Source of the DNA: a virus
Length of the DNA stretch: 64,000 nt
Reading direction: 5' to 3' (one strand)
IMG/VR virus record: IMGVR_UViG_3300033571_022960
Coordinates: 69,436 to 133,435 of that record
In this document: positions 1 through 64,000 of the stretch, piece by piece
How the letters are laid out: every line of letters starts with the position of its first letter
How positions within the stretch are numbered: position 1 is the first letter of the stretch
Made by a program: the position numbers and the translations under genes
Notes under the pieces: generated by a model
What the model saw: the letters and a program-made list of their open reading frames with translations, nothing else
Database searches by the model: none
What the model was told of the DNA's origin: nothing

Positions 1-195
1 AATAAAGATTTTTTCGTTCAAAGATTTCGGTAATTCATTATCCAATTGTATCATCCAATCAGTTTCTTTAACTGAAATTATTTCTCTATCCTCATCATCC
101 TGATGCCATTCCAATTCATCAGGATTAACATTTTGGTTAAACTCCCTTATTAGTTTATTTTCTTTTTTTGTTTCTTTAAATGGATATTTCATCAT
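1..195 (-). CDS. Conserved phage protein, cupin-like (5' part; runs off the window edge)
   Basis: Manual translation from ATG195: MMKYPFKETKKENKLIREFNQNVNPDELEWHQDDEDREIISVKETDWMIQLDNELP...; resembles a widespread large-phage family; open to position 1. Confidence 0.6.
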   Translation of the reverse strand, partial: MMKYPFKETKKENKLIREFNQNVNPDELEWHQDDEDREIISVKETDWMIQLDNELPKSLNEKIFI

Positions 196-228
196 AAGTA
201 AATATTTATCTTAAAAGAAAAAATATTT

Positions 229-2304
229 ATGCCATTAAATTTAAAATCTAGAGCAAATGACCAATTATTACAATCGGTAGAATATTATAAAAAAAAGATA
301 GAAAATAATGAATTCCCAACTATTAAAGTAGAAGTTTTTAAATTATTCTCTGATGATATTAAGAAAAAATATATAATTCTTTCTTTAAAAAATTATAGAC
401 CTTTACAAGAACCATTTATAAAAGAACTATCAGATGAATTAAAAAATTTTTATGAATATAAAATGGTTACTTATGCAAACTTTTTTGCAAGGGATATAAT
501 ATATGATAATGAAATATCTTTGAATGAAATAAAAGATTGGCATTTAAAATTCTTTAAATATCTAGGGGATGAACAAATAAAAATAATAATTACTAAAGTA
601 ATAAATTCTGATGAAGAAATTCTTGAACCATTAATAGAATTTGTTAAAGAACATAAAGAATTGTTAAATGAAGAAGATTATATAAAATTTTTAAATAAAG
701 AATATATAAATTTTTGGTGGTCAGATGAAGAAGAAGAACTAATAATAAATTATGATAAACTATTAGAAAACACAAAAAGTTTTCTTTTAGGTAGATTAAT
801 TCAATCATCACAAATAGATAGATTACCAATAGAAAAATACCTTAAAGATTGGGGGATAATTGATTTAAAATATAAGTATGAATTTCTTGATTATATGTTA
901 GAAAATGATAATGGTGAATTTTTTGAAAACAACCCAAATCTAATAATTGGTAATATAATAGATAAAATTATTGAATATGATATAATTGAAGATAAGGAAA
1001 ATCTTTATAGGAATATGGATGATAATCAAAAAAAGTATTGGATTCAAAAAAGAATGGAATATTTTGGTTATGATGAATTGGAAGAATGGGAAAAACGAAT
1101 TGCAGGATTATATCCAAAATATAAAAATCTACAACAAAAAATAAAAACAACTGGTGAATTTTTAACTGATGATGAATTTAAAGATTTAACAAATAAACAA
1201 AAACAAATGTATTTGCAAAGACTTAAAAACGATGGTGAAGAATTAACTGATTGGGAAAAAAGGTATTTGGGTGAAGGATTGAGTAATAAGATTAAATCTC
1301 GTGCTGGGGAACAAGAAAAACAAAGAGAAGAATATATAAATCAGATTTTAAATAAAGATTTAAATAATATTACAAAAGAAGATATTGTTCTTTTGTTAAA
1401 TATCATAAAAGAATTAACCCCTTTAAATGACCAAAAAATCATTAATAAATTTAATGAAAAAATAATTAAATCAGTAAGTGATATATTACCAAATAATCAT
1501 ATTGAATATGACGAACATTTTGATGTGTTGTTTTTAACATTTTCTAATAAAAACTGTCCTTTTTGTGAAATTGAGTTTACTAATTTAACATTAAGTAAAA
1601 TTTATATTACAAAAAATATAAACACATTTAAAAAAACATTTAACACTTTAGGTGAATTAATAACCTATATAAAAGAAGAAATTTTAAAACAAAATACAAT
1701 GGAAGGAATAAAACTAAAAAATACCACTTTAAATGAGTCCAGAACGATTATCTCCGAAGATGTGAAGTACCACATAGAAAATGGTTTATCTTTAAACCAG
1801 AACGTTTTTAGAATAGGTTCTGAATCATATTATTCACTTATTAATGAGTGTAGAACACTTTATAAGAAAGATATTATTGAATTAAATGAATCAGATAAGG
1901 AATTGATTGAATCAGATTTAGGAAAATCAGTAAATACAACTCATGGTTGGGTTTACTTGGATTCACCATTTTTATTGGAAGAAACAGATGAAACACTTGA
2001 AACTTGGGGAAGAATGTGCGAGGCAGAATATAAAGGAAGAAAAGTATCCTTAAATAAACCTTTTAGAAGTTCATCAGGAGGAAAAAAATATGGTGTTTAT
2101 GTTAAGAATCCTGAAAGTGGAAAGGTTAAATTAATTCGTTTTGGGGATTCAAATATGAGGGTTGGAACTGGCAATAAAGAAAGAATTAAATCTTTTGTTG
2201 CACGTCATAAATGTCATGAAAAAAAGGATAAAACTAAGGCAGGTTATTGGGCATGCAGATTACCTCAATACGGTTTGGTTAAATATAAAGGTAGATTTTG
2301 GTAA
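229..2304 (+). CDS. Composite late/virion-associated protein: LNLKSRA modules fused to a conserved large-phage C-terminal domain
   Basis: 691-aa ORF; C-terminus AEYKGRKVSLNKP...VYVKNP..GKVKLIRFGD...RHKC...AGYWAC resembles a conserved T4-like phage hypothetical; ATATTTAT at 202-209. Confidence 0.75.
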   Translation: MPLNLKSRANDQLLQSVEYYKKKIENNEFPTIKVEVFKLFSDDIKKKYIILSLKNYRPLQEPFIKELSDELKNFYEYKMVTYANFFARDIIYDNEISLNEIKDWHLKFFKYLGDEQIKIIITKVINSDEEILEPLIEFVKEHKELLNEEDYIKFLNKEYINFWWSDEEEELIINYDKLLENTKSFLLGRLIQSSQIDRLPIEKYLKDWGIIDLKYKYEFLDYMLENDNGEFFENNPNLIIGNIIDKIIEYDIIEDKENLYRNMDDNQKKYWIQKRMEYFGYDELEEWEKRIAGLYPKYKNLQQKIKTTGEFLTDDEFKDLTNKQKQMYLQRLKNDGEELTDWEKRYLGEGLSNKIKSRAGEQEKQREEYINQILNKDLNNITKEDIVLLLNIIKELTPLNDQKIINKFNEKIIKSVSDILPNNHIEYDEHFDVLFLTFSNKNCPFCEIEFTNLTLSKIYITKNINTFKKTFNTLGELITYIKEEILKQNTMEGIKLKNTTLNESRTIISEDVKYHIENGLSLNQNVFRIGSESYYSLINECRTLYKKDIIELNESDKELIESDLGKSVNTTHGWVYLDSPFLLEETDETLETWGRMCEAEYKGRKVSLNKPFRSSSGGKKYGVYVKNPESGKVKLIRFGDSNMRVGTGNKERIKSFVARHKCHEKKDKTKAGYWACRLPQYGLVKYKGRFW

Positions 2305-2568
2305 TTATAGGTTAAAAAAATCATACCTATCCCACCTACCTGATAAACTATTATTTACTTCACTACGTAAACCATACTTTTTTCGTATTCTATCTTCTAA
2401 TTCTATACGAAAATCAGAAAAATAAGTAGTAAAATACTTATTTAAGTCACTCAAAATACTAATATTATTTAATGATATATCTGTAACAGTTATTTCTAAC
2501 GTTTCATTATATTCTTTTGCGGAATATGATACAGTACCAATTTTTTCTTTATCTTTAAAGTTTTTCAT
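2305..2568 (-). CDS. Hypothetical protein
   Basis: 87-aa ORF, ATG start, fills the intergenic space. Confidence 0.55.
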   Translation of the reverse strand: MKNFKDKEKIGTVSYSAKEYNETLEITVTDISLNNISILSDLNKYFTTYFSDFRIELEDRIRKKYGLRSEVNNSLSGRWDRYDFFNL

Positions 2569-2587
2569 AACTTATTTTTTAAAAAGA

Positions 2588-2618
2588 AACCGTTGCACCA
2601 ACTAAGGTAACAACGGTT
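2588..2618 (-). terminator. Intrinsic terminator-like hairpin
   Basis: AACCGTTG-N15-CAACGGTT flanked by A runs, downstream of 2646-3107(-). Confidence 0.55.
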
Positions 2619-2645
2619 AAAAAACAACAACACAAACCTTATATT

Positions 2646-3107
2646 TTATTGATTAAAATCAACATCACATTTTTTCCAAAATTCTGCAAGACCACCTTCA
2701 CCAACATATTCAACAATCACCTTTAATGGTTCTTTTGTTGGGTCTTTTGATAAAACAAAAAATGAATCGAAATCATTTTCTTCTTTAGTGTGTAAAAAGA
2801 CATTTAAATATTTATGTGGTTTTTCTTCAATTACAATTTGATAAACTGGTAAAAATTCTATATTTTCTTTTAGAATTTTTTCTTGAATATCAGATTCTAA
2901 TACTTTTTCGTTTAAATTTTCCGCATATTTACTTAACAAAACAAAGTGTAAGGTGGTACAACCAAACATAGTTTCTTTATAATCTTCCATATTGTTTTGA
3001 TGTAAATAATCAAACAATTGTTCAAATAGTTTATTTGCTCCAGCATTTTGTGGGTAAGGTGAAACTTTTTCGTGTTCTGTGTTACCGATTGTAATTTTTA
3101 ATTCCAT
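2646..3107 (-). CDS. Hypothetical protein
   Basis: 153-aa ORF followed by a hairpin. Confidence 0.7.
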   Translation of the reverse strand: MELKITIGNTEHEKVSPYPQNAGANKLFEQLFDYLHQNNMEDYKETMFGCTTLHFVLLSKYAENLNEKVLESDIQEKILKENIEFLPVYQIVIEEKPHKYLNVFLHTKEENDFDSFFVLSKDPTKEPLKVIVEYVGEGGLAEFWKKCDVDFNQ

Positions 3108-3182
3108 TTTATCTTTTTTTTTTGATTTTTATAAGTATAAACAATTTTTTTTTAAAAATCAAATATTTATATAGAAAAATTT

Positions 3183-3431
3183 ATGGCAAAATACAAAATA
3201 ACAGAAAGACAATTAAATTTTGTTAGAGAAAACTTGAATATAAAATCTACTGTAAAACCAGAGGATAGTGAAAATGTTAAAACACCCAATCCTGATTTTA
3301 TGTCAACAAAAGATGTTGAAATAGAATTAAAAGAAGTTATTCAAAAAGTCATAAATAAATTTAAATACATCCCTAAAATAGAAAAAGAAAATTTTAAAAA
3401 AGAATTAGATATTTTCCTTTCTAAATTTTAA
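3183..3431 (+). CDS. Small late protein with ITERQL-type N-terminal motif (possible head-packaged protein)
   Basis: MAKYKITERQLNFVRENLNIKS; ATATTTAT at 3163-3170. Confidence 0.65.
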   Translation: MAKYKITERQLNFVRENLNIKSTVKPEDSENVKTPNPDFMSTKDVEIELKEVIQKVINKFKYIPKIEKENFKKELDIFLSKF

Positions 3432-3461
3432 TTTTCTACATTATTATTTATATTTCTTCCC

Positions 3462-4022
3462 ATGAAAATTGGGATTATTACTCAAAAGGAATTTAAATTA
3501 TTTAATGAATACCCTTTACTATTTGAATATGGTGAATCCGATTACAATTTAATAATTGGTTATAATCTGGCAAAAGAATTAAATAAAAACACCAGTTTTT
3601 TAAATAATAAAATAAATAATAATACTTACTGGGTTTGGAGTGATGAAGAAAAACCTACTGATTCAAAAAAATTAACAATTAATATAATAAAACTTATAAT
3701 TGAAGAAATTATTAAGAATACAGAATATAAGGTGGTTGACCCAATCATTAATAAAATAACCAAAGAAAGTATAAAAAATTATTTCGCAAATAAAAATATA
3801 AACTACTACACCAAAATTGATAGAATGTTATTTCTTTATTATGAAAAGGAAATATTTGGTTTTGATTTGGAAGTTTTTAAATGGATGGATTGGAATATAA
3901 AGGAATTAATTGATTTTAAACCGTTAAAACCTTTTTTAATTGATGATAAATATTTGGATTTATTTACTGAAAAAAATAAAAAATATATACCAATTTTCTA
4001 CAGTAGTTTAAATAGAAAATAA
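3462..4022 (+). CDS. Hypothetical protein
   Basis: 186-aa ORF; TATATTTC box 5 nt upstream of ATG. Confidence 0.7.
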   Translation: MKIGIITQKEFKLFNEYPLLFEYGESDYNLIIGYNLAKELNKNTSFLNNKINNNTYWVWSDEEKPTDSKKLTINIIKLIIEEIIKNTEYKVVDPIINKITKESIKNYFANKNINYYTKIDRMLFLYYEKEIFGFDLEVFKWMDWNIKELIDFKPLKPFLIDDKYLDLFTEKNKKYIPIFYSSLNRK

Positions 4023-4348
4023 TTACCTGTATATAAACCACTATAATACTCTTCTAAATAAAATTTTAAATTAGATGGAATATGTATTGAATATAGTCCT
4101 TTTCTAGCACCATTGCCAACATAACACATTTTATAAAATAAAATAACCCTATTTTTACTTTTTAAAATATTAAAATCTTTTTTATTAATTTTTATACTTA
4201 AACCCAAATGACATTGCCCAAAACATTCTATTTCTGGATAAACATTTAAATTTTCTTTAAATAAATCAATATCTAAAAAAGAGTTATTTACGTTAAAGAA
4301 ACCGTTATTTGATTTTTGTAGATTAGTTATTGTTTTTTGCAAGTTCAT
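3998..4348 (-). CDS. KTLxNL family member 1
   Basis: Starts MNLQKTITNLQKSNNGFFN. Confidence 0.75.
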   Translation of the reverse strand: MNLQKTITNLQKSNNGFFNVNNSFLDIDLFKENLNVYPEIECFGQCHLGLSIKINKKDFNILKSKNRVILFYKMCYVGNGARKGLYSIHIPSNLKFYLEEYYSGLYTGNYFLFKLL

Positions 4349-4676
4349 ATTCTCCGATAAAAAGTTGATAGGATAAATTCATAATACCTGTATTTAATTT
4401 ATTTTTAAAAAAATATAAAATTTCAGCATGTTGATTCACCCATCCTTCGGGTCTAATCACTTGTTCTACTTTTATTTGAATTTTATAACAACAAGAATTA
4501 CCATTATCTTCTAAATTATTCCTATTTATTAGAAATACATTATATTCTCTATGTCCGTTTTTATACTTATAAAGTAAATTAACTTTAAAAGTATCAAAAT
4601 TAACAAAAAAATTTTCCATATTAAAAAAACCTGTTTTTGATTTTTTTAAATTATTTAATGTTTTTTGTAAGTTCAT
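4323..4676 (-). CDS. KTLxNL family member 2
   Basis: Starts MNLQKTLNNLKKSKTGFFN; close paralog of 9437-9757. Confidence 0.75.
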   Translation of the reverse strand: MNLQKTLNNLKKSKTGFFNMENFFVNFDTFKVNLLYKYKNGHREYNVFLINRNNLEDNGNSCCYKIQIKVEQVIRPEGWVNQHAEILYFFKNKLNTGIMNLSYQLFIGEYELAKNNN

Positions 4677-4836
4677 TTATCAATTTTTTTGCAGATTCTT
4701 TAAACTCTTCTTCTGTATATTCAGATTTTGGATAATATTTCACAATAACACCATCACCCATTAAAAGAAAAGAATCTTTATTATTGATTCCTTTACCCTC
4801 TGATAGTTTATATATTCTGTTTATAGATTTTTTCAT
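4651..4836 (-). CDS. Hypothetical protein
   Basis: 61-aa ORF overlapping both neighbours in an operon-like chain. Confidence 0.55.
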   Translation of the reverse strand: MKKSINRIYKLSEGKGINNKDSFLLMGDGVIVKYYPKSEYTEEEFKESAKKLINELTKNIK

Positions 4837-5005
4837 GTAAATAATAATAAATTAAAACTGTAAGAATAATTGGATTTAAAAAACAAAATAATAAAATTCT
4901 AAAAGGTTCATTTTCTTTTATAGCATACTCAATAGTTGTAAAAAACACCACAAAAAATAAAATTGAATATAAAATAATTAAAAATGTTATTAAACTAATA
5001 AACAT
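4808..5005 (-). CDS. Small membrane protein
   Basis: Two hydrophobic stretches; first gene of the minus-strand chain. Confidence 0.55.
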   Translation of the reverse strand: MFISLITFLIILYSILFFVVFFTTIEYAIKENEPFRILLFCFLNPIILTVLIYYYLHEKIYKQNI

Positions 5006-5139
5006 GGATTTTTTTTTACTAATTTAATAATTTTTTTTTAAAAAATCAAATTTTTATTAGAAAACAAAATATGATATATTTATTAAATAAAAATAGTACT
5101 ATTTAGTACCTTAATAAAAAAAGAAAAAAATAAGTAAAT

Positions 5140-5643
5140 ATGGCAAATTTAATAAATCCAATGCCAGGTAGTTTTGGAACTGCTAGTTTTGAACCGTTGA
5201 GGAAGAATAGATTCTTCTTGAGATTTGATTCTGCTCTTGGTATTGCAGAATGGTATGTTTCTACTGCTGAAAGACCTAAATTAAAGATAGATGAAACTGA
5301 AATTCAATACCTGAATGGTTCTACTTGGGTTGCAGGTAGGGCAGTCTGGGAGCCTATTACTGTTGTATTAAGAGACCCGATTGGTCCTAGTGCTACTCAA
5401 GCAACAATAGAGTGGGTTCGTTTGTGCTACGAAAGTGTAACAAATCGAAGCGGTTACGCAACTGGTTACAAGCGTAATGTTGATTTAGAAATGTTAGACC
5501 CAACAGGAGTACCAGTACAAAGATGGGTTTTACAAGGTACCTGGATTTCAAACGCAGATTATGGTAATTTAGATTACTCAAGTAGCGATATTGCTGATAT
5601 AACTCTAAATTTGCGTTTTGACCGAGCAATTAACGTTTTTTAA
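5140..5643 (+). CDS. Tail tube protein (T4 gp19-like)
   Basis: FEPLRKNRF...RPKL...GRAVWEPITVVLRDPIGPS..QA..EW...YKRNVDLEMLDPTG..VQRWVLQGTW...LDYSSSD pattern; late motif 5076-5083; terminator after. Confidence 0.85.
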   Translation: MANLINPMPGSFGTASFEPLRKNRFFLRFDSALGIAEWYVSTAERPKLKIDETEIQYLNGSTWVAGRAVWEPITVVLRDPIGPSATQATIEWVRLCYESVTNRSGYATGYKRNVDLEMLDPTGVPVQRWVLQGTWISNADYGNLDYSSSDIADITLNLRFDRAINVF

Positions 5644-5661
5644 TTTTTTATCAATATATTT

Positions 5662-5693
5662 AAAACCCATGCAAAGTTTGCATGGGTTTTTTT
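5662..5693 (+). terminator. Intrinsic terminator
   Basis: AAAACCCATGCAAA-G-TTTGCATGGGTTTT followed by a T run. Confidence 0.85.
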
Positions 5694-5781
5694 ATTTACT
5701 TTATATTAAAAATTCTTAAATTTAATTATGATTCAATGTAATGAATGTGTTAAAGAATTCAAAAACTAACAAAAATAATAT

Positions 5782-6789
5782 ATGCAAACTAATCAAACTA
5801 ATCCTATAATGCCCTTTTTAGAAGAAGAATTCAAATCCTTCAACATAGAACCCTTTACAGAAGTAGAATTCAAACCAGATGAATATATTAAAGAAATAGA
5901 ACAACAATTTCGTGATGGAATGACATGGGAAAATTATAATAAATTGTGGAAATTAATTTTTATTTTACCAAAAGAAACCTTCAATTTCAAAGATAATTTT
6001 TATAGAAGTTTAAAACAATATTTTTCAATAAATAATCTTTATCCAATATATATTGATGAAACAATAGAATACCCAGAAAATTTCCATTCAACTTGTTACC
6101 AGTATAAAACAAGATTTCAATCACAATATAAAGAAAAAAATATAATTGATTTTAATCCAGATAATGCAAATCTGAATAATACAATAATAAGGGAAATTTC
6201 TAAAAAAGAATGTACAAAGGTTGTTGAAAAATATGAATGGTTGGGTAAAATGAGTGGGTTTTCAAAATACCATTTTGGAATATATTTTTTAATTGATGGA
6301 AAAGAATATCTTGGTGGGGTTCTTGCATTTCAAAATGACTATGGTGAAAATACTGATGTATGGAAAAAGTATGACTTTAAAGGTGATATGATTTTATTAA
6401 GTAGAGGAGTTTGTTTATGGTGGACACCAAAGAATACTGCATCTTATTTTATATCGAAAACTTATAAATGGTTTTTGGATAACACAAATTATAGAATTTT
6501 AACTGCAACTACTGATTCAAGTGCAGGTGAAAGTGGGGTAATTTATTCTGCATTAAATTGGTTGGGTCTTGATATGAATAAACAAAAAACAAGAACTTCT
6601 GTAATAATTGATGGTAAAGAATATTCTGGTCGTTATATGAGAAAAAAATATGGAACAATGAAGGAAAGTATTATAAAGGAAAAATTTCCTAATGCAAGAT
6701 TTGTAAAAAGTCCAAGAAAAATTAGATATTTTTATTTTATTGGTAAAGATAAAAAGTATAATAAAATGAAGTTATTAAGTTATTCGTAA
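5782..6789 (+). CDS. Mom-like GNAT-fold protein (putative DNA modification acetyltransferase)
   Basis: C-terminal half: YHFGIYF..GGVLAF..LLSRGVC..KNTASYFISK..TTDSSAGESGVIYSALNW, matching the Mu Mom family pattern as recalled. Confidence 0.6.
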   Translation: MQTNQTNPIMPFLEEEFKSFNIEPFTEVEFKPDEYIKEIEQQFRDGMTWENYNKLWKLIFILPKETFNFKDNFYRSLKQYFSINNLYPIYIDETIEYPENFHSTCYQYKTRFQSQYKEKNIIDFNPDNANLNNTIIREISKKECTKVVEKYEWLGKMSGFSKYHFGIYFLIDGKEYLGGVLAFQNDYGENTDVWKKYDFKGDMILLSRGVCLWWTPKNTASYFISKTYKWFLDNTNYRILTATTDSSAGESGVIYSALNWLGLDMNKQKTRTSVIIDGKEYSGRYMRKKYGTMKESIIKEKFPNARFVKSPRKIRYFYFIGKDKKYNKMKLLSYS

Positions 6790-7070
6790 TATAAACAATA
6801 ATCTAATAAAGAATCATCTGATAAAAGAATGTTTTTAAAACAATAAACATCACTAAAAAAATCTATTTCTATAATCAGATTAAGTTGGTTATGTTTAAAA
6901 CCTGCACTGTTAATAAAAAATTCTTCTCTAAGTTCAAATGAATCATAATATTTTAAAACTGTATCATTCCTTAATAAATCAAAATTAATCCATATTCTAC
7001 CTTTATTTTGCAAATTAAAGAAAAAATTATGTGATTTCTTTAAATTTATTAATGTTTTTTGTAACTTCAT
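6780..7070 (-). CDS. KTLxNL family member 3
   Basis: Starts MKLQKTLINLKKSHNFFFN. Confidence 0.75.
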   Translation of the reverse strand: MKLQKTLINLKKSHNFFFNLQNKGRIWINFDLLRNDTVLKYYDSFELREEFFINSAGFKHNQLNLIIEIDFFSDVYCFKNILLSDDSLLDYCLYYE

Positions 7071-7399
7071 TTATTAAATTTTTTATAATATAAATTATAA
7101 TGTTTGGATAATTTATTTATATTATTTTTATGAAAATAATAACTTTTATTATTAATTATAAAACTATATTGGGATTTAAAAGTAAAATCTGAAACTATAA
7201 TATTATTCTTTTTAATATATAAAGGATAAGGTAGTAATTCTTTATTACAAACACCATCCATAATCCACATAAAAGTTCTATATTTAAAAATATCATAATT
7301 GATTGGAATAATAGGGTTATCATCATAAGGATTTATAAATAATCCAAATGGATAATCTTTAGTTTGTTTTAGATTTTTTAGTGTTCTTTTTAAATCCAT
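7067..7399 (-). CDS. KTLxNL family member 4
   Basis: Starts MDLKRTLKNLKQTKDYPFG. Confidence 0.7.
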   Translation of the reverse strand: MDLKRTLKNLKQTKDYPFGLFINPYDDNPIIPINYDIFKYRTFMWIMDGVCNKELLPYPLYIKKNNIIVSDFTFKSQYSFIINNKSYYFHKNNINKLSKHYNLYYKKFNK

Positions 7400-7677
7400 A
7401 CCGTTTTTTCCATTATTTTAATTACTTTTTCATCAAAAATAAAACCATATTTATAATAGTTTTTAAGTGAATTTAAAAGTTTTTCGTTTGTATCAGATTT
7501 GTTAATAATATATGCAATGATTATTCTATCAGAATCCTTTAATTCACTTTTATTTATTAAACCAACCAATTCATTGATAAAAAGTTTATATTCATCCTGA
7601 TTTAATTCAACAATTCTTATAAATTTTTTTAAAATATCATCCCTTTTTTGGGTTTTATATAGATTTATATTACTCAT
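7390..7677 (-). CDS. Hypothetical protein
   Basis: 95-aa ORF in the minus-strand chain. Confidence 0.6.
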   Translation of the reverse strand: MSNINLYKTQKRDDILKKFIRIVELNQDEYKLFINELVGLINKSELKDSDRIIIAYIINKSDTNEKLLNSLKNYYKYGFIFDEKVIKIMEKTVWI

Positions 7678-7680
7678 AAG

Positions 7681-7938
7681 TTAATGAAAATAAAAGAAAT
7701 AAATTAAAGTTTTAGATGGTTTTATATTTGGAATTTGATTTCTAAAAACAAATTTACCATCAAATTCTTTGTTAATTTTTATATTTTTTAAACCAGTAGA
7801 ATCATAAGTAGTAGGTATTATTGATTTTAATTCCATACCAATTTTCAATAAATCATGGTTAACCCAAACATCTTTAGGAATATTAAAGAAAGAATTATTT
7901 GATTTTTCTAAATTTATTAATGTTTTATTTAATTTCAT
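7681..7938 (-). CDS. KTLxNL family member 5 (start corrected to ATG7938)
   Basis: MKLNKTLINLEKSNNSFFN; the longer track start overlaps the upstream gene. Confidence 0.75.
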   Translation of the reverse strand: MKLNKTLINLEKSNNSFFNIPKDVWVNHDLLKIGMELKSIIPTTYDSTGLKNIKINKEFDGKFVFRNQIPNIKPSKTLIYFFYFH

Positions 7939-8254
7939 AATATAATTCTTTGTTATGGTCATAAGATGGATTAATAAAGTATTTATTGCCAAATAATGTA
8001 AAATAACATCTAACCCCATTAACCCCATTATATTTATTAAAACGTATTTCGGATAAATTTAAATAAATTGTTTCTTTAATCGTTTTTAAACGATTATCAC
8101 TAACCAAAAAATTTGAATTATTTCTAAGTATATCCAAAGAATTAATTTTTAAATATTCTTTATTAAGAAAAGATATTTTAAACTCACTTTTACCCAAATT
8201 AAAAGGATATTTTTTTGATTTCCTTAAATTTTCAATAGTTTTTTCTAAGTCCAT
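7925..8254 (-). CDS. KTLxNL family member 6 (start corrected to ATG8254)
   Basis: MDLEKTIENLRKSKKYPFN. Confidence 0.75.
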   Translation of the reverse strand: MDLEKTIENLRKSKKYPFNLGKSEFKISFLNKEYLKINSLDILRNNSNFLVSDNRLKTIKETIYLNLSEIRFNKYNGVNGVRCYFTLFGNKYFINPSYDHNKELYYEIK

Positions 8255-8326
8255 ATTAATAAATTTAAGAAAAATAATTGAATTTTTCAAATCTATGGTT
8301 ATATTTGTTAAAAATATTAATAAAAT

Positions 8327-8533
8327 ATGAAAAAACTTTATGATGCAATTCTTCTTCACTATATGAGTGAAAAACAAAAATCTCTTGCACATCTTGAAAT
8401 TCTTTTTAAGAATCCATGTGGAATTGGTGAACACTCTGATATTTTGGAAGAGGTTAAAAAATGGGTTGAAATTGGTGCAAATGCAGATGATTGTATTAAT
8501 TTCTTAAAAACTGAATTTAAAATTGAGGAATAA
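8327..8533 (+). CDS. Small conserved phage hypothetical protein
   Basis: NPCGIGEHSDILEE motif; TATATTTG promoter box near 8300. Confidence 0.7.
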   Translation: MKKLYDAILLHYMSEKQKSLAHLEILFKNPCGIGEHSDILEEVKKWVEIGANADDCINFLKTEFKIEE

Positions 8534-8536
8534 AAT

Positions 8537-8713
8537 ATGAACGAACAAACATTGGAACAAAAGTTGGATATTATGTATAATCTAACCAAACAAGTAAATT
8601 TAAAATATGATGAACATGCAATTTTGCAACAATATTATCAGGAATTAAAAAATTACTTTAAACAAGAAGGTTCAAAAAAAGAAATAAAAAATACTGTTGA
8701 AGATGTTAATTGA
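8537..8713 (+). CDS. Hypothetical 58-aa protein (below track cut-off)
   Basis: Manual translation MNEQTLEQKLDIMYNLTKQVNLKYDEHAILQQYYQELKNYFKQEG...; fills the gap. Confidence 0.6.
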   Translation: MNEQTLEQKLDIMYNLTKQVNLKYDEHAILQQYYQELKNYFKQEGSKKEIKNTVEDVN

Positions 8714-8921
8714 AAAAAAATATAATACAAATTTTTATCCTAAAGTTGGTGATAAATATTTTAATGGTGAAAAAATATTTATTAAAGGTGTAGGTGTTAG
8801 ACTTAAAAAGTCAAGATTTTATGATGAGTGTTATATTGTTTTTGATAAAAATTATTTTATTGCAAAGGATGGGAAAGGTAACTGGATTAATGGAAAATTA
8901 ACAAAAAAACCTTTAATGTGA
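8703..8921 (+). CDS. Hypothetical protein
   Basis: ORF with overlapping start/stop coupling. Confidence 0.6.
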   Translation: MLIEKKYNTNFYPKVGDKYFNGEKIFIKGVGVRLKKSRFYDECYIVFDKNYFIAKDGKGNWINGKLTKKPLM

Positions 8922-9427
8922 AAACAAGAATAATCAATCTTTTTGGGGGTCCAAATTGTGGAAAATCAACAATTGCATCGGGATTATTTTATAATCTTAA
9001 AATTCTTGATATTAATTCAGAACTTATATCAGAATATGCAAAAATTAAGGTTTGGGAAGGAAATGAAAAAACCTTAAAAAATCAAATATATTTGTTTGCA
9101 AAACAACATTTTGCAATTCATAATGTATTGGGTTTGGTTGATTTTGTCATAATGGATTCCCCACTACTTTTAAATCCGATATACGATAAACAACAATGTG
9201 AAATCTTTAAAACACTTTGTTTATCAGAACATAATAAATTAAATAATATTAATTTCTTTATTAAAAGAAATGATAAAACTTTTCAGGAAATTGGAAGAAT
9301 TCATAATTTAAAACAATCAGAAGTTTTGGATAAACAAATAAAAGATTTTCTTGAAAACAATCAAATTGATTACTATGAAGTAACAAATCTTGAGGAAATA
9401 CTTGAAAAATTAAAAAATTTTCTTTAA
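8918..9427 (+). CDS. P-loop nucleotide kinase-like protein (AAA_28/NadR-type)
   Basis: IINLFGGPNCGKST Walker A; ELISEYAK; VIMDSPLLL. Confidence 0.7.
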   Translation: MKTRIINLFGGPNCGKSTIASGLFYNLKILDINSELISEYAKIKVWEGNEKTLKNQIYLFAKQHFAIHNVLGLVDFVIMDSPLLLNPIYDKQQCEIFKTLCLSEHNKLNNINFFIKRNDKTFQEIGRIHNLKQSEVLDKQIKDFLENNQIDYYEVTNLEEILEKLKNFL

Positions 9428-9436
9428 TTTTATATT

Positions 9437-9757
9437 ATGGATTTGGAAAAAACATTAAATAATTTAAAAAAATCAAAAACAGGTTTTTTTAATATGGATA
9501 ATTTTTTTGTTAATTTTGATACTTTTAAACTTAACTTACTTTATAGATATAAAATATACGGTAGAGAATATTTTAACATAATATCTCAAAACGTGAATTT
9601 AGAATATGGTGGTGAGTCATGTTATAGATTTACACAAGAACTTGTACATGAAAGACATGTTTTATATATTTTTAAAAATAAATTTTTCAAAGAAACAATG
9701 ACTTTATCCTATCAACTTTTTATCGGAGAATATGAACTTGCAAAAAACAATAACTAA
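9437..9757 (+). CDS. KTLxNL family member 7
   Basis: MDLEKTLNNLKKSKTGFFN. Confidence 0.75.
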   Translation: MDLEKTLNNLKKSKTGFFNMDNFFVNFDTFKLNLLYRYKIYGREYFNIISQNVNLEYGGESCYRFTQELVHERHVLYIFKNKFFKETMTLSYQLFIGEYELAKNNN

Positions 9758-10049
9758 TCTACAAAAATCAAGATATTCTTTTTTTAATATAAATGAAGAA
9801 GTCTGGGTTAATCTTGATTTATTTAAACGAGATTGTAAATATAGATTTTATTTGGATGTCAATAAAATAGAGTATAGTGAATGTAAAATTGATAATACTA
9901 ATAATTTAATTGAAAGTTTTTATGGTACTGTTTTATATAAAAAAATGGATGATTATCCATTAACACATATTTACATTTCTAAAAATAAAATTGATTATGA
10001 TTTTATGAGAAAACATGGTTTAGATTATTTTTTAGTGTTAGGGAAATAA
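9732..10049 (+). CDS. KTLxNL family member 8
   Basis: MNLQKTITNLQKSRYSFFN. Confidence 0.75.
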   Translation: MNLQKTITNLQKSRYSFFNINEEVWVNLDLFKRDCKYRFYLDVNKIEYSECKIDNTNNLIESFYGTVLYKKMDDYPLTHIYISKNKIDYDFMRKHGLDYFLVLGK

Positions 10050-10191
10050 ATGCAAAATTTATTTTTTAATCCTTCACTTCTTTTTATATTATTATGGTTT
10101 TTTGCGTAAAACCTTTTAAAATAACACCTATATTTAATATTTTACTTTATTTTTATCATTTTTTTTATTAGATTTATTAGAAAATTAAAAA

Positions 10192-11034
10192 ATGAGAAAA
10201 GTAGTTTTAGATGAAGATATGGAGAAAGATATTGTTTCTTTGTATTGTGATATGCAAATAGGTATTGAGGAACTTTGTAAAACCTATTCGGTAGGTAAAT
10301 TAAGAATTAAAGAAATTTTAAATAAACATTCCATACCTATTAAAAAAAGAGGTGCTCAAAATATGTTTAGTGAGGAAGTTAATTTAACTGAATTTAAAGT
10401 TCCACCATTTATTATTGAATGTGATGAAAATGAAAAGGTTGTTGCAGTTTGCAAAAAAACTGGAAAACAATTTAATGATTACTCAAATAAAAGTGGTGCA
10501 TTATCTAAATATTATAAAGAAAATTTTCCTGAAATAGAAATTCCTACTGATAATATTCCTATTAAAAAATATTTCTTAGAAAATGGTAAAAATTGGTTTG
10601 AAGAATATTTTGATTTTAAGATAATTAAATTAAAAGAAACAAAGAAATGTCCTTATTGTGATTGGGAGACAACTGATATAGATAATAAAAGTGGTTATTT
10701 TCAAAAACACATAAAAAAAGTACATAATATAAATCCAGAAGATTACTTAAAAGAATATCCTAACGATATAAAATATTTTACAAATTTAAAAAATAATAAA
10801 GAAAGAATAGAAAAATTATCCAAAAATGATACAATTAAGTGTGAAATATGTGGTGAAGAAATGTTATTTATTGCTGGACATTTAATAAAACATGAAATTA
10901 CAATATCTGAATACAAAGATATGTTCCCAAATGCAAAAATAATGGGTTTAAATACTAAAGAATTGTTAAAAGAAATGGGATTCGTTAAAATTTATAATTG
11001 TGGTTTATTTAGATATGTATTAGATTTAAATTAA
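10192..11034 (+). CDS. Zinc-finger protein, probable internally deleted homing-endonuclease-associated relic
   Basis: CPYC..H...H and CEIC..H..H fingers; C-terminal GFVKIYNCG; no clear nuclease core; sits next to the capsid gene. Confidence 0.5.
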   Translation: MRKVVLDEDMEKDIVSLYCDMQIGIEELCKTYSVGKLRIKEILNKHSIPIKKRGAQNMFSEEVNLTEFKVPPFIIECDENEKVVAVCKKTGKQFNDYSNKSGALSKYYKENFPEIEIPTDNIPIKKYFLENGKNWFEEYFDFKIIKLKETKKCPYCDWETTDIDNKSGYFQKHIKKVHNINPEDYLKEYPNDIKYFTNLKNNKERIEKLSKNDTIKCEICGEEMLFIAGHLIKHEITISEYKDMFPNAKIMGLNTKELLKEMGFVKIYNCGLFRYVLDLN

Positions 11035-11062
11035 AAAAGGTGGGATATTAATCCCACCTTTT
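11035..11062. terminator. Bidirectional intrinsic terminator
   Basis: AAAAGGTGGGAT-ATTA-ATCCCACCTTTT between convergent genes. Confidence 0.85.
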
Positions 11063-11083
11063 AAAGATTAATTAAGAAAAAAA

Positions 11084-12805
11084 TTATCTTAATTCATTAA
11101 GATTGAAGGTTTGAACCCCATCAACCGTAATTTTACCGTAAAATCGGTTATTGACAACTTTTTTCGCGTATCTTGATGCAATACCCTTTACAGGTGTCAT
11201 AGTAAATGGATTATACATTACAGGAGTTAATTGTAATGGCACATAAGGTGCATAAATATAACCAGCATCTAACAATGATTTACCTTTATGACCAATCAAG
11301 ATAGTATTAGCAGGTGAATAAGGGTCACGGTAAACCGTGTAACGACCACTCAAAGAACCTACTTTCTCAATACCCATGTTATATTGGTCCTCTTCAGGTG
11401 CTGCGTTAGAAACGTGGAAATATTCCAAATCGTCAAGAATTGCAGATACCTCAGAAGATACAACGATAAAGTTAGCACCACCTCTCAAAGTAGATTTATG
11501 GATTTGAGCAGAGATTTGATTGATTTTAGTCATCAAAGTCTGATTCCAATCTTTTTGAGTGTAAGGTGTAAAACCGTTAGTACTAGAACGTTTCCAACCA
11601 TTATAGTCCCAACGTAATTTCCAAGCGGCAGCCTTACGTAAGTCACGTAAAATTTCACGGTCAATCTCAGCAGCAATTTGTTCTGATAATAGAGCAGTCA
11701 ATTCTGCTTCAGCATCAATGTTGTGGAATGCACTAACATCTTGCGCCATTTCAGGAGACCAAGTTGCTCTTAATTTTCTATCAGTAACAGCAACAGTTAC
11801 AGACTCAATGTCAAAAGTAACTTCTGCAATTTCTGCTTCAAATTCTAATGAATCATAAACTTTATAAGTAACTGTCAATGCAGATAAAGCAGGAACAGTA
11901 GAACCAGTATAACCAGTCACATCATCACAGTCAAAACAAGCAGGACTAGACAAATCTAATTCAATATAAAGTTTACCTTCTTGGTCACAAATATCGAAAT
12001 AAGATGCACTACCGAATTTAGAACCTGTACCACGAGTGTTAGCAACAATAGATTTACCGTATTTTTGAGTTACAACTCTAAAATCAACAACTGCATTACT
12101 ATTTGCAGTGTTAACAACCTTTAAAGATGCCAAAAATTCTTCGGTATCCATTTCATTACCACGACCATCTAATATTTTACCATAACCATCACTATTATTA
12201 ACAGTAAAACCAGTTAATTCTACAATTGCATATTTTGCAGTTGTACCAGCAATACTTGCAGGAACAGTATTTCCTGATGCATTTAAAGTAACATAACGAC
12301 TAGCGGTTAAATTAACAGTAGTTGCTTTACCTTTAGTTCTGTCGAATAAAGAATTATCATAATCTGATTCTTGATAGAAACTGTCATACAAAGATTTAGT
12401 TTCATAAGCAGGACCACCAGTAGTATTTGGCCAACCGTAAGGTTTGTCATGAGAACCATCAGAATTTCTTACAGAAATCTTAGGGTTAAAGTAGAACAAT
12501 TTACCGATTGGTAAGTTCATTGCTTGAACTGAAACGATGTCATTTGCCAAAAGTTTAGAGAATACTCTACGTACAATTGGGAATACAACTGTTTCAAATG
12601 AACCTGAACTATCAGTAGTAGTTGCTTCATTGATTAGGTATGATGCTTGGTTTTCATACAATTGAGCAATGTTTTCTTTTAAATGACCTTTAAGACCATC
12701 TAAGAAACCTGCTTCATCCCACTTGCGAATAGTGGTTTTTCTCGCCTCTTTAATTTGGTTTAATCCGATATTTCCGAATTCACCACTTGATAAAATACTT
12801 CCCAT
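11084..12805 (-). CDS. Major capsid protein (T4 gp23-like)
   Basis: VSVQAMNLPIGKLFY, RKLRATWSPEMAQD, AEIDREI, YIYAPYVPL, GIASRYA motifs; INE/A propeptide-type site. Confidence 0.95.
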   Translation of the reverse strand: MGSILSSGEFGNIGLNQIKEARKTTIRKWDEAGFLDGLKGHLKENIAQLYENQASYLINEATTTDSSGSFETVVFPIVRRVFSKLLANDIVSVQAMNLPIGKLFYFNPKISVRNSDGSHDKPYGWPNTTGGPAYETKSLYDSFYQESDYDNSLFDRTKGKATTVNLTASRYVTLNASGNTVPASIAGTTAKYAIVELTGFTVNNSDGYGKILDGRGNEMDTEEFLASLKVVNTANSNAVVDFRVVTQKYGKSIVANTRGTGSKFGSASYFDICDQEGKLYIELDLSSPACFDCDDVTGYTGSTVPALSALTVTYKVYDSLEFEAEIAEVTFDIESVTVAVTDRKLRATWSPEMAQDVSAFHNIDAEAELTALLSEQIAAEIDREILRDLRKAAAWKLRWDYNGWKRSSTNGFTPYTQKDWNQTLMTKINQISAQIHKSTLRGGANFIVVSSEVSAILDDLEYFHVSNAAPEEDQYNMGIEKVGSLSGRYTVYRDPYSPANTILIGHKGKSLLDAGYIYAPYVPLQLTPVMYNPFTMTPVKGIASRYAKKVVNNRFYGKITVDGVQTFNLNELR

Positions 12806-12824
12806 ATTAATTTATTTAGTTTTT

Positions 12825-14099
12825 TTAGGAATTTTTATTGAACGTAAAGTTCATTAATTGTTTCATTCTTTCTGTTTGAGGGTCACGATATACAGTTTCC
12901 CCAATCAGTTGTTTACTTGTACCACTTGCAATTTGTTTATCAATATTCTCAACGATATTTTGTGATTTTGATTTTTGTTTCATTTCATTCATAATTTGTC
13001 TATAAATGTTTTTTGATTCTTTTAAATCAGTAACACCTTCAAAACGTTTAACAATATCAATTTTTTCTTGCTTAGTAGTTGTATTTTCTGTGAAAAGTCT
13101 AATCATGTGTGAAAAATTAGAATTAAATACTGCAACTTCATTTAGTTTTCCTCTAAAATGATTTAATGCAGATTTATATTCTTCATTTAAACTTTTGAAT
13201 TTAGAAAGGGTTTCTTTAAGTTCTTTGTTTTCATTCTTAATTTTAACCATTTCTTTTTTCAATTCCACACTTTCATTAGTTCTTTCAGCAGGTCTTTTTA
13301 ATTTATCAGGAAAAGACTTATCTTTAGAAACCATCTTTCTACCATTTGAGTGGGTTCTTGATGCTTCTTCCAAATCATCCATTTCATCTAAATCAATTTC
13401 TTCAATTTCATATACAGATTCTTGTGTTGGTTCTGTTTCTTCACTTCCAAAAAGTAAATCCATTTTTTCTGAATCTTCATCTTCTGAAAGTTCAATTTCA
13501 TAAACCAAATCTGATTCATCCATATCCATGTCAATGTCTTTACCTTCTTCTGATTCAGTTCTAATTAAGTATTCTTCATCACCATCACGTAATGAAATAT
13601 CCCCACCATCCTGGTGAACTTCAATTTCATCATCTGCAGTCATTTTCTTGAATACTTTAACTATTTCTTCATCATTCATTTGGGTTAAGTCCATAACACC
13701 ACCATCATCAACTAAAGAATCTTCTAAAGAAGGTGAGGGTAATTCTGAATCCAAATCTGATACTTCTGAATCAACATCTAACATTGGAGTTTCATCTGAA
13801 ACTTCATCTGACATTGGTTCATCTAATGATGGTTCTATTTCTGTCGCATCAGAAACTTCTTCATCTGTTTCTACATCACCCATGTTAACATCAGTATCAA
13901 CTTCTGTTTCATCATTTTCGGTGTCTGTGTTGTCTTTTTCTTCATCATCCAATTCAGTCACTAAAGACTCTTTTACAAGTTGGTTAATTTCTTCTCTCAT
14001 TTGTGATTGAAGTGTTTCTTTTACTTGTTTCTTGAAGATTTTCTCGATTTGCGATGCTTCGAGTAATGCCTCTTCAATTACGGATTTTTTTTCACTCAT
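12825..14099 (-). CDS. Prohead core/scaffold protein (start corrected to ATG14099)
   Basis: Highly acidic with a coiled-coil C-terminus, directly upstream of the capsid gene; late motif 14152-14159. Confidence 0.8.
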   Translation of the reverse strand: MSEKKSVIEEALLEASQIEKIFKKQVKETLQSQMREEINQLVKESLVTELDDEEKDNTDTENDETEVDTDVNMGDVETDEEVSDATEIEPSLDEPMSDEVSDETPMLDVDSEVSDLDSELPSPSLEDSLVDDGGVMDLTQMNDEEIVKVFKKMTADDEIEVHQDGGDISLRDGDEEYLIRTESEEGKDIDMDMDESDLVYEIELSEDEDSEKMDLLFGSEETEPTQESVYEIEEIDLDEMDDLEEASRTHSNGRKMVSKDKSFPDKLKRPAERTNESVELKKEMVKIKNENKELKETLSKFKSLNEEYKSALNHFRGKLNEVAVFNSNFSHMIRLFTENTTTKQEKIDIVKRFEGVTDLKESKNIYRQIMNEMKQKSKSQNIVENIDKQIASGTSKQLIGETVYRDPQTERMKQLMNFTFNKNS

Positions 14100-14250
14100 T
14101 TTAAATATTTGTAAAAAATTAAAAATTATGTTGCATTGCAACGATTATGATATAAATATATCGTTTTTTGAAAAATTCTATTTTTTATAAAAAAAATTAA
14201 AATATTTTTTTGCAATTGATTTTATGAAAAAAAAATTGTAGTTTTGTTAA

Positions 14251-14496
14251 ATGAAAACTTTTTTTGAAATATCTGAATTAAAAGAATCAAAAAATAAAGA
14301 TTGGGTTATAGATATTCTAAACCGTTTTGGATTGAGTACAACCAATTATAGTTTATCTTATAAAAACAACCAAGTAGTTATTTACTCTGGTAATCATAAA
14401 ATTATTTCAAAAGAAATAAACGGTAAAACCCAATACGAAATGTATTCACAAATACCACCACTTCATAAACATCCAAAAAAAACAATTATTATATGA
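14251..14496 (+). CDS. Hypothetical protein
   Basis: 81-aa ORF; TAGTTTTG box 4 nt upstream. Confidence 0.65.
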   Translation: MKTFFEISELKESKNKDWVIDILNRFGLSTTNYSLSYKNNQVVIYSGNHKIISKEINGKTQYEMYSQIPPLHKHPKKTIII

Positions 14497-15590
14497 AAGA
14501 AATACAAAACTCAATAACATTCTATACCTCATCTTTTGAGGATTTGGTTTTTCTTTATGAAAGAGAAAGACAAATTAATTTAAAATATAAAAAAAGTTTC
14601 AATAATGTTAATCTAACTAAGTTTGATGAAAAGTGGGGTAAATATACATTTAAAGAATCAGATTATTCATATTTAAAAAATAAAGAATTAAAAGTTTCTC
14701 TTTTTAATAAATTTTATATTATTAACGAAACTTTGGAACTATCCAAAGAAAATAAAGTTGATAAAACTATTTATCTTTTTACAAAAGACAGTTATGAAAA
14801 CTCTGGAAAAATAAGTAGATTTATTTTGTTTTATGAACAAGAAACTGATTTAGTTAAGGAAATAATAAAGGATATTATTAATTGTATGGAGGATTTGGAA
14901 AAAACTGAAAAATCAACATTAAATATTATTATTGATGATGGTGGAAATTTAAGATTAAAACCATTTCAAATTTCTTCAAAGGAAATTAATTTTGATAAAC
15001 ATTATAATAAATCATGCAAAGAATTTGTTGATGAATTATTGGATAAAGTTAAATTGGAAAAAGGTTTATTCTTAATGCATGGAAAACCTGGGACTGGTAA
15101 AACATCCCTAATAAGATGGATTATTAGTGTTTTAGATAAAAAAATGATTTATATTCCACCTGAAATGACAAGTGTAATATCAAATCCAAATTTCATTAAA
15201 TTTTTAATGAACCATCCAAAATCAATTCTTGTTATTGAGGATGCTGAAACCGTATTAATGAAAAGAACAAGTGGTGGAAGTTCTGCAATTCAAAATATCT
15301 TAAATCTTTGTGATGGTTTATTGTCTGATATGTTGCAAATACAAGTTATTGCAACTTTTAATACCGATATTAAGGATATTGACCCTGCATTATTAAGACC
15401 TGGTAGATTAAATGGTATATACGAATTTAAGGAATTGGATGATGATATTGCAAAAAATTTATGTCATGAATTGGGTGTTGATTTCGATTCTTTAAGGGAA
15501 AAAACTTTGGCAGAAATCTTTAATTCAAATGATAAATTTTCTTTTAACAAAAAGGTTGTTAGAAAATCAATTGGTTTCTCAAGTAAATAA
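14493..15590 (+). CDS. AAA+ ATPase
   Basis: GKPGTGKT Walker A, LVIEDAE Walker B, DPALLRPGRL second region of homology. Confidence 0.85.
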   Translation: MKEIQNSITFYTSSFEDLVFLYERERQINLKYKKSFNNVNLTKFDEKWGKYTFKESDYSYLKNKELKVSLFNKFYIINETLELSKENKVDKTIYLFTKDSYENSGKISRFILFYEQETDLVKEIIKDIINCMEDLEKTEKSTLNIIIDDGGNLRLKPFQISSKEINFDKHYNKSCKEFVDELLDKVKLEKGLFLMHGKPGTGKTSLIRWIISVLDKKMIYIPPEMTSVISNPNFIKFLMNHPKSILVIEDAETVLMKRTSGGSSAIQNILNLCDGLLSDMLQIQVIATFNTDIKDIDPALLRPGRLNGIYEFKELDDDIAKNLCHELGVDFDSLREKTLAEIFNSNDKFSFNKKVVRKSIGFSSK

Positions 15591-15975
15591 TATAAAATGT
15601 ATAAAGGAATTGTAGAAAATATTCGTAATTTTAAGTGGGGTAATATTTTTATAATAAATGTTTATATCAAGTTATTGATATAAAAAAAACAAATTTAAAT
15701 ATAAATGATTTTGTTGAGGTAGTGTTTTAAAAACTCCTGATAAACCTATTACCAACACCAATAAAAATACATCTTGAAATCAAGGATATTATTGAAAAAA
15801 ATGATTGGATAAGTCTTAATAATTATATTTCTTCATTTATAAATCCTGATACACACATAGGAATATTAAGAACAATTTTGGTTGCAATTAAAACTTTTAG
15901 GAATAAACTAGAAATAAAAAGTAGTATTGATAAAATATCTGAACTTTTACAATCTAAAATAACCAAACCACTATT

Positions 15976-16218
15976 ATGAAAGAAGGAAAATTAAATACCA
16001 ACATAAAAGATAGGGTAGTAACACCAAAGGAAGAAGTTTTACCACCACCTTCTGCAATTAATCAGAAAATAATCTTAGAATTATCAAATGATGATGCAAA
16101 AAAAATTCTTCATTGTCTAATGAGAACAAATGCAAGAAATAATAATAGTGGTTTAACAAATATTCTTGATGTTTGTGAAAGGGTTGAAAAGGAATTATAT
16201 GAAAAAATTAGTTGGTAA
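15976..16218 (+). CDS. Hypothetical protein
   Basis: 80-aa ORF. Confidence 0.6.
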   Translation: MKEGKLNTNIKDRVVTPKEEVLPPPSAINQKIILELSNDDAKKILHCLMRTNARNNNSGLTNILDVCERVEKELYEKISW

Positions 16219-16219
16219 T

Positions 16220-16486
16220 TTAATCATAAAATTCATCAGTAACTCCACCAGTTTGTCCTAAATATTTTGGAAATCTTGGTTTTACTCTACCTACAAGTAA
16301 TACATTTGCATTACCAGAACCAACCGTTTCAACTTTTAAATCAAATGTGTTGGGTCCTGATAAAGAAAGTGATTGTCCGTTAAATGTAACTGAATAAGGT
16401 CCTGCACCATTAACAACAACTCTATAAAAAAGATGTGTATTGGTGTTTGCAGATGTGGATGGAATTATTATATCGTTTACGTTCAT
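16220..16486 (-). CDS. Small late protein (possible virion component)
   Basis: Beta-rich 88 aa; ATAAATAT (minus-strand late motif) at 16496-16503. Confidence 0.6.
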   Translation of the reverse strand: MNVNDIIIPSTSANTNTHLFYRVVVNGAGPYSVTFNGQSLSLSGPNTFDLKVETVGSGNANVLLVGRVKPRFPKYLGQTGGVTDEFYD

Positions 16487-16538
16487 TTTTATTTTATAAA
16501 TATTTGATTTTTTGAAAAATTTTTATTAAATTTGAGTA

Positions 16539-16748
16539 ATGAATACTTTTGGTAAACTTATTGATGATATAAGAAAAGAAATAAAATATATTAATATTAG
16601 TTTTGAGGAAGTTCCTTTTGGTGAAATTATGACGATAAAAATACCAAATAAACCAAATCGAATGATTGTAATAAATAGTAAATTAATAAATAATAAAGAT
16701 TATACTGATATATTAGAAACATCAATTAAAACCTTAAAATTATTTTAA
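16539..16748 (+). CDS. Hypothetical protein
   Basis: TAAATTTG box 4 nt upstream of ATG. Confidence 0.6.
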   Translation: MNTFGKLIDDIRKEIKYINISFEEVPFGEIMTIKIPNKPNRMIVINSKLINNKDYTDILETSIKTLKLF

Positions 16749-16749
16749 A

Positions 16750-16995
16750 ATGAAAAATAAGTATCAAAACGAAAAACAAAAAGTATTTAATCCAAATTTC
16801 AATGATAATCACCCCGAAAAAAAATCAGATGAAATATTTTTAATAAATTTAAAAGAAGGTAAAGAAAATAATTTCAATAACATTGACTTTATAACAGATA
16901 TTAGAGCAGGTAATACTGCATATACTAATACTGGTGATATAGTTGAAGGATTTAAACCCTTATTTGGTAAATTAATATGTAGATGGACTCAATAA
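16750..16995 (+). CDS. Hypothetical protein
   Basis: 81-aa ORF in operon. Confidence 0.6.
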   Translation: MKNKYQNEKQKVFNPNFNDNHPEKKSDEIFLINLKEGKENNFNNIDFITDIRAGNTAYTNTGDIVEGFKPLFGKLICRWTQ

Positions 16996-17570
16996 TTAAA
17001 AAGTGTAAAGGTAATATTTTTGAAAAAAGTGGTATTAATATTTTATATCCTATTATAATAAAAGATTGGGATGAAGATGACCCTCTTGGTGGGTTTTGTG
17101 GGTTTGATAAAACAATTCATATAAATAAACATATTATTAATAATAATGGATTATTAAATAGAGTTGTATATCACGAATTTTTACATTTATTCTTACAAGT
17201 TGATACAAAATTATTTTATGATGTTTTGAGGGATAGATTTATATCAACCTATTTCTTTTACTTAAACAAATATTGCAATAAATACCAAGTGGTAATAATA
17301 AATCCAGATTGTGATGTTTGGGTTAAATTTAAACAAACCAATAGTGAGGGACTTAGAAATCAAAGTAAATTGAGAAAAAACAACTCTTTATCAAATAATT
17401 ACAATCAATTTACTATGTTAACTGAATTTATTGTTCATAATTCAGATTATTATTTTAATATAAATTTTAATGATGTAGTATTTGAGGATAAAACTATTTT
17501 AGAAATGAACAAATTTGTTTTTAATTTAGTTTTGGATAATATAGATAAACATAGTAAATTAAAAAATTAA
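16983..17570 (+). CDS. Putative zincin-like metallopeptidase
   Basis: VVYHEFLHLF (HExxH) preceded by GGFCG..TIHIN. Confidence 0.5.
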   Translation: MDSIIKKCKGNIFEKSGINILYPIIIKDWDEDDPLGGFCGFDKTIHINKHIINNNGLLNRVVYHEFLHLFLQVDTKLFYDVLRDRFISTYFFYLNKYCNKYQVVIINPDCDVWVKFKQTNSEGLRNQSKLRKNNSLSNNYNQFTMLTEFIVHNSDYYFNINFNDVVFEDKTILEMNKFVFNLVLDNIDKHSKLKN

Positions 17571-17595
17571 TTATTAAACAAAAAAGGTATTAATT

Positions 17596-18150
17596 ATGAT
17601 AAACAAAGAAAAATTAAAAGATATTGCATTGAATGCAATTAAAACTAAAGATTTTCATAAACTTAGATATATAGGTCAAACAATTGATTGTTTGTTGTTT
17701 GAACCTGAATATTCAGATGATGAACAATTATATATTTTATTTACAAAAATTAGTAAATTATTAAATAATAATGATTTTGATTTATTACACAAATTAGAAG
17801 TTACAAATTATCCTGATTTGGATGAAATAGGTTTCCCTAAATGTGAAACTTTTGATAATTTAAATGAAATATTCATTGTTGAGATGCGTAATAAAAAAGG
17901 TGAAACTGTCCCCTGTTGTTTCGTTTCTGATTCTATGGAAAAGGTTAAAAAATGGATGAAAGAAAATACTGATTTTTCATACGGTTTTTGGTATTGGGCA
18001 ATATTAAAAGGACAAGTTAATGGTTTAGGTTTTAATTTATATAAAGTTTATGATAAAAATGGTAATCTATTAGATGAAGAACCAATCCAAAAAAGTTTCT
18101 TTGAAAAATTATTAATAAATATTTTTACAAATAAAACTGAAATACTTTGA
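17596..18150 (+). CDS. Hypothetical protein
   Basis: 184-aa ORF. Confidence 0.7.
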   Translation: MINKEKLKDIALNAIKTKDFHKLRYIGQTIDCLLFEPEYSDDEQLYILFTKISKLLNNNDFDLLHKLEVTNYPDLDEIGFPKCETFDNLNEIFIVEMRNKKGETVPCCFVSDSMEKVKKWMKENTDFSYGFWYWAILKGQVNGLGFNLYKVYDKNGNLLDEEPIQKSFFEKLLINIFTNKTEIL

Positions 18151-18482
18151 ATTTAAAAAATACTTTAGAAAATCTTAAAAAATCAAAAAATAGTTTTTTT
18201 AATACCACTAGTGGTATGGTAGTTTGGTTTGATATATATAAGGAAAATTTAGAGGTGTATAGTGAAGGTGCATTTATTTTTAAGTTAAAAGACACTAAAG
18301 AAATCAATAAACATTTTATTGATTGGAATTTTAAATATGGTGATAATGATTTTAAAGAATCTAAAATGATACCAACAATAATCTTCAATTTTTACATTGA
18401 AACCCCTTCATATAATATTCCGTTTCATAGAAATAGTTTTAAATATCTTAGAAAAAAAGATTTTTTAATTAGAATCAAATGA
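18147..18482 (+). CDS. KTLxNL family member 9 (TTG start)
   Basis: MNLKNTLENLKKSKNSFFN. Confidence 0.7.
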   Translation: MNLKNTLENLKKSKNSFFNTTSGMVVWFDIYKENLEVYSEGAFIFKLKDTKEINKHFIDWNFKYGDNDFKESKMIPTIIFNFYIETPSYNIPFHRNSFKYLRKKDFLIRIK

Positions 18483-19027
18483 TAATTAGTTTAGGTCACA
18501 GAAGGAGAGTTGGTAAAAATGAAGGTGCAAACTTTCTTTTACACTATATTAATGAACAATATAAAGGTACTGTTGAAATAATTTCTTTTGCAGATAAAGT
18601 TAAGGATATGTCATTTGATTTATATGGTCATTATGGATTAAAAGAAAAAGAATTCTATGAGAAAAATCCACAATTTCGTGAACAACCTTTGCCAATAATA
18701 AACAAATCCCCAAGAGAAATTTGGATTGAATTCGGAAACAAAAATCGTGAAATTCATTCAAATGTGTGGGTTGATTGGGTAAAAAATAAAATCCCTAATT
18801 ATGATAATGTTATTATTCCTGATTTAAGGTTTGAAAATGAGGGTAATATGATTCATGAAATGGGTGGTGTTTGTGTACGTATTGATAATCCAAGAATTCC
18901 ACATTCAAATGATGTATCTGATTGTGCATTGGAAAATTGGAATGGGTGGGATTTTATTATTGACAATAATGGAACATTGGAAGAATTTTATCAGAAATTA
19001 ATTTATGTTTATAAAAAATTGAAGTGA
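18479..19027 (+). CDS. Deoxynucleoside monophosphate kinase
   Basis: LGHRRRVGK P-loop variant, SFADKVK, IPDLRFENE motifs of phage dNMP kinases. Confidence 0.8.
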   Translation: MIISLGHRRRVGKNEGANFLLHYINEQYKGTVEIISFADKVKDMSFDLYGHYGLKEKEFYEKNPQFREQPLPIINKSPREIWIEFGNKNREIHSNVWVDWVKNKIPNYDNVIIPDLRFENEGNMIHEMGGVCVRIDNPRIPHSNDVSDCALENWNGWDFIIDNNGTLEEFYQKLIYVYKKLK

Positions 19028-20184
19028 TGAAAATTAATATAAATAATTTAAAAATAACACCAAAAAATTTAGTAAATAAATTTCAATTATCGGTTTTTAA
19101 TCCTGATGATGAGATTTTAGAATGGGTAAAATATCACAATTTTCAGAATAATTCTGATAAAGGGTTTTTAAATATTGAAATAAATAAACCTTTAGAAGAA
19201 TTATTTTTAGAATTACCACATTTTAGTTATATTGATGGTTTTTCACCAAATCTCAATAAAAAATTACATATAGGACATTTTTCCAATTTTGTTATTGCAA
19301 AAAGTTTTGTTAATTTAGATATTGCAGAAAATCTAATTTCTATTTATGGTGATACATTAGAAGGATTATCAAAAGAAGAATCTTTAGTAAATTTAAGAAA
19401 ATATCAAGAACTTTTTAATTTTAAACCTCAAAAAGAATTTTTTGCATCAGAAATGAATTATTCTGATTTATTAAAAGAAGGTGATGGTGATTATAAAGGT
19501 TGTAAAATATTTGATATTGATGGAGAAAAAATTGTTGGTATAAAAAGTAATGGTAATTCTTCTTATTTTTATCAAGATGTTGCACTTGCAAGTATTCTGA
19601 ATAAACCAACCATTTATTTAACTGGTCATGAACAAACTAATCATTTTAATTCATTAAAAAAATTATTTCCATATATTCATCATATTGGTTTAGGTTTAGT
19701 TAAAGTATCAGGTAAAAAAATGAGTTCTCGTGAGGGTAATGTTTTATTAATGGAAGAAATTTTAGATATTATTTATAATGAATTTAATGATTATGAATTA
19801 ACTTATAATATATTTGCAGGTAACATATTAAAATCAAATCCAGAATCTGATAAAAACATTGATTTAAATTTATTGTCAAATCCAAAAAATAGTTTAGGTT
19901 TATATATTTCTTATACAACTGCACGTCTAATATCCGCTGGTTGTGATTTAAATTATAATTTAAATGATGAAGAATTGGAATTTTTATTATATAAATCAAA
20001 ATTTAATTTAAAACCAAATATACTTTTTAATGGTTTGGTTGATTATTGTAAAATGGTTAATTTAAAATATTCTGAATTAAAAATAAAGGATAATCCTGAT
20101 AATAAAAAATTATTTGAAAATTATTTGGGTAATATAAATTATTGTTTACAAATATTAGGTTTATTTTTGATTAAAAAAGTATGA
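19024..20184 (+). CDS. argS: Arginyl-tRNA synthetase-like protein (truncated)
   Basis: SPNLNKKLHIGH, YFYQDVA, GHEQTNHF, KKMSSREGN; only 386 aa. Confidence 0.75.
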   Translation: MMKININNLKITPKNLVNKFQLSVFNPDDEILEWVKYHNFQNNSDKGFLNIEINKPLEELFLELPHFSYIDGFSPNLNKKLHIGHFSNFVIAKSFVNLDIAENLISIYGDTLEGLSKEESLVNLRKYQELFNFKPQKEFFASEMNYSDLLKEGDGDYKGCKIFDIDGEKIVGIKSNGNSSYFYQDVALASILNKPTIYLTGHEQTNHFNSLKKLFPYIHHIGLGLVKVSGKKMSSREGNVLLMEEILDIIYNEFNDYELTYNIFAGNILKSNPESDKNIDLNLLSNPKNSLGLYISYTTARLISAGCDLNYNLNDEELEFLLYKSKFNLKPNILFNGLVDYCKMVNLKYSELKIKDNPDNKKLFENYLGNINYCLQILGLFLIKKV

Positions 20185-20217
20185 TACCAAAAAATTTATC
20201 AGAAAAGAAAAAAATTT

Positions 20218-20427
20218 ATGAACACACTATTCACAGTAGAAGAACTAAAAAAAGAAAATAAAACACTTTATGATTTGATTCATAAACCCAGATTTACTTT
20301 AAAGGAAAATAAAAAAATAAGAAACTATTCAGTCAAAGTTTTCATACTGAATAATAAAATAATATTTAAATTTAAAGAAGATGATGAAATTAGTGGTACA
20401 GTTGATGAATTAAAAAAAAATATATAA
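20218..20427 (+). CDS. Hypothetical protein
   Basis: 69-aa ORF. Confidence 0.55.
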   Translation: MNTLFTVEELKKENKTLYDLIHKPRFTLKENKKIRNYSVKVFILNNKIIFKFKEDDEISGTVDELKKNI

Positions 20428-20599
20428 TCTTGCAAAGGATTTTAATTTTCCCTTTGGTACATCAAAATACGGTTGTCATGTTGTATATGGTGAAAAAAAA
20501 TCATCCATTAATTATATAAATATTACAAAACCAACTGAATTTAATGATGAAGAAAATACCACAGTAAACATTGATGATTTACCACTTTCTTTAAATGAA

Positions 20600-20827
20600 A
20601 TGGAAAGAATTATTAATGAATGTGAAAAAAAGTATTTATTAAAAATAAAAATACCTAAAAATTATACTATAAATAATAAACCTGTTTTTATTTTTATAAA
20701 TACAATTATTAATTGGCAACAAGTTTCAATAGAAAATAATAAGTATTATCATTTCTCAATACCTGATGGTTTGCAAGATGGTTTATTGAGAAAGGAATGT
20801 AATTTGGATGAAATTTTGGTTTTTTAA
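20600..20827 (+). CDS. Hypothetical protein (frame is open upstream to 20414)
   Basis: 75-aa ORF with 62 additional open codons upstream. Confidence 0.55.
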   Translation: MERIINECEKKYLLKIKIPKNYTINNKPVFIFINTIINWQQVSIENNKYYHFSIPDGLQDGLLRKECNLDEILVF

Positions 20828-20863
20828 TTTGACTTTCTAAAAAATTTTATTTAAATTGTAATT

Positions 20864-21067
20864 ATGAAAACATTAGATTTTGAAGAACTTTTAACCAAAG
20901 TTCCTGACTTAAAAGAAAAGATTGGGGAAAATGGTTTTAATGATGTTAAAAATTCACAACCACATTATAAATGTTTGGGTAAATGTGAAAGAGAATTTAT
21001 TTCTGAAACCAAAGAAGAAACAAATATAATGTTTTGTTTTTCTTGTCAAAGAATAATGGAAGTATGA
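20864..21067 (+). CDS. Small zinc-ribbon-like protein
   Basis: CLGKC...CFSC. Confidence 0.6.
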   Translation: MKTLDFEELLTKVPDLKEKIGENGFNDVKNSQPHYKCLGKCEREFISETKEETNIMFCFSCQRIMEV

Positions 21068-21402
21068 CATTAAATAAAACATTAATAAATTTAAAATATT
21101 CAAAAAACAGTTTTTTCAATTTAGAAAAAATTAAAGACGTATATATTAATATAGATTTGTTTAAAGAAAATGTTGCATTTAAATTATATACTCTCTATGG
21201 GTATGGTCGGTCTTTTGAGAATTATAAAGAAAATAGGTTTATAAATAAAAATAAATTCATTTATTATAAATATTACCATCAAAAACCTGTTAGGGGTATT
21301 ATTTATTATTACCAATCTAAAACGAACTATTTTCATATTATTACTAATTTAGAAGAATACAATGAATTATATACTAATAAAAGTTTATTAATTTTAAGAT
21401 AA
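21064..21402 (+). CDS. KTLxNL family member 10 (start corrected to ATG21064)
   Basis: MTLNKTLINLKYSKNSFFN. Confidence 0.75.
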   Translation: MTLNKTLINLKYSKNSFFNLEKIKDVYINIDLFKENVAFKLYTLYGYGRSFENYKENRFINKNKFIYYKYYHQKPVRGIIYYYQSKTNYFHIITNLEEYNELYTNKSLLILR

Positions 21403-21414
21403 AATAATAAAAAA

Positions 21415-21831
21415 ATGAAAACAAAATTTAACGAAGATTTAAAATCCGCAATGAAGGAAAAAAATACTATTAAAACCCAAACAATCAGGGGTATTTTAAC
21501 CGAGATTATGAAAGTAGAAAAAACAAATGGTTCTGAAATAACAGAAGATAAATTGAATTCACTTCTAAAGAAATTATATTCACAAAGGGAAGAATCTGCA
21601 AAGATTTATAAATCATCAAACAGAATGGATTTATTTGAAAAAGAAAATGCAGAACTATTAATTCTTAAAGAATATCTTCCTAAAGAAATTCCTTTTGATG
21701 AACAAAAAACTTTTGTTGATAATTTACTTGCAGAAAAAGGATTAAAACCATCTGATATGGGTTCAATAATGAAATTGATTCCAAATAATTACAATAAAAA
21801 ATTAATTTCTGAATACTTAAAAAGTTTGTAA
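21415..21831 (+). CDS. GatB/YqeY domain protein
   Basis: LKSAMKEKN..TIRGIL..KK..QREES..Y...R.DL.EKE.AEL.IL.EYLP pattern. Confidence 0.85.
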   Translation: MKTKFNEDLKSAMKEKNTIKTQTIRGILTEIMKVEKTNGSEITEDKLNSLLKKLYSQREESAKIYKSSNRMDLFEKENAELLILKEYLPKEIPFDEQKTFVDNLLAEKGLKPSDMGSIMKLIPNNYNKKLISEYLKSL

Positions 21832-22130
21832 TGAAAAAAGAACTTATAAAAAGTGAATTAAAAGGTATATTAGGTTATGGTGTTTCATACGATGAAATTC
21901 TAATTGTATTGAATGAATTGATTAGTGAAGAAAAACAGAAAATTAAAGAAAAAATTTATGTTATAGATTTGGAAGGTGATATTATATTCAATGGAACATT
22001 TAAAGAATGTGAAAAATTTATAAAAAAAAATATAATAATGGAAAAAAATAAAAAAGAATATGGTCTATCAACACCTACTGAATCTAATATAGTCTTATAT
22101 TATAGTTCAGAATTTTCACATCTTTTTTAA
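21831..22130 (+). CDS. Hypothetical protein
   Basis: 99-aa ORF coupled to YqeY. Confidence 0.6.
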   Translation: MKKELIKSELKGILGYGVSYDEILIVLNELISEEKQKIKEKIYVIDLEGDIIFNGTFKECEKFIKKNIIMEKNKKEYGLSTPTESNIVLYYSSEFSHLF

Positions 22131-22229
22131 AGATTTTCACAACAAAATTCAAAAATTCACATAAAACTAAAGAAGCATTTAAAGAAGGCAAAAGATAAAA
22201 AAAATAAATTAACAAAAACTTAGATAAAA

Positions 22230-22535
22230 ATGAAAAAATTCAATAAAGAAGATTTGCAAAATGCACTTAATATAATACAAGATAACCAAAATCCTGTATT
22301 AAGTTATTTTTCTGAATTAATTAATGAAGAAATAGAACTTTTAGAAAGGGGTAAATTTGTAAAGGCAAGTAAAGAATATTTAAAAAATCTTACTTATAAT
22401 GATATATCTTTTAGATTGTTAGAAAAAACTGATTATGGTTATTATCCTGGAATGTATGGAATGTTTGAAAGAAAAACAGGAAAGTTACTTGCAAGACATA
22501 CAGATTTAGGTATGTTACCCATGTTACCCAAATAA
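22230..22535 (+). CDS. Hypothetical protein
   Basis: 101-aa ORF. Confidence 0.65.
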   Translation: MKKFNKEDLQNALNIIQDNQNPVLSYFSELINEEIELLERGKFVKASKEYLKNLTYNDISFRLLEKTDYGYYPGMYGMFERKTGKLLARHTDLGMLPMLPK

Positions 22536-22597
22536 ATAAAAAATAATTTTAGAAATAAAAGATAAAGAATCATTTAAAGAAGATAAAAAATAAAACT

Positions 22598-22867
22598 ATG
22601 ACAACAGCACAAATAATAATACTAATCATTATGGGGTTAGGAGTTTTAATAGGATATATTAAAACAATGTTATCAAAAAATGATATTGAAAAATTCTTAT
22701 GGGGAATTTTACAATTATTTTTTACTTCATTATTTATTTTAATTACAATAATAATGACTCTTTCTTATGAAGAATTATTAAAAGAAAAAAATAAATGTCC
22801 AGAATATGAAAAAATTGAATGTCCAGAATATGAAAAAATTGAAAATGTTTATATTTTAAAGAAATAG
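22598..22867 (+). CDS. Membrane protein with duplicated CPEYEKIE
   Basis: Two hydrophobic segments. Confidence 0.65.
   Translation: MTTAQIIILIIMGLGVLIGYIKTMLSKNDIEKFLWGILQLFFTSLFILITIIMTLSYEELLKEKNKCPEYEKIECPEYEKIENVYILKK
22794..22841 (+). repeat. 24-bp perfect tandem duplication
   Basis: aatgtccagaatatgaaaaaattg x2. Confidence 0.9.
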
Positions 22868-23178
22868 TAAAATTGAGATAAAATGAGTAGAACATTTAAT
22901 GAACATAGAAATTGTATTGGTCTTGCCAAACCTCACCAAAGGAAAAAATGGTATTATTGGTAAAAAGTGTAATAGAACTGAAAGAAAAATGAAACCAATG
23001 ATTGGAGAATGGGCTAAAAAAGAATTTATTATAACTACCTTGAGTGATAATAGCAATAAAAACTTTTCATTTATGATAATGAAAATAAACTAAAAATACG
23101 CATGCCAAAAGAATTTAAAGATGATAAAGATTTTTTAGAATTGGTTGATTGGGAAATGGATTTACAAAAAGATGGTTT

Positions 23179-23637
23179 ATGAAAAAAGAAATTGAAATAG
23201 AAAGGAAATTTTTACTAAAAGACAAATCCATAATAAAGTCTGCAGATTATAGTTATGATATTGTTCAGTTTTATTTAACTGATAATTTAAGATTTCGCAA
23301 AGATAAAGATGGATTTCGTTTTGAATTAAAAAGAAGAAAACAGAATTTTAATATTGAAAAAAGTTTAATTCTTAATGAAAAAATTGGTGGAATTATATTT
23401 TCATTATTAAATTTTTTAATAAAAAGAAAGATACACAAAAAACGTCATATAATCAATTTTAATAACTTTAAATATGAAATTGATGAATTTATTAGTCATG
23501 ATATTTTTTTGGTGGAAATTGAATTTAAAACATTGTATAAAATGTATCATTTTCTTTCTATGGAAAAACCTATTTGGTTGGGTTCAGATGTAACAGATAA
23601 TCCAAATTACTTTAATTCAAATATATCAAAAATATGA
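23179..23637 (+). CDS. CYTH-domain protein (start corrected to ATG23179)
   Basis: EIERKFLL, YEIDEF, VEIEF, WLG.DVT motifs. Confidence 0.8.
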   Translation: MKKEIEIERKFLLKDKSIIKSADYSYDIVQFYLTDNLRFRKDKDGFRFELKRRKQNFNIEKSLILNEKIGGIIFSLLNFLIKRKIHKKRHIINFNNFKYEIDEFISHDIFLVEIEFKTLYKMYHFLSMEKPIWLGSDVTDNPNYFNSNISKI

Positions 23638-23933
23638 AAAAATTAGAAATAAGTGACTTAGAAATAAGAGAAATAGAAATACCTTCACCGATAGAAAATT
23701 TAAAGGTGGGTGATGATTTTTTTTATAAAGGACAATATAAGAATGGATATGAAGAAGGTATTTCTAAAATAAAACGATTTTATAAAGAAGTACCTTTTTG
23801 GGATGGGGTAGAACGGAAAGTTAGAAAAAATGAAGGTGGACATCCAGTTTGGATGGAATTAGAAAATCGTAAAATAGTTTTATTGGGTTATATAGAATAT
23901 AAAGGTATAAGAATATTAGAAAAATATCTTTAA
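23634..23933 (+). CDS. Hypothetical protein
   Basis: 99-aa ORF with ATGA coupling. Confidence 0.65.
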   Translation: MKKLEISDLEIREIEIPSPIENLKVGDDFFYKGQYKNGYEEGISKIKRFYKEVPFWDGVERKVRKNEGGHPVWMELENRKIVLLGYIEYKGIRILEKYL

Positions 23934-24472
23934 ACATATTTCTTAATAACCTTCGCAAGTTCTTTTGCAAGTTTAACCTTATTTTTTTGATATTTTTCCA
24001 TATCATCCTTATTGGAAATAAAACAAAGTTCTGGTAGAATGTTATGTCCTGTTATTCTAAAAAATCCTAGAGTTCTACCCAAATCCCCATCGGTTTTTAC
24101 ACCACGATTTCTTGTTCCCAATACATTTGCAATAGTATCATTTATTTCTTTACCCAAATTCTTCTCTAGATGGCTACCATTATTAGGTATAATAACTTCT
24201 GAACCATTACTATCAGGATTAGAAGAACTATTCATGTGTAAATCAATAACAATATCATTATTAGTGGTTAATCTCCTAAAATAATTAATAGTATCTTGCA
24301 AAATACTATCATTTTTATCTAAAGAAGGGCACACACCAATTTCTTGTAATTCACGATTTAAAAGATTTCTAAATTCCACCATTAATACCCCTTCTGTACC
24401 AAACCTACTAACTGCACCATTGTCTCTTCCCTTTTTATCACTATGACCTGCACTAATATAAACTCTTCTCAT
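23930..24472 (-). CDS. N-acetylmuramoyl-L-alanine amidase (Amidase_3), probable endolysin
   Basis: ISAGH..E..IDLHMNS..GSEV..ILPELCFI; late motif 24486-24493. Confidence 0.85.
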   Translation of the reverse strand: MRRVYISAGHSDKKGRDNGAVSRFGTEGVLMVEFRNLLNRELQEIGVCPSLDKNDSILQDTINYFRRLTTNNDIVIDLHMNSSSNPDSNGSEVIIPNNGSHLEKNLGKEINDTIANVLGTRNRGVKTDGDLGRTLGFFRITGHNILPELCFISNKDDMEKYQKNKVKLAKELAKVIKKYV

Positions 24473-24560
24473 AATATTTTTATTAATAAATATCAATGCA
24501 AAAATAAAATAAAATTGAAAAATTCATTTTTTTTATTTACTTTTCTAAAAAATCATTTTT

Positions 24561-25736
24561 ATGACAAAAACAACAACTGAAAAAATTGTAAAAAAGAAAT
24601 TAACTTATTCAACAAGATTTGGTGAATTATTAAATACTATTTCAGAAAAATCCCCTATCGTAAAAAAATTAATTAATTCAGAAGTACCTGAAACATTTAA
24701 TTTCAACTATATTGATATTACTGATAACAATGATGTTTTAACATTTATAAGAAATAATAGGGTAGAACAAATTAAAGAAGAAAAAACAATTTATATTAAT
24801 TTATCTGCAAAAGGTTTTCAGAAAAAACCATCTATTTTCAGAAAATTAAAATTTAAAACTGATGAAAAAGGAAATTTTTTAATAGGAACTCCCGAAGATA
24901 GAAAATTAAGACAAAAACAAATTGATGAAGGGGTTGAAGAAAAAGATTTAAAAAAATTGGTTCCAGCAAAAGGATTACAAGGAAAAGTTGGTGGTTATTG
25001 TCCTCATCCTGATTTTGAGGCACATCCAAATACAATCCTTTGTAAATTTATTGATGAAAAAGGAAATGAATATTTAGTTTCTAAGGCAAATTTAAAAGAA
25101 CAATTTTCAGAACAAGAATTTTATAAAGGTTCTGGTCGTGTTGAAGTAAAAGTTGGTAAATTCTTCCAATCCCTATTTTTGGAATTAAAAATTGATGTAA
25201 AAGATAAAGAAATTGAGGATTTGGTTAACAACTTTAAAACAACAATGGATATTTTAAAAGACCAATTAAAACTTTTTAGAATTATAGAAGGGAAGGATAT
25301 TAAAGAAATTGGTTATCAAAGAAACAATTATGCCAAAAATGCAGGAACTTTATCACAAAGTTGTATGACTAATGGTGATGATAATGGAACAAGAAGTTGT
25401 GATTTATATGTTAAAAATCCTGAATCAGTTAGATTAATTGTTTTAAAAGATATAAAAGATGAAAACAAAATAAGGGGTAGGGCACTTCTTTGGAAATCTG
25501 ATGAAGGGGAATATTATATGGATAGAGTTTATACTCAAGAACCTGCACTTGAGGGTTTATTTAGAGAATTGGCAAAAAAGGCAGGTTATTTATCCCATTT
25601 TGATTGGCAAAAAAGAGAATATAATGATAAAAAATTTAATATTACTCTAAAAAATAAATATAACGGTAATCCATTTTTAGATTCAATGGATTATGTTAAT
25701 GGTGATGTTTTACATTTAAAATTAAAAAGAGTTTAA
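24561..25736 (+). CDS. Conserved large-phage protein of unknown function
   Basis: SCM...LYVKNPE...GRALLW...YMDRVYT C-terminal domain. Confidence 0.7.
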   Translation: MTKTTTEKIVKKKLTYSTRFGELLNTISEKSPIVKKLINSEVPETFNFNYIDITDNNDVLTFIRNNRVEQIKEEKTIYINLSAKGFQKKPSIFRKLKFKTDEKGNFLIGTPEDRKLRQKQIDEGVEEKDLKKLVPAKGLQGKVGGYCPHPDFEAHPNTILCKFIDEKGNEYLVSKANLKEQFSEQEFYKGSGRVEVKVGKFFQSLFLELKIDVKDKEIEDLVNNFKTTMDILKDQLKLFRIIEGKDIKEIGYQRNNYAKNAGTLSQSCMTNGDDNGTRSCDLYVKNPESVRLIVLKDIKDENKIRGRALLWKSDEGEYYMDRVYTQEPALEGLFRELAKKAGYLSHFDWQKREYNDKKFNITLKNKYNGNPFLDSMDYVNGDVLHLKLKRV

Positions 25737-25778
25737 ATTGCATTTACTTTTTTAAAAAATTTTCATTAAATTTACAAA

Positions 25779-26888
25779 ATGATAACAACAAGAAAAATAA
25801 AGAATTTAGTAGGTGTTAATTTAACCCCACCCCAAGATTGGATTAAACGTTTTAAAAGTGTTCTTCAAATTCAATCAAAAAGTGGAAAGGAAGAATCAAT
25901 GATTAAATTCATTGAAAATGAATTATCTAATATTCCTGGTGTTAAATTTCACACTAAGGATAATAATATATATGTAACAAAAAACACAAAAAAAGTTAAA
26001 GATTTAATTTATCCTTGTATGGTTGCTCATACTGACACCGTACATGAAATTATTGAATCTTATCACATTTTAAGATATGATAACATATTTTTTGCATGGG
26101 ATGGTAAAAACAATAAACAATGGGGTACTGGTGGTGATGATAAGTGTGGTATATTTGTTACCCTTGAATTATTAAGAATAATACCAAACATGAAGGCATG
26201 TTTCTTTTATTCAGAAGAAATAGGTTGTATTGGTTCAGGTAAGGCAGATTTGGATTTCTTTAAAGATTGTGGGTTCATTCTGCAAGTGGATAGAAAAGGT
26301 AATGAAGATTTTTGTACTTCGTATTCAGGAGATAAAATGGTATCAAAAGAATATTCTGACACAGTTGCAAATACTATTAAAAAATATGGCTACTCTGAAT
26401 CTTGGGGTGGCTCAACTGATGTGTTTAAATTAAAAAATCGTGGTTTAGAATTATGTGTATCAAATATGAGTTCTGGATATTATGACCCACATTCAAATAA
26501 TGAAACTATTAATATAGAAGATGTTTGGGTGGTTTTTCAAATGTGTTCAGAATTATTTTATATCTTAAAAGATAAAGTTTGGAAACATAAGAAAGAAATT
26601 ACTGTACATCAAGGTGGTAATTGGAATGGTAGAAATTCACATACACATACACACAGAAATAGATTTAAAGAAGATGATGATGACGATATGGTAAATGCAT
26701 ACGCACAAAGATTTAAATCAGGTGTTATATTAGATGAAGAAGAAGAGGAAGAAGAACATTTACCTAATACGATTTGTAATTGTTCAAAAGATAAAAAAAC
26801 ACCACTAATATCATTAAAAAATCAGTATCTTTGTGTTGAGTGCATGAAGATGTATGATAAAAAAACTAAAAAAGAAGTAGAAATTTAA
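25779..26888 (+). CDS. Zn-dependent peptidase (M28/M20-like) 1
   Basis: AHTDT, GGDDKCG, SEEIGCIGS, QVDRKG, GYYDPHS. Confidence 0.8.
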   Translation: MITTRKIKNLVGVNLTPPQDWIKRFKSVLQIQSKSGKEESMIKFIENELSNIPGVKFHTKDNNIYVTKNTKKVKDLIYPCMVAHTDTVHEIIESYHILRYDNIFFAWDGKNNKQWGTGGDDKCGIFVTLELLRIIPNMKACFFYSEEIGCIGSGKADLDFFKDCGFILQVDRKGNEDFCTSYSGDKMVSKEYSDTVANTIKKYGYSESWGGSTDVFKLKNRGLELCVSNMSSGYYDPHSNNETINIEDVWVVFQMCSELFYILKDKVWKHKKEITVHQGGNWNGRNSHTHTHRNRFKEDDDDDMVNAYAQRFKSGVILDEEEEEEEHLPNTICNCSKDKKTPLISLKNQYLCVECMKMYDKKTKKEVEI

Positions 26889-26913
26889 TTCTAATTAAAT
26901 AAACAACAACAAT

Positions 26914-27723
26914 ATGAACTTTGAAAAAAACAAAAATCTTTTTCTTGATTTAACCAAAAAAACCATCCCACATGGTAAAGAAAAATTAATGGAACAATTT
27001 TTACCATCAGGAATAAAAAAAGATGGTATTGGTAATTATTATATTAAAATTGGTGAATCTGAATCAATGTTTACTTGTCACTTAGATAGTGCAACAGGTA
27101 AATTCAAAACTGTAACACATGTTTTTGAATCAGAAATTTTTTGTGGTACTAATGGTAAAACCATTTTATCTGCCGATGATAAATCAGGTATGTTAATTCT
27201 TTTAAGAATGATTGAAAATAACATTCCAGGTTTATATTATTTCTTTTTGGGTGAAGAAAGTGGTTGCATTGGTAGTCGTTGGGCAAAAAATAATATTGAT
27301 TTTTCTTCTTATAAAAGATGTGTTTCTTTTGATAGAAGAAATTATGGAAATGTAATTACAAGACAAATTGGTTCACAATGTTGTTCATTAGATTTTGCAA
27401 ATGAATTATCTAACCGTTTAAATCAAAATTTTGATTTTGATTACTTTTATAACAAATATGATGAATTATACTTGGAAAGGGATGAATTTACATTCAAACC
27501 CGACCCAACAGGAATATATACTGATAGTGCTCAATTTATTAATATAATCCCTGAATGTACAAATATTTCAGTTGGTTATTTTAATGAACATTCAGGACAT
27601 GAATTTCAAAATTTATTATATTTAGATTTATTGATAGATGCAGTTTTAAAAACTAATTGGGAAACTCTACCAGGTGAGAAAATTGAAGAAGAAAAACATA
27701 CTTGGGGAAACTTTCACTTTTAA
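26914..27723 (+). CDS. Zn-dependent peptidase (M28/M20-like) 2
   Basis: CHLDS, ADDKSG, GEESGCIGS, SFDRR, GYFNEH. Confidence 0.8.
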   Translation: MNFEKNKNLFLDLTKKTIPHGKEKLMEQFLPSGIKKDGIGNYYIKIGESESMFTCHLDSATGKFKTVTHVFESEIFCGTNGKTILSADDKSGMLILLRMIENNIPGLYYFFLGEESGCIGSRWAKNNIDFSSYKRCVSFDRRNYGNVITRQIGSQCCSLDFANELSNRLNQNFDFDYFYNKYDELYLERDEFTFKPDPTGIYTDSAQFINIIPECTNISVGYFNEHSGHEFQNLLYLDLLIDAVLKTNWETLPGEKIEEEKHTWGNFHF

Positions 27724-27735
27724 AAAAAAAATACT

Positions 27736-28230
27736 ATGTTACATAAAGAAACAACAAAACAATATAAATCTTTATCCGAAGATTTAAAAAAAGAAGTTTT
27801 AGAAAAAAGTAAATTAGAAAAACCTGATTACTCATTGTCAAGATTTAATTTGATAACCAAAGAAGTTTATTATAAATCTTTATTAAAAACTAATATTGAT
27901 GTTGTTACTAAACACACCAATACAGTATTGTCTAAAGATAATCTAACAAAGGAAGAGATTTTAAGTTTATCTAATCTTGTTAGAACTTTGCAAGATTTTT
28001 TATTACAAACACCAGAATATAAAGAACTTTTAAAACAAAGTGAAGAAAAGGAAAAATTGGTGTTGCAGAAACTTGAAATTAAAAAAACTGAAAAACCTAA
28101 AAAAATTGTTAAAGAAAAGAAGGTTAGTTTGGATAATAAAATTTTAAAGGACTTGGGTTTGGAAAAAATGAGTGATTTATTTGATGATTATAATGGAAAT
28201 AATTTAGACCCTGATGAAGATATTTTTTAA
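27736..28230 (+). CDS. Hypothetical protein
   Basis: 164-aa ORF. Confidence 0.65.
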   Translation: MLHKETTKQYKSLSEDLKKEVLEKSKLEKPDYSLSRFNLITKEVYYKSLLKTNIDVVTKHTNTVLSKDNLTKEEILSLSNLVRTLQDFLLQTPEYKELLKQSEEKEKLVLQKLEIKKTEKPKKIVKEKKVSLDNKILKDLGLEKMSDLFDDYNGNNLDPDEDIF

Positions 28231-28297
28231 AACACTTTTATAGTTCGTTTTTTATTTACATATAAAATATGGATAAAAATGAGAGATTTAAGTATTG

Positions 28298-28432
28298 ATG
28301 AGTATGGTATGTTATTGTGGGCATACCTACAAATGTAGTTGTGGTAATCCTGATAAAAAATGTTTCAAAGAAAGTGTTAAACGTGGAACTATAATTTTGT
28401 GGGATAAAAATAATGGGTGGAAAAATTCCTAA
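28298..28432 (+). CDS. Small Cys-rich protein (below track cut-off)
   Basis: MSMVCYCGHTYKCSCGNPDKKCFKES...GWKNS. Confidence 0.5.
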   Translation: MSMVCYCGHTYKCSCGNPDKKCFKESVKRGTIILWDKNNGWKNS

Positions 28433-28944
28433 CCATTAAATTCATTAACATCAGTAGGTACACAAATAATCTTTCTATATAATGGTTTATAACCCATAAT
28501 AGATTTTGCGTTTGTTTGATAAGTTGTATCATTATCAATTACTGTCCAAAATTTAAAACGTTTATCATCAATTTGATAACCAACATAATCACCTATTTTA
28601 ATATCAATTTCTTTTTCATTAAGAAAATCAATTAAAACAGTAAAAACTAAATTACCAATATCCTTATAATTCAAGGTATTATTAGTATTATAAGATTTAA
28701 ACTGTGATTCTTCTATTACTAAAGAAACTGGTAATTCAATTGGTGGTTGAGTTCTTATATCTTCTTTTGCACCTTCTGAATATATATCATCTATTGTTGT
28801 TTTTGTTCTATCAACCCTATAAAGTAAAATTTTTGTATTTATGTCATTTTCCAAATATTCTTTTGCAAATTCTCTTTCCAATGAGAATTCATCTTCGGTA
28901 AAAAATAAATCTACCCTTTTTATTGGTTTATTAATATCTGACAT
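28429..28944 (-). CDS. Putative neck/head-closure protein
   Basis: Pattern YRVD...DDIY.E...PIEL...GNL.F...DI.IGDY recalled from head-closure-like proteins; late motif 28950-28957. Confidence 0.5.
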   Translation of the reverse strand: MSDINKPIKRVDLFFTEDEFSLEREFAKEYLENDINTKILLYRVDRTKTTIDDIYSEGAKEDIRTQPPIELPVSLVIEESQFKSYNTNNTLNYKDIGNLVFTVLIDFLNEKEIDIKIGDYVGYQIDDKRFKFWTVIDNDTTYQTNAKSIMGYKPLYRKIICVPTDVNEFNG

Positions 28945-28998
28945 ATAAAATAAATATTTGCACTTGATTTAAAAATAAAATTTAATTAAGTTTGTTTT

Positions 28999-29220
28999 AT
29001 GAAAAATTTTTTTACAGTTGAGGAAATAGAACCAAAAACTATCACAAGAAATACTTGTCATATTAAAAACTTTAATATGATTGATTCAAAAAAAGTTCTT
29101 TTGGAACAAAGTCAAACTAAAAAAGAAGTACCAAAAGAAACTTTAGATAAATTAAAAAAAGAATGTGTACTAACCGAAGGATTAAAAGAAATTTTTAAAA
29201 AAACAAATAAAACAAAATAA
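28999..29220 (+). CDS. Hypothetical protein
   Basis: TAAGTTTG box 4 nt upstream. Confidence 0.6.
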   Translation: MKNFFTVEEIEPKTITRNTCHIKNFNMIDSKKVLLEQSQTKKEVPKETLDKLKKECVLTEGLKEIFKKTNKTK

Positions 29221-29222
29221 AC

Positions 29223-29804
29223 ATGACAAATTACATCCCAACATCATTAGAAACAGTTAACAAATTTGCAGAATCAAAAAAAGATGATTTCTTAGATATA
29301 TTAAGAAATTCTACATCAGAAAGTAGAACTACACCAGAAGATAAAATAATCTTCATGTGGTCAATAGTTTCTGTTAAAACTAAAGAAATAAAGGATATTG
29401 AAGAAAATAGAATGGAATTCTTGAGTTTAACGTTTGATGAACGTTTTGAACACGAATTAAAAAAAACAAGACTTTCTCTTTTAATGAGAGCAGGAAATTT
29501 TATGGTTCAAGACCGTGTTAATACAGAAGAATTCCCTAATGAAGTAAAAGATTTAATTTTTGCAAAGTTAATAACTGTAATGAATGCAGAACAAAGTATC
29601 ATTAGAAATGATAAAGTTTTATCTACCATTCCTAAACCAAAAGTGGTTAAAAAAGGTGAAATTGAAGATGAAACTGTTGTTGAAAAACCAACAAAAAAAT
29701 CCACAAAAAAACTAGATATTGATACTATTTTGGATAAATTAAACGAAAAAGGTATTGATTCTCTTTCAGAAGAAGAAAAAAATTACCTACAAAATAATTC
29801 TTAA
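29223..29804 (+). CDS. Hypothetical protein
   Basis: 193 aa; C-terminal LDIDTILDKLNEKGIDSLSEEEK helix. Confidence 0.7.
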   Translation: MTNYIPTSLETVNKFAESKKDDFLDILRNSTSESRTTPEDKIIFMWSIVSVKTKEIKDIEENRMEFLSLTFDERFEHELKKTRLSLLMRAGNFMVQDRVNTEEFPNEVKDLIFAKLITVMNAEQSIIRNDKVLSTIPKPKVVKKGEIEDETVVEKPTKKSTKKLDIDTILDKLNEKGIDSLSEEEKNYLQNNS

Positions 29805-29826
29805 TAACTTTGGTTTGATTCTATTG

Positions 29827-29851
29827 GGGGATTCTATTTATCCCCTTTTTT
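29827..29851 (+). terminator. Intrinsic terminator
   Basis: GGGGA-N9-TCCCC plus T6. Confidence 0.65.
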
Positions 29852-29866
29852 ATTTTAATTTTTAAT

Positions 29867-30820
29867 ATGAAATTCGATTTTAAAGATATAACTTTAACCC
29901 CAAAAATGGGTATTGTTGATTCACGTTCAGAATGTGATACATCAATTAAATTTGGTAATCATAAGTTTAAATTACCAATTATTCCTGCAAATATGGAATC
30001 TGTGGTAAATAAAGAAATTTGCGAATTATTTGCAAGAAATGGTTATTTTTATATTTTTCATCGTTTTAATACAAATGATGAAAAAATATCTTTCGTAAAA
30101 GACTTTAAAGAAAAGGGATTAATTACATCAATTTCAATTGGTGTTAATGAGGATTCTTACGAATTATTGGAACAATTATCTAAATTAAATTTACTTCCTG
30201 ATTATATTACAATTGATATTGCACATGGACATTCAATTAAGATGGAGAAAATGGTGAAATTTGTTAAACAGATTGCACCTAAGACATTTTTAATTGGTGG
30301 TAATGTATCTACCCCTGATGGTGTGATTTCTCTTGATTTATGGGGTTGTGATGCAATTAAATGTGGTATTGCAGGTGGTACTGCATGTACAACTGACCCA
30401 ACTACTGGTTTTGGTAATAGAGGTTGGACTGCGAATATGATTGAGGATTGTACTTATACAAATAAACCAATCATTGCAGATGGTGGTATTAAAAGACCTT
30501 CTGATATAACAAAATCTTTGGTATTGGGTGCAACAATGGTAATGGTTGGTTCAATGTTAACAGGATTTGAAGAATCCCCTGGTAATTTGATTGATTTAAA
30601 TGGAAAACTTTATAAAGAATATTGGGGTAGTGCATCACAATTTAATACTGGAAAGAAAAATAGGGTTGAGGGTAAAAAAGTATTAATTGATTATAAAAAT
30701 AAATCAATACTTGATGAATTGGTTTATTTGGAAGAATGTTTGCAAAGTTCAATATCTTATGCTGGTGGAAAAGATTTATCTTCATTAAAAAGTGTTAAAT
30801 ACGAAATTTTTAAAAATTAA
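29867..30820 (+). CDS. guaC: GMP reductase
   Basis: IVDSRSECDT, PANM, IDIAHGHS, GGNV, CGIAGGTACTT, IIADGGI; no CBS domains. Confidence 0.85.
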   Translation: MKFDFKDITLTPKMGIVDSRSECDTSIKFGNHKFKLPIIPANMESVVNKEICELFARNGYFYIFHRFNTNDEKISFVKDFKEKGLITSISIGVNEDSYELLEQLSKLNLLPDYITIDIAHGHSIKMEKMVKFVKQIAPKTFLIGGNVSTPDGVISLDLWGCDAIKCGIAGGTACTTDPTTGFGNRGWTANMIEDCTYTNKPIIADGGIKRPSDITKSLVLGATMVMVGSMLTGFEESPGNLIDLNGKLYKEYWGSASQFNTGKKNRVEGKKVLIDYKNKSILDELVYLEECLQSSISYAGGKDLSSLKSVKYEIFKN

Positions 30821-30822
30821 TT

Positions 30823-31542
30823 ATGACAAAAACAGAGTTCTATAATTCACTTGTAAATGTTTATTTAAAAACAGGACAAGGTGTACCTTATTTATTATTC
30901 AAAAATAAAATGGGGGAAAAATTTGATTTCATCATTAATTCTTTAAAAGAAGAAGGTTTAATTAAATTAATCACGCAAAGATATAATCATCTACCTGATG
31001 ATATATGGGTTTGCCTAACAAAAGGTTATTGTCCAGAAGAAGGTAATACAGAAGATTTACTTTTGTTCAGATACTATTTAGGTATTCTTGATGAAGATGA
31101 TAAAACCACAAAAAGTGGGTTTAGTTTTTCTGCAGGTTCAAAAAAAATAAGACAATCACCTGAATTAATTGAAAAATATTTTAATTGGTTAAAAACTAAT
31201 CAAGAAAAACTTGCAGAAATAAAAACGATAAAAAAAGTTGTTTTAGATAATAAAATAGGTGAAAATTTAAAAAATTTTATAAAAAATAAAAGTTGGTTTA
31301 AAGAAAATAAAAATAATTTAGAAATTTTAAGAATAAATAATCAAAAAATTTCTAAATTAGAAAAACAAAAAAATATTTTGCAAGAATTAATTCCTTTAGA
31401 AAGAAAAAGTGAAAAATATAAAAATTCTGTAATAAAACATGAAAATGAACTGACTGATATAGATAATGAATTATTATTAAGAAAAGAATTGAATATGTTT
31501 TTGGAACAAAACAAAGATAAAAATATACAAGAACTATTATGA
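30823..31542 (+). CDS. Hypothetical protein
   Basis: 239 aa with a coiled-coil C-terminus. Confidence 0.7.
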   Translation: MTKTEFYNSLVNVYLKTGQGVPYLLFKNKMGEKFDFIINSLKEEGLIKLITQRYNHLPDDIWVCLTKGYCPEEGNTEDLLLFRYYLGILDEDDKTTKSGFSFSAGSKKIRQSPELIEKYFNWLKTNQEKLAEIKTIKKVVLDNKIGENLKNFIKNKSWFKENKNNLEILRINNQKISKLEKQKNILQELIPLERKSEKYKNSVIKHENELTDIDNELLLRKELNMFLEQNKDKNIQELL

Positions 31543-31949
31543 TTATAGGAACTTTAGTTAAATTAATAATACCAATTGATTCAGTAGATAAACATGAAAC
31601 CATTGGTATTATGATTAATGGTGAGGTTAAACCACTTGCAAGTGTTTTATGGGAAAAACAATATGAACTTCAACTTTTGGAAAGAATTGAAAGAATGAAA
31701 AAAAATAAAAAACCTAACATAAAAATTAGGGATAACGACAATGAAATTATTATTAAAAATAATGAATTTAATTATAACTATTATATGAATGGTTGGGAAA
31801 GTAATGATGAATATTATAATGATTCAGGTGTAATTATAAATGATACATTTCAAAAACCTGAACCTAAAAAGGGAAAACAAAAAGAAGATTTTTGGGATTT
31901 AATGCAACCTTATTTTGGTAATAATGTAGAAATAGAATTAATTTGGTAA
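31539..31949 (+). CDS. Hypothetical protein
   Basis: 136-aa ORF. Confidence 0.65.
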   Translation: MIIGTLVKLIIPIDSVDKHETIGIMINGEVKPLASVLWEKQYELQLLERIERMKKNKKPNIKIRDNDNEIIIKNNEFNYNYYMNGWESNDEYYNDSGVIINDTFQKPEPKKGKQKEDFWDLMQPYFGNNVEIELIW

Positions 31950-31993
31950 TAACGATAAAAAAAAACATTATGAAATTTGAATCATAAGAAAAC

Positions 31994-32182
31994 TTGAATA
32001 TATTTGATGATATTAAATTAGATATGTCAAAAAAATTTGGTATGAAAGGAAAAATTTACTCTGGCAATGAGGTTGCAGAACATATAGAAAATGAAACTGA
32101 ATTGGGTATTGGAATGATTAATAGTATAATTAATTTATCTATTAATTTAATAAGTAGGGATAAATTGAATATAAACGAATAA
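31994..32182 (+). CDS. Hypothetical protein
   Basis: 62-aa ORF, TTG start. Confidence 0.5.
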   Translation: MNIFDDIKLDMSKKFGMKGKIYSGNEVAEHIENETELGIGMINSIINLSINLISRDKLNINE

Positions 32183-32193
32183 TATAATTAATT

Positions 32194-32481
32194 ATGTTCA
32201 TAAGTATTAGTTTATTTTTGATAATATTATTTTATTTATCGGGTTCTTTATTATGTATTCCGTTAGTTATTGCATATTCCAATAATTTTTACACTTTTGA
32301 AAATAAAGGATTTTTAGGTTTTATTTTTTTATCTTGGATTCTTTTTTGGATTGTTATTTTTATAATTGTATCTGACGATTTTAATCATCCAATAAAAACA
32401 AAAACCAAATTTCAAAAATATTTTCAGTTTAAATTTGTAAAAAGAGATGGAAGGGGATTTAGACTTTCTGATGAATATTAA
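32194..32481 (+). CDS. Membrane protein
   Basis: Two hydrophobic segments and a basic tail. Confidence 0.6.
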   Translation: MFISISLFLIILFYLSGSLLCIPLVIAYSNNFYTFENKGFLGFIFLSWILFWIVIFIIVSDDFNHPIKTKTKFQKYFQFKFVKRDGRGFRLSDEY

Positions 32482-33092
32482 ATTTTTTTAATTTCATAAT
32501 AAAATGAATCTGTATTTTCAGAGACCCATTTATCTGAAATATTTTCAACAGAAATTAACTTATCGTCAACTTTTATATCTTTTAATTCCATTGGAAATTT
32601 GTTTGTTATGAAATTTGAATCTTTCCAAAAAATTCTATTATTTGGTTGACATAATAAATAACCATCATCTGCAACTATTATATGTCCACATTTGTAATCT
32701 GTTGGTTCATCTGAATAAGGATTGTTAAACCAATCAACAGTCATAAGGTAAGTTCCCCAAACCTTTGTCTTATCCTTTAAAACCACTTCACAACGTTTTT
32801 CTTTTAAATAATTATATTTTATAACTGCAACATTTTCTGAAAAACAATTCCATAATTGTTTAAAATCTGCAGAAATATCTTTTTTTGGTATTGATAAAAA
32901 TATTTCAGAAATTGGAACTCTTGAACGCAACATTCCATAATCAGTCATTATGTGGAATGTTAAAATTTTATCAGAACAGGATTGTATCCCAAATGCAATC
33001 GAATTATCAAATCTATTATTATCTTCACTTTTTTTAGTAAAATGTGAACGTCTGACTAAACATTTGAAACTATCTATATTTTGATTTAACAT
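32478..33092 (-). CDS. Conserved phage hypothetical protein
   Basis: 204 aa coupled to the protease gene; RVPISEIF, QLWNCFS, QPNNRI. Confidence 0.75.
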   Translation of the reverse strand: MLNQNIDSFKCLVRRSHFTKKSEDNNRFDNSIAFGIQSCSDKILTFHIMTDYGMLRSRVPISEIFLSIPKKDISADFKQLWNCFSENVAVIKYNYLKEKRCEVVLKDKTKVWGTYLMTVDWFNNPYSDEPTDYKCGHIIVADDGYLLCQPNNRIFWKDSNFITNKFPMELKDIKVDDKLISVENISDKWVSENTDSFYYEIKKI

Positions 33093-33793
33093 CAGAAATT
33101 CATAAATCTTTTTAAAGATTCCAATCTTTTATCCATTATTTTTTGTTCCTTATCCTCATTCTCAATCCAAAGTTTGTTTGCAACATCCATATCTGTAAAC
33201 ATATAAGAACCTGGTGTTGATGGTTGTGATACAATATCCCAACAAACCAATTCAAAATCACTTTGTACAACATTTTTTCCACCTTCTTTCTTTAAAGAAC
33301 CCACACCTCTTGATGATACTCCAATTAAAACATTCCTTCTAAGAAGATTTGCAATATGGTCACCAGCACAAGAAACTATACCAGATTTAACAAAACCTGG
33401 AGAAGTTAGAATTTCTAATTTACCAATTAAGGTTTTTCCTTTCCAAAAAGTTTCAACAATTATGTGTGAAGTGTCATTGGTTTTAAGAGATATCTCTGAA
33501 CTGTCCGGGTGGTTTGCTTCCCCTAGTGAACTTCTTGTTTTAATTAAACTCTGATACCTTTCATTTTCTCTATAAAGAATTTGTTTTGGGTACCATCTAC
33601 CATTTTTATTTTCTGTATCATATTTCTGTAATACTGCATAAACATAAAGAGGGTCATTAATAATTCCACCTTCTTTATTTATTTCCAATTTATGAATTTC
33701 ATTTAATAACCCTTCATTATCTTCTTTAATGATATAACCATCGTTCTCAATCAACATACCATAACCTATTTCATCTTTTTGAAGTATTTTCAT
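33092..33793 (-). CDS. Prohead core protease (T4 gp21-like)
   Basis: NKNGRWYP, LGEANHP, SHII, GVSSRGVGS, WDIVSQPSTPGS. Confidence 0.9.
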   Translation of the reverse strand: MKILQKDEIGYGMLIENDGYIIKEDNEGLLNEIHKLEINKEGGIINDPLYVYAVLQKYDTENKNGRWYPKQILYRENERYQSLIKTRSSLGEANHPDSSEISLKTNDTSHIIVETFWKGKTLIGKLEILTSPGFVKSGIVSCAGDHIANLLRRNVLIGVSSRGVGSLKKEGGKNVVQSDFELVCWDIVSQPSTPGSYMFTDMDVANKLWIENEDKEQKIMDKRLESLKRFMNF

Positions 33794-33823
33794 ATTTTTA
33801 AAATATTTATATTATAAATATCA

Positions 33824-34144
33824 ATGAAAAAATTATTATTAATAATAACTTTGTTTTTAACATTAAATATTGTTAAATCTCAAGATTCAAATTATTATTT
33901 TCATCAAAAAAGGGGAGATGAACCCTGGAATACATTTGATAAAAAAAATATTGGTGGTGGTTTGATTGCAGTAGGTTGGACAATAACTACTATTACAGTT
34001 ATTGCAGGAGAACCAAATAAAACAAATAAAATAATTGCATACGGAGTTGGACCATCATTTATTGTTTCAGGAAGTTTATATTGGTTGGTAAAAGGTTTAA
34101 AGTATAAACGTAAACAAGAATATTTATCAATAAAGAGATTTTAA
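33824..34144 (+). CDS. Signal-peptide/membrane protein in the late operon
   Basis: MKKLLLIITLFLTL signal-like N-terminus and two further hydrophobic segments. Confidence 0.6.
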   Translation: MKKLLLIITLFLTLNIVKSQDSNYYFHQKRGDEPWNTFDKKNIGGGLIAVGWTITTITVIAGEPNKTNKIIAYGVGPSFIVSGSLYWLVKGLKYKRKQEYLSIKRF

Positions 34145-36865
34145 ATGAACTTTTATATAAGAAGAAATTCTATTCTACCTACACTTAAAATGAAATTAAT
34201 CTTTGATGGTCGTAATGACTATAAAAGATTCCATGATTTATTGGAGAATTCTGTTGTAACATTTTCAATGAAAAATGTTAATAATGGGGTTTATAAAGTT
34301 GCAAATAAAGAAGGTAAAATAACCAAAATATCTAATAATGATGTTGATGAATATTATGTTGAATATGAATGGGTTGTAGATGATACAAATGAATTGGGTC
34401 AATTTGAGGGTGAGTTTAAGATAAAATTTTTGGATGATTGTTCACATATTCTTGTTCCAATAAAAGAAAACCTTTATATTAATGTTTTAACTTCTTTTAC
34501 AAAAGGTGATGTTGAACAAAATAATAATTTAATTGATGGGGATGGTTGTTTAATTTATTGTGAATATGACTCATTTACTGGTGGAACTGTATCAGGTAAT
34601 ACAACATTTTTATCAGGTGTTACTATAAATGGTAATTTAGATTTATGTAATGGTGAATTAAATGTGGAAATCATTAATGGTTGTTCACCTGTAACAATAC
34701 AAAATAATTTGATAATCGAAGAAAATAGTTTAACTGGTAAAACTGTATATTTTGATGAAATTTTTTCAGGAGGAACAAATTTAAATGATATTTTTCTGAA
34801 TAAAGATGAAAATATAATATCAGGTGAATTGGTTGGTTCAGATTTAATATTAGAAAGAGAAAATGAAAATCAAATCATAATATCAGGTTTTACAGATTTT
34901 TTCACCACAGGTGCAACTTTATCAGGTACTACTGCAATTTTTAATAGAAATGATGGAAATAATTATACATTAGATTTATCTTCTTTATCAGGTTCAACTG
35001 TAACTGATTTAGATTTTAATTGCACAGGTAATACTCTATCCCTTGAACAAAGTAATAGGAAAAATTTTTCAGTAGATTTATCTTGTTTAAAATCAGAAAT
35101 TGATAGTTTTTCAATTGATTATAATTTGCGTGAAATAAGTATTGAACAAACAAATGCGAATCAGAATGATTTTTCAATAGATTTAAATCCACTTTTATCA
35201 GGATTCTCAACAACAGATTTTTTCACCACAGGTGCAACATTTAACAATTCAAACAAAATTGCGACATTTAATCGAAATGATGGAAATTCCTATACTTTAA
35301 ATTTATCAGGATTAACTTTACCTGATACTTATGTTACAGGTTTCACTTACGATAATCAAAACACATTTACTATTAATCAAAATGAAGGTCAATCTCCATT
35401 GTCGGTGACAATGACTGATTTGACCTTGAATTCTTTTTCTGCAAATACTTTATCTGGGAATACAATTTTTTCTGGAAATACAAATTTATCAACTGTGATT
35501 AATAATATTGCAAGTCAATATTCTGGTAATACCTTCGTAACTGGTGGCACATTTAATCAATTAACAAGAAATTTAACCTTAAATAGAAATGATAGTAATA
35601 ATGTTATTATAACAGGCATTACAGATTTTTTCACCACCGCAAGTACTTTTAATAATACCACAAAAATTGCAACATTTAATCGAAATGATGGAAATTCCTA
35701 TACTTTAAATTTATCAGGATTAACTTTACCTGATGTGTTTGTTTCGGGTGGTACTTTTTCATCAAATACTTTGACATTAAACAGAACTGATGGTAATAAT
35801 GTTGTTATTACAGGTTTTACCTCTGGTGTAACTGGTACAACAGGTTCAGTTGCATTTTTCGGAACTGGTAACACAATTACTCAAGATAATTCAAATTTCT
35901 TTTGGGATGATACCAATAATAGATTGAGTCTTGGTACAAATACTAATACAAATTCCAGATTAAGAATATTGGGTGCAAATACAGGAGCAGGAGCAACATC
36001 CACTTTTGGTTTACAAGTACACGATAGTACTGGAACAAATAATGCGTTGGTTGTTAGAGATGATGGTAGAGTTGGTATAGGCACAAGTTCACCTATTGGA
36101 CAATTACACCTTAATGGTGCATTTCCAAACAAAGTTGCAATGGTTCTAAACGCAACTAATTTTAGTTTTAATAACGGCAATTTTATAGGGTTTCAAAATA
36201 ATGGAGTTGATAGAGGGTTAATATACATTGCAGATAGTGGTAGTGATGCTTTGCGAGGTATAAAAATTAGCAACCCCACAGCAGTTTCAGAAATAATGGT
36301 TGCAACTGGTAACAGAGGTGTAACAATTACTAATTCAGGTTCATTTACAAATGGCAATGCCTTTCAATCTGCTGTAACTAATACATTAGGAACAACAACA
36401 CCTATTACAATATATGGGGCAGATGTTAGCATTAGTCCTTTAGGCTCAACAATAAGCCATATACAAGAAACTAATGTAGTTGGTAGAAAAAATCAATTAT
36501 TACATAGATTTTTTACATCAACTGGTGTAGTTGCAGAGTATGGCGGATATGGAAGTGAATTAATTACTAATACAAATGGCTCACATAGTGGTGATTTGTT
36601 TTTTAATACTGCAAATGCAGGAACGTTTGATGAAAGAATGAGGTTGAAGTTTAATGGTAATTTACTAATTGGAACCACCACAGATAACCCGAGAGCAATA
36701 TTAAATTTAACATCAACATCAAAAGGTGTTTTAGTTCCAAGAATGATTACTTCCGAAAGAGATGCAGTAAGTTGGGTTGCAGGTGATGCAGGTATGGTAA
36801 TTTATAATACTACTACAAACAAACATCAGGGTTGGAATGGAACAACTTGGAATGATTTTTATTAA
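34145..36865 (+). CDS. Tail fibre / baseplate-associated repeat protein
   Basis: 906 aa, Gly/Thr/Asn-rich; repeated FFTTGATF..FNRNDGNxYTL and VTGGTF units; fibre-like C-terminus. Confidence 0.7.
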   Translation: MNFYIRRNSILPTLKMKLIFDGRNDYKRFHDLLENSVVTFSMKNVNNGVYKVANKEGKITKISNNDVDEYYVEYEWVVDDTNELGQFEGEFKIKFLDDCSHILVPIKENLYINVLTSFTKGDVEQNNNLIDGDGCLIYCEYDSFTGGTVSGNTTFLSGVTINGNLDLCNGELNVEIINGCSPVTIQNNLIIEENSLTGKTVYFDEIFSGGTNLNDIFLNKDENIISGELVGSDLILERENENQIIISGFTDFFTTGATLSGTTAIFNRNDGNNYTLDLSSLSGSTVTDLDFNCTGNTLSLEQSNRKNFSVDLSCLKSEIDSFSIDYNLREISIEQTNANQNDFSIDLNPLLSGFSTTDFFTTGATFNNSNKIATFNRNDGNSYTLNLSGLTLPDTYVTGFTYDNQNTFTINQNEGQSPLSVTMTDLTLNSFSANTLSGNTIFSGNTNLSTVINNIASQYSGNTFVTGGTFNQLTRNLTLNRNDSNNVIITGITDFFTTASTFNNTTKIATFNRNDGNSYTLNLSGLTLPDVFVSGGTFSSNTLTLNRTDGNNVVITGFTSGVTGTTGSVAFFGTGNTITQDNSNFFWDDTNNRLSLGTNTNTNSRLRILGANTGAGATSTFGLQVHDSTGTNNALVVRDDGRVGIGTSSPIGQLHLNGAFPNKVAMVLNATNFSFNNGNFIGFQNNGVDRGLIYIADSGSDALRGIKISNPTAVSEIMVATGNRGVTITNSGSFTNGNAFQSAVTNTLGTTTPITIYGADVSISPLGSTISHIQETNVVGRKNQLLHRFFTSTGVVAEYGGYGSELITNTNGSHSGDLFFNTANAGTFDERMRLKFNGNLLIGTTTDNPRAILNLTSTSKGVLVPRMITSERDAVSWVAGDAGMVIYNTTTNKHQGWNGTTWNDFY
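35213..35733 (+). repeat. Internal direct repeat in the fibre gene (copies near 35213-35325 and 35621-35733)
   Basis: acatttaatcgaaatgatggaaattcctatactttaaatttatcaggattaactttacctgat occurs twice. Confidence 0.85.
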
Positions 36866-36904
36866 TAATTTGATTTTGTCAAAAATTTTTATTATATTTT
36901 ATCC

Positions 36905-37087
36905 ATGAAAAGATTTAAAGTTAGAGAAATTGAAGGTAGGGTAACTTCGTTTAAAAATAATTTAAATAGAAAAGATTTATATTTACTTTTAATTAATATG
37001 AAAAAATTGGATTCATTAGAAATATTATTTAATGAAAATTATTCTACACCAGATTACATATTAAATAATTTATATATTTCTAAATAA
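36905..37087 (+). CDS. Hypothetical protein
   Basis: 60 aa; TATATTTT box 4 nt upstream. Confidence 0.5.
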   Translation: MKRFKVREIEGRVTSFKNNLNRKDLYLLLINMKKLDSLEILFNENYSTPDYILNNLYISK

Positions 37088-38152
37088 ATTATTTAAATAA
37101 GTTAATGATTTTATATTATAATTTATTAATCCCCTATAAGATTCACTTAAACCACATTCTTTTATTGAATCACTTAAATAAAGTGTTTTAATTAAATTTT
37201 TTATTTCATCAATATTATCAGGGTTTGTTTTAAAAACATTTGATGACCAATTAATTGATGGTGATGTTATTACAGGTATATTATTATTAATAAAATCAAC
37301 TGCAACAATATTAAAAGTTTCTGTAAAAGAAGATTGTAAACCAATATCCATTTTTTTAATAACTTCATTGAATTCACCCCAATTCATCCATTCCAATTCT
37401 ATTAATTGATATTTTTCTTTGTCTAAATTATTAAATAAATCACGCAAATTTTTAAGGGTAACATCTCCACCCATTTCAACCCTGTTTGTTATAACATATA
37501 ACTCCAATTTTTTATTTAATTCATTTGCAGCAGAAATTGATGCAATTACTTGATTCATAATATTTTTCATGGGTCTTATTGCGCAAAATAATCCAACTTT
37601 TATCTTACTATTATCTGTAACCCTTTCATTATTATTTAATTTTGGTAAGATTATATTAGGAATATATAACATATTTTCTACTATTCCACCAGAATTTAAA
37701 ACAAAATCAATATTGTTTGATGCAACAAATATATTTTTATATTTTTTTGATAATTCGATAGCATCAAATAATCTATTAAAACCATTTGTTTCAGTTGCAA
37801 GAAATGTTGGTTTTGAATGAGATACAACAATAAAATTGGTTTTTTTATATTTTTTTGCCAATAATTCCAATTTTTCTTTTCTCACCCAAAATGCCTTAAT
37901 AATTAAGAAATGGGGTCTTTGTTCATGTAAAATTTTATCAATTTTATTATCATCTGTAACCCCAAAAGTTTTTGAATTAAAACCAAATTCCCCCATATAT
38001 TGACTGGTTAGTTCAGATGAAACCCCAAGCCCAACATATTCCCCTGCATAACCTTTACGTATCTTATAGATGTGAATTATTTTTTTATCAGTTGGTTTAA
38101 AAAATAATTTAAAAAAAAATAATTTGATGTTTGCAATGATTAAGTTTATCAT
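37070..38152 (-). CDS. Glycosyltransferase (GT-B fold-like)
   Basis: IRPMKNIMNQ, MDIGLQSSFTETFNIVAVD..NIPVITS donor-binding pattern; late motif 38171-38178. Confidence 0.7.
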   Translation of the reverse strand: MINLIIANIKLFFFKLFFKPTDKKIIHIYKIRKGYAGEYVGLGVSSELTSQYMGEFGFNSKTFGVTDDNKIDKILHEQRPHFLIIKAFWVRKEKLELLAKKYKKTNFIVVSHSKPTFLATETNGFNRLFDAIELSKKYKNIFVASNNIDFVLNSGGIVENMLYIPNIILPKLNNNERVTDNSKIKVGLFCAIRPMKNIMNQVIASISAANELNKKLELYVITNRVEMGGDVTLKNLRDLFNNLDKEKYQLIELEWMNWGEFNEVIKKMDIGLQSSFTETFNIVAVDFINNNIPVITSPSINWSSNVFKTNPDNIDEIKNLIKTLYLSDSIKECGLSESYRGLINYNIKSLTYLNNLFRNI

Positions 38153-38213
38153 AATGAAGGGGTTTTTTTAATAAATATATTTTATTTTTGTATATTTATT
38201 AGAAAATGATAAA

Positions 38214-38456
38214 ATGGAAAAAAAAATTGTTTTAGTTCATTGGAAAGATATTGAATCAAATTCTAATTCTTGGCAAACTATTGATGAGGCAATAGAATTT
38301 CATGAAGAAATGACTGTAATAGAACAATTGGGTTTTATTGTTTTTGAGGATAATGAATCCTTAATTTTAACCGATTCTTGGTGTGAAAAATTGGGTTTAA
38401 TTGGAAATTCTACAAGAATAACCAAATGCAATATATTAAAAATAACCTATCTATGA
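38214..38456 (+). CDS. Small conserved phage hypothetical protein
   Basis: VLVHWKDI...LGFIVFED..LILTDS; late motif 38192-38199. Confidence 0.7.
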   Translation: MEKKIVLVHWKDIESNSNSWQTIDEAIEFHEEMTVIEQLGFIVFEDNESLILTDSWCEKLGLIGNSTRITKCNILKITYL

Positions 38457-39730
38457 AATTTCTAATAACTGAAAGACAATTAAAACTTTTTGAAAATGTG
38501 TATAAAGAAAAGGAATTGGTATATATTAAAACTTTTTTTGATGAAAATTTTTCGGGTGAAAAAAATTATTCAAGTGAAATAATAAAAAAACATTTTGGTA
38601 CATTTTTAAGAATTCAATTTAATAAAACATTAATAGATGTATGGAATAATGGAAGTAGTTATTATATTGCAGTTTTTATTGATAGGAAAAAATATAATAA
38701 GTATTTTAAAACAATTGATGAAATGTTTGATTTTATTAAAAAAGAAAAATTAAATGAGGGTTTGAATTTAAAATCTAGAGCAAATGACCAAGAAAAACAA
38801 AGAGAGGAATATATAAATCAAATATTATCAAAAGGAATAGAAAATTTAAATAATTCAGATTTTGCAACTCTTTATAAGTTAGATGGTGAAAAAAAATTAT
38901 TTACAAAATTACAAGATAAATTAAATGAAAACGAAATTGAATCAGAACTTGTTGGATTAACAGTACATGGTATATCTCTTTTTATTGATGAAACCTTTTA
39001 TTTAAAATTATTTGGTGATAAATTAAAGTTGTGGTTAAAAAGACCATTACAAAACTCTGATTTAAATGATAGATTTTATGATATAACATTTACTCATGAT
39101 ATAAAACAAGATGGAATGTATTTAAACTTCTATAACACAAACGATTTATTTGCTGTTTTAGGTATATTAAAAGATTATATTATTAAAGAAAATCTGAATT
39201 TAAAATCTCGTGCAGGTCAACAAGAAAAACAATCAATAGAATATTTCACAAAAAAAGTAAAAGAAGGTGATGTAATAGAAGGAATGAGTTATAGTGGATA
39301 TAATAAATTACCTGATGAAATAAAAACAATTAATATTAAAAATATTAACAATAAAATGAAATATGCAGATAATGATTATGATGAAGATTATCTTTACTAC
39401 TTAGGTCATAAAGACCCATATAAAACATTAATAAAAAATAATTTGATTAATGTTTTAAAGGATAGAGAATTATTATTTAAAATTTGTGATAATTTTTACT
39501 GGTCAGATGGTAGTAATGGAATAATTAATTTTGATAATTTAAATCATTTCATAAATGATATAGGGTATAAGGTTTTTGAATATAATCCAGAATATTTCTT
39601 TAAAAATGATTTAAATGGAATTAAAAAAAGAATACTTTATGCCCATGCATCTTCATCAGAACCAAAAGATTTTATTAAAGAAAGATACAAAGATTTTAAA
39701 TATAATCCAAATGATGAATTTAGTTGGTGA
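38453..39730 (+). CDS. Modular late protein with ITERQL N-terminus and two LNLKSRA modules (start corrected to ATG38453)
   Basis: MKFLITERQLKLFEN; LNEGLNLKSRANDQ; IKENLNLKSRAGQQ. Confidence 0.75.
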   Translation: MKFLITERQLKLFENVYKEKELVYIKTFFDENFSGEKNYSSEIIKKHFGTFLRIQFNKTLIDVWNNGSSYYIAVFIDRKKYNKYFKTIDEMFDFIKKEKLNEGLNLKSRANDQEKQREEYINQILSKGIENLNNSDFATLYKLDGEKKLFTKLQDKLNENEIESELVGLTVHGISLFIDETFYLKLFGDKLKLWLKRPLQNSDLNDRFYDITFTHDIKQDGMYLNFYNTNDLFAVLGILKDYIIKENLNLKSRAGQQEKQSIEYFTKKVKEGDVIEGMSYSGYNKLPDEIKTINIKNINNKMKYADNDYDEDYLYYLGHKDPYKTLIKNNLINVLKDRELLFKICDNFYWSDGSNGIINFDNLNHFINDIGYKVFEYNPEYFFKNDLNGIKKRILYAHASSSEPKDFIKERYKDFKYNPNDEFSW

Positions 39731-39750
39731 TATTTATTAGATAAAAAATT

Positions 39751-40194
39751 ATGGCATTTTTAATATCTACAACAAACCCAAACATCAAATTCTTAAATAA
39801 AAATGGTGGTTATGAATTGCCATCAACAGGAATATTAATGCGTTATGTTTATCAAACTTCTGAAAGAGGAAGAATGGTTAAACATTTTTTAACCTATAAA
39901 CTATCTGTTGAAAAAGAATTGGAAGGTTGGGATAATATAAGTGTAATGAAAATTACAACCGAACAAGATGAAAATGGTAATAATATAATTACAAGATTAG
40001 AGTTTCCCAATCAAATTGAAGTTGATATGACTGATGAATTAATTGGTCATCTTGAGATGGTGGTTAATACTTTAGTACCAAATCAACCAACATTTGTTAA
40101 AACAATATTGGGTCAACATTTGGTGATAAAAGAAGAATTGGAAAAAATATTGGGTAATGATTTTACCATTGAAATTAGATTGGATTTGGTTTGA
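39751..40194 (+). CDS. Hypothetical late protein
   Basis: ATATTTAT at 39730-39737. Confidence 0.7.
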   Translation: MAFLISTTNPNIKFLNKNGGYELPSTGILMRYVYQTSERGRMVKHFLTYKLSVEKELEGWDNISVMKITTEQDENGNNIITRLEFPNQIEVDMTDELIGHLEMVVNTLVPNQPTFVKTILGQHLVIKEELEKILGNDFTIEIRLDLV

Positions 40195-41786
40195 TGTTTC
40201 AAGAAATTATCAGAGAATTGATTCAAGAAGGTAGGTTGGATTTTTTGATTGAGAAATCCAATATGGATTATTATGACCTTTGGATTTGCATTAAAACTGA
40301 CCCAACTTCAATTGTTAATCCTGCAAATGAAAGTAATATAGATTTTAATAATGGTGATGAAAAATTGATACAATTTATAAGGGAAAATGTAAAAAAGGTT
40401 GGTGAATATACTAATTGGATTATTAGAAATTTCAATAAATTAAATTCTAATGAACAATATAGGTTCAGAATAGAGGATTTTGCAGAAGTTAATGAAAATC
40501 TATTATTTTTTCATAAATACAAAAATAAATTACCTTTAAAGTGGAATAAATATGAAAGAAATTTAAGTCAATCACCTCAATATTATAATTTGAGAGATAT
40601 TAATAGTTATGGTACAATTAGTAATCCAGATGGTTTTTATGATTTATATTTAATACTTAAAGAATTTAAAATTACAGAATTACCACTTAAAGACCCAGCA
40701 GAATTAAAAAAAGAAATAAAAACCGTTTTTGATAATGAATTTTGGGGTGTCTATGTTCCACTTTCAAAAGAAAGTTCATGTTCATTAGGTAGTGGAACAA
40801 GATGGTGTACTGCAAGTAGAGGTGATTATAACCGATTCCAATATTATTCAGAACAAGGTGAATTAATTATAATATTTGATAAGAAAAATAATGAGAAATA
40901 TCAATTTCATTTGGAAAGTGAACAATTTATGGATAAAGATGATAACCAAATTGATTTAGTTAGTTTTTTAAATGAAAATCCTGATTTAAGTAAAGTATTA
41001 AATGATTATATTGAAAAGTCTGAAAATTATAATGATAATGAAAAATTTAATTTCTTTTTAAAATCTGGTAATGAGTTTAAATTAATGAATTTATGGGATA
41101 AATCAACAGATAAAAATATTTTTCATAATACAATAATTTATGTTTATTTGCAAAAACATAAAAAAATAACTGATGAAGAATTAAATAAATTCAAAAAAGA
41201 AGATTCAATTTATTTTCACGGTGGTAAATATTATCTTCGTTTTGAAGATTGGTGTGATGATAATTTAATTGATTTATTTAAAGAAGGAAGAAATACTGAT
41301 TGGAGATATGGTGCAAAGAAAATATTATGTCATGAAATGTATGATTGGTTTGACCACTTTGATAATATATCAATAAATGATATTAAATTAAATGATAAAA
41401 CAGAAGAAGAAATAAGAAAACATTATAATTTGGATAAGAATGTTAATTTGTTGGAATTTATTGAAGGAAATGAAGAACTATATGATATTATTAATCGTGC
41501 AAGTAATGATGCCTATGAAAGTGGAACATCAAATGAATATTGGGAAACTGTTGTTAATTCTTTAACAAGTGAGTTTGGTCAATATGAATATATTGATAAT
41601 AATGTTTGTTTTCCAATATCAATTTATGAAGATTGTGATTGGGATGAATTGGTTAAAGGTGAGAGTTTACTTTATTCTGTAAATCAGAAAAAAGATGGTT
41701 TGACTTATAAAGATTTAGATTACGTTAGTGGTTATGATATGGAAGTTTTTTATGATTCAATTATTGAACAATTGGGGGAACTTTAA
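40194..41786 (+). CDS. Large acidic protein with a PcfJ-like 'GTRWCTA' domain
   Basis: VYVPLSKESSCSLGSGTRWCTAS..FQYY..G.L..KYQFH. Confidence 0.65.
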   Translation: MFQEIIRELIQEGRLDFLIEKSNMDYYDLWICIKTDPTSIVNPANESNIDFNNGDEKLIQFIRENVKKVGEYTNWIIRNFNKLNSNEQYRFRIEDFAEVNENLLFFHKYKNKLPLKWNKYERNLSQSPQYYNLRDINSYGTISNPDGFYDLYLILKEFKITELPLKDPAELKKEIKTVFDNEFWGVYVPLSKESSCSLGSGTRWCTASRGDYNRFQYYSEQGELIIIFDKKNNEKYQFHLESEQFMDKDDNQIDLVSFLNENPDLSKVLNDYIEKSENYNDNEKFNFFLKSGNEFKLMNLWDKSTDKNIFHNTIIYVYLQKHKKITDEELNKFKKEDSIYFHGGKYYLRFEDWCDDNLIDLFKEGRNTDWRYGAKKILCHEMYDWFDHFDNISINDIKLNDKTEEEIRKHYNLDKNVNLLEFIEGNEELYDIINRASNDAYESGTSNEYWETVVNSLTSEFGQYEYIDNNVCFPISIYEDCDWDELVKGESLLYSVNQKKDGLTYKDLDYVSGYDMEVFYDSIIEQLGEL

Positions 41787-42154
41787 TATTGATTAAAAAA
41801 TTCTTTTTTGACCACCCAAATAGATTTACCATCACTTTCTGCATCAGTTGAAATGTACTGCAAAGTATCAGCGTATGATTGTGGTGTTTCCATATTAATC
41901 CATATAACCATTTCAACGGTATTACCTTCTTTAATCCACTTTGCAGCATCATCAAAATATTTATTCCACAATTCTTTTGCTTCATCAATTGTTCCTGAAC
42001 CAAAATGTCCTGTTCCCCTTCCATCCATCATAACAATTGTATCTGAAACATAAGGTTTATTTATATCCAATTCATCACCCTTATGAAAAGTTAAATCATT
42101 ATAGGATTCAAATAATAAATCCAATTGTTTTTCAGTTAAAATATATCTCACCAT
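41783..42154 (-). CDS. Small protein with ITEKQL-type N-terminus
   Basis: MVRYILTEKQLDLLFES. Confidence 0.65.
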   Translation of the reverse strand: MVRYILTEKQLDLLFESYNDLTFHKGDELDINKPYVSDTIVMMDGRGTGHFGSGTIDEAKELWNKYFDDAAKWIKEGNTVEMVIWINMETPQSYADTLQYISTDAESDGKSIWVVKKEFFNQY

Positions 42155-42198
42155 TATAATTATTTGATATTTTCGTTTTTTTTTCTTATCTTTATCGT

Positions 42199-42507
42199 AT
42201 GGTACTTGAAAATACTTTGGATAATTTAAGAAAAAAACGTTTTTTTAATCTGGTTGGTAAGAAAGTTTTGGTTAATCTTGATACTTATTTTGCAAATGGT
42301 AAAATTGTTAAATTTGATAAAGGTATTGGTTATGCAAACCAAACTGGTGAAAATAAGGAAAGTTTTTTAATTTCATTTGATAAAAATAAAATTGATGATA
42401 AGGGTTTATATATTTGGTTAAATTATAATGAAAATGGTAATTACATAGGTAATGGTTATTGTCGTTATTTTACCGAAAATCAAATAAATTTTAATGAATT
42501 TAAATAA
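42199..42507 (+). CDS. KTLxNL family member 11
   Basis: MVLENTLDNLRKKRFFN. Confidence 0.7.
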   Translation: MVLENTLDNLRKKRFFNLVGKKVLVNLDTYFANGKIVKFDKGIGYANQTGENKESFLISFDKNKIDDKGLYIWLNYNENGNYIGNGYCRYFTENQINFNEFK

Positions 42508-42751
42508 AACAATAGAAAATTTAAGAAATTCAAAGTCAAGATTTTTTAATCTTGGTGAAGTTATACTGACAGAAGATTTGGTTAAAATAGGGATTATTTT
42601 TAGAAGAAGTCCTGATTATGAACAATGTGAAATTATTAAAAATGATGGAAAATATATTGATTCATTTTTCAAATACAAAAATGAATTTTTGGAAGTTAGA
42701 TATTCATATCCAAAAAATCAATTATACAAATACAAAATAAAATTTAAATGA
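42494..42751 (+). CDS. KTLxNL family member 12
   Basis: MNLNKTIENLRNSKSRFFN. Confidence 0.75.
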   Translation: MNLNKTIENLRNSKSRFFNLGEVILTEDLVKIGIIFRRSPDYEQCEIIKNDGKYIDSFFKYKNEFLEVRYSYPKNQLYKYKIKFK

Positions 42752-43410
42752 AAAAATTTGTAATTGGTGATATTCACGGAGAATTGGCAAAATTAAAATC
42801 AGTTTTGGAAAAATCCTCATTTGATAAGGATGTGGATTTATTGATAACTTTGGGGGATTATGTTGATAGGGGTTTGGATTCATTTGGGGTGGTTGAGGAA
42901 TTATTAACCGTTAAAAATAGAATTTCATTAATGGGAAATCATGATTATTGGTTTTTGGAATATATAAATTCTGGGATTCATCCAGCGGAAATTTATGGAA
43001 GAAACACAATAAAATCATATAATGGTGAAATACCGCAAACCCATAAAGAGTTTTTTAATTCCCTATTACCTTATTATGTTGATGATGAAAATCGTTGTTT
43101 TGTTCATGGAGGATTTAATAGACATTTTAAAATTGGGGAACAATACATGAAAGATATATATTGGTGGGATAGAGACCTTTTTGCAATTGCACTTTCGCAC
43201 CCAAAAGAAAATAAGTTAAAAACAAAGGAAAATTTTTCCGAAATTTATGTTGGTCACTCACCAACACAACTTTGGTATAAAGATACACCAATAAATGCAA
43301 ATATTATGTGGAATTTGGATACAGGTTGCGGAAAAAAGAATATAAATGGAATGGAAACAAAGTTAACAATAATGAATTTGGAAACAAAAGAATTTTGGCA
43401 AAACAATTAA
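42748..43410 (+). CDS. Calcineurin-like metallophosphoesterase (Ser/Thr phosphatase type)
   Basis: GDIHG, GDYVDRG, GNHD, HGG, VGH. Confidence 0.85.
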   Translation: MKKFVIGDIHGELAKLKSVLEKSSFDKDVDLLITLGDYVDRGLDSFGVVEELLTVKNRISLMGNHDYWFLEYINSGIHPAEIYGRNTIKSYNGEIPQTHKEFFNSLLPYYVDDENRCFVHGGFNRHFKIGEQYMKDIYWWDRDLFAIALSHPKENKLKTKENFSEIYVGHSPTQLWYKDTPINANIMWNLDTGCGKKNINGMETKLTIMNLETKEFWQNN

Positions 43411-43411
43411 A

Positions 43412-43672
43412 ATGAAAATTAACAAAACATTAAATAATTTAAAAAAATCAAAAAACGGTTTCTTCAACGTAAGTGGTAGGAGAAGTATTACATTTGATAT
43501 ATTAAAAAATGAATTAATATTTTATTTTAAATCACCTTATGGTGTTTATCGAATTTACTTTAATAAAAATTCACTACAATCAATAGGAAGGGATTATTTC
43601 ACATACAATAATTGGTTGTTAAATATTAAAGATTATTATAATAATGATTATTATGTTCCTTATATAAAATGA
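43412..43672 (+). CDS. KTLxNL family member 13
   Basis: MKINKTLNNLKKSKNGFFN. Confidence 0.75.
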   Translation: MKINKTLNNLKKSKNGFFNVSGRRSITFDILKNELIFYFKSPYGVYRIYFNKNSLQSIGRDYFTYNNWLLNIKDYYNNDYYVPYIK

Positions 43673-43699
43673 ATAGAAAGAAATAAAATTTTATAAAAA

Positions 43700-44002
43700 A
43701 TGAATTTAAATAAAACAATAAAAAATTTAAGAAAATCAAATAAATCCTTTTTTAATATTACTTATAAGTGTTATATAAATTTGGATTTATTAAAAGAAGG
43801 AATTGAATTTTATTTTAAGGTGGAATATAAAAAATTTAAATACACATATAAAAAGTGTGGAATACGTGAATTATATCTAATACGTGAATTATATCTAACC
43901 CATTCTTTTTATTTGGTTAATAAATATGGTCATTATTATCCTTATGTGTATAAAAATGAAATTTTTAAAAATAACAAAAATTTTTACATGTTTTTAATTT
44001 AA
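43700..44002 (+). CDS. KTLxNL family member 14
   Basis: MNLNKTIKNLRKSNKSFFN. Confidence 0.75.
   Translation: MNLNKTIKNLRKSNKSFFNITYKCYINLDLLKEGIEFYFKVEYKKFKYTYKKCGIRELYLIRELYLTHSFYLVNKYGHYYPYVYKNEIFKNNKNFYMFLI
43861..43898 (+). repeat. 18-bp tandem duplication (IRELYL x2)
   Basis: aatacgtgaattatatct x2. Confidence 0.9.
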
Positions 44003-44008
44003 AATAAA

Positions 44009-44296
44009 ATGAAACTGAATAAAACAATAGAAAATTTAAGAAATTCAAATAAATCCTTTTTTAATTTGAAAAAAGGGGATGTTATTAATTTTGATTTATT
44101 GAAATCTGAAATAAAATTTTATATGAATATAGATAAGATTGTTTATAATTGGAAAAAAGAAAAATTATTAAGATATGTTAGTGATAGATTTTCTTGTTAC
44201 TACACAGTTAATAAATATGGTGATTATTATCCTTATGTTCAAATAAATGAATTAATAATGATTGAAGAAATTTTTTTTATGAGATTAGTTAAATAA
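44009..44296 (+). CDS. KTLxNL family member 15
   Basis: MKLNKTIENLRNSNKSFFN. Confidence 0.75.
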   Translation: MKLNKTIENLRNSNKSFFNLKKGDVINFDLLKSEIKFYMNIDKIVYNWKKEKLLRYVSDRFSCYYTVNKYGDYYPYVQINELIMIEEIFFMRLVK

Positions 44297-44707
44297 ATTC
44301 TTAAAAAAATATTGCAAAATTTTTTTGACTTTAACAAAAAATTGGGGGGTATATATTAATTTGGGTGAAAATCCTTTATAAAATTCATTAAGAAATTCTT
44401 TAGTTTGAATCGGAGATTCTTGAATCTGAATTTTGAAATTGAATTTTGGGTTGCGGATTTAGAAGTACCTCACCCCCTTAAAAAAGGGGTGTACCACCCC
44501 AGTACCCTAACAGGGGATACCCAACTACCCAGTGCAATAGGTGTTGCCACCATATTAAAGGGTAATGTGCCTTATCCCAATTATTCTTCCCCTTCATCCC
44601 AATTAAAGGATTTAACAATAACTTGCTCAGGTTCTCTAAAATAGATTTTTTTCATAATGTAAGAAATTATTATAATGGTTAAAGTAATCATATAAAATAA
44701 ATAGTAT

Positions 44708-45004
44708 CTAAAATACTTCCTCTCCTTTTAATTTATAATACTTATTAATCCCCATGATAAGATTAATATAATCATTTTCATTAATAACCCCAATGTGTAA
44801 ACCTTTAATACAATTAACCACTTGTGTCTTAACTCCCAATGATTCAGAATGTGTGGATAGTTTAAAGAACAAATCAGTTATCTTTTTAATGTTTTGAGGT
44901 TTTGTGGTAACTTCATTAACCAATATTTTAACAATACCCAATATGTTTTTATCAACATCAGGATTATTTTCAAGTGCCGAGTATTTTTCAATTAGTTTTT
45001 CCAT
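44708..45004 (-). CDS. Hypothetical early protein
   Basis: TAACTTTG box 4 nt upstream. Confidence 0.7.
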   Translation of the reverse strand: MEKLIEKYSALENNPDVDKNILGIVKILVNEVTTKPQNIKKITDLFFKLSTHSESLGVKTQVVNCIKGLHIGVINENDYINLIMGINKYYKLKGEEVF

Positions 45005-45024
45005 ACATCAAAGTTACAAAAAAA

Positions 45025-45294
45025 TTATTTAAAATGGAAGAGTTCCAACAAATTTTTATTTTTATTATTCAATACAATATTAATACAATCAAGTAAGTGG
45101 TCAATATCTTCACATTCACATACCAATCCTTTCATATCATCACCTTCCACAATGAATTTTCCTTCTAATGGGTTAAATTGATGTACAACCATAAAAGTAT
45201 CAGTTGTAATGATAACCGTTGGTTTAGTGGGTATATTTGTTTTTCTTACAAATATTTGTGCCAATGGATATACTTGTTTTGTGTCTATTTTCAT
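45025..45294 (-). CDS. Hypothetical protein
   Basis: 89-aa ORF. Confidence 0.65.
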   Translation of the reverse strand: MKIDTKQVYPLAQIFVRKTNIPTKPTVIITTDTFMVVHQFNPLEGKFIVEGDDMKGLVCECEDIDHLLDCINIVLNNKNKNLLELFHFK

Positions 45295-45297
45295 AAT

Positions 45298-45852
45298 TTA
45301 AACTTTTTTATAAAGGGTTTCACCATTTGAAAATCTTCCAACCACTTCCAAAGGTTCAGAATTTTCTTCATATATTTTTTCAATAATATTTACAAGTTCT
45401 TCCTTTGTGGTTTCAATCCATTTTAAGACGTTTTTTGACTGTATTTTTGAAAAACCTATGTTCCATTCATTGTTATAGGTTAAACTGTCTGTAATGTCAT
45501 CTAATTGAGGAATTTCATCAATATAGTCTTTACCTTCAATTTCAACTTCAATAAACCAATCCAAATTACAACCTTCATAATAACCTGAACGTATTACAGA
45601 ATAAATTGATACAGAAATAAAGGTATTACCATAACATTTCCATTTGGTTAATCTACCTAAAACATTTGAGGGATAAGAACGTAATTCGTATGTATCAGTT
45701 CCACCAGATGAAAAATTAAGTGATGAAGTTTTTGATGTATTGGATAATTCTGATATTAAATTATCTTTTAAATCATCATATTCCCAATCTTCTTGAATTT
45801 CTATTGAGTAAATTCTCCCTGAATTAACATTGTGAAAATTTGATGTTCCCAT
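45298..45852 (-). CDS. Hypothetical protein
   Basis: 184 aa; RSGYYEG.NLD, ending FSNGETLY. Confidence 0.7.
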   Translation of the reverse strand: MGTSNFHNVNSGRIYSIEIQEDWEYDDLKDNLISELSNTSKTSSLNFSSGGTDTYELRSYPSNVLGRLTKWKCYGNTFISVSIYSVIRSGYYEGCNLDWFIEVEIEGKDYIDEIPQLDDITDSLTYNNEWNIGFSKIQSKNVLKWIETTKEELVNIIEKIYEENSEPLEVVGRFSNGETLYKKV

Positions 45853-46066
45853 GTGTGTTTCAATTTTAATTTTTTATAATAAATCCATTATTCTTTTACC
45901 CATTTCCCAACCTTCTTCTGTTGGTTTTATTCTCATAAAAGGTGAAGGGTCAATTCTACTTTCAAAGAAGTGTGGGTCTAACTACCACAAAAAAATTCAC
46001 CTAACCCTAATCCTTTGTGTAAAGATAGGTATAGTTTTTCTAAGTGCCAAATTTATTGTGTTAACT

Positions 46067-46100
46067 AATTGTTAAGAAAATTGGGTAGTTCTTAACAATT
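46067..46100. promoter_or_regulatory. Palindromic operator-like site
   Basis: AATTGTTAAGAA-N10-TTCTTAACAATT. Confidence 0.55.
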
Positions 46101-46209
46101 TTTTAATTTGGAAATTCCAAATTAATTTCCTAACTTTGTCCTGGTGCACGTATGTTTTTTAAAAAAGTTTACAAAGATACAACAAATTTCTGAATTATGG
46201 TAGTGGAAT

Positions 46210-46230
46210 TTATCAACATTATGTGGATAA
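46210..46230. promoter_or_regulatory. Inverted DnaA-box pair
   Basis: TTATCAACA-N3-TGTGGATAA (one perfect TTATCCACA box). Confidence 0.6.
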
Positions 46231-46247
46231 CTTTTTTGATAAAAAAG

Positions 46248-46285
46248 AAATTCCGTACCCACAACAACAGAGTACGGAATTTTTT
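46248..46285. terminator. Intrinsic terminator (possibly bidirectional)
   Basis: AAATTCCGTAC-N13-GTACGGAATTT plus T run. Confidence 0.75.
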
Positions 46286-46375
46286 AATATTAAATAAACG
46301 TTATATTTTTAAAATTGTATAATAAGATTTTTCCTTTATGGTTGACCTCTGATTTTTATTAACATTTCCGAAATT

Positions 46376-46603
46376 TTAATTAACTCTATTTTTTAATATT
46401 TCCAATTCACGATTGATACGTTCAATATCCTTCGGATTCAAATCAGTTTTTTTCTTTAAGTGAGTTTTTCCTTCACCATTTCTTTCAGGTTTTTTTCCTG
46501 ATTTTAACTGTTTTTCCAAACGTTCAATCGTTCTTTTTCTACGTTCAACGGTTCTTGAATCCATTTGAGGTTTTTTCGGAGTTTTTACTTTTTGTTTCAA
46601 CAT
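46376..46603 (-). CDS. Small basic protein
   Basis: Lys/Arg-rich, 75 aa. Confidence 0.6.
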   Translation of the reverse strand: MLKQKVKTPKKPQMDSRTVERRKRTIERLEKQLKSGKKPERNGEGKTHLKKKTDLNPKDIERINRELEILKNRVN

Positions 46604-46613
46604 AGGGTTTTTT

Positions 46614-46940
46614 TTAAATAGGTTTTGAAATATTATTTGTTTTTCTACCTATATAAAACTTTATACTCCAATTCCCACACCAACAAACTGTTCCCAATGG
46701 TTTATCCCTTTGATAAAATAAATGTTGTTCCATACCATTTTTCTCACATATAATACCAATTAAGGGGTGAGTTCTGGGAATTACCCATTGATTTGTTTTA
46801 ATATCAATAAACGGTTTAATGTGTACGGTATCACCGATTTCAAAGGGTTTTTCAATTATTGGTTCAGGAGTTATGGGGGTTATTTCATCTTTTTGACAAG
46901 AAACAAATATAACCAACAAGAATAATGAAATTAATCTCAT
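46614..46940 (-). CDS. Putative lipoprotein (start corrected to ATG46940)
   Basis: MRLISLFLLVIFVSC lipobox-like. Confidence 0.6.
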   Translation of the reverse strand: MRLISLFLLVIFVSCQKDEITPITPEPIIEKPFEIGDTVHIKPFIDIKTNQWVIPRTHPLIGIICEKNGMEQHLFYQRDKPLGTVCWCGNWSIKFYIGRKTNNISKPI

Positions 46941-47005
46941 ATATAAAGTTTTAAAAGGTTTTGGGTAAAATGGGGTTGAAATCAACCCCATTCCCATTAA
47001 ATTTT

Positions 47006-47665
47006 TTAGATATGTAAGATTTTCATCAAACCTGAAACAACATCTTGTGGTAATGTGGTAACAGATTTTAAGTATTCATAATGATTATCTTTAACATAAC
47101 CCTTTCCTTCCTTATCCGATTTTACAGAACGTATCAAATTTTCAATAATCTGAAACTGTAACTGTAAACCCTTATCTAAGGAATTTTCTTTTTCAAAATT
47201 TTTGGTGGAACGTTGAATTTGGTAAACTCTTCCTGATGAAATTACACCTGATTCAATCCAATTTCTTACTTTTTTGTATTTGGTTAATAATCTACCAAAA
47301 CGAAGTTTTCTACCAACTTCACCCTGATGTCTGCCCAATATTACAGAAATTTGTTTTAAGGTTTTACCTGATTCAAACATTTCAACAATTTGTAATGTTT
47401 CCTCAACCATATCCAAACCATCTGAATTTCTTTTAACGGTTTTGGTTTCCTGTATTGGTGAAGTCCACATTTTTGTTTCCTCATCTTGGTTAATTTCAAC
47501 CTCAAGACGATTCATTTTGTGTCTTGTCTTGTCTGGTGTCCAACCAAAGTGTTCACCAACACGTTTACGAAGTTCAGTTAATGTGCCAACCACTTTTAAT
47601 TGGTTAACAACTTCTTCGATTTGTTCTTTAGTAACTTCTGTTACCTGATTTTTCAAATTCTCCAT
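47006..47665 (-). CDS. Putative HTH DNA-binding protein
   Basis: GKTLKQISVILGRHQGEVGRKL helix-turn-helix-like segment. Confidence 0.5.
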   Translation of the reverse strand: MENLKNQVTEVTKEQIEEVVNQLKVVGTLTELRKRVGEHFGWTPDKTRHKMNRLEVEINQDEETKMWTSPIQETKTVKRNSDGLDMVEETLQIVEMFESGKTLKQISVILGRHQGEVGRKLRFGRLLTKYKKVRNWIESGVISSGRVYQIQRSTKNFEKENSLDKGLQLQFQIIENLIRSVKSDKEGKGYVKDNHYEYLKSVTTLPQDVVSGLMKILHI

Positions 47666-47757
47666 TGTTTTGTTTTTTTTTTAAGGGTTAATTAATTTGA
47701 TGATGTAAAGGTAATATTTTATTTCGGTATTTCAAAATTTTTTGTGTTAAGAAATTG

Positions 47758-48066
47758 TTAAGGATTTTGAAAGGTTTCTTCAAAAGTTCCATACAAATCA
47801 AGGTTTAAAAATTCGATTTGATAGTTATCTATCACAGAATTTTCATAATGAATTATTAATTCATTCGATAAAATAATTTCACCTTCAATTTTATCTAAAT
47901 TAAACCCTATTTTAGATAATAAAGATTTTATATCCTTATGTATTTTATTTAACAGTTCATTATGATTTTCTTCACACAAAATATTATCATCCAAAATCAC
48001 TTCCCAAATACCATTTTCATCTTCTTTTTCTGAATAAACCAAACCATTCAATAATTCTTTTTTCAT
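47758..48066 (-). CDS. Hypothetical protein
   Basis: 102-aa ORF. Confidence 0.65.
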   Translation of the reverse strand: MKKELLNGLVYSEKEDENGIWEVILDDNILCEENHNELLNKIHKDIKSLLSKIGFNLDKIEGEIILSNELIIHYENSVIDNYQIEFLNLDLYGTFEETFQNP

Positions 48067-48099
48067 AACTACAATTATTTTCTGATATTTACAAATACT

Positions 48100-48393
48100 T
48101 TAACACATATTTTTTTCCTCAATACGAACTGAATCACCTGTATTAAAATTTCTTTCAATATTTCCAATGTGTACAGTTTCCCTCATATTAGGATTTTCCT
48201 TTAATAGAATTGGGTAATACCAACCACCACATATATAGAAATGATTATATCCAAATTTTTCAATTTCAACAAAATCACCATTGATATTAGGAATTTTTCC
48301 CATTTGTTCTTGACTGTAACATATTGGGGAATTTCCATCAAATATGAAAGAAAATAATTTCAATTTTTCTTTATTTGTTAAGTTAGTGTTCAT
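48100..48393 (-). CDS. Hypothetical protein
   Basis: 97-aa ORF. Confidence 0.65.
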   Translation of the reverse strand: MNTNLTNKEKLKLFSFIFDGNSPICYSQEQMGKIPNINGDFVEIEKFGYNHFYICGGWYYPILLKENPNMRETVHIGNIERNFNTGDSVRIEEKNMC

Positions 48394-48404
48394 TGTTCAG
48401 AGTT

Positions 48405-48782
48405 TTAAATATAATTAATAATATTATTCAAATGAAAACTTTTTATATCTTCATTTTCGTATGTGATAATACCACTACCTGAAAACATTTTTTTATTTCT
48501 TGTAAACTCAATTAAGAAAATTATTTCTTTTATTGTTTCACCATCAAATCTAATATCAATCTGTGAAAAACTTGAAAAAGAAATTCCATACATTAAATAA
48601 ATGAAATATATGTCATTTTCTATTTTTCTTAATAACTCTTCACAAGAATTACATTCAGAAAATTTAATTTGTTTTACTTTTTTTAGTTCAGACTTTTTTG
48701 GTAATTCAAAATAAAACCAATAAGTACCTATATTGTTATTAAATTCAATAAGTTCTTCTTCTAATAATCTTTTATGATTCAT
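48405..48782 (-). CDS. Hypothetical protein
   Basis: 125-aa ORF; promoter box near 48803. Confidence 0.65.
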   Translation of the reverse strand: MNHKRLLEEELIEFNNNIGTYWFYFELPKKSELKKVKQIKFSECNSCEELLRKIENDIYFIYLMYGISFSSFSQIDIRFDGETIKEIIFLIEFTRNKKMFSGSGIITYENEDIKSFHLNNIINYI

Positions 48783-48838
48783 TGTTCAGATTTTTTAAGG
48801 TGATGTAAAACTACATTTATTTTCTGATATTTCCAAAT

Positions 48839-49222
48839 TTACTTTGTTAAGAAATTGTTAAGTAAACTGTTACCATAAAATTCATCATTAATTTCAATTT
48901 TTACTGATATTATATTATATTCAGTAAAATTTACACCATTTTTTTGGAATTTGATATAAATTGGTACTGATATAATTTTTTCGTTTCCTCTATCATCTTC
49001 ACCTAAAAACATTTCACCGTATATATGAATTATAGTGATATTATTATCTTCTTCTATATGATTTATAATATCACTATAATCATTTTCTCTTAAAAACTCA
49101 ATAGTTTCATCAATTTCCGAATAAACATTTTTGGGTATAAAACCTTTACGTTTTAACGTTTTCCAAATTTTTCTTATAAATAGAAAATCCTTTTTTTTCA
49201 TAATCATTTTGTTTTTGTTCAT
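48839..49222 (-). CDS. Hypothetical protein (true start probably a downstream Met)
   Basis: 127-aa ORF; first ATG abuts the -7 box. Confidence 0.65.
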   Translation of the reverse strand: MNKNKMIMKKKDFLFIRKIWKTLKRKGFIPKNVYSEIDETIEFLRENDYSDIINHIEEDNNITIIHIYGEMFLGEDDRGNEKIISVPIYIKFQKNGVNFTEYNIISVKIEINDEFYGNSLLNNFLTK

Positions 49223-49256
49223 GTAAAACTACAATTATTTTCTAACAAATCCAAAT

Positions 49257-49766
49257 TTATTTTGTTAAGGAATTGTTAAGATTTTCGATTTCTCTAACCA
49301 CATCGGAAAATCTATTATTTCCATTACTACCATCAATTAAAATTTTTAATAATGGTTTAAATTCCTCAACTATATTTGGATTTTCACGTTTTGAAAATGA
49401 AATATCAATAACAACTGTTTGATACATCAAAAGAAAAATTTCTTTAATTTGTTCTTGAGTTAATTCAAATTTATCAAAATTTTCTGATATGAATTTTGAA
49501 CATCTTAATATATCCTTTGTTGAACGAAAATTCATTCCATGAGTTTTAACAAATCCGTTTTCATTTGTCATCCACATAAAATTGTTATAGGTGGAATTTT
49601 TTGGTGAATTTAATCTACCATTTTTGGGGTTAATGGATTGAAATACGGAACGGAAACCTTTTTTTGGTTTGAACTCAATTGAAAACGTTACAGATGTTCT
49701 TAATCTTCCGTAAGGATAATTTTCAACTGTTTGTGTTTTATTTACTGATACAATATTCATAATCAT
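49257..49766 (-). CDS. Hypothetical protein
   Basis: 169 aa; NYPYG.LRT...NPK.GRLNSPK.STY; promoter box 49782-49789. Confidence 0.7.
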   Translation of the reverse strand: MIMNIVSVNKTQTVENYPYGRLRTSVTFSIEFKPKKGFRSVFQSINPKNGRLNSPKNSTYNNFMWMTNENGFVKTHGMNFRSTKDILRCSKFISENFDKFELTQEQIKEIFLLMYQTVVIDISFSKRENPNIVEEFKPLLKILIDGSNGNNRFSDVVREIENLNNSLTK

Positions 49767-49831
49767 TTTGTTTTGTTACCACAAAGATATAAAACCAAAA
49801 CCGAATTTCCAAATAAGTTCGCATTATCTAA

Positions 49832-49861
49832 ATGTTAAGAATTTTATTTTTTTCTTAACAT
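49832..49861. promoter_or_regulatory. Palindromic operator-like site
   Basis: ATGTTAAGAA-N10-TTCTTAACAT. Confidence 0.55.
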
Positions 49862-49994
49862 AGAATTAACACAAAAAATTTGGTGGTATCATCACATTTT
49901 TGTATCTTTACAGTAGTGATTGAATGATGTGGATTCAATGACCTGTACGATGAAAATCTGACCGAGTATACTCCAACCTGCGCATTACTGTAAG

Positions 49995-50015
49995 TTATCC
50001 ACACAATGTTGATAA
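49995..50015. promoter_or_regulatory. Inverted DnaA-box pair
   Basis: TTATCCACA-N3-TGTTGATAA. Confidence 0.6.
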
Positions 50016-50248
50016 CTCGATTTGGAAAATTCAGATTTTTTTATTAATGAAACTCTGCTCACTTTTTTAAACAATTTTTTGTATTTTCGTATCCTGATGA
50101 AAAACTAAAAATTAAACCTTTACAAATATATTTTATTTATAATACATCAAAAAATGTATTGTGGGAGTATTCTATGTGTTTTAAAAAATATATGATATAA
50201 TTCTAATATATCGTATCCAATATATCATTTTTTCCATTCCATGCACAT

Positions 50249-50284
50249 AAAAAAATCCCATCAGAATACTCCAATGGGATTTTT
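50249..50284 (-). terminator. Intrinsic terminator
   Basis: AAAAATCCCAT-N12-ATGGGATTTTT with a longer U tract on the minus strand. Confidence 0.7.
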
Positions 50285-50600
50285 GTGGTTGATTGGGTGA
50301 ACTCAAACCCTTGTACTTCGGAAGAATTTCACCACCACTTTAGTTCCGTTTAACAGTTAATACTGCACGGATTGGTTAAATTTCCCACACCTTAAAATTG
50401 GCGGGGTTAAGTATCCAGATGATTGTTAGGTTGTTTACCATCTGGACCGAGCACCTGAACCTTTTGCGTGTTTACCTAACAACGTTAGTCAAGGTTCGGT
50501 TTGATACGGTCTCACATTTTTTGCGACCGATTAGTTTAATTAAATTCTTTTCATAGTTTTTAGGGTTTGGATTGTTAAAAAAAACGTTAATCATTTAATG
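50250..50600 (-). ncRNA. Candidate structured non-coding RNA (~350 nt)
   Basis: Promoter box 50606-50613, terminator 50249-50284, four or more GC-containing stems, no long ORF. Confidence 0.5.
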
Positions 50601-50848
50601 GAATACAAAGATAAACAATTTTTTCGGTATTTCTAATGCAATTTTCTTTATACCCCCCCCTAAAATCAGTTTTTCTCTTTGGATACCCCCTGGGGATACC
50701 ATGCAAAACTGAAATATTGATTTAAACCATATTTTAAAGAACTTTTATATTAAAGTGATATATTCACCTTATTTTAACAAAATCTCTTAAAATAACCCCA
50801 TTTCTGATTGAAATTTGATTATTCCCATACCCCCTTACCATTCGGAGG

Positions 50849-51052
50849 TTATTTGGATAATAATTTACTTAACATTACTGGTAATAATATTAAATAACCT
50901 AATGCAGAACCCAAAATTGTACCATAAATTTCAACTGAAACAAATAATGGTAACATTAGAATAATCCAAATCAAGAAACCAAAAATAGGTTTTTCTTGAT
51001 TAAGTCTATAATACCAAGACCAAAATCTTTTTTGTAGTTCAATTATTTTCAT
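50849..51052 (-). CDS. Small membrane protein
   Basis: Two hydrophobic segments. Confidence 0.55.
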   Translation of the reverse strand: MKIIELQKRFWSWYYRLNQEKPIFGFLIWIILMLPLFVSVEIYGTILGSALGYLILLPVMLSKLLSK

Positions 51053-52157
51053 AAAACAAATTTACAAAAAAAGAAATTAAAAATATAATGCAAAATACAT
51101 TAACCCCCAGATTTATCCACATATTATTTTCCATTGATGAAATTATTATGTATAATACACCATGATAAAGTGAATCCAATTCCTTTACACCAAAGGATTG
51201 TTTATTCAACCAATGAAGAAAATGAATCATTTCTTTCTTTAATAAAGATTTTATAGAATAACCATTGAATAAATAAAAACCCTGATACTGCAATTATTGG
51301 TGTCATACAACAAAGATAATAAAAAATTTCCTTAACTTTTTGGCAATAAAAATTCCACCAAAATACTCACAATTTTTTTTGAGCATAGTGGTAGTTCCGA
51401 TAACTTGACGTAGAATGTAGTATTTTCAATGGTTTCAGACGATTTGTTTCGATTTTGACCAAGAACACCATCCGATGTATGCAATCTTAAAAGTTCTGGG
51501 AACTTAAAAATCTACTTTAGAATTATCTTACTTTCCAAAGGAATTGTTTTAATCGGTATTCTTAACCGTTAGAGTTATTATGTTTATGCAAAACTCTTAA
51601 AACCATAACCAAACCCCTTATTTGGATTTTCCTTTTACAATGAAGGATAACATTGATTTTATTAGTGTTACAGTAAAAATCAAAATCTGCACTGAACCTT
51701 ATAATTCAGATTAACCTTATTTTTCGGGAGGTTTCTTAACCTAAGTGTGTTCGTAATTAACCCAATAAAACACACAACAAAGGGATAAGATTCAAAGTGT
51801 TCTTTTAGTTCTTATGGACATCCGTTGGAATTTATTAGACCTTTTCTTTACGGTAAATAATTTGTCAAATCTCCCCCAACAATAAATAAACATATCACCT
51901 GATACTCGTTTTTTTATCTTATAAGGAATAAGATTCAAAATATAAATATATTCATTTTGCATTTTTTTATTATGAAAAAAACTGTATTCTTAATTTTTGT
52001 GGTTTACTTCTCAATAATGGTTTTAATATTTGAATCTTTGAAGTAGATTGTGCAATACCTGAATTTTTAACGGAAATGGGGTTAATTTGAATTATTATTG
52101 ATGTGCAAGGTGTTTATATTAAACATTGATAAAAATGTCCCAGAATTGATTTAAAAC

Positions 52158-52190
52158 AAAAAATCCCCATATCTTTGAAAATATGAGGAT
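52158..52190 (-). terminator. Intrinsic terminator-like hairpin
   Basis: ATCCCCATAT-N8-ATATGAGGAT with a U tract on the minus strand. Confidence 0.55.
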
Positions 52191-52372
52191 AAATGTAAAT
52201 GCAGTACTGTGTGTACAGGCACTCTACATTGTTCAAACTAAAATTTTAATCAATCCCCTGTTTAACCAACGGTAATTAATTAATGAAATTAAATTGGACT
52301 ACCCAAAGTCATTCAACTCCAACCTACAACACGTAGTCGTGTTCTGGGTGAAATTCTTTGGGTAGTGGATTT

Positions 52373-52783
52373 TTATTGATTGATTAATGATGCAATCAAC
52401 TTTGTTTTTTCTTTAATTGATAATTTTTTGTTTTCCAAAGTTTTTAATGTTGTATGAACTTTATATTCATTTTCATCAAATACTTCTGAACCAGATTCTT
52501 CAAGATATTGAAGTTTATTTTGCAATTCAGTTCTTGAATCAACAAAGTTTTTTTCCAATTCTAAAAGTTCTTTTGTTATTTCTTCTTTTGTTTCTGATAT
52601 TTCTTTTACATTAATAGCATATACACCTGAAAGTATATGACCATTAGAAAACTCAACATCAAAGTTATTTTTAGTTCTAAAATAAATAATTTTACACTTT
52701 TGACCATCATATTTAGGATAATGAAGTCCATTGGAATTTGAAACAAATTTGTAGGTTTGACCTAATTTTACTTTTGTTGACAT
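52373..52783 (-). CDS. Hypothetical protein (start corrected to ATG52783)
   Basis: MSTKVKLGQTYKF...; the track's N-terminal extension runs through the tRNA. Confidence 0.75.
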   Translation of the reverse strand: MSTKVKLGQTYKFVSNSNGLHYPKYDGQKCKIIYFRTKNNFDVEFSNGHILSGVYAINVKEISETKEEITKELLELEKNFVDSRTELQNKLQYLEESGSEVFDENEYKVHTTLKTLENKKLSIKEKTKLIASLINQ

Positions 52784-52806
52784 ATATTTGGTTTTGATTT
52801 TCTTAG

Positions 52807-52880
<74 letters not shown>

Positions 52881-52886
52881 ATAAAT

Positions 52887-52998
52887 TGGTACCCCAGAGA
52901 AAAAATCGAATTTCTATCCATCTCGTGAAAGATGTGTCCTACATTGTTGTTTCCAACAAAGATGGTTTTTAAACCAATGCCACTTAGACGACTGGGGC
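52887..52998 (-). ncRNA. tRNA-Glu(TTC)-derived RNA 1 with D-loop insertion; CCA encoded
   Basis: Acceptor GCCCCAG/CTGGGGT, D stem GTCT/GGAC, CTTTCAC, TTCGA loop; ~38-nt two-hairpin insert. Confidence 0.75.
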
Positions 52999-53034
52999 AA
53001 GAATTTTGATAGTTTTATCTATCATTTTTTTTTG

Positions 53035-53150
53035 TACCAAAGTGGGAAGTCGAATCCCAACCTATCTCGTGAAAGATATGTCCTGTTATAATTACTTTGC
53101 AGTAATCAGGGAACATTCCATTCAAGGAACTCCAATTAGACGACTTTGGC
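53035..53150 (-). ncRNA. tRNA-Glu(TTC)-derived RNA 2 with D-loop insertion
   Basis: Acceptor GCCAAAG/CTTTGGT, D stem GTCT/GGAC, T arm TGGGA-TTCGACT-TCCCA; ~45-nt two-hairpin insert. Confidence 0.75.
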
Positions 53151-53164
53151 AATGTTCATGTATT

Positions 53165-53190
53165 GCTACAGAACGAGAGGGTTTGAACCT
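53165..53190 (-). pseudogene. 3' tRNA remnant (T-loop and acceptor 3' strand)
   Basis: AGGTTCAAACCCTCTCGTTCTGTAGCA with no 5' half found. Confidence 0.4.
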
Positions 53191-53241
53191 AAAGAAAAAA
53201 CAAATGACGTATAATTTAATTGTTTCTAAAGGTTTCAAATA

Positions 53242-53253
53242 TTTTCAAAGAAC
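53242..53253 (-). promoter_or_regulatory. rrn-type boxA-like element
   Basis: GTTCTTTGAAAA about 25 nt downstream of the tRNA-operon promoter. Confidence 0.55.
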
Positions 53254-53278
53254 TTTTTTCTTCATCATTTCAACAAAA

Positions 53279-53317
53279 CAAAGATAAGAAATTATTTTCG
53301 ATTTGTCAAATGCAATT
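53279..53317 (-). promoter_or_regulatory. Bacteroidota-type promoter of the tRNA operon
   Basis: AATTGCA-TTTGACA-N17-TATCTTTG on the minus strand. Confidence 0.8.
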
Positions 53318-53541
53318 TTGATGTTCTTTGAAATTTATTGAAAATTAACCTATTATTCTCAACTTTTCTTTTTAAATACTTAGTTTTAATACAGGTATGG
53401 GTAATTGGTGGTCTATGATAGTTATGTTGAATAAATCAAGGTCAACAACCCATAATTTTCGGTTTCAACGTGTAAGATAATAACCTTTTCACGTATTTCA
53501 ATAAATTTCACCATTTAAGGTATCAAAGAACTTCAATAAAA

Positions 53542-53580
53542 CAAAGATAATAATTAAATTTTACTTTGTCAAATGCAATT
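53542..53580 (-). promoter_or_regulatory. Second, tandem Bacteroidota-type promoter
   Basis: AATTGCA-TTTGACA-N17-TATCTTTG; boxA-like GTTCTTTGATA at 53521-53531. Confidence 0.75.
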
Positions 53581-53830
53581 TCAATTTTGCAGTGTATTTG
53601 TCAAGTGCAATTCGTGTGGAACACGTAAAATTCAGGGTGAAACCCTGCATAAAAAAAATTCACAATTTTTGCACTTTTTCAAAATCGAGATATTTATATA
53701 GAATGGGGTGTAATGTACCCTTTTTCCAGCTTTCCTCAAGAATCCAAATCAAAATTCAGGGGCTAAACCCAAACCTTTCATTGTCTTTCAGACCAATGCA
53801 AGGGTTTGATAAAAAGGATTAAATAATGGA

Positions 53831-54382
53831 TTATAAACAATCAGAAAGAAATTTACCAATATAATTTTGTTTAATCAAATCATCACATTCAATATATAAT
53901 CCATTTGTTTCCCATTTTTCCAAATCATTCTTTGAATAGTTAATTGGGAAATAATCACAACTTGCCTTTGATTCCTCAATTAACCAAACACATTTTTTAC
54001 CTTTTTCAATTTGAACCGTATGCAATTCACATGCCTTCATTAGTACTGTTTCCCCAGTAATATGTTTTTTGTTTGAAATCATTTTTAAACCTTGTTCCCC
54101 CAAATATTCAAACCCACCTTTACCATTCAAAATATGACTATTCCAAAGAAATTTCTTAAATACTTCCCCATCATTATCTAATTCATAAAGTGGATTAAAT
54201 AATTCACCCTCCAAAACAGTAATTTTTATGTCAACATGATGTGGGTGTATTGCTATTTCAAAAGGTTTCCACAAATTATGATTATAATCTGCATAAAAAA
54301 TACGTTTGTATAATCCACTTTCCGAAAAAGATAGTGGAAAGGAATGTAATCCTATACAATGGCAATTAATCAAATTTTTCAT
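53831..54382 (-). CDS. Hypothetical protein, possibly cupin-like
   Basis: His-rich AIHPHH and LHTV motifs. Confidence 0.65.
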   Translation of the reverse strand: MKNLINCHCIGLHSFPLSFSESGLYKRIFYADYNHNLWKPFEIAIHPHHVDIKITVLEGELFNPLYELDNDGEVFKKFLWNSHILNGKGGFEYLGEQGLKMISNKKHITGETVLMKACELHTVQIEKGKKCVWLIEESKASCDYFPINYSKNDLEKWETNGLYIECDDLIKQNYIGKFLSDCL

Positions 54383-54532
54383 TTTATATTGTTTTCATTT
54401 CCCAAATTCATCCTATGATTTTTTTGTAAATCTGTCGGTATTACCAAAGGTTTTTTGATTTAACAAAGATAATGAAAATTTTTATTAATTTTATGGGCAA
54501 CTTATTCCTTAATTCTATAAACCCCTTCAACC

Positions 54533-55447
54533 TTATAGTTTTGAATATTTTTTTATTGAATTTTTAATATCAATTGCTGCAGATTCCAAAGATTCCCTTG
54601 AAATATCTTTTATATACGTTGATGTGTAATATTGGTGCTCATTGGAAAATTCTGGATGAAATTTTAAAATAACCCCATAATTAAACCCATTAACCATATT
54701 ACCCCAATAAGAGTTATCAACATATAACAATCCCCTTGAACATTTGAGTGGTGAATTAAAACACCAACCATCAATTATCACACCACATTTTGATTTGAAC
54801 GGCAAAAGATGTTTAAATATATCCCTTTGATAACCTTTTATGAATTCCAATTCATTTGAATTAACCCTTCGCAAATCCAATTTCAAAATATGTTCAATAT
54901 CATCTTGAGAAACGTTATTATATATTGATTTGAATTTGTAGTTGTTTCTGAATTCAAAATCATCAATTTCCTTTTTGGTATAAGGTTTTTCATGTTCCGA
55001 AATAAACAAATATAAATAATTTTGGGTTGGTTGCGAGGAATAAAAACCATACCCCTTTTTATATAATCTTACATAATAATAACCATCTTTTAGGGGTTCA
55101 GGTTTTTTGCACCAATCATCATAACTTCCCTTAAACCTTAAATGATTAATTCCATCATATTCGGCAATCCCATCCTTAACCTCAACCACTACACTTTTAT
55201 AATATTTACAACCTTGTGATATATATGTTGAGAATCTTTTAAAGGAATCCTGATAATCCAAAACTTCCTTATAATTTCCCCAATCAATTTTTATATCGGG
55301 TGATTTGGCAAAAACAATTTTTTCGCCATTTGCCAGAATTTTATTTATTTTTTGGTGTGATATTCTTTCATCACCAAAAAAAACATAATGCTCTGATACC
55401 CTTGTTATTTCCTTGTTTTGTATCGAATCCCCAATACTATAAATCAT
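54533..55447 (-). CDS. Hypothetical protein
   Basis: 304-aa ORF. Confidence 0.75.
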   Translation of the reverse strand: MIYSIGDSIQNKEITRVSEHYVFFGDERISHQKINKILANGEKIVFAKSPDIKIDWGNYKEVLDYQDSFKRFSTYISQGCKYYKSVVVEVKDGIAEYDGINHLRFKGSYDDWCKKPEPLKDGYYYVRLYKKGYGFYSSQPTQNYLYLFISEHEKPYTKKEIDDFEFRNNYKFKSIYNNVSQDDIEHILKLDLRRVNSNELEFIKGYQRDIFKHLLPFKSKCGVIIDGWCFNSPLKCSRGLLYVDNSYWGNMVNGFNYGVILKFHPEFSNEHQYYTSTYIKDISRESLESAAIDIKNSIKKYSKL

Positions 55448-55450
55448 TTT

Positions 55451-56047
55451 TCAAAAATTTAAAAATCGTTTTTTTAAAATTATCATATCATCATCATATA
55501 ATTTCACAAATATATCTTGTGGTAACAACACCTTCAAATATAAGGTATAATGGTCATCCTTTTCCTTATTTTGATTGTAATGTGGTATTTCCATAACTTC
55601 GGATTGAATTATATATTCCCTTTTTAATTTATTTAATATTTCTTCACATTCCTTTTTTGTTGTTTCAATATCCTCATATATTTGGAAAAATACTTCATCA
55701 ATGATAATAACCGAAGTGAGAGGTTTTCCGTTTGAATCCTCCAATTTTCCATCATAACCACCACCAATATAAATTAATGATTCAAAATCCGAAAAATTTA
55801 ATATTTCTTTTATGGTTATTTTATATGGGCATTCCTTAAATACTCTATAATGTTCTGACCAATGGTTTTGTCTTAAAAAATCTTTGCCTTCATTGTTAAT
55901 GGGGTATAATTTTTTTTCTTCTTTTGAGAAAAATTGATAGTGCGATAATTTCCCATTTCTTTTTATAAATTCACACCAAATACCATTACCATAATCAACC
56001 GTTGTGGTTTCTTCTTTGGTTATCTTTGTTTTTGTGGTTATTTTCAT
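55451..56047 (-). CDS. Hypothetical protein
   Basis: 198-aa ORF. Confidence 0.7.
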   Translation of the reverse strand: MKITTKTKITKEETTTVDYGNGIWCEFIKRNGKLSHYQFFSKEEKKLYPINNEGKDFLRQNHWSEHYRVFKECPYKITIKEILNFSDFESLIYIGGGYDGKLEDSNGKPLTSVIIIDEVFFQIYEDIETTKKECEEILNKLKREYIIQSEVMEIPHYNQNKEKDDHYTLYLKVLLPQDIFVKLYDDDMIILKKRFLNF

Positions 56048-56053
56048 TGTAGA

Positions 56054-56608
56054 TTAAAATTCAAATAATTTCTCCAAATAATCAAACATTTCCTTATATT
56101 CATCTGAATAAAGAATTGGTTTAATTTTTTTGTGATATTCTTCCCTATATTTATCAAACATTAATGAATTGGTTAATAAGGAATGTTTTACATTCGCAAT
56201 TAAATCACAAAGTTTAACAAATACCGCAAGATTTAGTGTTTTTAATTCACCATACCATTTTTCAGATTTTCTTTCATCTCTGTTTCTTCCTTTATCTTCC
56301 GTACAAAGATATATTATCTCTGCAACTGTATCACCATACATTTTTTTAATATCATTATAGGTTAATCTACAATCCTCAATTGAATCATGACCGTATATGG
56401 CAATTAATACCAAATCACGCAATCTTGTCTTATCAAATGAATTGTCAGGTCTTGCCTTAACATCTGGAATTAAATGTTTAAATCTTTCGTATTGATGTTC
56501 AACCATTTCAAGGTGGAAAGAATATGGAAGATTTCCATATTTTTGATTGCATTCAACATCATGTAAATTAAAGAAAAATATTTTTGCTTCTGTAACTGTC
56601 ATAATCAT
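56054..56608 (-). CDS. HD-domain hydrolase, SpoT/Mesh1-like
   Basis: H..QKYG.LPY.FHL..V, GHDSIED, VKLCD.IAN. Confidence 0.8.
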   Translation of the reverse strand: MIMTVTEAKIFFFNLHDVECNQKYGNLPYSFHLEMVEHQYERFKHLIPDVKARPDNSFDKTRLRDLVLIAIYGHDSIEDCRLTYNDIKKMYGDTVAEIIYLCTEDKGRNRDERKSEKWYGELKTLNLAVFVKLCDLIANVKHSLLTNSLMFDKYREEYHKKIKPILYSDEYKEMFDYLEKLFEF

Positions 56609-56650
56609 AGTTCAATTTTTTTGTTACAACAAAGATAATAAATAAATTCA

Positions 56651-56986
56651 TTAATTTCTGTGCAATTCCTTAAATCTATTTTTAATTAATCTGTGTGCCT
56701 TTGTCCATCTAAAAACTATAATTTCACCTTTTGTTGTTGATATATAATATTTTGATAAATAAAATGGTTTGTAGTGTGATGTAATAAAACCATTTCTTAA
56801 AGATAAAATTGTTGTACAAATACTATTTAATCTTGATTGGTTTAAATCATTTTCTAATTGTGGCAAATCAATTTTTTTAATACTTCCTGCACTTATAAGA
56901 ATTAAAGAATCAATAATAAATGAAAGGATTAAAATGCCCAGAATATAATAAAATATTTTCAAAAAGATTGATAATTCTATAAACAT
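56651..56986 (-). CDS. Membrane-anchored hypothetical protein
   Basis: N-terminal hydrophobic helix. Confidence 0.6.
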   Translation of the reverse strand: MFIELSIFLKIFYYILGILILSFIIDSLILISAGSIKKIDLPQLENDLNQSRLNSICTTILSLRNGFITSHYKPFYLSKYYISTTKGEIIVFRWTKAHRLIKNRFKELHRN

Positions 56987-57182
56987 TTTATTTCCCTTAA
57001 AGTTTGAAGTGAAAGTAAATCACCATTTTCATAAATTTTTTTTAATTCATATAAATGGTGTTCTTGATTTAAGATTTCGATTTGTTCTGGGGTTAATTCC
57101 CCTTTTTTCTCTTTCTTTTTAACCGATTTTTCAGACATGTTTCATTATGTTTTTTGATGTTTTTACCATAATGGTAATTATT

Positions 57183-57446
57183 TTATAACAAAGATAATAT
57201 AAAATTTGATACCCAGTATCCGCAAATAACACCAAAACTTCCACCCAAAGAATAAGTGAATCTTTCCTTTAATGTTCCAAAAACAACGGTTTTAACATTT
57301 CCTGACCAAATAAATGATATTACAAAACCTGTTATAAACATCAGAAAAATCATGTTATTTGTTATAAAAACAATATTCATACAAGTAAAGAACACTTGTA
57401 AAAATGCCATTATAAATAACTTTAACTGCTCAATTTCAAATTTCAT
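57183..57446 (-). CDS. Small multi-pass membrane protein
   Basis: Three hydrophobic segments. Confidence 0.65.
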   Translation of the reverse strand: MKFEIEQLKLFIMAFLQVFFTCMNIVFITNNMIFLMFITGFVISFIWSGNVKTVVFGTLKERFTYSLGGSFGVICGYWVSNFILSLL

Positions 57447-57768
57447 ATTCTTCTTCTATCATTTGGTCTATACGTTCTTCCATTTCATTTTGATAAGTTT
57501 CTTTTCTAACATTAATTAATTTGCAAAATAAAATTTGAGTTAAGTCAAACATCCCTGAAAACCAATTGGTTAACTCACCTTTTTCGGTAATTTCTCCCCT
57601 TAATATATCACCATTATTTGTTTCAAAAGTATAATAATAACCCTTTAGTTTTTGTTCTGCAATTTGAATTTGAATATCCATTATGGTATATTCATCAGCA
57701 GAACATAATAATTCACCATTGGGTTTATAAACAAAAACCTCGTTTCTTTTAAATTTTCTAATTATCAT
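57436..57768 (-). CDS. Hypothetical protein
   Basis: 110-aa ORF. Confidence 0.7.
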   Translation of the reverse strand: MIIRKFKRNEVFVYKPNGELLCSADEYTIMDIQIQIAEQKLKGYYYTFETNNGDILRGEITEKGELTNWFSGMFDLTQILFCKLINVRKETYQNEMEERIDQMIEEEYEI

Positions 57769-57791
57769 ATTTTAAATTATGTAAAATCATA

Positions 57792-58346
57792 TTAACAAAT
57801 CCTTTTATCAGTTATACAAAAAACTGGGGAACAATGTTTTAATCTGCACCATCTTAAAAGATTAAAAGTTTTTGGACAAACTAATTGACCAACACCTTCA
57901 CCACCGTAAGAAATTGTATGATAATAAATTCTACCCCAATGATAAACCAAAATTAAATTACCTAACCATTCTTTTTTTTCTAATTTATGGTAAGGTACTT
58001 GTTTACCCAACTGATAATTTGATGATAAAGAATTACCTTTCTGTTCAAAATTTTCCATTTTTCTGAACTTTTTTCCTGAATATTCCCAATGATGTTTAAC
58101 ATCACGAAAATATTCATTCATTAAACGAGAAAAATCTTGTTTTTTAAGTTCCCTTTTTTCCCATTTAACAAATTCATCATATTCAATCAAATCAACCTTT
58201 GTTTGTAGGGATGATATATAAATAACACTAATGGTTACAAGATTAAATTGAGTAATTTCTTTACCCCTAATTAAATAAGTTACAATAAAACTTTTCCCAA
58301 AAAATACACTAAATATTTCTTGTAAAATTTTTTCTATTTTTTTCAT
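57792..58346 (-). CDS. Hypothetical protein
   Basis: 184 aa; TATTTTTG box 4 nt upstream. Confidence 0.7.
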   Translation of the reverse strand: MKKIEKILQEIFSVFFGKSFIVTYLIRGKEITQFNLVTISVIYISSLQTKVDLIEYDEFVKWEKRELKKQDFSRLMNEYFRDVKHHWEYSGKKFRKMENFEQKGNSLSSNYQLGKQVPYHKLEKKEWLGNLILVYHWGRIYYHTISYGGEGVGQLVCPKTFNLLRWCRLKHCSPVFCITDKRIC

Positions 58347-58377
58347 AAATCAAAAATACAAAAAATTTTGGTAAATA

Positions 58378-59205
58378 TTAATGCAAATTAAAAACCTTTA
58401 TCTTTTCTCTTTTATCGGAGTATCTTGAATTTGTGGTAAAAATCATTTCAAAATGTTTTTCCAAATCATCATAACCATTTGAAAAAATTCCATGACTTAT
58501 TGCAAGATACAATTTACCATTAAATCCATTTTTTCTTAATTGTTCTGCAATATTAATAAACGTTTTGCCACCAAGACAAATATCGTCAACCAAGAGTAAA
58601 TCACAATCTTTTACAGGTGGAATTACTGTTACTATATTTCTTGTTTGTTCATCACGATACTTTGATGCAGAAACCACAGGAATAAATCCCAAATTTTCTG
58701 ATAGTTTGAAAATCTTTTTAAAAGAACCTGCATCACTTGATAATAATTTCAAATCTTTTCTTCCTATTATATTTACAACCCATTCAATAAAAGATTTATT
58801 ATCAATTCTTACACATTTATTTAATAATGCAGGTGCAACATCTGAATGTGAATCAAAAACAAAAAACTTTTTAACTTCCAAAGTGTTTAGTATTTTTGTT
58901 ATAGTTTTTAAGGAAAAACATTCACCCACACCAAAATCCCTATCTGCTTGTTGATAAGGAAAATATCTAATCATTACCTCAATTTTAACATCAAAATCCT
59001 TATTAATGGTATCAACCATCAACATCAACAATAAAAGGTCATCAGAACCCTTAAAATACCAATCTATCAGTATTATAGAATTGGGGTTACAAACAGATAA
59101 CTTTTCAATAACCGAATCATTTAATTTTAAATGTATTTCACCACCTGGAAAAATCCATGCATTATATTGATTGGTCTGCCTAACACCGTTAAGATTTATT
59201 ATCAT
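58378..59205 (-). CDS. prs: Ribose-phosphate pyrophosphokinase-like protein (Prs/Adps-like)
   Basis: FPGGEIH, YFPYQQADR, DSHS, SDAG, VDDICLGGKTF, SHGIFS. Confidence 0.85.
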   Translation of the reverse strand: MIINLNGVRQTNQYNAWIFPGGEIHLKLNDSVIEKLSVCNPNSIILIDWYFKGSDDLLLLMLMVDTINKDFDVKIEVMIRYFPYQQADRDFGVGECFSLKTITKILNTLEVKKFFVFDSHSDVAPALLNKCVRIDNKSFIEWVVNIIGRKDLKLLSSDAGSFKKIFKLSENLGFIPVVSASKYRDEQTRNIVTVIPPVKDCDLLLVDDICLGGKTFINIAEQLRKNGFNGKLYLAISHGIFSNGYDDLEKHFEMIFTTNSRYSDKREKIKVFNLH

Positions 59206-59420
59206 ATTAATTTTTTTAAATTTTCTAACTCTTCATTTGTTAATCTTTCCAAAGGAATTCTATTTGTTGCACCTAATGTTTTTAGATTTAAAACAACTCC
59301 ATAAGGAATAATAATATTATGTGAAACTATTAACCATTTAACTTTTCCTATTTCAATTACTTTTTCATAGGAATTTGTTATTTTTGGAATAATTTCTTCA
59401 ATTAATTCTGTTTTTGACAT
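59202..59420 (-). CDS. Hypothetical protein
   Basis: 72 aa between the nampt-like and prs-like genes. Confidence 0.6.
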   Translation of the reverse strand: MSKTELIEEIIPKITNSYEKVIEIGKVKWLIVSHNIIIPYGVVLNLKTLGATNRIPLERLTNEELENLKKLI

Positions 59421-60850
59421 AAACTATTTTTTACTCTTTCACGAATTTCATTAAATGAATATTCTTTAACAATTTTACCATTATAATAAACAGTTTCAAG
59501 CAAACCACCCCTTTCTTCTTCCCATGATACTTGGTCTTTTGTTATAAATTGATTATTTTCGTAATCCAATCTCATTAACCCCTTTAACGATTTTTTACCA
59601 GTATCAGTAATTGGGTCTTTCATAATTTCTATTGGTTGACCATTTACTTCAACATAAGTTGCCTTTAATGCGAAACCTAAAGTATCTCTTGAATGATTAC
59701 GCATAATACCACCAACCCCAATAACCAAATTTTCTGGTGAATATCCCATTTCAATTAATTTATTTAATGTTCTTTCATATCTTTCATAATACTGACCATC
59801 ACCATAAATTAAACCAACTTTATCATTTAAAACCTTTAAACCTTGTTTATTTATTGTATGACCAAAAACTTCATCCAACAATCTTATTGCACCCTTCCAT
59901 TCCAAAGAATCTTCTTCTGATTCAGGATTACCGCAAATTATATATTCAGGATTACCAGAATCAGGTCTAAAAACTACCTTACCTTCTCTTGATAAAATTT
60001 GTGGTTTTAATTTTGTTGCAAATTCTGTTAACACTTTATATACATTATATGTATCTGAAACTATTGACACAATACCATCAGGATAAAGTTTTAACATATT
60101 TTCAAAGGCAGCTAATTCATCTTCACGACCAAAACTACACATAACAGAATGTTCTGATGCAGGAACAGATTTCATTATATTATCATCTAAAGAACCATTA
60201 TAATAATCTAATATAAAAGGAATAGATGATACAGTATCACTACCATAAGAACTTAATAAAAATGCACTTCCAGAAATTGCAGCAGATTCTTCACTTGAAT
60301 CACTTCTATACCCAAAATCATGTACTGTATAATCTTTTTTCCAATGATTTTCTAAATCAACTAATTTAAACTTTTCTTCAACTAATTTTCTATATTTATA
60401 AACACAAGATGCAACTGTTGTTGGAAACCAAACTTTTAAAATTAAAGATTCAAAAAAACCTGGCAACCAATGAAAATCATCATGTGTTGATACTATTGTT
60501 TGTAATACTTGTTTAGTTGGTATTATTGTACCTTCTGGTACAGATTTTATATGTAAAGGAAAATAACCTAATTTTAATAAATCCATTAATTGTTTTCTAC
60601 TGTTATTTCCTTCTGAACCTAAGATATGTTTTTTATATCTAAGATGTTCATCAACGTTACTTTCAGTAATAAAACGAGAAAGATATTTTTTTAAAATACC
60701 TTGTTGACCATAATAAAGAACATCCTTAAAATGTTTATCTGAACGTGCAACCAAATGGTTATATACTTTATTACAACCAGGAACATATTGTTCCATGTGA
60801 CCCATTTTGTAAACATCAAGACCTAAAAGTGGATTTTTTTCTACTGACAT
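59402..60850 (-). CDS. nadV: Nicotinamide phosphoribosyltransferase-like protein (NadV/Namat-like; start corrected to ATG60850)
   Basis: LDVYKMGH, HDFGYR, VPASEHSV, VSDTY, VFRPDSG, IYGDG, GFALKAT. Confidence 0.9.
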   Translation of the reverse strand: MSVEKNPLLGLDVYKMGHMEQYVPGCNKVYNHLVARSDKHFKDVLYYGQQGILKKYLSRFITESNVDEHLRYKKHILGSEGNNSRKQLMDLLKLGYFPLHIKSVPEGTIIPTKQVLQTIVSTHDDFHWLPGFFESLILKVWFPTTVASCVYKYRKLVEEKFKLVDLENHWKKDYTVHDFGYRSDSSEESAAISGSAFLLSSYGSDTVSSIPFILDYYNGSLDDNIMKSVPASEHSVMCSFGREDELAAFENMLKLYPDGIVSIVSDTYNVYKVLTEFATKLKPQILSREGKVVFRPDSGNPEYIICGNPESEEDSLEWKGAIRLLDEVFGHTINKQGLKVLNDKVGLIYGDGQYYERYERTLNKLIEMGYSPENLVIGVGGIMRNHSRDTLGFALKATYVEVNGQPIEIMKDPITDTGKKSLKGLMRLDYENNQFITKDQVSWEEERGGLLETVYYNGKIVKEYSFNEIRERVKNSLCQKQN

Positions 60851-60854
60851 AATA

Positions 60855-61316
60855 TTAAAATTTAATTTTTGATTGTTTTTTATTAAAAATATTTTTTTCA
60901 ATTATTGATGAGCATTCAGGACCAATTCCATTTTCCAAACTTTCAGGATGTGTTAACTTTCTTCCACATCTTCCACAACGACCTTCGTGCATGAATTCCA
61001 ATTTAAGATTCTCAATATTATTCAACAAATACATAAAACCCAAAACAGAAGGTGAATTAGAACTTATTTTTGTTTTATTAGATTTTCCATGATAATATTC
61101 ACTATTTTTAACATAACCAATATAACTATAATCAGTTTCGTTATCTGTTCCTGTAAGTACTTTAACAAAGAAAATATCTTCTTTTTCTTTGTTTTTATTT
61201 GGATTATATACTTTATAAGTAAAATGTTTATTTGTGTTGGGATTCTTTAAAGTAAAAGTGGAATTCCCTGCGAATATAAAATTCTTAATATCAGATGGAT
61301 TGGTTATTTTATTCAT
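60855..61316 (-). CDS. Protein with C-terminal Zn ribbon (DUF6011-like; start corrected to ATG61316)
   Basis: GRCGRCGRKLTHPESLENGIGPEC. Confidence 0.75.
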   Translation of the reverse strand: MNKITNPSDIKNFIFAGNSTFTLKNPNTNKHFTYKVYNPNKNKEKEDIFFVKVLTGTDNETDYSYIGYVKNSEYYHGKSNKTKISSNSPSVLGFMYLLNNIENLKLEFMHEGRCGRCGRKLTHPESLENGIGPECSSIIEKNIFNKKQSKIKF

Positions 61317-61376
61317 TATCACTTTTGTTTCCACAAATTTACCAAAAAAATCAATATCAGATTGGGCAGAATTCAT

Positions 61377-61610
61377 TTATAACCATGCACGTTTTTTAGG
61401 TTGTGGTTTAAATTTCTTTGGTGTAAAATTTATTTGTTTGGTTTTTTGTTCATCCAAATTATTTTCTTTAAATTTAATTTTTGTTGATGAAAATTTATTT
61501 ATATCCTTATCAGTTAACTCTTGACCTTCTTTAAAGGAAAAACAACCACTTCTGAATATCTTACCATCAGAAATAAAATAACAACCCAAATCATCAATTA
61601 AAACTTTCAT
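61377..61610 (-). CDS. Hypothetical protein
   Basis: 77-aa ORF. Confidence 0.6.
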   Translation of the reverse strand: MKVLIDDLGCYFISDGKIFRSGCFSFKEGQELTDKDINKFSSTKIKFKENNLDEQKTKQINFTPKKFKPQPKKRAWL

Positions 61611-61617
61611 AGTGAAG

Positions 61618-61944
61618 TTATTTTGATAATTTTAATTTTAAAACATGGTGATGAGTTTGTCTATAACAAATTATTACCAATTTTGTTTGTGGGTTGAGAT
61701 TCAAATCTTTGGTAATTTTTAACCAATTTTCACTATTAAATTCATATTCAGGAATTTCTTTTTGTTCCCTATCTTTATAGTCTTTGGTTTTTCTTTCTTC
61801 ACAATATTCATTATATTTACCAACCCAATCCTTAATATTTTTTATAATAAAATTATTGGTGATACCTTCCTTTAAACGATAAGTGGTAATTGAATAATCT
61901 GCATGATAATAAAATTCTGATTTATTTGTATTTCGTTTCATCAT
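61618..61944 (-). CDS. Hypothetical protein
   Basis: 108-aa ORF. Confidence 0.65.
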   Translation of the reverse strand: MMKRNTNKSEFYYHADYSITTYRLKEGITNNFIIKNIKDWVGKYNEYCEERKTKDYKDREQKEIPEYEFNSENWLKITKDLNLNPQTKLVIICYRQTHHHVLKLKLSK

Positions 61945-61950
61945 AAACTT

Positions 61951-62130
61951 TTATGTTAAATCACAAACATTTATATATTTTCTTCCTGTTGAATACAATT
62001 TTACATTAGGAACTGCCTCACGATAGGTAAAAGTTAGGGAATGTTTTATACCAAAAATAAGTAGGTATTCATCTTCTCTATCATCACAATAAGTAATTTT
62101 AATTTCATAGGTTTTTTGTTTACAATCCAT
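61951..62130 (-). CDS. Hypothetical 59-aa protein (possibly a frameshifted lipoprotein)
   Basis: MDCKQKTYEIKITY...; signal-like MKILLFCF lies one base out of frame upstream. Confidence 0.45.
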   Translation of the reverse strand: MDCKQKTYEIKITYCDDREDEYLLIFGIKHSLTFTYREAVPNVKLYSTGRKYINVCDLT

Positions 62131-62168
62131 ACAACCAATAAAAACAAAATAAAAGTATCTTCATAACT

Positions 62169-62474
62169 TTATAAATTGAAGTACAAATATAGTGATAAAA
62201 AAATGATATTTACTATGCAAGAAAATAAATAACCCACCCACCCAAATTTTTCTTTAAATGGTATTAAATTAAAAATTATTAATATAATGATTTGATAATT
62301 AATATTTAAAAATAGACAAATCCATGATAATACTGCAAAAAAAGAATATTTTGTTTCTTCAATTGAATAGTTCTTTTTTATTTGTTTTAGACCAATATAA
62401 ATATTAAAATAATATTTAATATTTGATAAAATTATTATTTGGTGTAAAATAGTATATATTAATAAAAATTTCAT
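62169..62474 (-). CDS. Membrane protein
   Basis: Several hydrophobic segments. Confidence 0.6.
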   Translation of the reverse strand: MKFLLIYTILHQIIILSNIKYYFNIYIGLKQIKKNYSIEETKYSFFAVLSWICLFLNINYQIIILIIFNLIPFKEKFGWVGYLFSCIVNIIFLSLYLYFNL

Positions 62475-62483
62475 TTCATTTTT

Positions 62484-62569
62484 GTTTACAAATTTCGTAA
62501 TAGTTAGTTTCTTTCATATTGAAAATCAATTAGTTATGGGTAGTTAGATATATACGATAGTTAGCAGTA
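62484..62569 (-). repeat. Degenerate attC-like site 3
   Basis: TACTGCTAAC-TAT-CGTATA directly after the stop of 62573-62830; partner arm decayed. Confidence 0.4.
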
Positions 62570-62572
62570 ATA

Positions 62573-62830
62573 TCATTTTTGTTCGTGAGCAACCCATCCA
62601 TTTTGTTTTAACTCAGTTGTATATTCGTGAATTATTTTATACTGTTCATATTGTTCATCTGTACAATGATATGAATTGAATTTTTGCAAAAACATTTCAT
62701 ACACTATCATTTCAACAATTTTAGGTGTTCCACTATATGCTTCCATAAGTGCTTTGTAATTTTTTTCCTGACCAAATGTTTTTGCAAAAAACAAAATGGC
62801 GTTTTCTACTTGTTCTTTACTTGCTTTCAT
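62573..62830 (-). CDS. Cassette-like hypothetical protein (start corrected to ATG62830)
   Basis: MKASKEQVENAIL...; bounded by GTTAGCAGTA and its complement TACTGCTAAC. Confidence 0.7.
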   Translation of the reverse strand: MKASKEQVENAILFFAKTFGQEKNYKALMEAYSGTPKIVEMIVYEMFLQKFNSYHCTDEQYEQYKIIHEYTTELKQNGWVAHEQK

Positions 62831-62867
62831 ATTTTTAAATTTATCGTTAAACAAAAATGATACATAC

Positions 62868-62922
62868 TGCTAACAGCGTATAAAAAACATTAAAACGATT
62901 TTTTATACGCAAAACGTTATAA
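62868..62922 (-). mobile_element. attC-like recombination site 2
   Basis: TTATAAC-N5-GCGTATAAAAAA-N11-TTTTTTATACGC-T-GTTAGCA. Confidence 0.6.
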
Positions 62923-62932
62923 AACATAAAAA

Positions 62933-63532
62933 TTATTCTGCTTTATCCCTTAATTTATGTTCACCGTTTCTAATTTTCTCCTTATATAATTCAAATTTGT
63001 TTTTGTCTGATGTTACTAAAAAAGGTTTATCATTTAATCTATCTTCTTCACATCTGTAAATGTAATATGTGGTTTGTTCCACAAAAACATTTGAGTAGTG
63101 CTAATATCCAACTTTATTTCCATAACAAATATAATCAATGTGATTCTCAACATATCCAGCAACAATAAAACTATTTCTTTTTTCTATAATCTTATAGATG
63201 TGAGTGAATCTATCTTTTAATATTGGTATTAGTTCATTCAATATCGAATCTTTTTCATCTTGATTTAACAAATTAAAATCCTTGTTTAATTCAAAGGTTC
63301 GTCTTAAATTAATTTTACGTAGTCCACATTGATGTCCATTTCCTTTATATTTATAAATTGGTGAATCAACCTTTAATTCATTCAATCCAATTTCATTTGG
63401 TAAAATATAACAATCAAATGGTTTATTGTGTTCTGTAATTTCAGAAACAGCGTTTGATTTTAAAATTTCACTAATACCATCACCTAAGTTAGCGATAGTT
63501 TCCATCTTGTCATTTAATAATTCTTTAAACAT
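62933..63532 (-). pseudogene. Cassette-like gene interrupted by an in-frame TAG (143 aa + 55 further open codons)
   Basis: Track ORF 63101-63532 ends at TAG; the same frame stays open to TAA 62933, 10 nt before attC-like site 2. Confidence 0.55.
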
Positions 63533-63577
63533 AGTTTTATTTTTAATTTATGATTATTTTTGTTAAACCGCACCTAC

Positions 63578-63672
63578 ACATAACAAGGTGTATAAGAAAG
63601 TTTGCTATCATCAGTTGTAGTTAATTTGAAAGTTCATCTAAGCAAACCTTCTCATACACCCAACCGTTATAC
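63578..63672 (-). mobile_element. attC-like recombination site 1
   Basis: GTATAAC-N5-GGTGTATGAGAAGGTTTGCT-N34-AGCAAACTTTCTTATACACC-TT-GTTATGT. Confidence 0.65.
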
Positions 63673-63681
63673 ACAATAATA

Positions 63682-63942
63682 TCACCCAAGTAAATAATTA
63701 TCAACTATCCTTTCAACCCCAACAGATGTATATCCAAGTTTCTTATTATCATTCAACCAATTCATAAAATCAAGTAAATCTTGTTTATTTTCAACACCCT
63801 TTAACACCGCTTTAGCACATTCTTCATTGAAAATATCCGTTAAAGCACCAACAGCATCTAATTTACCATCAACCATATTACTGTGTATAACACCAAATAT
63901 ATCCAATTTTGGGGGTTCATTTAACTTTTGTTCTTCTTCCAT
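63682..63942 (-). CDS. Cassette-like hypothetical protein
   Basis: 86 aa; stop lies 9 nt before attC-like site 1. Confidence 0.7.
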   Translation of the reverse strand: MEEEQKLNEPPKLDIFGVIHSNMVDGKLDAVGALTDIFNEECAKAVLKGVENKQDLLDFMNWLNDNKKLGYTSVGVERIVDNYLLG

Positions 63943-64000
63943 AATTTATCTTGTATTTTAAGGTTTGTAATTCTAATTCCAAAACTGTATATATTTGCAA

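Follow-up and report, generated by a model that had tools for sequence, protein, structure and literature searches.

T-even phages produce internal proteins (IPI, IPII, IPIII and those of the polymorphic ip loci), a diverse defence-countering set with a constant N-terminal peptide (PMC3012670). That peptide is ~10 residues long and ends at an (L/I)xE protease site at a fixed position. In the variable regions of T4-type phages, small accessory genes are flanked by short repeats, the PeSL (promoter-early stem-loop) cassettes, which are described as intergenic regulatory sequences and serve as crossover points in modular shuffling (PMC2839356, PMC4122927). Large phages devote a sizeable share of their genomes to expanded families of tiny proteins without an assigned role; Bacillus phage G, for example, carries ~35 diverged copies of a zinc ribbon (PMC7824862).

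Here, a family of small proteins was analysed in the genome of an uncultured, very AT-rich T4-like phage (GC 24%). The window, i.e. the whole 64,000-nt stretch of DNA under analysis, covers positions 69,436 to 133,435 of IMG/VR record IMGVR_UViG_3300033571_022960, and 15 family genes account for 7.3% of it. The closest analogue is the set of T-even internal proteins, which are likewise small basic proteins of T4-type phages with a constant N-terminal peptide as their only common feature. However, the constant module is ~33 residues long here, shows no T4 sequence similarity and lacks the protease site at a fixed position that defines the T-even peptide. The ~20 copies are dispersed on both strands, and none is preceded by a candidate late-promoter motif. 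Like the PeSL repeats, the repeats found here serve as crossover points between variable genes, as seen in an inverted pair, but they form the first 100 nt of coding sequence, are under selection on the protein and have unconserved DNA upstream. What the genome shares with that of phage G is a single small domain, without an assigned role, in many diverged copies; in this family the domain is a different, uncatalogued one, conservation is at the extreme N-terminus, and recombination between copies is seen directly.

Members of the family

The original prediction was of 15 small paralogous ORFs with a common N-terminus, and all 15 are open from their predicted starts, with lengths of 85–117 aa (Table 1). 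The chance that 85–100 random codons stay open at 24% GC is ~1e-4. The start codon is ATG in 14 of the 15 and TTG in member 18147 (members are named by the position of their first coding nucleotide). The shared N-terminal consensus was verified in the 15 ORFs as MxLxKT(L/I)xN(L/I)xK(S/T)KxSFFN-x6-8-Nx(D)(L/I)(L/F)K.

An HMM built on the first 40 residues scores the 15 members at 45–72 bits. With this HMM, 18 clear and three degenerate members were counted on the 133-kb contig, dispersed over both strands, a copy number in keeping with the lineage-specific small-domain expansions of large phages (at least ten divergent copies per genome). The degenerate copies retain only the first ~13 residues.

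Table 1. Family members and mosaic blocks. Positions refer to the window, except where genome coordinates are indicated.
Feature	Position	Strand	Remarks
Member, 116 aa	3998..4348	-	gene B of left inverted pair
Member, 117 aa	4323..4676	-	gene A of left inverted pair; 26-nt overlap with B
Member, 96 aa	6780..7070	-	
Member, 110 aa	7067..7399	-	divergent module, YPFG replaces SFFN
Member, 85 aa	7681..7938	-	
Member, 109 aa	7925..8254	-	
Member, 106 aa	9437..9757	+	gene A of right inverted pair
Member, 105 aa	9732..10049	+	gene B of right inverted pair; AlphaFold2-modelled
Member, 111 aa	18147..18482	+	TTG start; body orthologues P0020 and P0052 in other phages
Member, 112 aa	21064..21402	+	body orthologues P0031 and P0035
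Member, 102 aa	42199..42507	+	module two residues shorter ahead of FFN
Member, 85 aa	42494..42751	+	
Member, 86 aa	43412..43672	+	
Member, 100 aa	43700..44002	+	
Member, 95 aa	44009..44296	+	body related to that of member 43700
Further clear member, same contig	genome 20566-20835	-	found with HMM
Further clear member, same contig	genome 19773-20036	-	found with HMM
Further clear member, same contig	genome 57761-58024	+	found with HMM
Mosaic block 1	9448..9554		95% identical to reverse complement of 4559-4665; starts at codon ~4 of gene A, DNA upstream unrelated
Mosaic block 2	9696..9771		96% identical to reverse complement of 4309-4384; 69-nt perfect run 9703-9771

Constant N-terminal module

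The module comprises ~33 strictly N-terminal residues and consists of an amphipathic helix (residues 3–13), SFFN, and a (V/I)NxD(L/I)(L/F)K segment. The helix combines a heptad of L3, L7 and L10 with T6 and N9, which together with M1, L10, F18 and D28 are invariant in the alignment of the 15 members. The best-conserved module residues are polar (T6, N9, S/T13, K14, and N19). The first ~12 codons of the module are also present on at least one unrelated body.

Similarity between the copies begins exactly at the ATG, and the upstream 60 nt are unrelated. Over codons 2–20, pairwise nucleotide identity is 0.68, 0.84, and 0.57 at codon positions 1, 2, and 3, respectively, as compared with ~0.33–0.40 in the bodies. 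Conservation at the DNA level only, which had been named as the outcome that would count against the family, is not what is found: identity is lowest at codon position 3 and sets in only at the ATG, and it is mainly the protein that is conserved. The family is genuine, and its module is maintained by selection on the protein. Synonymous codon identity in the module is 0.78, as compared with 0.64 expected from codon usage (P = 4e-4); Ser13 is encoded by TCA in 13/13 copies, and synonymous variation is seen at Leu, Thr, Phe, and Asn.

Bodies and predicted structure

The remainder of the proteins had been described as mostly not alignable by eye and rich in Tyr, Phe, and Lys. The bodies are indeed mostly unalignable: 48 of 77 are BLAST singletons, 53 of the 55 pairs of body subgroups compared by hhalign are at noise level, and no general homology between subgroups was detected by profile-profile comparison. 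That description needs correction in that about half of the members keep a weaker second block (three hydrophobic residues, K, N, x, I/L) 15–25 residues from the C-terminal end, which was found in 38 of the 72 full-length members, against 20 ± 3.7 in a shuffled control. The richness in Tyr, Phe, Lys, and Asn is what AT-rich codons yield.

The bodies of members 18147, 21064, and 4676/9437 each have relatives in other phages. Since several paralogs from the window have orthologues there, the copies are old, with individual body types retained between phages. The members are basic and soluble, with a median pI of 9.5 and no membrane segment.

In the AlphaFold2 model of member 9732 (pLDDT 79.8, pTM 0.62), a helix at residues 3–13 and an extended FFN segment are followed by six strands and a short helix. 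The model of a second member is poor (pLDDT 60), with the secondary structure of the module predicted as in the first, and an ESM Atlas entry is a low-confidence model (pLDDT 0.41) with uninformative neighbours. The member architecture is an N-terminal module, a hypervariable β-rich middle with many indels and a weakly conserved C-terminal strand-loop-strand. In a recent pair, dN exceeds dS in the middle (0.92 and 0.40, respectively) with no such excess in the flanks, which is a hint only, as it comes from 32 codons with biased, near-saturated synonymous sites and an uncertain alignment.

The models have no known-domain match; a match of the full-length structures to one known domain had been the other outcome named against the prediction. 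Foldseek searches of PDB and BFVD gave no match at E≤0.001, and VIA-align gave none. The nearest structural neighbours of model residues 24–105 are small β-barrels of the SH3/Tudor/chromo/Sm type, with a likeness of general shape only. These include SAWADEE 4iup_A (Z 3.4, rmsd 4.3, 63 residues aligned), Tudor 6if4_A (Z 2.9), and LSm 3swn_B (Z 2.8), and all barrel matches are far below Z 8, under which a value is not meaningful by the note of the tool.

Recombination between copies

The two inverted gene pairs share two mosaic blocks (Table 1). Block 2 takes in the 3′-terminal part of gene A and the first 13 codons of gene B, and beyond it the B bodies are unrelated. Edges of homology lie inside the modules: in gene A similarity sets in at codon ~4, and in gene B it stops at codon 13. 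Copies have undergone duplication and inversion as well as recombination, with crossovers inside the module. As the homology edges fall within the constant module, the module doubles as a crossover site.

Genome setting and expression timing

The T4-like markers of the phage are a gp23-type capsid protein and a gp21-type prohead protease (PF03420), and a gene for a scaffold-like acidic protein adjoins the capsid gene. The protease is encoded at 33092–33793, the scaffold-like protein at 12825–14141 and an AAA ATPase at 14493–15590. A candidate late motif, ATATTTAT, lies 6–57 nt before 13 non-family genes (10–21 nt in ten), several of which are identified structural or late-type genes. It was not found upstream of any family gene. 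Neighbours of the family include non-structural genes (for a phosphoesterase, a dNMP kinase, an AAA ATPase, and a Mom-like protein), and late genes (tail tube, major capsid protein) directly adjoin some members. The absence of this one candidate promoter motif and the gene neighbourhood suggest that the family is made early or mid-infection and acts in the cell rather than in the virion. A host-type promoter (Bacteroidota-type TAnnTTTG) was considered and rejected, as exact motifs were present at three run heads only and the motif is frequent by chance at such composition.

Possible role of the family

The best explanation, to which we would give an even chance, is an early or middle accessory family, lineage-specific to a clade of uncultured, very AT-rich T4-like phages, in which a shared docking or structural module is combined with diversified barrel bodies. 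Every copy would make the same contact through the constant module, either with a shared partner or by way of a common fold nucleus or an interface between oligomer subunits. The barrel surfaces, having diversified, would be aimed at different targets, like a set of host-takeover or counter-defence proteins, and bodies would be exchanged at the constant 5′ sequence as a by-product that accelerates diversification. That the constant peptide may dock diverse domains on one partner, one of the two original proposals, agrees with its extreme N-terminal position, its invariant polar residues (T6, N9, N19) and the occurrence of the module start on an unrelated body. It is conceivable, albeit somewhat unlikely, that the module is a portable docking tag recruiting about twenty different mini-barrel proteins to a single machine of the phage or the host, with the arsenal renewed by body swaps at the coding sequence of the tag. 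The destination could, for example, be the prohead core (for injection), a mixed oligomer formed by the paralogs, or an AAA ATPase of the phage. Such a tag would be a second system of the T-even capsid-targeting kind, evolved independently and with cassette exchange built in; it could be used to find the partner that the copies have in common and would offer a natural scaffold for protein loading or targeting in very AT-rich phages. Otherwise, the family adds one more example to the small-protein expansions that recur, unexplained, in big phages. In either case it lends itself unusually well to dissection: the N-terminal module is sharply bounded, its invariant polar residues can be mutated, old paralogs have orthologues in other phages, and recombination edges can be seen.

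Alternatively, the N-terminal 33 residues could form, together with the C-terminal strands, just the folding nucleus of an ordinary small barrel domain that has no shared partner; the copies would be largely redundant, and the middle, weakly constrained and exposed to strong AT mutation pressure, would drift fast. The second conserved block at the C-terminal end, the compact model (pTM 0.62) and the body composition expected from AT-rich codons are consistent with such a domain, and the ~35 zinc ribbons of phage G are a precedent for small-domain expansion (PMC7824862). This account is a serious one but doubtful, because polar best-conserved residues are atypical for a folding core, body types are retained between phages and an unrelated body carries the first 12 codons as well; the dN excess in the middle of the recent pair, as far as 32 codons with near-saturated synonymous sites can indicate, points the same way. 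If the module were instead a capsid targeting sequence, it would bring ~20 diversified small basic proteins to the scaffold core, and these would enter the host along with the DNA to counter its defences. The members are small and basic, as are IPI–III, their constant N-terminus precedes bodies unrelated to one another, as described for T-even internal proteins (PMC3012670), and the phage has the T4-like capsid protein, the PF03420 prohead protease and the scaffold-like protein. In addition, a polyprotein encoded on the contig has (L/I/V)xE and then a constant tag at the joints between its modules, and the lineage therefore seems to invest in processed cargo. Transport in the head is nonetheless unlikely, as (L/I/V)xE has no fixed position in the family, being present within residues 1–50 of 29 of 81 members at 17 positions, with a maximum of eight members at one. 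The module, when compared by eye, is unlike the polyprotein tag SLNLKSRAxxQEKQ, and with 33 residues it is three times the length of the T4 sequence and has predicted structured elements. The candidate late motif is on none of the family genes, and Pfam gives zero matches to internal-protein families.

The reading of the constant DNA as a recombination handle is directly supported by the edges of the inverted duplicate inside modules A and B. The 69-nt perfect run ending at codon 13 of gene B, the excess of synonymous codon identity (0.78 against 0.64) and the uniform TCA at Ser13 also agree with it, but selection at the protein level makes recombination a consequence of the module and not its purpose. 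A cassette system at the DNA level, with the constant 5′ sequence chiefly a recombination site and its coding content secondary, is very unlikely. Conservation is lowest at codon position 3 (0.57, as compared with 0.84 at position 2), the Leu, Thr, Phe, and Asn codons vary, and homologues outside this genome preserve the peptide at 20–40% overall identity. No recombinase or hairpin site accompanies the family genes, and, unlike PeSL, the repeat is not intergenic. Multi-precursor RiPP systems have many paralogs with a constant N-terminus and a hypervariable remainder. The family matches this pattern, and the proteins could be leader-core precursors, with the constant leader recognised by one modifying enzyme and hypervariable cores. 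Such a role is highly improbable, however: the bodies of 50–85 residues are predicted to fold, a Pfam scan of 49 window proteins found no radical SAM, YcaO, LanM-type, processing or export gene, and no double-glycine or other conserved cleavage motif is present.

Distribution in databases and other phages

The first reading had recognised no described family, and this was upheld for Pfam, PHROGs, PADLOC, and PDB. Pfam gave zero family matches, PHROGs matched single members only (best E 6.6e-4), and no match was above threshold in PADLOC (best 0.031) or in a sequence profile search of PDB (best E 4.3). No family member was found in GenBank phages, and a word-indexed protein search returned only own or already known members. 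Two metagenome scans gave nothing useful, nor did scans of viral contigs with a degenerate DNA pattern, alignment A4, P0076, P0020, and P0023. The sole match of a genome scan, to residues 43–78 in an Acidobacteriota genome, was rejected as spurious. A literature search revealed no described family of this kind.

An exhaustive profile search of 1.84 billion representatives gave 75 matches at E≤1e-3, ~54 of them from outside this genome. These outside clusters, all from other metagenome contigs, are 41–135 aa long, with the module beginning at residue 1 in every case. P0020, P0031, and P0047 probably sit on one contig, as they have a common longest-contig figure of 69,100 nt, and the same is probable for P0015 and P0016 (common figure 5,205 nt). 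P0014 is from a 173-kb contig and P0076 from one of 109 kb. At L004, the one related phage locus for which DNA was compared, two family members are adjacent.

The source phage and its family of small basic proteins

The source contig (133,435 nt) is an IMG/VR virus record with a completeness estimate of 41%, and the window, with a GC content of 21-32%, is its final 64 kb. By gene content it is a distant T4-type phage: its major capsid protein is gp23-like, its tail tube protein gp19-like and its prohead protease of the gp21 type (see the table).

The fifteen ORFs named in the original prediction are all open from the starts proposed for them, over 85-117 aa, with TTG as the start codon of the 18147 copy (members are named by their start in the window). 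At the base composition of the window, a stop is expected about every eleven codons and the chance of 85-100 open codons is ~1e-4. M1, T6, N9, L10, F18 and D28 are invariant in the alignment of the fifteen (A1). A profile built on the first 40 residues was run against the entire contig translated in six frames; these ORFs scored 45-72 bits, and three clear extra members outside the window and three degenerate copies, truncated or retaining only the first ~13 residues, were also found. The wider consensus from 81 sequences is MxLxKTLxNLRK(S/T)KESFFNLxxxxxxNxDLLKKxL, in which T6, N9, F18 and N19 are retained in 78, 80, 76 and 74 sequences, respectively. The proteins are basic (median pI 9.5; pI > 8 in 71 of the 81), and no membrane segment was found in the 81 sequences. 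The family is real, selected and uncatalogued, with about twenty copies and deeply diverged bodies.

Coordinates and properties of the main features (window coordinates unless marked genome; the left and right inverted pairs are 4676-/4348- and 9437+/9732+, with genes A and B in that order)
Feature	Position	Strand	Properties
gp19-like tail tube protein	5140-5643		
gp23-like major capsid protein	11084-12805	-	closest matches in uncultured huge phages and Flavobacterium phages, 31-41% identity
gp21-type prohead protease	33092-33793	-	
Extra member, outside window	genome 19773-20036	-	first-40-residue profile
Extra member, outside window	genome 20566-20835	-	first-40-residue profile
Extra member, outside window	genome 57761-58024	+	first-40-residue profile
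Right pair, upstream of gene A			43% identity to left pair, the level of unrelated DNA here
Right pair, mosaic stretch	9448-9554		95% identity to left pair; begins at about codon 4 of gene A
Right pair, mosaic stretch	9555-9656		55% identity to left pair; 33 gap columns
Right pair, mosaic stretch	9696-9771		96% identity; 69-nt perfect run; covers the final 55 nt of gene A and the first 13 codons of gene B
Right pair, next stretch	55 nt after 9771		62% identity to left pair
Right pair, beyond those 55 nt			49% identity to left pair; B bodies unrelated
Recent A pair, module			dN 0.09, dS 0.17
Recent A pair, middle (32 codons)			dN 0.92, dS 0.40
Recent A pair, C-end			dN 0.13, dS 0.19
ATATTTAT sites, examples	5076, 14152(-), 24486(-), 33803/33814, 34120, 38171(-)/38192, 39730		

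Distribution of the family

The profile search suggested with the original prediction extended the family past the source contig. When 1.84 billion representative proteins were searched exhaustively, 75 matched at E<=1e-3, about twenty from the source contig and about 54 from elsewhere; one match, of 1107 aa, was dropped as noise. All of the outside proteins are 41-135 aa long and the match begins at residue 1-3 in each, so that the module is in no case internal or part of a larger protein. Equal lengths of the longest contig suggest that several homologues lie together: P0020, P0031 and P0047 (69,100 nt), P0015 and P0016 (5,205 nt), and P0018 and P0040 (6,100 nt). One related phage contig was read as DNA, IMGVR_UViG_3300033571_019537 (L004; 82 kb, 21-26% GC), and it carries two adjacent members. 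No member was found in GenBank phage records. The earlier statement that no described family corresponds to these proteins was borne out, with no match in Pfam, single-member matches only in PHROGs (best E 6.6e-4), and best E values of 0.031 in PADLOC and 4.3 for a PDB sequence profile.

Directly upstream of the two family genes of L004 is an apparent type I CRISPR-Cas locus carried by the phage (L004:4364-9468), comprising genes for a Cas3 HD-helicase (PF18019, PF22590) and Cas6 (PF01881), two unassigned genes, and a short repeat array of 2.5 copies with a 66-nt period. A Cas12f/TnpB-type fragment is located at L004:11670-12071.

Selection and recombination at the module

Codons 2-20 were compared in 15 copies; one of each recent duplicate was excluded, as was the 42199 copy, which has a shorter module. 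Mean pairwise nucleotide identity at the first, second and third codon positions was 0.68, 0.84 and 0.57, respectively, against 0.33-0.40 in the bodies, and synonymous variation occurs at Leu, Thr, Phe and Asn codons. Hence the module is maintained by selection on the peptide, and conservation of DNA only, the alternative raised earlier, does not hold. The upstream 60 nt are unrelated between copies, the likeness beginning at the ATG. A lesser signal comes from synonymous codons, whose identity at conserved residues is 0.78, a value attained by only 0.04% of simulations, compared with 0.64 predicted from contig codon usage; the Ser13 codon is TCA in 13/13 copies. Shared descent, gene conversion or mRNA-level constraint could each suffice to produce this excess.

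The two inverted pairs are an inverted duplication that is mosaic when aligned. At either end, the shared segment stops within a constant module, as homologous exchange between modules would leave it, and the family copies recombine at the module. The dN excess in the middle of the recent A pair weakly suggests either diversifying change or a second exchange, as the region is short and synonymous sites are near saturation at this base composition.

Outside the window, at L001:2777-3118 (genome 21776-22117), an unrelated Ser/Thr/Tyr-rich body follows the first 12 codons of the family, whose DNA nearly matches that of the 57761 copy. This gene, located between a PD-(D/E)xK-like exonuclease gene and a gp47/SbcD-like gene (assignments by eye), is a further trace of recombination at the module.

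Bodies and predicted fold

The description of the remainder as not alignable was close to right, since past ~residue 33 all-against-all BLAST left 48 of 77 bodies as singletons, with twelve small groups otherwise, and profile-profile comparison of eleven groups placed 53 of 55 pairs at noise level. The other two pairs are alike only over the final ~20 residues. It did not extend to a C-terminal block of three hydrophobic residues followed by K, N, x and I/L (e.g. IFKNxI), situated 15-25 residues before the end in 38 of 72 full-length members (20 +/- 3.7 in shuffles, maximum 34), nor to body relatives in other phages. Another subset terminates in YxHIPxx(L/I)xxY...YLLKLxK. Relatives in other phages were found for the bodies of 18147 (P0020, P0052), 21064 (P0031, P0035), and 4676 and 9437 (P0016, P0046, P0059); the paralogs are therefore older than the split of these phages, with individual body types kept.

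In an AlphaFold2 model of the 9732 copy from a 70-sequence alignment (pLDDT 79.8, pTM 0.62), residues 3-13 form a helix, the conserved segment with FFN and NxDLF is extended, and there are also six short strands and another short helix. In the 18147 model, the module has the same secondary structure and the body is poorly modelled (pLDDT 60). One known domain shared by all bodies had been considered earlier; Foldseek gave no match at E<=0.001 in PDB or BFVD, and a fold common to all bodies is no more than plausible. The best VIA-align matches among 48,161 chains were SAWADEE, Tudor, chromo, PWWP and Sm-type small barrels, and the top Z of 3.4, by the method's own calibration, reflects general shape and not relationship.

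Gene context and probable role

Family genes lie on both strands in runs of small genes between conserved modules, with neighbours including Mom-like, AAA_28, MucR-type zinc-finger, dNMP kinase, AAA ATPase, YqeY and calcineurin-like phosphoesterase proteins. The motif ATATTTAT, reminiscent of T4's TATAAATA, occurs 35 times across both strands of the window. It lies 6-57 nt before 13 non-family genes (10-21 nt in ten cases), including those for the tail tube, scaffold, prohead protease, an amidase-like protein and several large proteins that match nothing in Pfam, and is a candidate late promoter. It was not found upstream of any family gene, which agrees with, though it does not prove, non-late expression. 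Host-type promoter motifs were set aside as timing evidence, being too weak.

The nearest functional analogue is provided by the T-even internal proteins, small head proteins with an N-terminal capsid targeting sequence, which resemble the family in phage type, protein size, charge and the logic of a constant N-terminus. However, their defining processing feature, (L/I)xE at a fixed position, is absent from the family, even though the source phage has a T4-type protease and uses (L/I/V)xE sites in its polyprotein. It is improbable that the family proteins are head cargo. We infer that they are most likely early or middle intracellular accessory proteins, in which the constant module would provide one contact shared by all copies and the barrels of different copies would differ in binding target. 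PeSL (promoter-early stem-loop) cassettes of T4-type phages, as described in PMC2839356 and PMC4122927, likewise provide crossover points at which small accessory genes are shuffled, but they are intergenic, unlike the family repeat. Small-domain expansions are on record in large phages; phage G, for example, has about 35 zinc ribbons (PMC7824862).

Proteins of modules joined at (L/I/V)xE then (S/N)LNLKSRAxxQEKQ are encoded in both phages, on the source contig outside the window (genome 5566-9795) and at L004:13737-15506(-); the LNLKSRAxxQEKQ tag, common to the large polyprotein of the source contig and the L004 protein, is conserved between the contigs.

Between the tail tube gene and a family array lies the gene for a Mom-family protein (5782-6789, +; PF25680, E 3.5e-20) whose N-terminus is extended by 130 residues. 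Next to the capsid gene is one for a 280-aa protein containing a zinc-finger region of the ROS/MucR type (10192-11034, +; PF05443, E 4e-6). Directly past the last family gene is a GC-rich island of ~200 nt (44440-44640) in a genome of 24% GC, which matches nothing in Rfam at E<=1 and whose folding energy does not surpass that of shuffled sequences on either strand (z 0.04, -0.96). At 58378-60850 (-), a nicotinamide/nicotinate phosphoribosyltransferase (PF04095, PF18127) adjoins a weak ribose-phosphate pyrophosphokinase-like protein, which we take to be an NAD salvage pair. Pairs of this kind are used by phages against NAD-depleting defences.

Follow-up and report, generated by a model that had tools for sequence, protein, structure and literature searches.

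Natural tRNAs almost always have four arms, and position 20/21 is the most tolerant and most variable spot of their D-loop. In Staphylococcus, a non-proteinogenic tRNA-Gly reportedly retains a tRNA body that is unfit for decoding and acts off the ribosome through a transferase. The mascRNA also has a tRNA body unfit for decoding and acts through a synthetase, GlnRS, which it binds (PMC9976931). Archaeal tRNA genes contain bulge-helix-bulge introns of 11-129 nt at position 20/21 (PMC4090602). The tRNA cluster of phage T4 includes the small stable species 1 and species 2 RNAs (rnaC and rnaD), the first of which has a T arm like that of a tRNA at its end. Other phage tRNAs, encoded in clusters and with a remodelled anticodon loop, have been connected with the evasion of tRNA-cutting defences; they still decode and keep the normal four arms (PMC10264068). 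A hairpin insertion in the D-loop is absent from a review of non-canonical natural tRNAs (PMC7609411) and was not found in our literature searches.

Here we describe two tRNA-shaped genes, RNA A and RNA B, whose D-loops contain such an insertion. They were found in the final 64 kb of an IMG/VR virus record (IMGVR_UViG_3300033571_022960), and this stretch of 64,000 nt, here called the window, is the reference for all their coordinates. The record has a total of 133,435 bp, with ~25% GC and an estimated completeness of 41%. It encodes a Gp23-type major capsid protein, a T4-type prohead protease, a portal, a tail sheath, a DNA polymerase and a DnaB-type helicase, and is therefore taken to be part of the genome of a large T4-like myovirus. 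Other genes in the window include a 335-aa protein (5782-6786, plus strand) that contains a domain of the Mom family (PF25680, E 3.5e-20), a family known for DNA-adenine modification in phage Mu, an HD-type phosphohydrolase (56054-56608), and adjacent genes for a NAMPT (nicotinamide phosphoribosyltransferase) and a PRPP-synthetase-like protein (58378-60901, minus strand), which form a phage NAD salvage pair.

The original prediction of two tRNA-shaped genes was confirmed, and A and B are structurally a new variant among the phage RNAs derived from tRNAs. They resemble species 1 and species 2 of phage T4 by context only, a capsid of the Gp23 type and a prohead protease of the T4 type being present in both phages; rnaC and rnaD have no sequence similarity to A and B and lack a Glu-type D arm, and a covariance model built from A, B and a relative (R1, see below) matched the T4 tRNA-Thr only, not rnaC or rnaD. 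By analogy with mascRNA and the Staphylococcus tRNA-Gly, A and B may work like a small class of off-ribosome tRNA look-alikes, although these two belong to other lineages and organisms and have no D-loop domain.

Both genes are on the minus strand. RNA A (53035-53150) has 116 nt, from G1 at 53150 to A73 at 53035, and is followed by CA, while RNA B (52887-52998) has 109 nt, from G1 at 52998 to A73 at 52890, followed by an encoded CCA (52889-52887). The two RNAs were cut by hand into tRNA segments and folded with ViennaRNA. As had been predicted, they keep 7-bp acceptor stems of different sequence (GCCAAAG/CUUUGGU in A and GCCCCAG/CUGGGGU in B, 7/7 pairs each), and share the D stem GUCU/GGAC, the heptamer CUUUCAC and a T loop that begins with UUCGA. 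The acceptor stem starts with a G1.U72 wobble in both copies and is followed by the discriminator A73. The core consists of U8 and C9, a D-loop AAnUGG with G18G19, then the insert, A21 and A26, and the tertiary-core nucleotides U8, A14, G18G19, A21, U54-U55-C56 and A58 are all in place. The T stems are UGGGA/UCCCA in A and AGAAA/UUUCU in B. The T loop of B, overlooked in the original prediction, has 8 nt (UUCGAUUU, 52910-52903).

Compared with elongator tRNA-Glu (UUC/CUC, RF00005), A and B have the same four stems, U8, A14, G18G19, A21, UUCGA, U11-A24, U13.G22 and CUUUCAC, but differ in the 20/21 insert, a 6-nt anticodon loop, G1.U72, A53-U61 and a variable region of 3 nt. The pair G53-C61, here replaced in both copies, is nearly universal among tRNAs. 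The canonical D-loop of ~7-11 nt is exceeded by 39 or 47 nt, the loop UUCACG departs from the canonical anticodon arm of 5 bp with a 7-nt loop and U33, and the T arm departs from the 7-nt loop with G53-C61, by the A53-U61 pair in both RNAs and the 8-nt loop in B. Neither RNA was called by ARAGORN or by the Rfam tRNA model, the latter even at E<=10; when the insert was deleted in silico, ARAGORN called A as a tRNA whose anticodon has 2 nt, and B was still uncalled. Since four defining features fail, namely the size of the D-loop, the 7-nt loop of the anticodon arm, the G53-C61 pair and the score with Rfam, A and B are not filed here as tRNAs, though they plainly derive from one.

The anticodon arm is located at 53063-53078 in A and 52919-52934 in B. 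The predicted change of register was found in both copies: the stems UAUCU/AGAUA (A) and CAUCU/AGAUG (B) enclose a 6-nt loop, UUCACG, and the C-G to U-A change between them is compensatory. A run of 14 nt of this arm, AUCUUUCACGAGAU, is identical in A and B. In the minimum-energy fold (ViennaRNA) the arm is extended to 6 pairs capped by a UCAC tetraloop. The letters U-U-C-A are still inside the 6-nt loop of both copies. Because the re-registered stem of 5-6 bp leaves a loop of 6 or 4 nt, A and B would be unable to present a normal anticodon, and therefore would not decode.

A tRNA-Arg ancestry, considered on account of the letters ACG and of an ArgRS-like gene in the same phage, was rejected, as the corresponding register is unpaired and the D arm is of the Glu/Gln type. 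The ArgRS-like gene (19024-20181, plus strand) encodes a 386-aa stripped-down class I synthetase core, in which the motifs LHIGH and KMSSR are present. This protein matched TIGR00456 with E 1.9e-11 and a score far below the cut-off, and had no sequence match in the PDB. It has at least 599 relatives of ~390 aa, many of them on contigs of 100-680 kb.

The inserts were predicted after the D-loop GG with a length of ~38-45 nt; they are present at that site, between G19 and A21, but their actual lengths are 47 nt in A (53085-53131) and 39 nt in B (52941-52979). The two hairpins described for each of them were recovered with ViennaRNA. In A, hairpin 1 (53130-53115) is GUUCC-UUGAAU-GGAAU and hairpin 2 (53108-53089) is UGAUUACU-GCAA-AGUAAUUA; in B, hairpin 1 (52976-52963) is UGGUU-UAAA-AACCA and hairpin 2 (52959-52944) is UUGUUG-GAAA-CAACAA. 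Folded alone, the A insert forms both hairpins at -10.8 kcal/mol (z -3.1, equalled by 0 of 200 shuffles), and the B insert forms both at -8.8 kcal/mol (z -1.8). The sequence similarity between the two inserts is not above that of shuffles (z -0.2), their ends share no sequence, and neither insert is repeated elsewhere in the 133-kb record. Pairing of the insert loops with the anticodon loop was rejected, since the 4-nt matches are not conserved. A group I or group II intron or a ribozyme was also rejected, as the inserts have 39 and 47 nt against a core of ~200 nt or more, and had no Rfam match.

Further members were searched for in IMG/VR (five DNA patterns and three protein-based searches) and by pattern scans of metagenomes and of GTDB genomes. 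A single true relative was obtained from the pattern scans, a phage recovered three times (L021, L036 and L041, with 99.8-99.9% identity); the remaining pattern matches were either ordinary tRNAs or coincidental hits within coding DNA. No copies other than A and B turned up when the entire 133-kb record was scanned with a descriptor, and the GenBank phages contained no match to the A and B RNAs, to the locus of the relative or to the ORF-poor region described below. The covariance model R1, built from the three RNAs, added no further member in their own record, in the loci with the cupin gene (see below) or in five whole related records.

The relative comes from a phage of ~40% GC with a family-A DNA polymerase, unrelated to the phage of A and B. 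Its RNA shares with A and B the D arm, the 5' GCC, G1.U72, A73, the 14-mer GUCGUCUAAUUGGA, A21 and GGACA. It also has an insert at the same site, of 48 nt and with a sequence unrelated to the A and B inserts, which forms two hairpins in the fold of the whole RNA; folded alone, one long irregular hairpin is also possible. The anticodon arm is normal (ACCAU, a 7-nt loop UUCUCGG, and AUGGU), and with the insert removed in silico the RNA is called as tRNA-Glu(CUC) by ARAGORN. The presence of a normal 7-nt anticodon loop in the relative indicates that the insert itself does not imply the loss of decoding. The predicted tRNA-Glu origin is upheld by this RNA, which has the same body and insert site, and by the retention of U11-A24 and U13.G22 in A and B. 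That the inserts have the same shape was borne out insofar as two hairpins occur in the three RNAs, but these represent two lineages only and the isolated insert of the relative has an alternative fold. The conservation of insert shape is thus weakly sampled, because the architecture comes from two lineages.

Whether the unusual features reflect selection or decay could be judged from the base pairs. Between A and B there are six different stem pairs: two acceptor-stem pairs, one pair of the anticodon stem and three of the T stem. In every case both partners have changed, and no pair is broken. When the relative is included, all 63 pair cells are standard, and of the 21 pairs, all kept in the three RNAs, 12 vary, 11 of these by double-sided changes. 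The D arm is invariant between A and B, while the acceptor stem, the T stem and the insert drift. The whole-RNA folds have z scores of -3.3 for A and -3.3 for B, with 0 of 200 dinucleotide shuffles as good. These data agree with the earlier argument for selection rather than decay, and A and B are almost certainly real, selected RNA genes. Their many non-canonical features and the failure of tRNA tools to call them could also be expected from decaying tRNA-Glu pseudogenes holding junk or mobile hairpin insertions. Such decay is at odds with the 63 standard pair cells and the six compensated pairs, with the recurrence of insert site and shape in an unrelated phage, with inserts that are unrepeated elsewhere in the record, and with the strong-looking tandem promoters that precede the genes, and we consider it most improbable. 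The 63/63 standard pairs and the tRNA-Glu(CUC) call of the relative give good support both to a descent from tRNA-Glu and to selection on the cloverleaf.

Read 5' to 3' on the minus strand, the locus consists of two promoter-like blocks, RNA A, a spacer of 36 nt, RNA B, a tRNA-Met, a 136-codon ORF and a terminator-like hairpin. The distal promoter-like site (53544-53572) is TTGACA, 17 nt and TATCTT(TG), and the proximal one (53281-53309) lies ~120 nt upstream of RNA A; both read TTGACA, a 17-nt gap and TATCTTTG. They are part of a ~50-nt block that is duplicated 263 nt apart, with no third copy in the 133-kb record. Each tandem copy is followed by GUUCUUUGA(A/U)A (within 53211-53580, minus strand). 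The A-B spacer (52999-53034) has a stretch rich in A and a small GAUAG...CUAUC hairpin. Six bases after RNA B starts an initiator-type tRNA-Met (CAU; 52806-52880), called by ARAGORN and scoring 63 bits with Rfam, which is the sole tRNA called by either tool in the entire record. In the Rfam alignment it has the bacterial initiator marks, namely a G1xA72 mismatch, A11-U24 and three G-C pairs adjoining the anticodon loop. The 136-codon ORF (52373-52783) starts 22 nt past the tRNA-Met and has no known family match. The first terminator-like hairpin with a T run (52155-52190, hairpin at 52190-52163) is 0.6 kb downstream of the RNA genes.

No promoter-like site was found between the RNA genes, and with tandem sites upstream and the first terminator-like site at 52190-52163, A, B and the initiator-type tRNA-Met probably share one transcript, as had been proposed. 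The host of the phage is probably a member of the Bacteroidota, because TAnnTTTG is found at the end of the promoter-like sites and the tRNA-Met shares 82-85% identity with the tRNA-Met of Bacteroides, Prevotella and crAss-type phages. The TATCTTTG of the promoter-like sites fits TAnnTTTG, the -7 motif of Bacteroidota promoters.

Directly upstream of the RNA operon is a gene (53834-54382, minus strand) for a 183-aa cupin-fold metalloprotein (pLDDT 94) with the conserved motifs HPHHVD and CELHTV. This protein has 142 relatives of 57-88% identity in public assemblies and is widespread in phages; in the six IMG/VR loci with the cupin gene, there is no synteny with the A and B RNAs. A role as a tRNA enzyme was rejected, since its fold matches thiol/cysteine dioxygenase-type cupins only. 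One phage sharing the cupin gene (IMGVR_UViG_3300028841_000176, L052) has a tRNA cluster at 3690-7030 of that locus with over-long tRNAs: a Pro tRNA of 94 nt and a Gln tRNA of 85 nt, in which an additional arm, capped by GUAA, separates the anticodon arm from the T arm. At ~4640-4740 the same locus contains loose T-arm-plus-acceptor pieces, one of them ending in CCA.

Downstream of the operon, 2.6 kb of the minus strand (49767-52372) contain just two short ORFs, of 67 and 84 codons. Two strongly structured stretches were detected there and at its border, one at 52450-52110 (z down to -4.6), which ends at the terminator-like site 52190-52163, and another at 50550-50160 (z down to -6.1), which terminates in a hairpin with a T run near 50275-50240. 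Both are candidate phage ncRNAs and matched no Rfam family and no GenBank phage. Beside the A and B genes, the Rfam models revealed no GOLLD, ROOL or other family.

The original prediction had also considered that the insert might be a removable intervening sequence. Under this explanation the insert would be a protein-spliced intron at 20/21, with an endonuclease cutting its borders and an RtcB-type ligase joining the ends, to give a mature RNA of ~70 nt. Without its insert the relative is a flawless tRNA-Glu(CUC), and 2.7 kb downstream of its RNA lies a gene for an RtcB RNA ligase (L036, 8694-9932, plus strand; phrog_1075, E 7e-123), a hint in favour of splicing. RtcB is present in 420 of 50,697 GenBank phage records; however, its link to the insert is a single case, and phage RtcB is generally interpreted as a tRNA repair enzyme. 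The 384-aa and 293-aa proteins adjoining the RtcB gene of the relative matched no family.

Precedents exist in the archaeal introns, which interrupt tRNAs at exactly 20/21 and have lengths similar to these inserts (PMC4090602), and in the tRNAs of Lak megaphages, which carry introns with an unexplained mechanism, although in the anticodon loop (PMC6784885). In contrast to the archaeal case, no bulge-helix-bulge (a 4-bp central helix with flanking helices) was found in A or B, and the relative has only weak, G.U-rich candidates in another register. The insert ends lack a common sequence, and neither the PF01974 splicing endonuclease nor RtcB was detected in the 133-kb fragment (estimated completeness 41%). 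The host also looks bacterial, from the bacterial-type initiator tRNA and the Bacteroidota-like promoters. Furthermore, A and B would retain a 6-nt anticodon loop after splicing. We know of no protein cut-and-join splicing of this kind for tRNAs in bacteria or their phages. An intron is thus an unlikely explanation for the insert, and it is somewhat less likely again that tRNA-type genes of a bacterial virus are split at the archaeal 20/21 site and matured by an endonuclease and an RtcB-type ligase. On balance we lean towards an insert that is retained in the mature RNA.

The decoding capacity of A and B has to be weighed along with their possible partners. The identity set of GluRS comprises U11-A24, U13-G22:A46, U34, U35, C36, A37 and the absence of nucleotide 47, with U11-A24, U13.G22, U34, U35, C36 and A37 among the major determinants, and weak marks of the E. 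coli enzyme in the acceptor stem are G1-C72 and U2-A71 (PMC9976931). Relative to this set, A and B have U11-A24 and U13.G22, UUCA within the 6-nt loop and a 3-nt variable region, but their acceptor pairs G1.U72 and C2-G71 differ from the weak marks. They could in principle be working decoders, with an anticodon loop of 6 or 8 nt reading doublets or quadruplets, or with an opened loop reading GAA. The Glu(UUC) loop letters CUUUCAC are kept in both copies, opening of the last U-A pair would give an 8-nt loop, and the relative appears capable of decoding. Set against this, the stem register is held by the compensatory C-G to U-A change, and A53-U61, the 8-nt T loop of B and the 3-nt variable region are unlike elongator tRNAs. 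The ORF statistics showed no sign of an alternative genetic code or of programmed frameshifts, and so lend no support to the frameshifting role suggested in the original prediction. Odd decoding of this type is very unlikely, and A and B are probably non-decoding RNAs.

The best overall explanation, which in our judgement has about an even chance of being right, is that A and B are non-decoding mimics of tRNA-Glu with a built-in extra domain. In the mechanism proposed, the tandem promoters would drive transcription of both along with the phage initiator tRNA, and the two RNAs would be excised like tRNAs, given that an intact acceptor stem and elbow would be suitable for RNase P and for trimming of the 3' end or addition of CCA. 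They would adopt the usual L-shape, with the 39- or 47-nt insert leaving the D-loop at 20/21 as a two-hairpin domain that would project from the elbow and be kept in the mature RNA. The re-registered anticodon arm would prevent the presentation of an anticodon and hence decoding, and with a closed anticodon loop and an extra arm, A and B probably act outside normal codon reading. A partner may recognize the D-arm and anticodon-arm face of tRNA-Glu, since the Glu-type D arm and the 14-nt anticodon sequence are fixed while the rest drifts.

The role favoured for these mimics is that of a highly expressed stand-in for tRNA-Glu, presented to a host factor aimed at it, for example an anticodon-nuclease-type defence; this preference is based on the strong-looking tandem promoters and the initiator tRNA alongside. 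A decoy or sponge of this sort, which resembles the anticodon-nuclease or GluRS decoys listed in the original prediction, is put forward tentatively, as a possibility drawn from the sequences. The next choice, a glutamate-chargeable carrier that would act off the ribosome, is slightly less probable. This analysis identified no bacterial nuclease with specificity for tRNA-Glu, and the 133-kb fragment, estimated to be 41% complete, contained no GluRS, RtcB or other obvious partner.

A selected two-hairpin domain at 20/21 combined with a closed anticodon loop indicates that phages rebuild the tRNA scaffold for non-decoding work. If A and B are decoys or glutamate carriers, they would constitute a new RNA player in phage-host conflict, and position 20/21 would be a natural, tolerated insertion site for the engineering of tRNA scaffolds. 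If the insert is spliced instead, it would reveal a new RNA-processing route in bacteria, although the products here would still be non-decoding mimics of tRNA-Glu. Phage tRNA inventories are probably undercounted, because standard annotation tools miss genes of the A and B type.

Follow-up and report, generated by a model that had tools for sequence, protein, structure and literature searches.

The end of a probable integron-like array of hairpin-headed gene cassettes in a large T4-like phage

Dependence on the IntI-specific domain is held to be a feature of integrons, which are seen as bacterial and, more recently, also archaeal systems. Enzymes of the Xer family are involved in two further systems, acting on a hairpin of single-stranded phage DNA in IMEX of the CTX-phi type and moving small modules between repeated sites in the dif-module cassettes of Acinetobacter plasmids; both of these systems use host XerC/D and dif-like 28-bp sites. 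From virulent phages, CALINs of at least two attC sites have been described with the use of bacterial attC models and tested with IntI1, as set out in the section of that report considered here (Qi et al., 2023; PMC9892861). The nearest phage precedent for the locus described below is provided by the PeSL repeats of T4-type phages (PMC2839356, PMC4122927). Our literature search found neither a publication of the present system nor integron-like systems in jumbo phages. We have analysed a stretch of viral DNA of 64,000 nt (the window) and consider it probable that it contains one end, that nearest to the recombinase, of a cassette array of integron-like type in a large T4-like phage.

The window occupies the final 64 kb of an IMG/VR record of 133,435 bases (IMGVR_UViG_3300033571_022960) with a G+C content of about 25%. 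CheckV rates the record as 41% complete, so that the full genome is probably longer than 300 kb. The standard genetic code applies, as translation table 11 gives about 90% coding density and TAG terminates 22 ORFs. A major capsid protein of the T4 gp23 type is encoded in the record, and its nearest cultured matches, all of low identity, include those of Flavobacterium phage immuto and Rhodothermus phage RM378. The phage is T4-like and large, and the first-pass annotation, made from the window sequence alone, had called it a Bacteroidota jumbo phage; the estimated genome length makes ‘jumbo’ likely, and the affiliation to Bacteroidota is plausible but indirect, coming from cultured homologues of the capsid protein and of the recombinase discussed below. 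Just downstream of the array, the minus strand of the window carries a NAMPT gene (59402–60901; PF04095, PF18127) and a PRPP-synthetase-like gene (58378–59205), the latter assigned from weak Pfam matches under the cut-offs; together these would be an NAD-salvage pair. Synteny traced through the NAMPT gene led to relatives that are at most 54% identical, with no arrays or recombinase near them. A family of repeats of about 60–130 nt and 70–90% identity, unrelated to the hairpin sites, is present at genome positions 4558–17690, 70707–70804 and 108129–108780.

All of the genes and sites listed by the first-pass annotation were found at their places on the minus strand of the window. ORF b1 (63682–63942, minus strand; 86 aa) is the cargo of a cassette that runs off the contig end, and it has no family match in Pfam or PHROGs and no close relative in IMG/VR. 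It is followed by hairpin site 1 (63573–63677, minus strand), a member of the 88-nt class, in which a left outer half ATTGTGTATAAC (63677–63666) and a right outer half GTTATGTGTAGG (63584–63573) enclose an inner hairpin (63665–63585), with TAAC at 63669–63666, GTTA at 63584–63581 and a stem of 21–22 bp when G.T pairs are counted in. If the crossover is taken at TAA|C, cassette b2 (62917–63666, minus strand) consists of hairpin 1, a leader and an ORF of 143 aa (63532–63101). This ORF ends at an in-frame TAG (63103–63101) that is followed by 55 further in-frame codons to position 62933, so that the single gene originally annotated at 62933–63532 is a 199-codon frame split into 143 and 55 codons. 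An alternative genetic code was ruled out as the explanation for this TAG by the coding density under code 11 and the number of ORFs that TAG ends. Since 55 open codons past a stop are expected by chance in only about 0.6% of cases at 25% G+C (a rough estimate), the b2 gene has probably suffered a recent nonsense mutation. The ends of the b2 cassette are also unpaired (GTTA-TGTG against TTTA-TAAC), so that b2 is probably decayed or composite; it has no close relative in IMG/VR, and the cassette proteins of the window have no Pfam or PHROGs matches.

Hairpin site 2 (62863–62927, minus strand), of the 48-nt class, has TAAC at 62919–62916, GTTA at 62874–62871, a 13-bp stem GCGTATAAAAAA(T) and an invariant loop CGTTTTAAT. 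The two sites share a common format, namely TATAACG, 3–4 nt, stem, loop, returning stem, T and GTTA. Cassette b3 (62561–62916, minus strand) comprises hairpin 2, a leader and an 85-aa ORF (62830–62573), and its two ends are GTTAGCAGTA and TACTGCTAA(C). That the start of this cassette complements its end had been noticed earlier and is correct, GTTAGCAGTA (62874–62865) being the exact complement of TACTGCTAAC (62569–62560). The earlier impression that the sites lack obvious extrahelical bases does not hold, as a conserved 3-nt bulge is present on the 5' side, and the outer helix of the sites is of 12 bp, not 4. A strict scan for the TAAC...GTTA format returned seven sites in the 133-kb contig compared with 2.0 in dinucleotide shuffles, and five of the seven, in two clusters and all on the gene-sense strand, have the common format and long stems. 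The definition of a CALIN is a group of two or more attC sites that has no integrase in its vicinity; hairpin sites number two in the window, and the 133 kb of the contig are without a recombinase.

A search of the rest of the genome for the site, as proposed in the first-pass annotation, uncovered a second array (array 1; genome 34610–36035), which lies 97 kb from that of the window. The three window sites recur there in the same order, with identities of 99% for site 1 (counterpart at genome 34610–34707), 80% for site 2 and 99% for site 3, and a fourth hairpin is found among them. The proteins encoded between the sites are non-homologous in the two arrays, and site 2 and its counterpart have the loop CGTTTTAAT in common while their stems differ yet stay complementary. 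The first cassette of array 1 is without paired ends. Upstream of the 41-aa ORF that opens this array there is a right half-site only (GATACACCTTGTTAGGTGCAG; genome 34166–34239, L002:1057–1130), which may be a deletion scar; the idea that the ORF itself is a methylase fragment found no Pfam support and was dropped. At genome 34805–34869 (L002:1696–1760), and at many other loci, similarity at the nucleotide level extends beyond hairpin 1 and its leader to cover roughly the first 60 nt of the ORF (MSTEIRQMIDKVKNFKQF...), and at a further locus (L010) the same N-terminus stands behind a truncated hairpin. From these alignments, a constant N-terminal module appears to travel with the hairpin 1 class.

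The sites of the window belong to a widespread family of sense-strand hairpins. A 20-mer from the stem of site 1 is present as an exact match in 108 IMG/VR stretches, many of them from contigs of 180–465 kb, and these loci are one-strand arrays of up to 18 sites spaced at 300–500 nt, in which site lengths group at about 48, 79, 88, 115 and 125 nt. Hairpin 1 shows hardly any sequence variation in the more than 100 contigs that carry it. The common anatomy is an outer helix in which ATTGnnnnTAAC(G) pairs with (T)GTTAnnnnCAGT, the 3-nt bulge on the 5' side, an inner stem of 13–25 bp and a variable tip. In the 48-nt class (44 members) the core is invariant and compensatory double changes affect 10 of the 13 pairs of the inner stem, with 96.8% of cells paired compared with 82.6% in shuffles and 37–67% when the partner columns are slid. 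There are 965 opposed positions of the G.T/T.G kind and 43 of the A.C/C.A kind, and the sense strand folds better in 360 of 384 sites, which argues that folding is under selection on the sense strand only. Of the features of attC, AAC/GTT cores, covariation and strand bias are seen in the sites; the unpaired element is a single 3-nt bulge, and the geometry is different. Rfam searches of the sites gave only sub-threshold, chance-level miRNA-like hits on generic long hairpins, no terminators were called at the sites, and promoter-like hits were at chance level. No isolate genome contained the site-1 20-mer, but it was also found in contigs of metagenome-assembled genomes (MAGs), whose phylum labels are scattered (6 of 20 are Bacteroidota). 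Such contigs (L145–L164) are labelled as Planctomycetota, Methanolobus, Woesearchaeota, Clostridia, Saccharibacteria and others, and most likely they are mis-binned phage contigs.

If the hairpin-bounded units are mobile as circles, the start of each cassette should pair with its own end, as this is the prediction for a site reconstituted by circularisation. Indeed, among 297 unique cassettes from the 108 viral stretches, at least 4 further contiguous bp were found between start and own end in 75%, with a mean pairing of 8.25 of 12; the same was true of 3% when the flanks of a single hairpin were compared and of 4.5% in random pairs. The start/end complementarity known from integron cassettes is therefore found overall, and in the window it is present in b3 and absent from b2. 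Comparison of arrays sharing a single cassette gave the limits of the mobile unit. In 28 of 33 such matches the homology stops 4–9 nt into the downstream TAAC site, the downstream hairpin is almost never included and the upstream TAAC is often the start of the homology, which indicates that the unit consists of hairpin, leader, ORF and tail and that the crossover would lie at TAA|C or directly beside it. The tip of the upstream hairpin differs in roughly every second shared cassette, so that hairpins are also altered by other routes. The 306 cassettes have a median length of 329 nt; 268 have an ORF on the folding strand, 20 an antisense ORF and 18 no ORF. The array orientation of the sites is kept even around the antisense ORFs, which argues for a role in DNA rather than a purely RNA role. 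Leaders are of 15–115 nt and are often conserved along with the hairpin, and the hairpin with 65–120 nt of leader is kept as a block before different ORFs.

Cassette b3 has moved between phages. It recurs at 98% identity in the array of another locus (L128) over the whole of window 62920–62560, that is from TAAC to TAAC with hairpin 2 included, and is followed there by a different 88-nt hairpin. In a third array, on a 266-kb contig (L129), it is present at 95% identity, with a hairpin ahead of it that has the same base and another tip, and with yet another hairpin after it; in the window, the docking site described below comes next. The right junction is always just past TACTGCTAAC, so that in three arrays with differing neighbours the cassette is joined exactly at TAAC. 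The first-pass annotation had held that a fixed gene order in related phages, with no gain or loss at GTT junctions, would speak against cassettes; the distribution of b3 over three arrays, and the differences between the Freya isolates considered below, are the opposite of this. Near-identical array pairs differing by one cassette were not present among the fetched loci. Few of the cargo genes can be named, and among these is an N6/N4 DNA methylase (PF01555, E 1e-43) encoded by the recombinase-adjoining cassette of another phage locus (L113:356–1150).

What had been described as a decayed third site is a hairpin-less docking site together with the first 13 codons of a tyrosine recombinase gene that has been deleted. 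The docking site, which is attI-like (62518–62563, minus strand), reads TAAC, then TATCGTATATAT, with more TAAC repeats, and the gene stub (62476–62517, minus strand) encodes MKETNYYEIC... before an early stop, the remainder being absent. Starting from the TAAC of site 3, the window and array 1 share 74 identical nt with a related locus (L123), where an ATG within those 74 nt begins an intact, Xer-like recombinase of 266 aa. When this protein was used in tblastn, residues 1–13 were found at window 62517–62479, residues 1–9 at genome 36007–36033, and nothing elsewhere in the contig. Both arrays are cut at the same point, which suggests that they derived from one truncated ancestor. A TAAC-TAnnnTATATA motif, with further TAAC repeats, lies 35–55 nt ahead of the recombinase ATG in eight of nine relatives, with no hairpin between the docking TAAC and the ATG. 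The pattern TAACTATNNTATATA has two matches only in the contig, both at array ends; the exact docking pattern gave four hits among 11 relatives, three of them at recombinase genes, and is too strict. The arrangement is that of attI, a docking site beside the integrase gene, and the Freya isolates vary at exactly that point. In one relative (L122) the docking site is adjoined, about 40 nt before its TAAC, by a small hairpin whose polarity is reversed (GTTATGGCA, loop TCGTTTTAATG, TGCCATAAC). A complete relative of 310 kb has a second docking-type motif (G005:C1:173983) 13 kb from the recombinase-linked one, which may mark a second array, as in the record studied here.

No integrase had been seen in the window by the first-pass annotation, and a profile search extends this to the whole 133-kb contig, from which PF00589 is absent and in which only stubs remain, that of the window being of 13 codons. 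In 12 of 21 large relatives, including four of the six that are at least 90% complete, PF00589 occurs once each; the other two near-complete relatives have arrays and no PF00589 gene. Each of the ten recombinase genes that were fetched is directly preceded, on its own strand, by an array. The encoded proteins are Xer-like and of 265–298 aa, and their best hit is NF040815, at 184–206 bits against a cut-off of 220 that was not reached. The XerC and XerD models gave 150–171 bits against cut-offs of about 330, below what equivalog assignment requires, and the TIGR02249 integron-integrase model gave 151–155 bits in two pieces against a cut-off of 265. Aligned with VchIntIA (2A3V), the phage enzyme has 28 residues where IntI has 76, a gap of about 48 residues, whereas the alignment with XerA (4A8E) runs from end to end. 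By sequence comparison, therefore, the recombinase lacks the IntI-specific insertion and does not qualify as an IntI. Motifs of the L123 protein look, by eye, like the usual catalytic residues of tyrosine recombinases. The IntI-specific insertion is held necessary for hairpin recombination by IntI, which counts against an integron reading here.

The order of elements on the recombinase-sense strand is cassettes, ...TAAC, docking site and recombinase. On the bottom strand of class 1 integrons the order is the same, and it is that strand which folds and is cleaved at AA|C. Judged by element order, the strand that folds better in the phage arrays is the same one as the integron bottom strand. However, in 268 of the 306 cassettes the ORF shares the strand of the recombinase gene and points to the docking site, which is not the orientation in integrons, where promoterless ORFs are directed away from attI and the integrase gene is divergent; such cargo ORFs of the phage cannot be driven from a promoter on the attI side.

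Among cultured phages, the recombinase has its nearest homologues in Ingeline, a phage of Cellulophaga (40% identity), and in the Polaribacter phages Freya_1 to Freya_10 (35%). The Freya genomes are 99.5–100% identical around the integrase, yet their sizes range from 43,978 to 48,920 bp. A single additional unit of about 300 nt distinguishes Freya_10 from Freya_9, other units are present in Freya_5 and Freya_6, and Freya_1 is without any of these. In Freya_1, 5, 6, 9 and 8/10, one docking sequence is joined to five distinct cassette ends (one ...CAAC, three ...CCAAC and one ...CTAAC), the junction being AAC|ACCCC, from which the docking sequence reads ACCCCTATAAC; the integrase ATG follows some 45 nt further on. 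A strict TAAC...GTTA scan of the Freya phages gave nothing convincing, their junctions reading CAAC, CCAAC or CTAAC. Bartlau et al. (PMC8776804) concluded from the integrase that the Freya phages are temperate and do not mention cassettes.

The evidence supports the interpretation of the array, ending as it does in a docking site and a recombinase stub, as a phage counterpart of the bacterial integron, though not a canonical one. The first-pass annotation had suggested a CALIN-like or distinct cassette system; cassette mobility, start/end pairing and the adjoining recombinase of relatives bear this out, whereas the Xer-like enzyme and the ORFs directed towards the docking site set it apart from a canonical integron. 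Telling against the integron-like reading are the presence of mere stubs of the recombinase gene in this contig, the unpaired ends of b2 and of the first cassette of array 1, the differing hairpin tips of shared cassettes, and the two near-complete relatives whose arrays are accompanied by no PF00589 gene. Each cassette, read on the gene-sense strand, begins with an imperfect hairpin, whose TAAC...GTTA core is fixed, followed by a short leader and usually one small ORF, and its tail (ATTGnnnnTAA) pairs with the bases just past its own hairpin (GTTAnnnnCAGT). Our current working hypothesis is that the short, Xer-like tyrosine recombinase that adjoins the array in relatives would bind the folded, single sense strand, and that strand exchange, presumably at TAA|C, would excise cassettes as circles and insert them at the hairpin-less docking site before the recombinase gene. 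As both arrays of the present phage end in a docking site and the first 9–13 codons of the recombinase, their cassettes would be stranded unless the enzyme is supplied elsewhere, either by a co-infecting phage or by a gene in the 59% of the genome that is unsequenced. More generally, we think it likely that large phages, probably of Bacteroidota, run an integron analogue of their own, in which a short, Xer-like enzyme without the IntI domain would capture and reshuffle hairpin-headed cassettes on the folded sense strand, with cassettes circulating between unrelated phages and arrays outlasting the loss of the enzyme.

When interpreting such arrays, it is important that homology-driven shuffling is considered, as the hairpins might be PeSL-like regulatory repeats, that is a terminator or RNA-processing hairpin with a promoter, between which homologous recombination moves genes, the recombinase being a lysogeny integrase that is nearby by chance. 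The T4 gp23-type capsid protein, the position of the hairpins between co-oriented genes, their folding on the transcribed strand and the conserved blocks of hairpin and 65–120-nt leader before different ORFs would all be consistent with this, as would the circles documented for PeSL (PMC2839356, PMC4122927) and the reading of the Freya integrase as a temperate sign (PMC8776804). Exchange within repeats does not, however, predict that a cassette start pairs with its own end, that junctions are fixed at TAAC, or that a hairpin-less docking site stands 35–55 nt ahead of a recombinase ATG. Moreover, PeSL combine an early sigma-70 promoter with a terminator stem-loop and are exchanged by homology, whereas the sites here gave no terminator calls and promoter-like hits at chance level, and their orientation tracks the array, not the gene. 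We regard shuffling of this kind as an improbable explanation of the arrays.

The wobble pairs on the sense strand raise a further point that counts against an integron-like reading, since G.U-type pairs on the transcribed strand would fit an RNA role as well. A role in RNA only, with hairpins for processing or stability and 5'/3' panhandles for each message and no DNA recombination, would account for wobble pairs on that strand only and for the paired cassette ends, which could close an mRNA loop. It leaves unexplained the mobility of the cassettes, the docking-site polymorphism beside the integrase and the fixed orientation of sites around antisense ORFs, no Rfam family matched beyond the chance-level miRNA-like hits, and we give this explanation very little weight. 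We consider it equally far-fetched that the sites are genuine bacterial attC, in a CALIN acquired from a host integron and served by host IntI, despite their AAC/GTT cores and hairpin geometry and despite the IntI1-recombinable attC CALINs that the cited section reports in virulent phages, a Polaribacter phage included (PMC9892861). The arrays are linked to a phage-encoded, Xer-like enzyme with its own docking site, the site-1 20-mer was found only in viral contigs and MAG contigs of scattered label, and in none of the isolate genomes, and the ORFs lie on the folding strand, opposite to those of bacterial cassettes.

If the integron-like reading of the phage arrays is true, hairpin-based cassette capture evolved, or persisted, outside IntI, and large phages own a dedicated route by which to swap accessory genes of about 300 nt, DNA methylases included. 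It would also offer a compact, structure-specific recombination system to study, testable in cultured Polaribacter and Cellulophaga phages.

Compared with CTX-phi and the dif modules, the recombinase of the array-bearing relatives is encoded by the phage. The PeSL repeats are alike in that intergenic stem-loops bound small novel ORFs in plastic regions and genes are moved as modules, but their shuffling is driven by homology, and they have no dedicated recombinase, fixed core, docking site or start/end pairing (PMC2839356, PMC4122927). The CALINs of Qi et al. (PMC9892861) share with the present arrays the occurrence of attC-type clusters in integrase-less phage genomes, including that of a Polaribacter phage, and of DNA methylases in the cargo, matched here by the methylase cassette of L113; a phage-encoded Xer-like enzyme, a docking site and long arrays are not described in section 3.4 of that report. 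In organization the arrays are close to the integrons themselves (IntI, attI and attC), especially sedentary chromosomal ones with homogeneous repeats, and to CALINs, which are likewise arrays of mostly single-gene cassettes, the window array being CALIN-like in that it is itself enzyme-less. Shared with integrons are imperfect hairpins that fold around AAC/GTT cores and have a variable tip and an unpaired element, the selection for structure on one strand, the complementarity of each cassette start to its own end, the hairpin-less docking site beside a tyrosine recombinase gene, and the polarity of the sites on the recombinase-sense strand (RYYYAAC, docking site, gene). The phage system differs in its Xer-like enzyme of 265–298 aa, shorter than VchIntIA by about 48 residues at the IntI-specific insertion, in ORFs that are encoded by the folding strand and directed at the docking site and recombinase, in sites with a 12-bp outer helix, conserved ATTG/CAGT ends and a single 3-nt bulge in place of two extrahelical bases, in cassettes that have leaders, and in being carried by phages.
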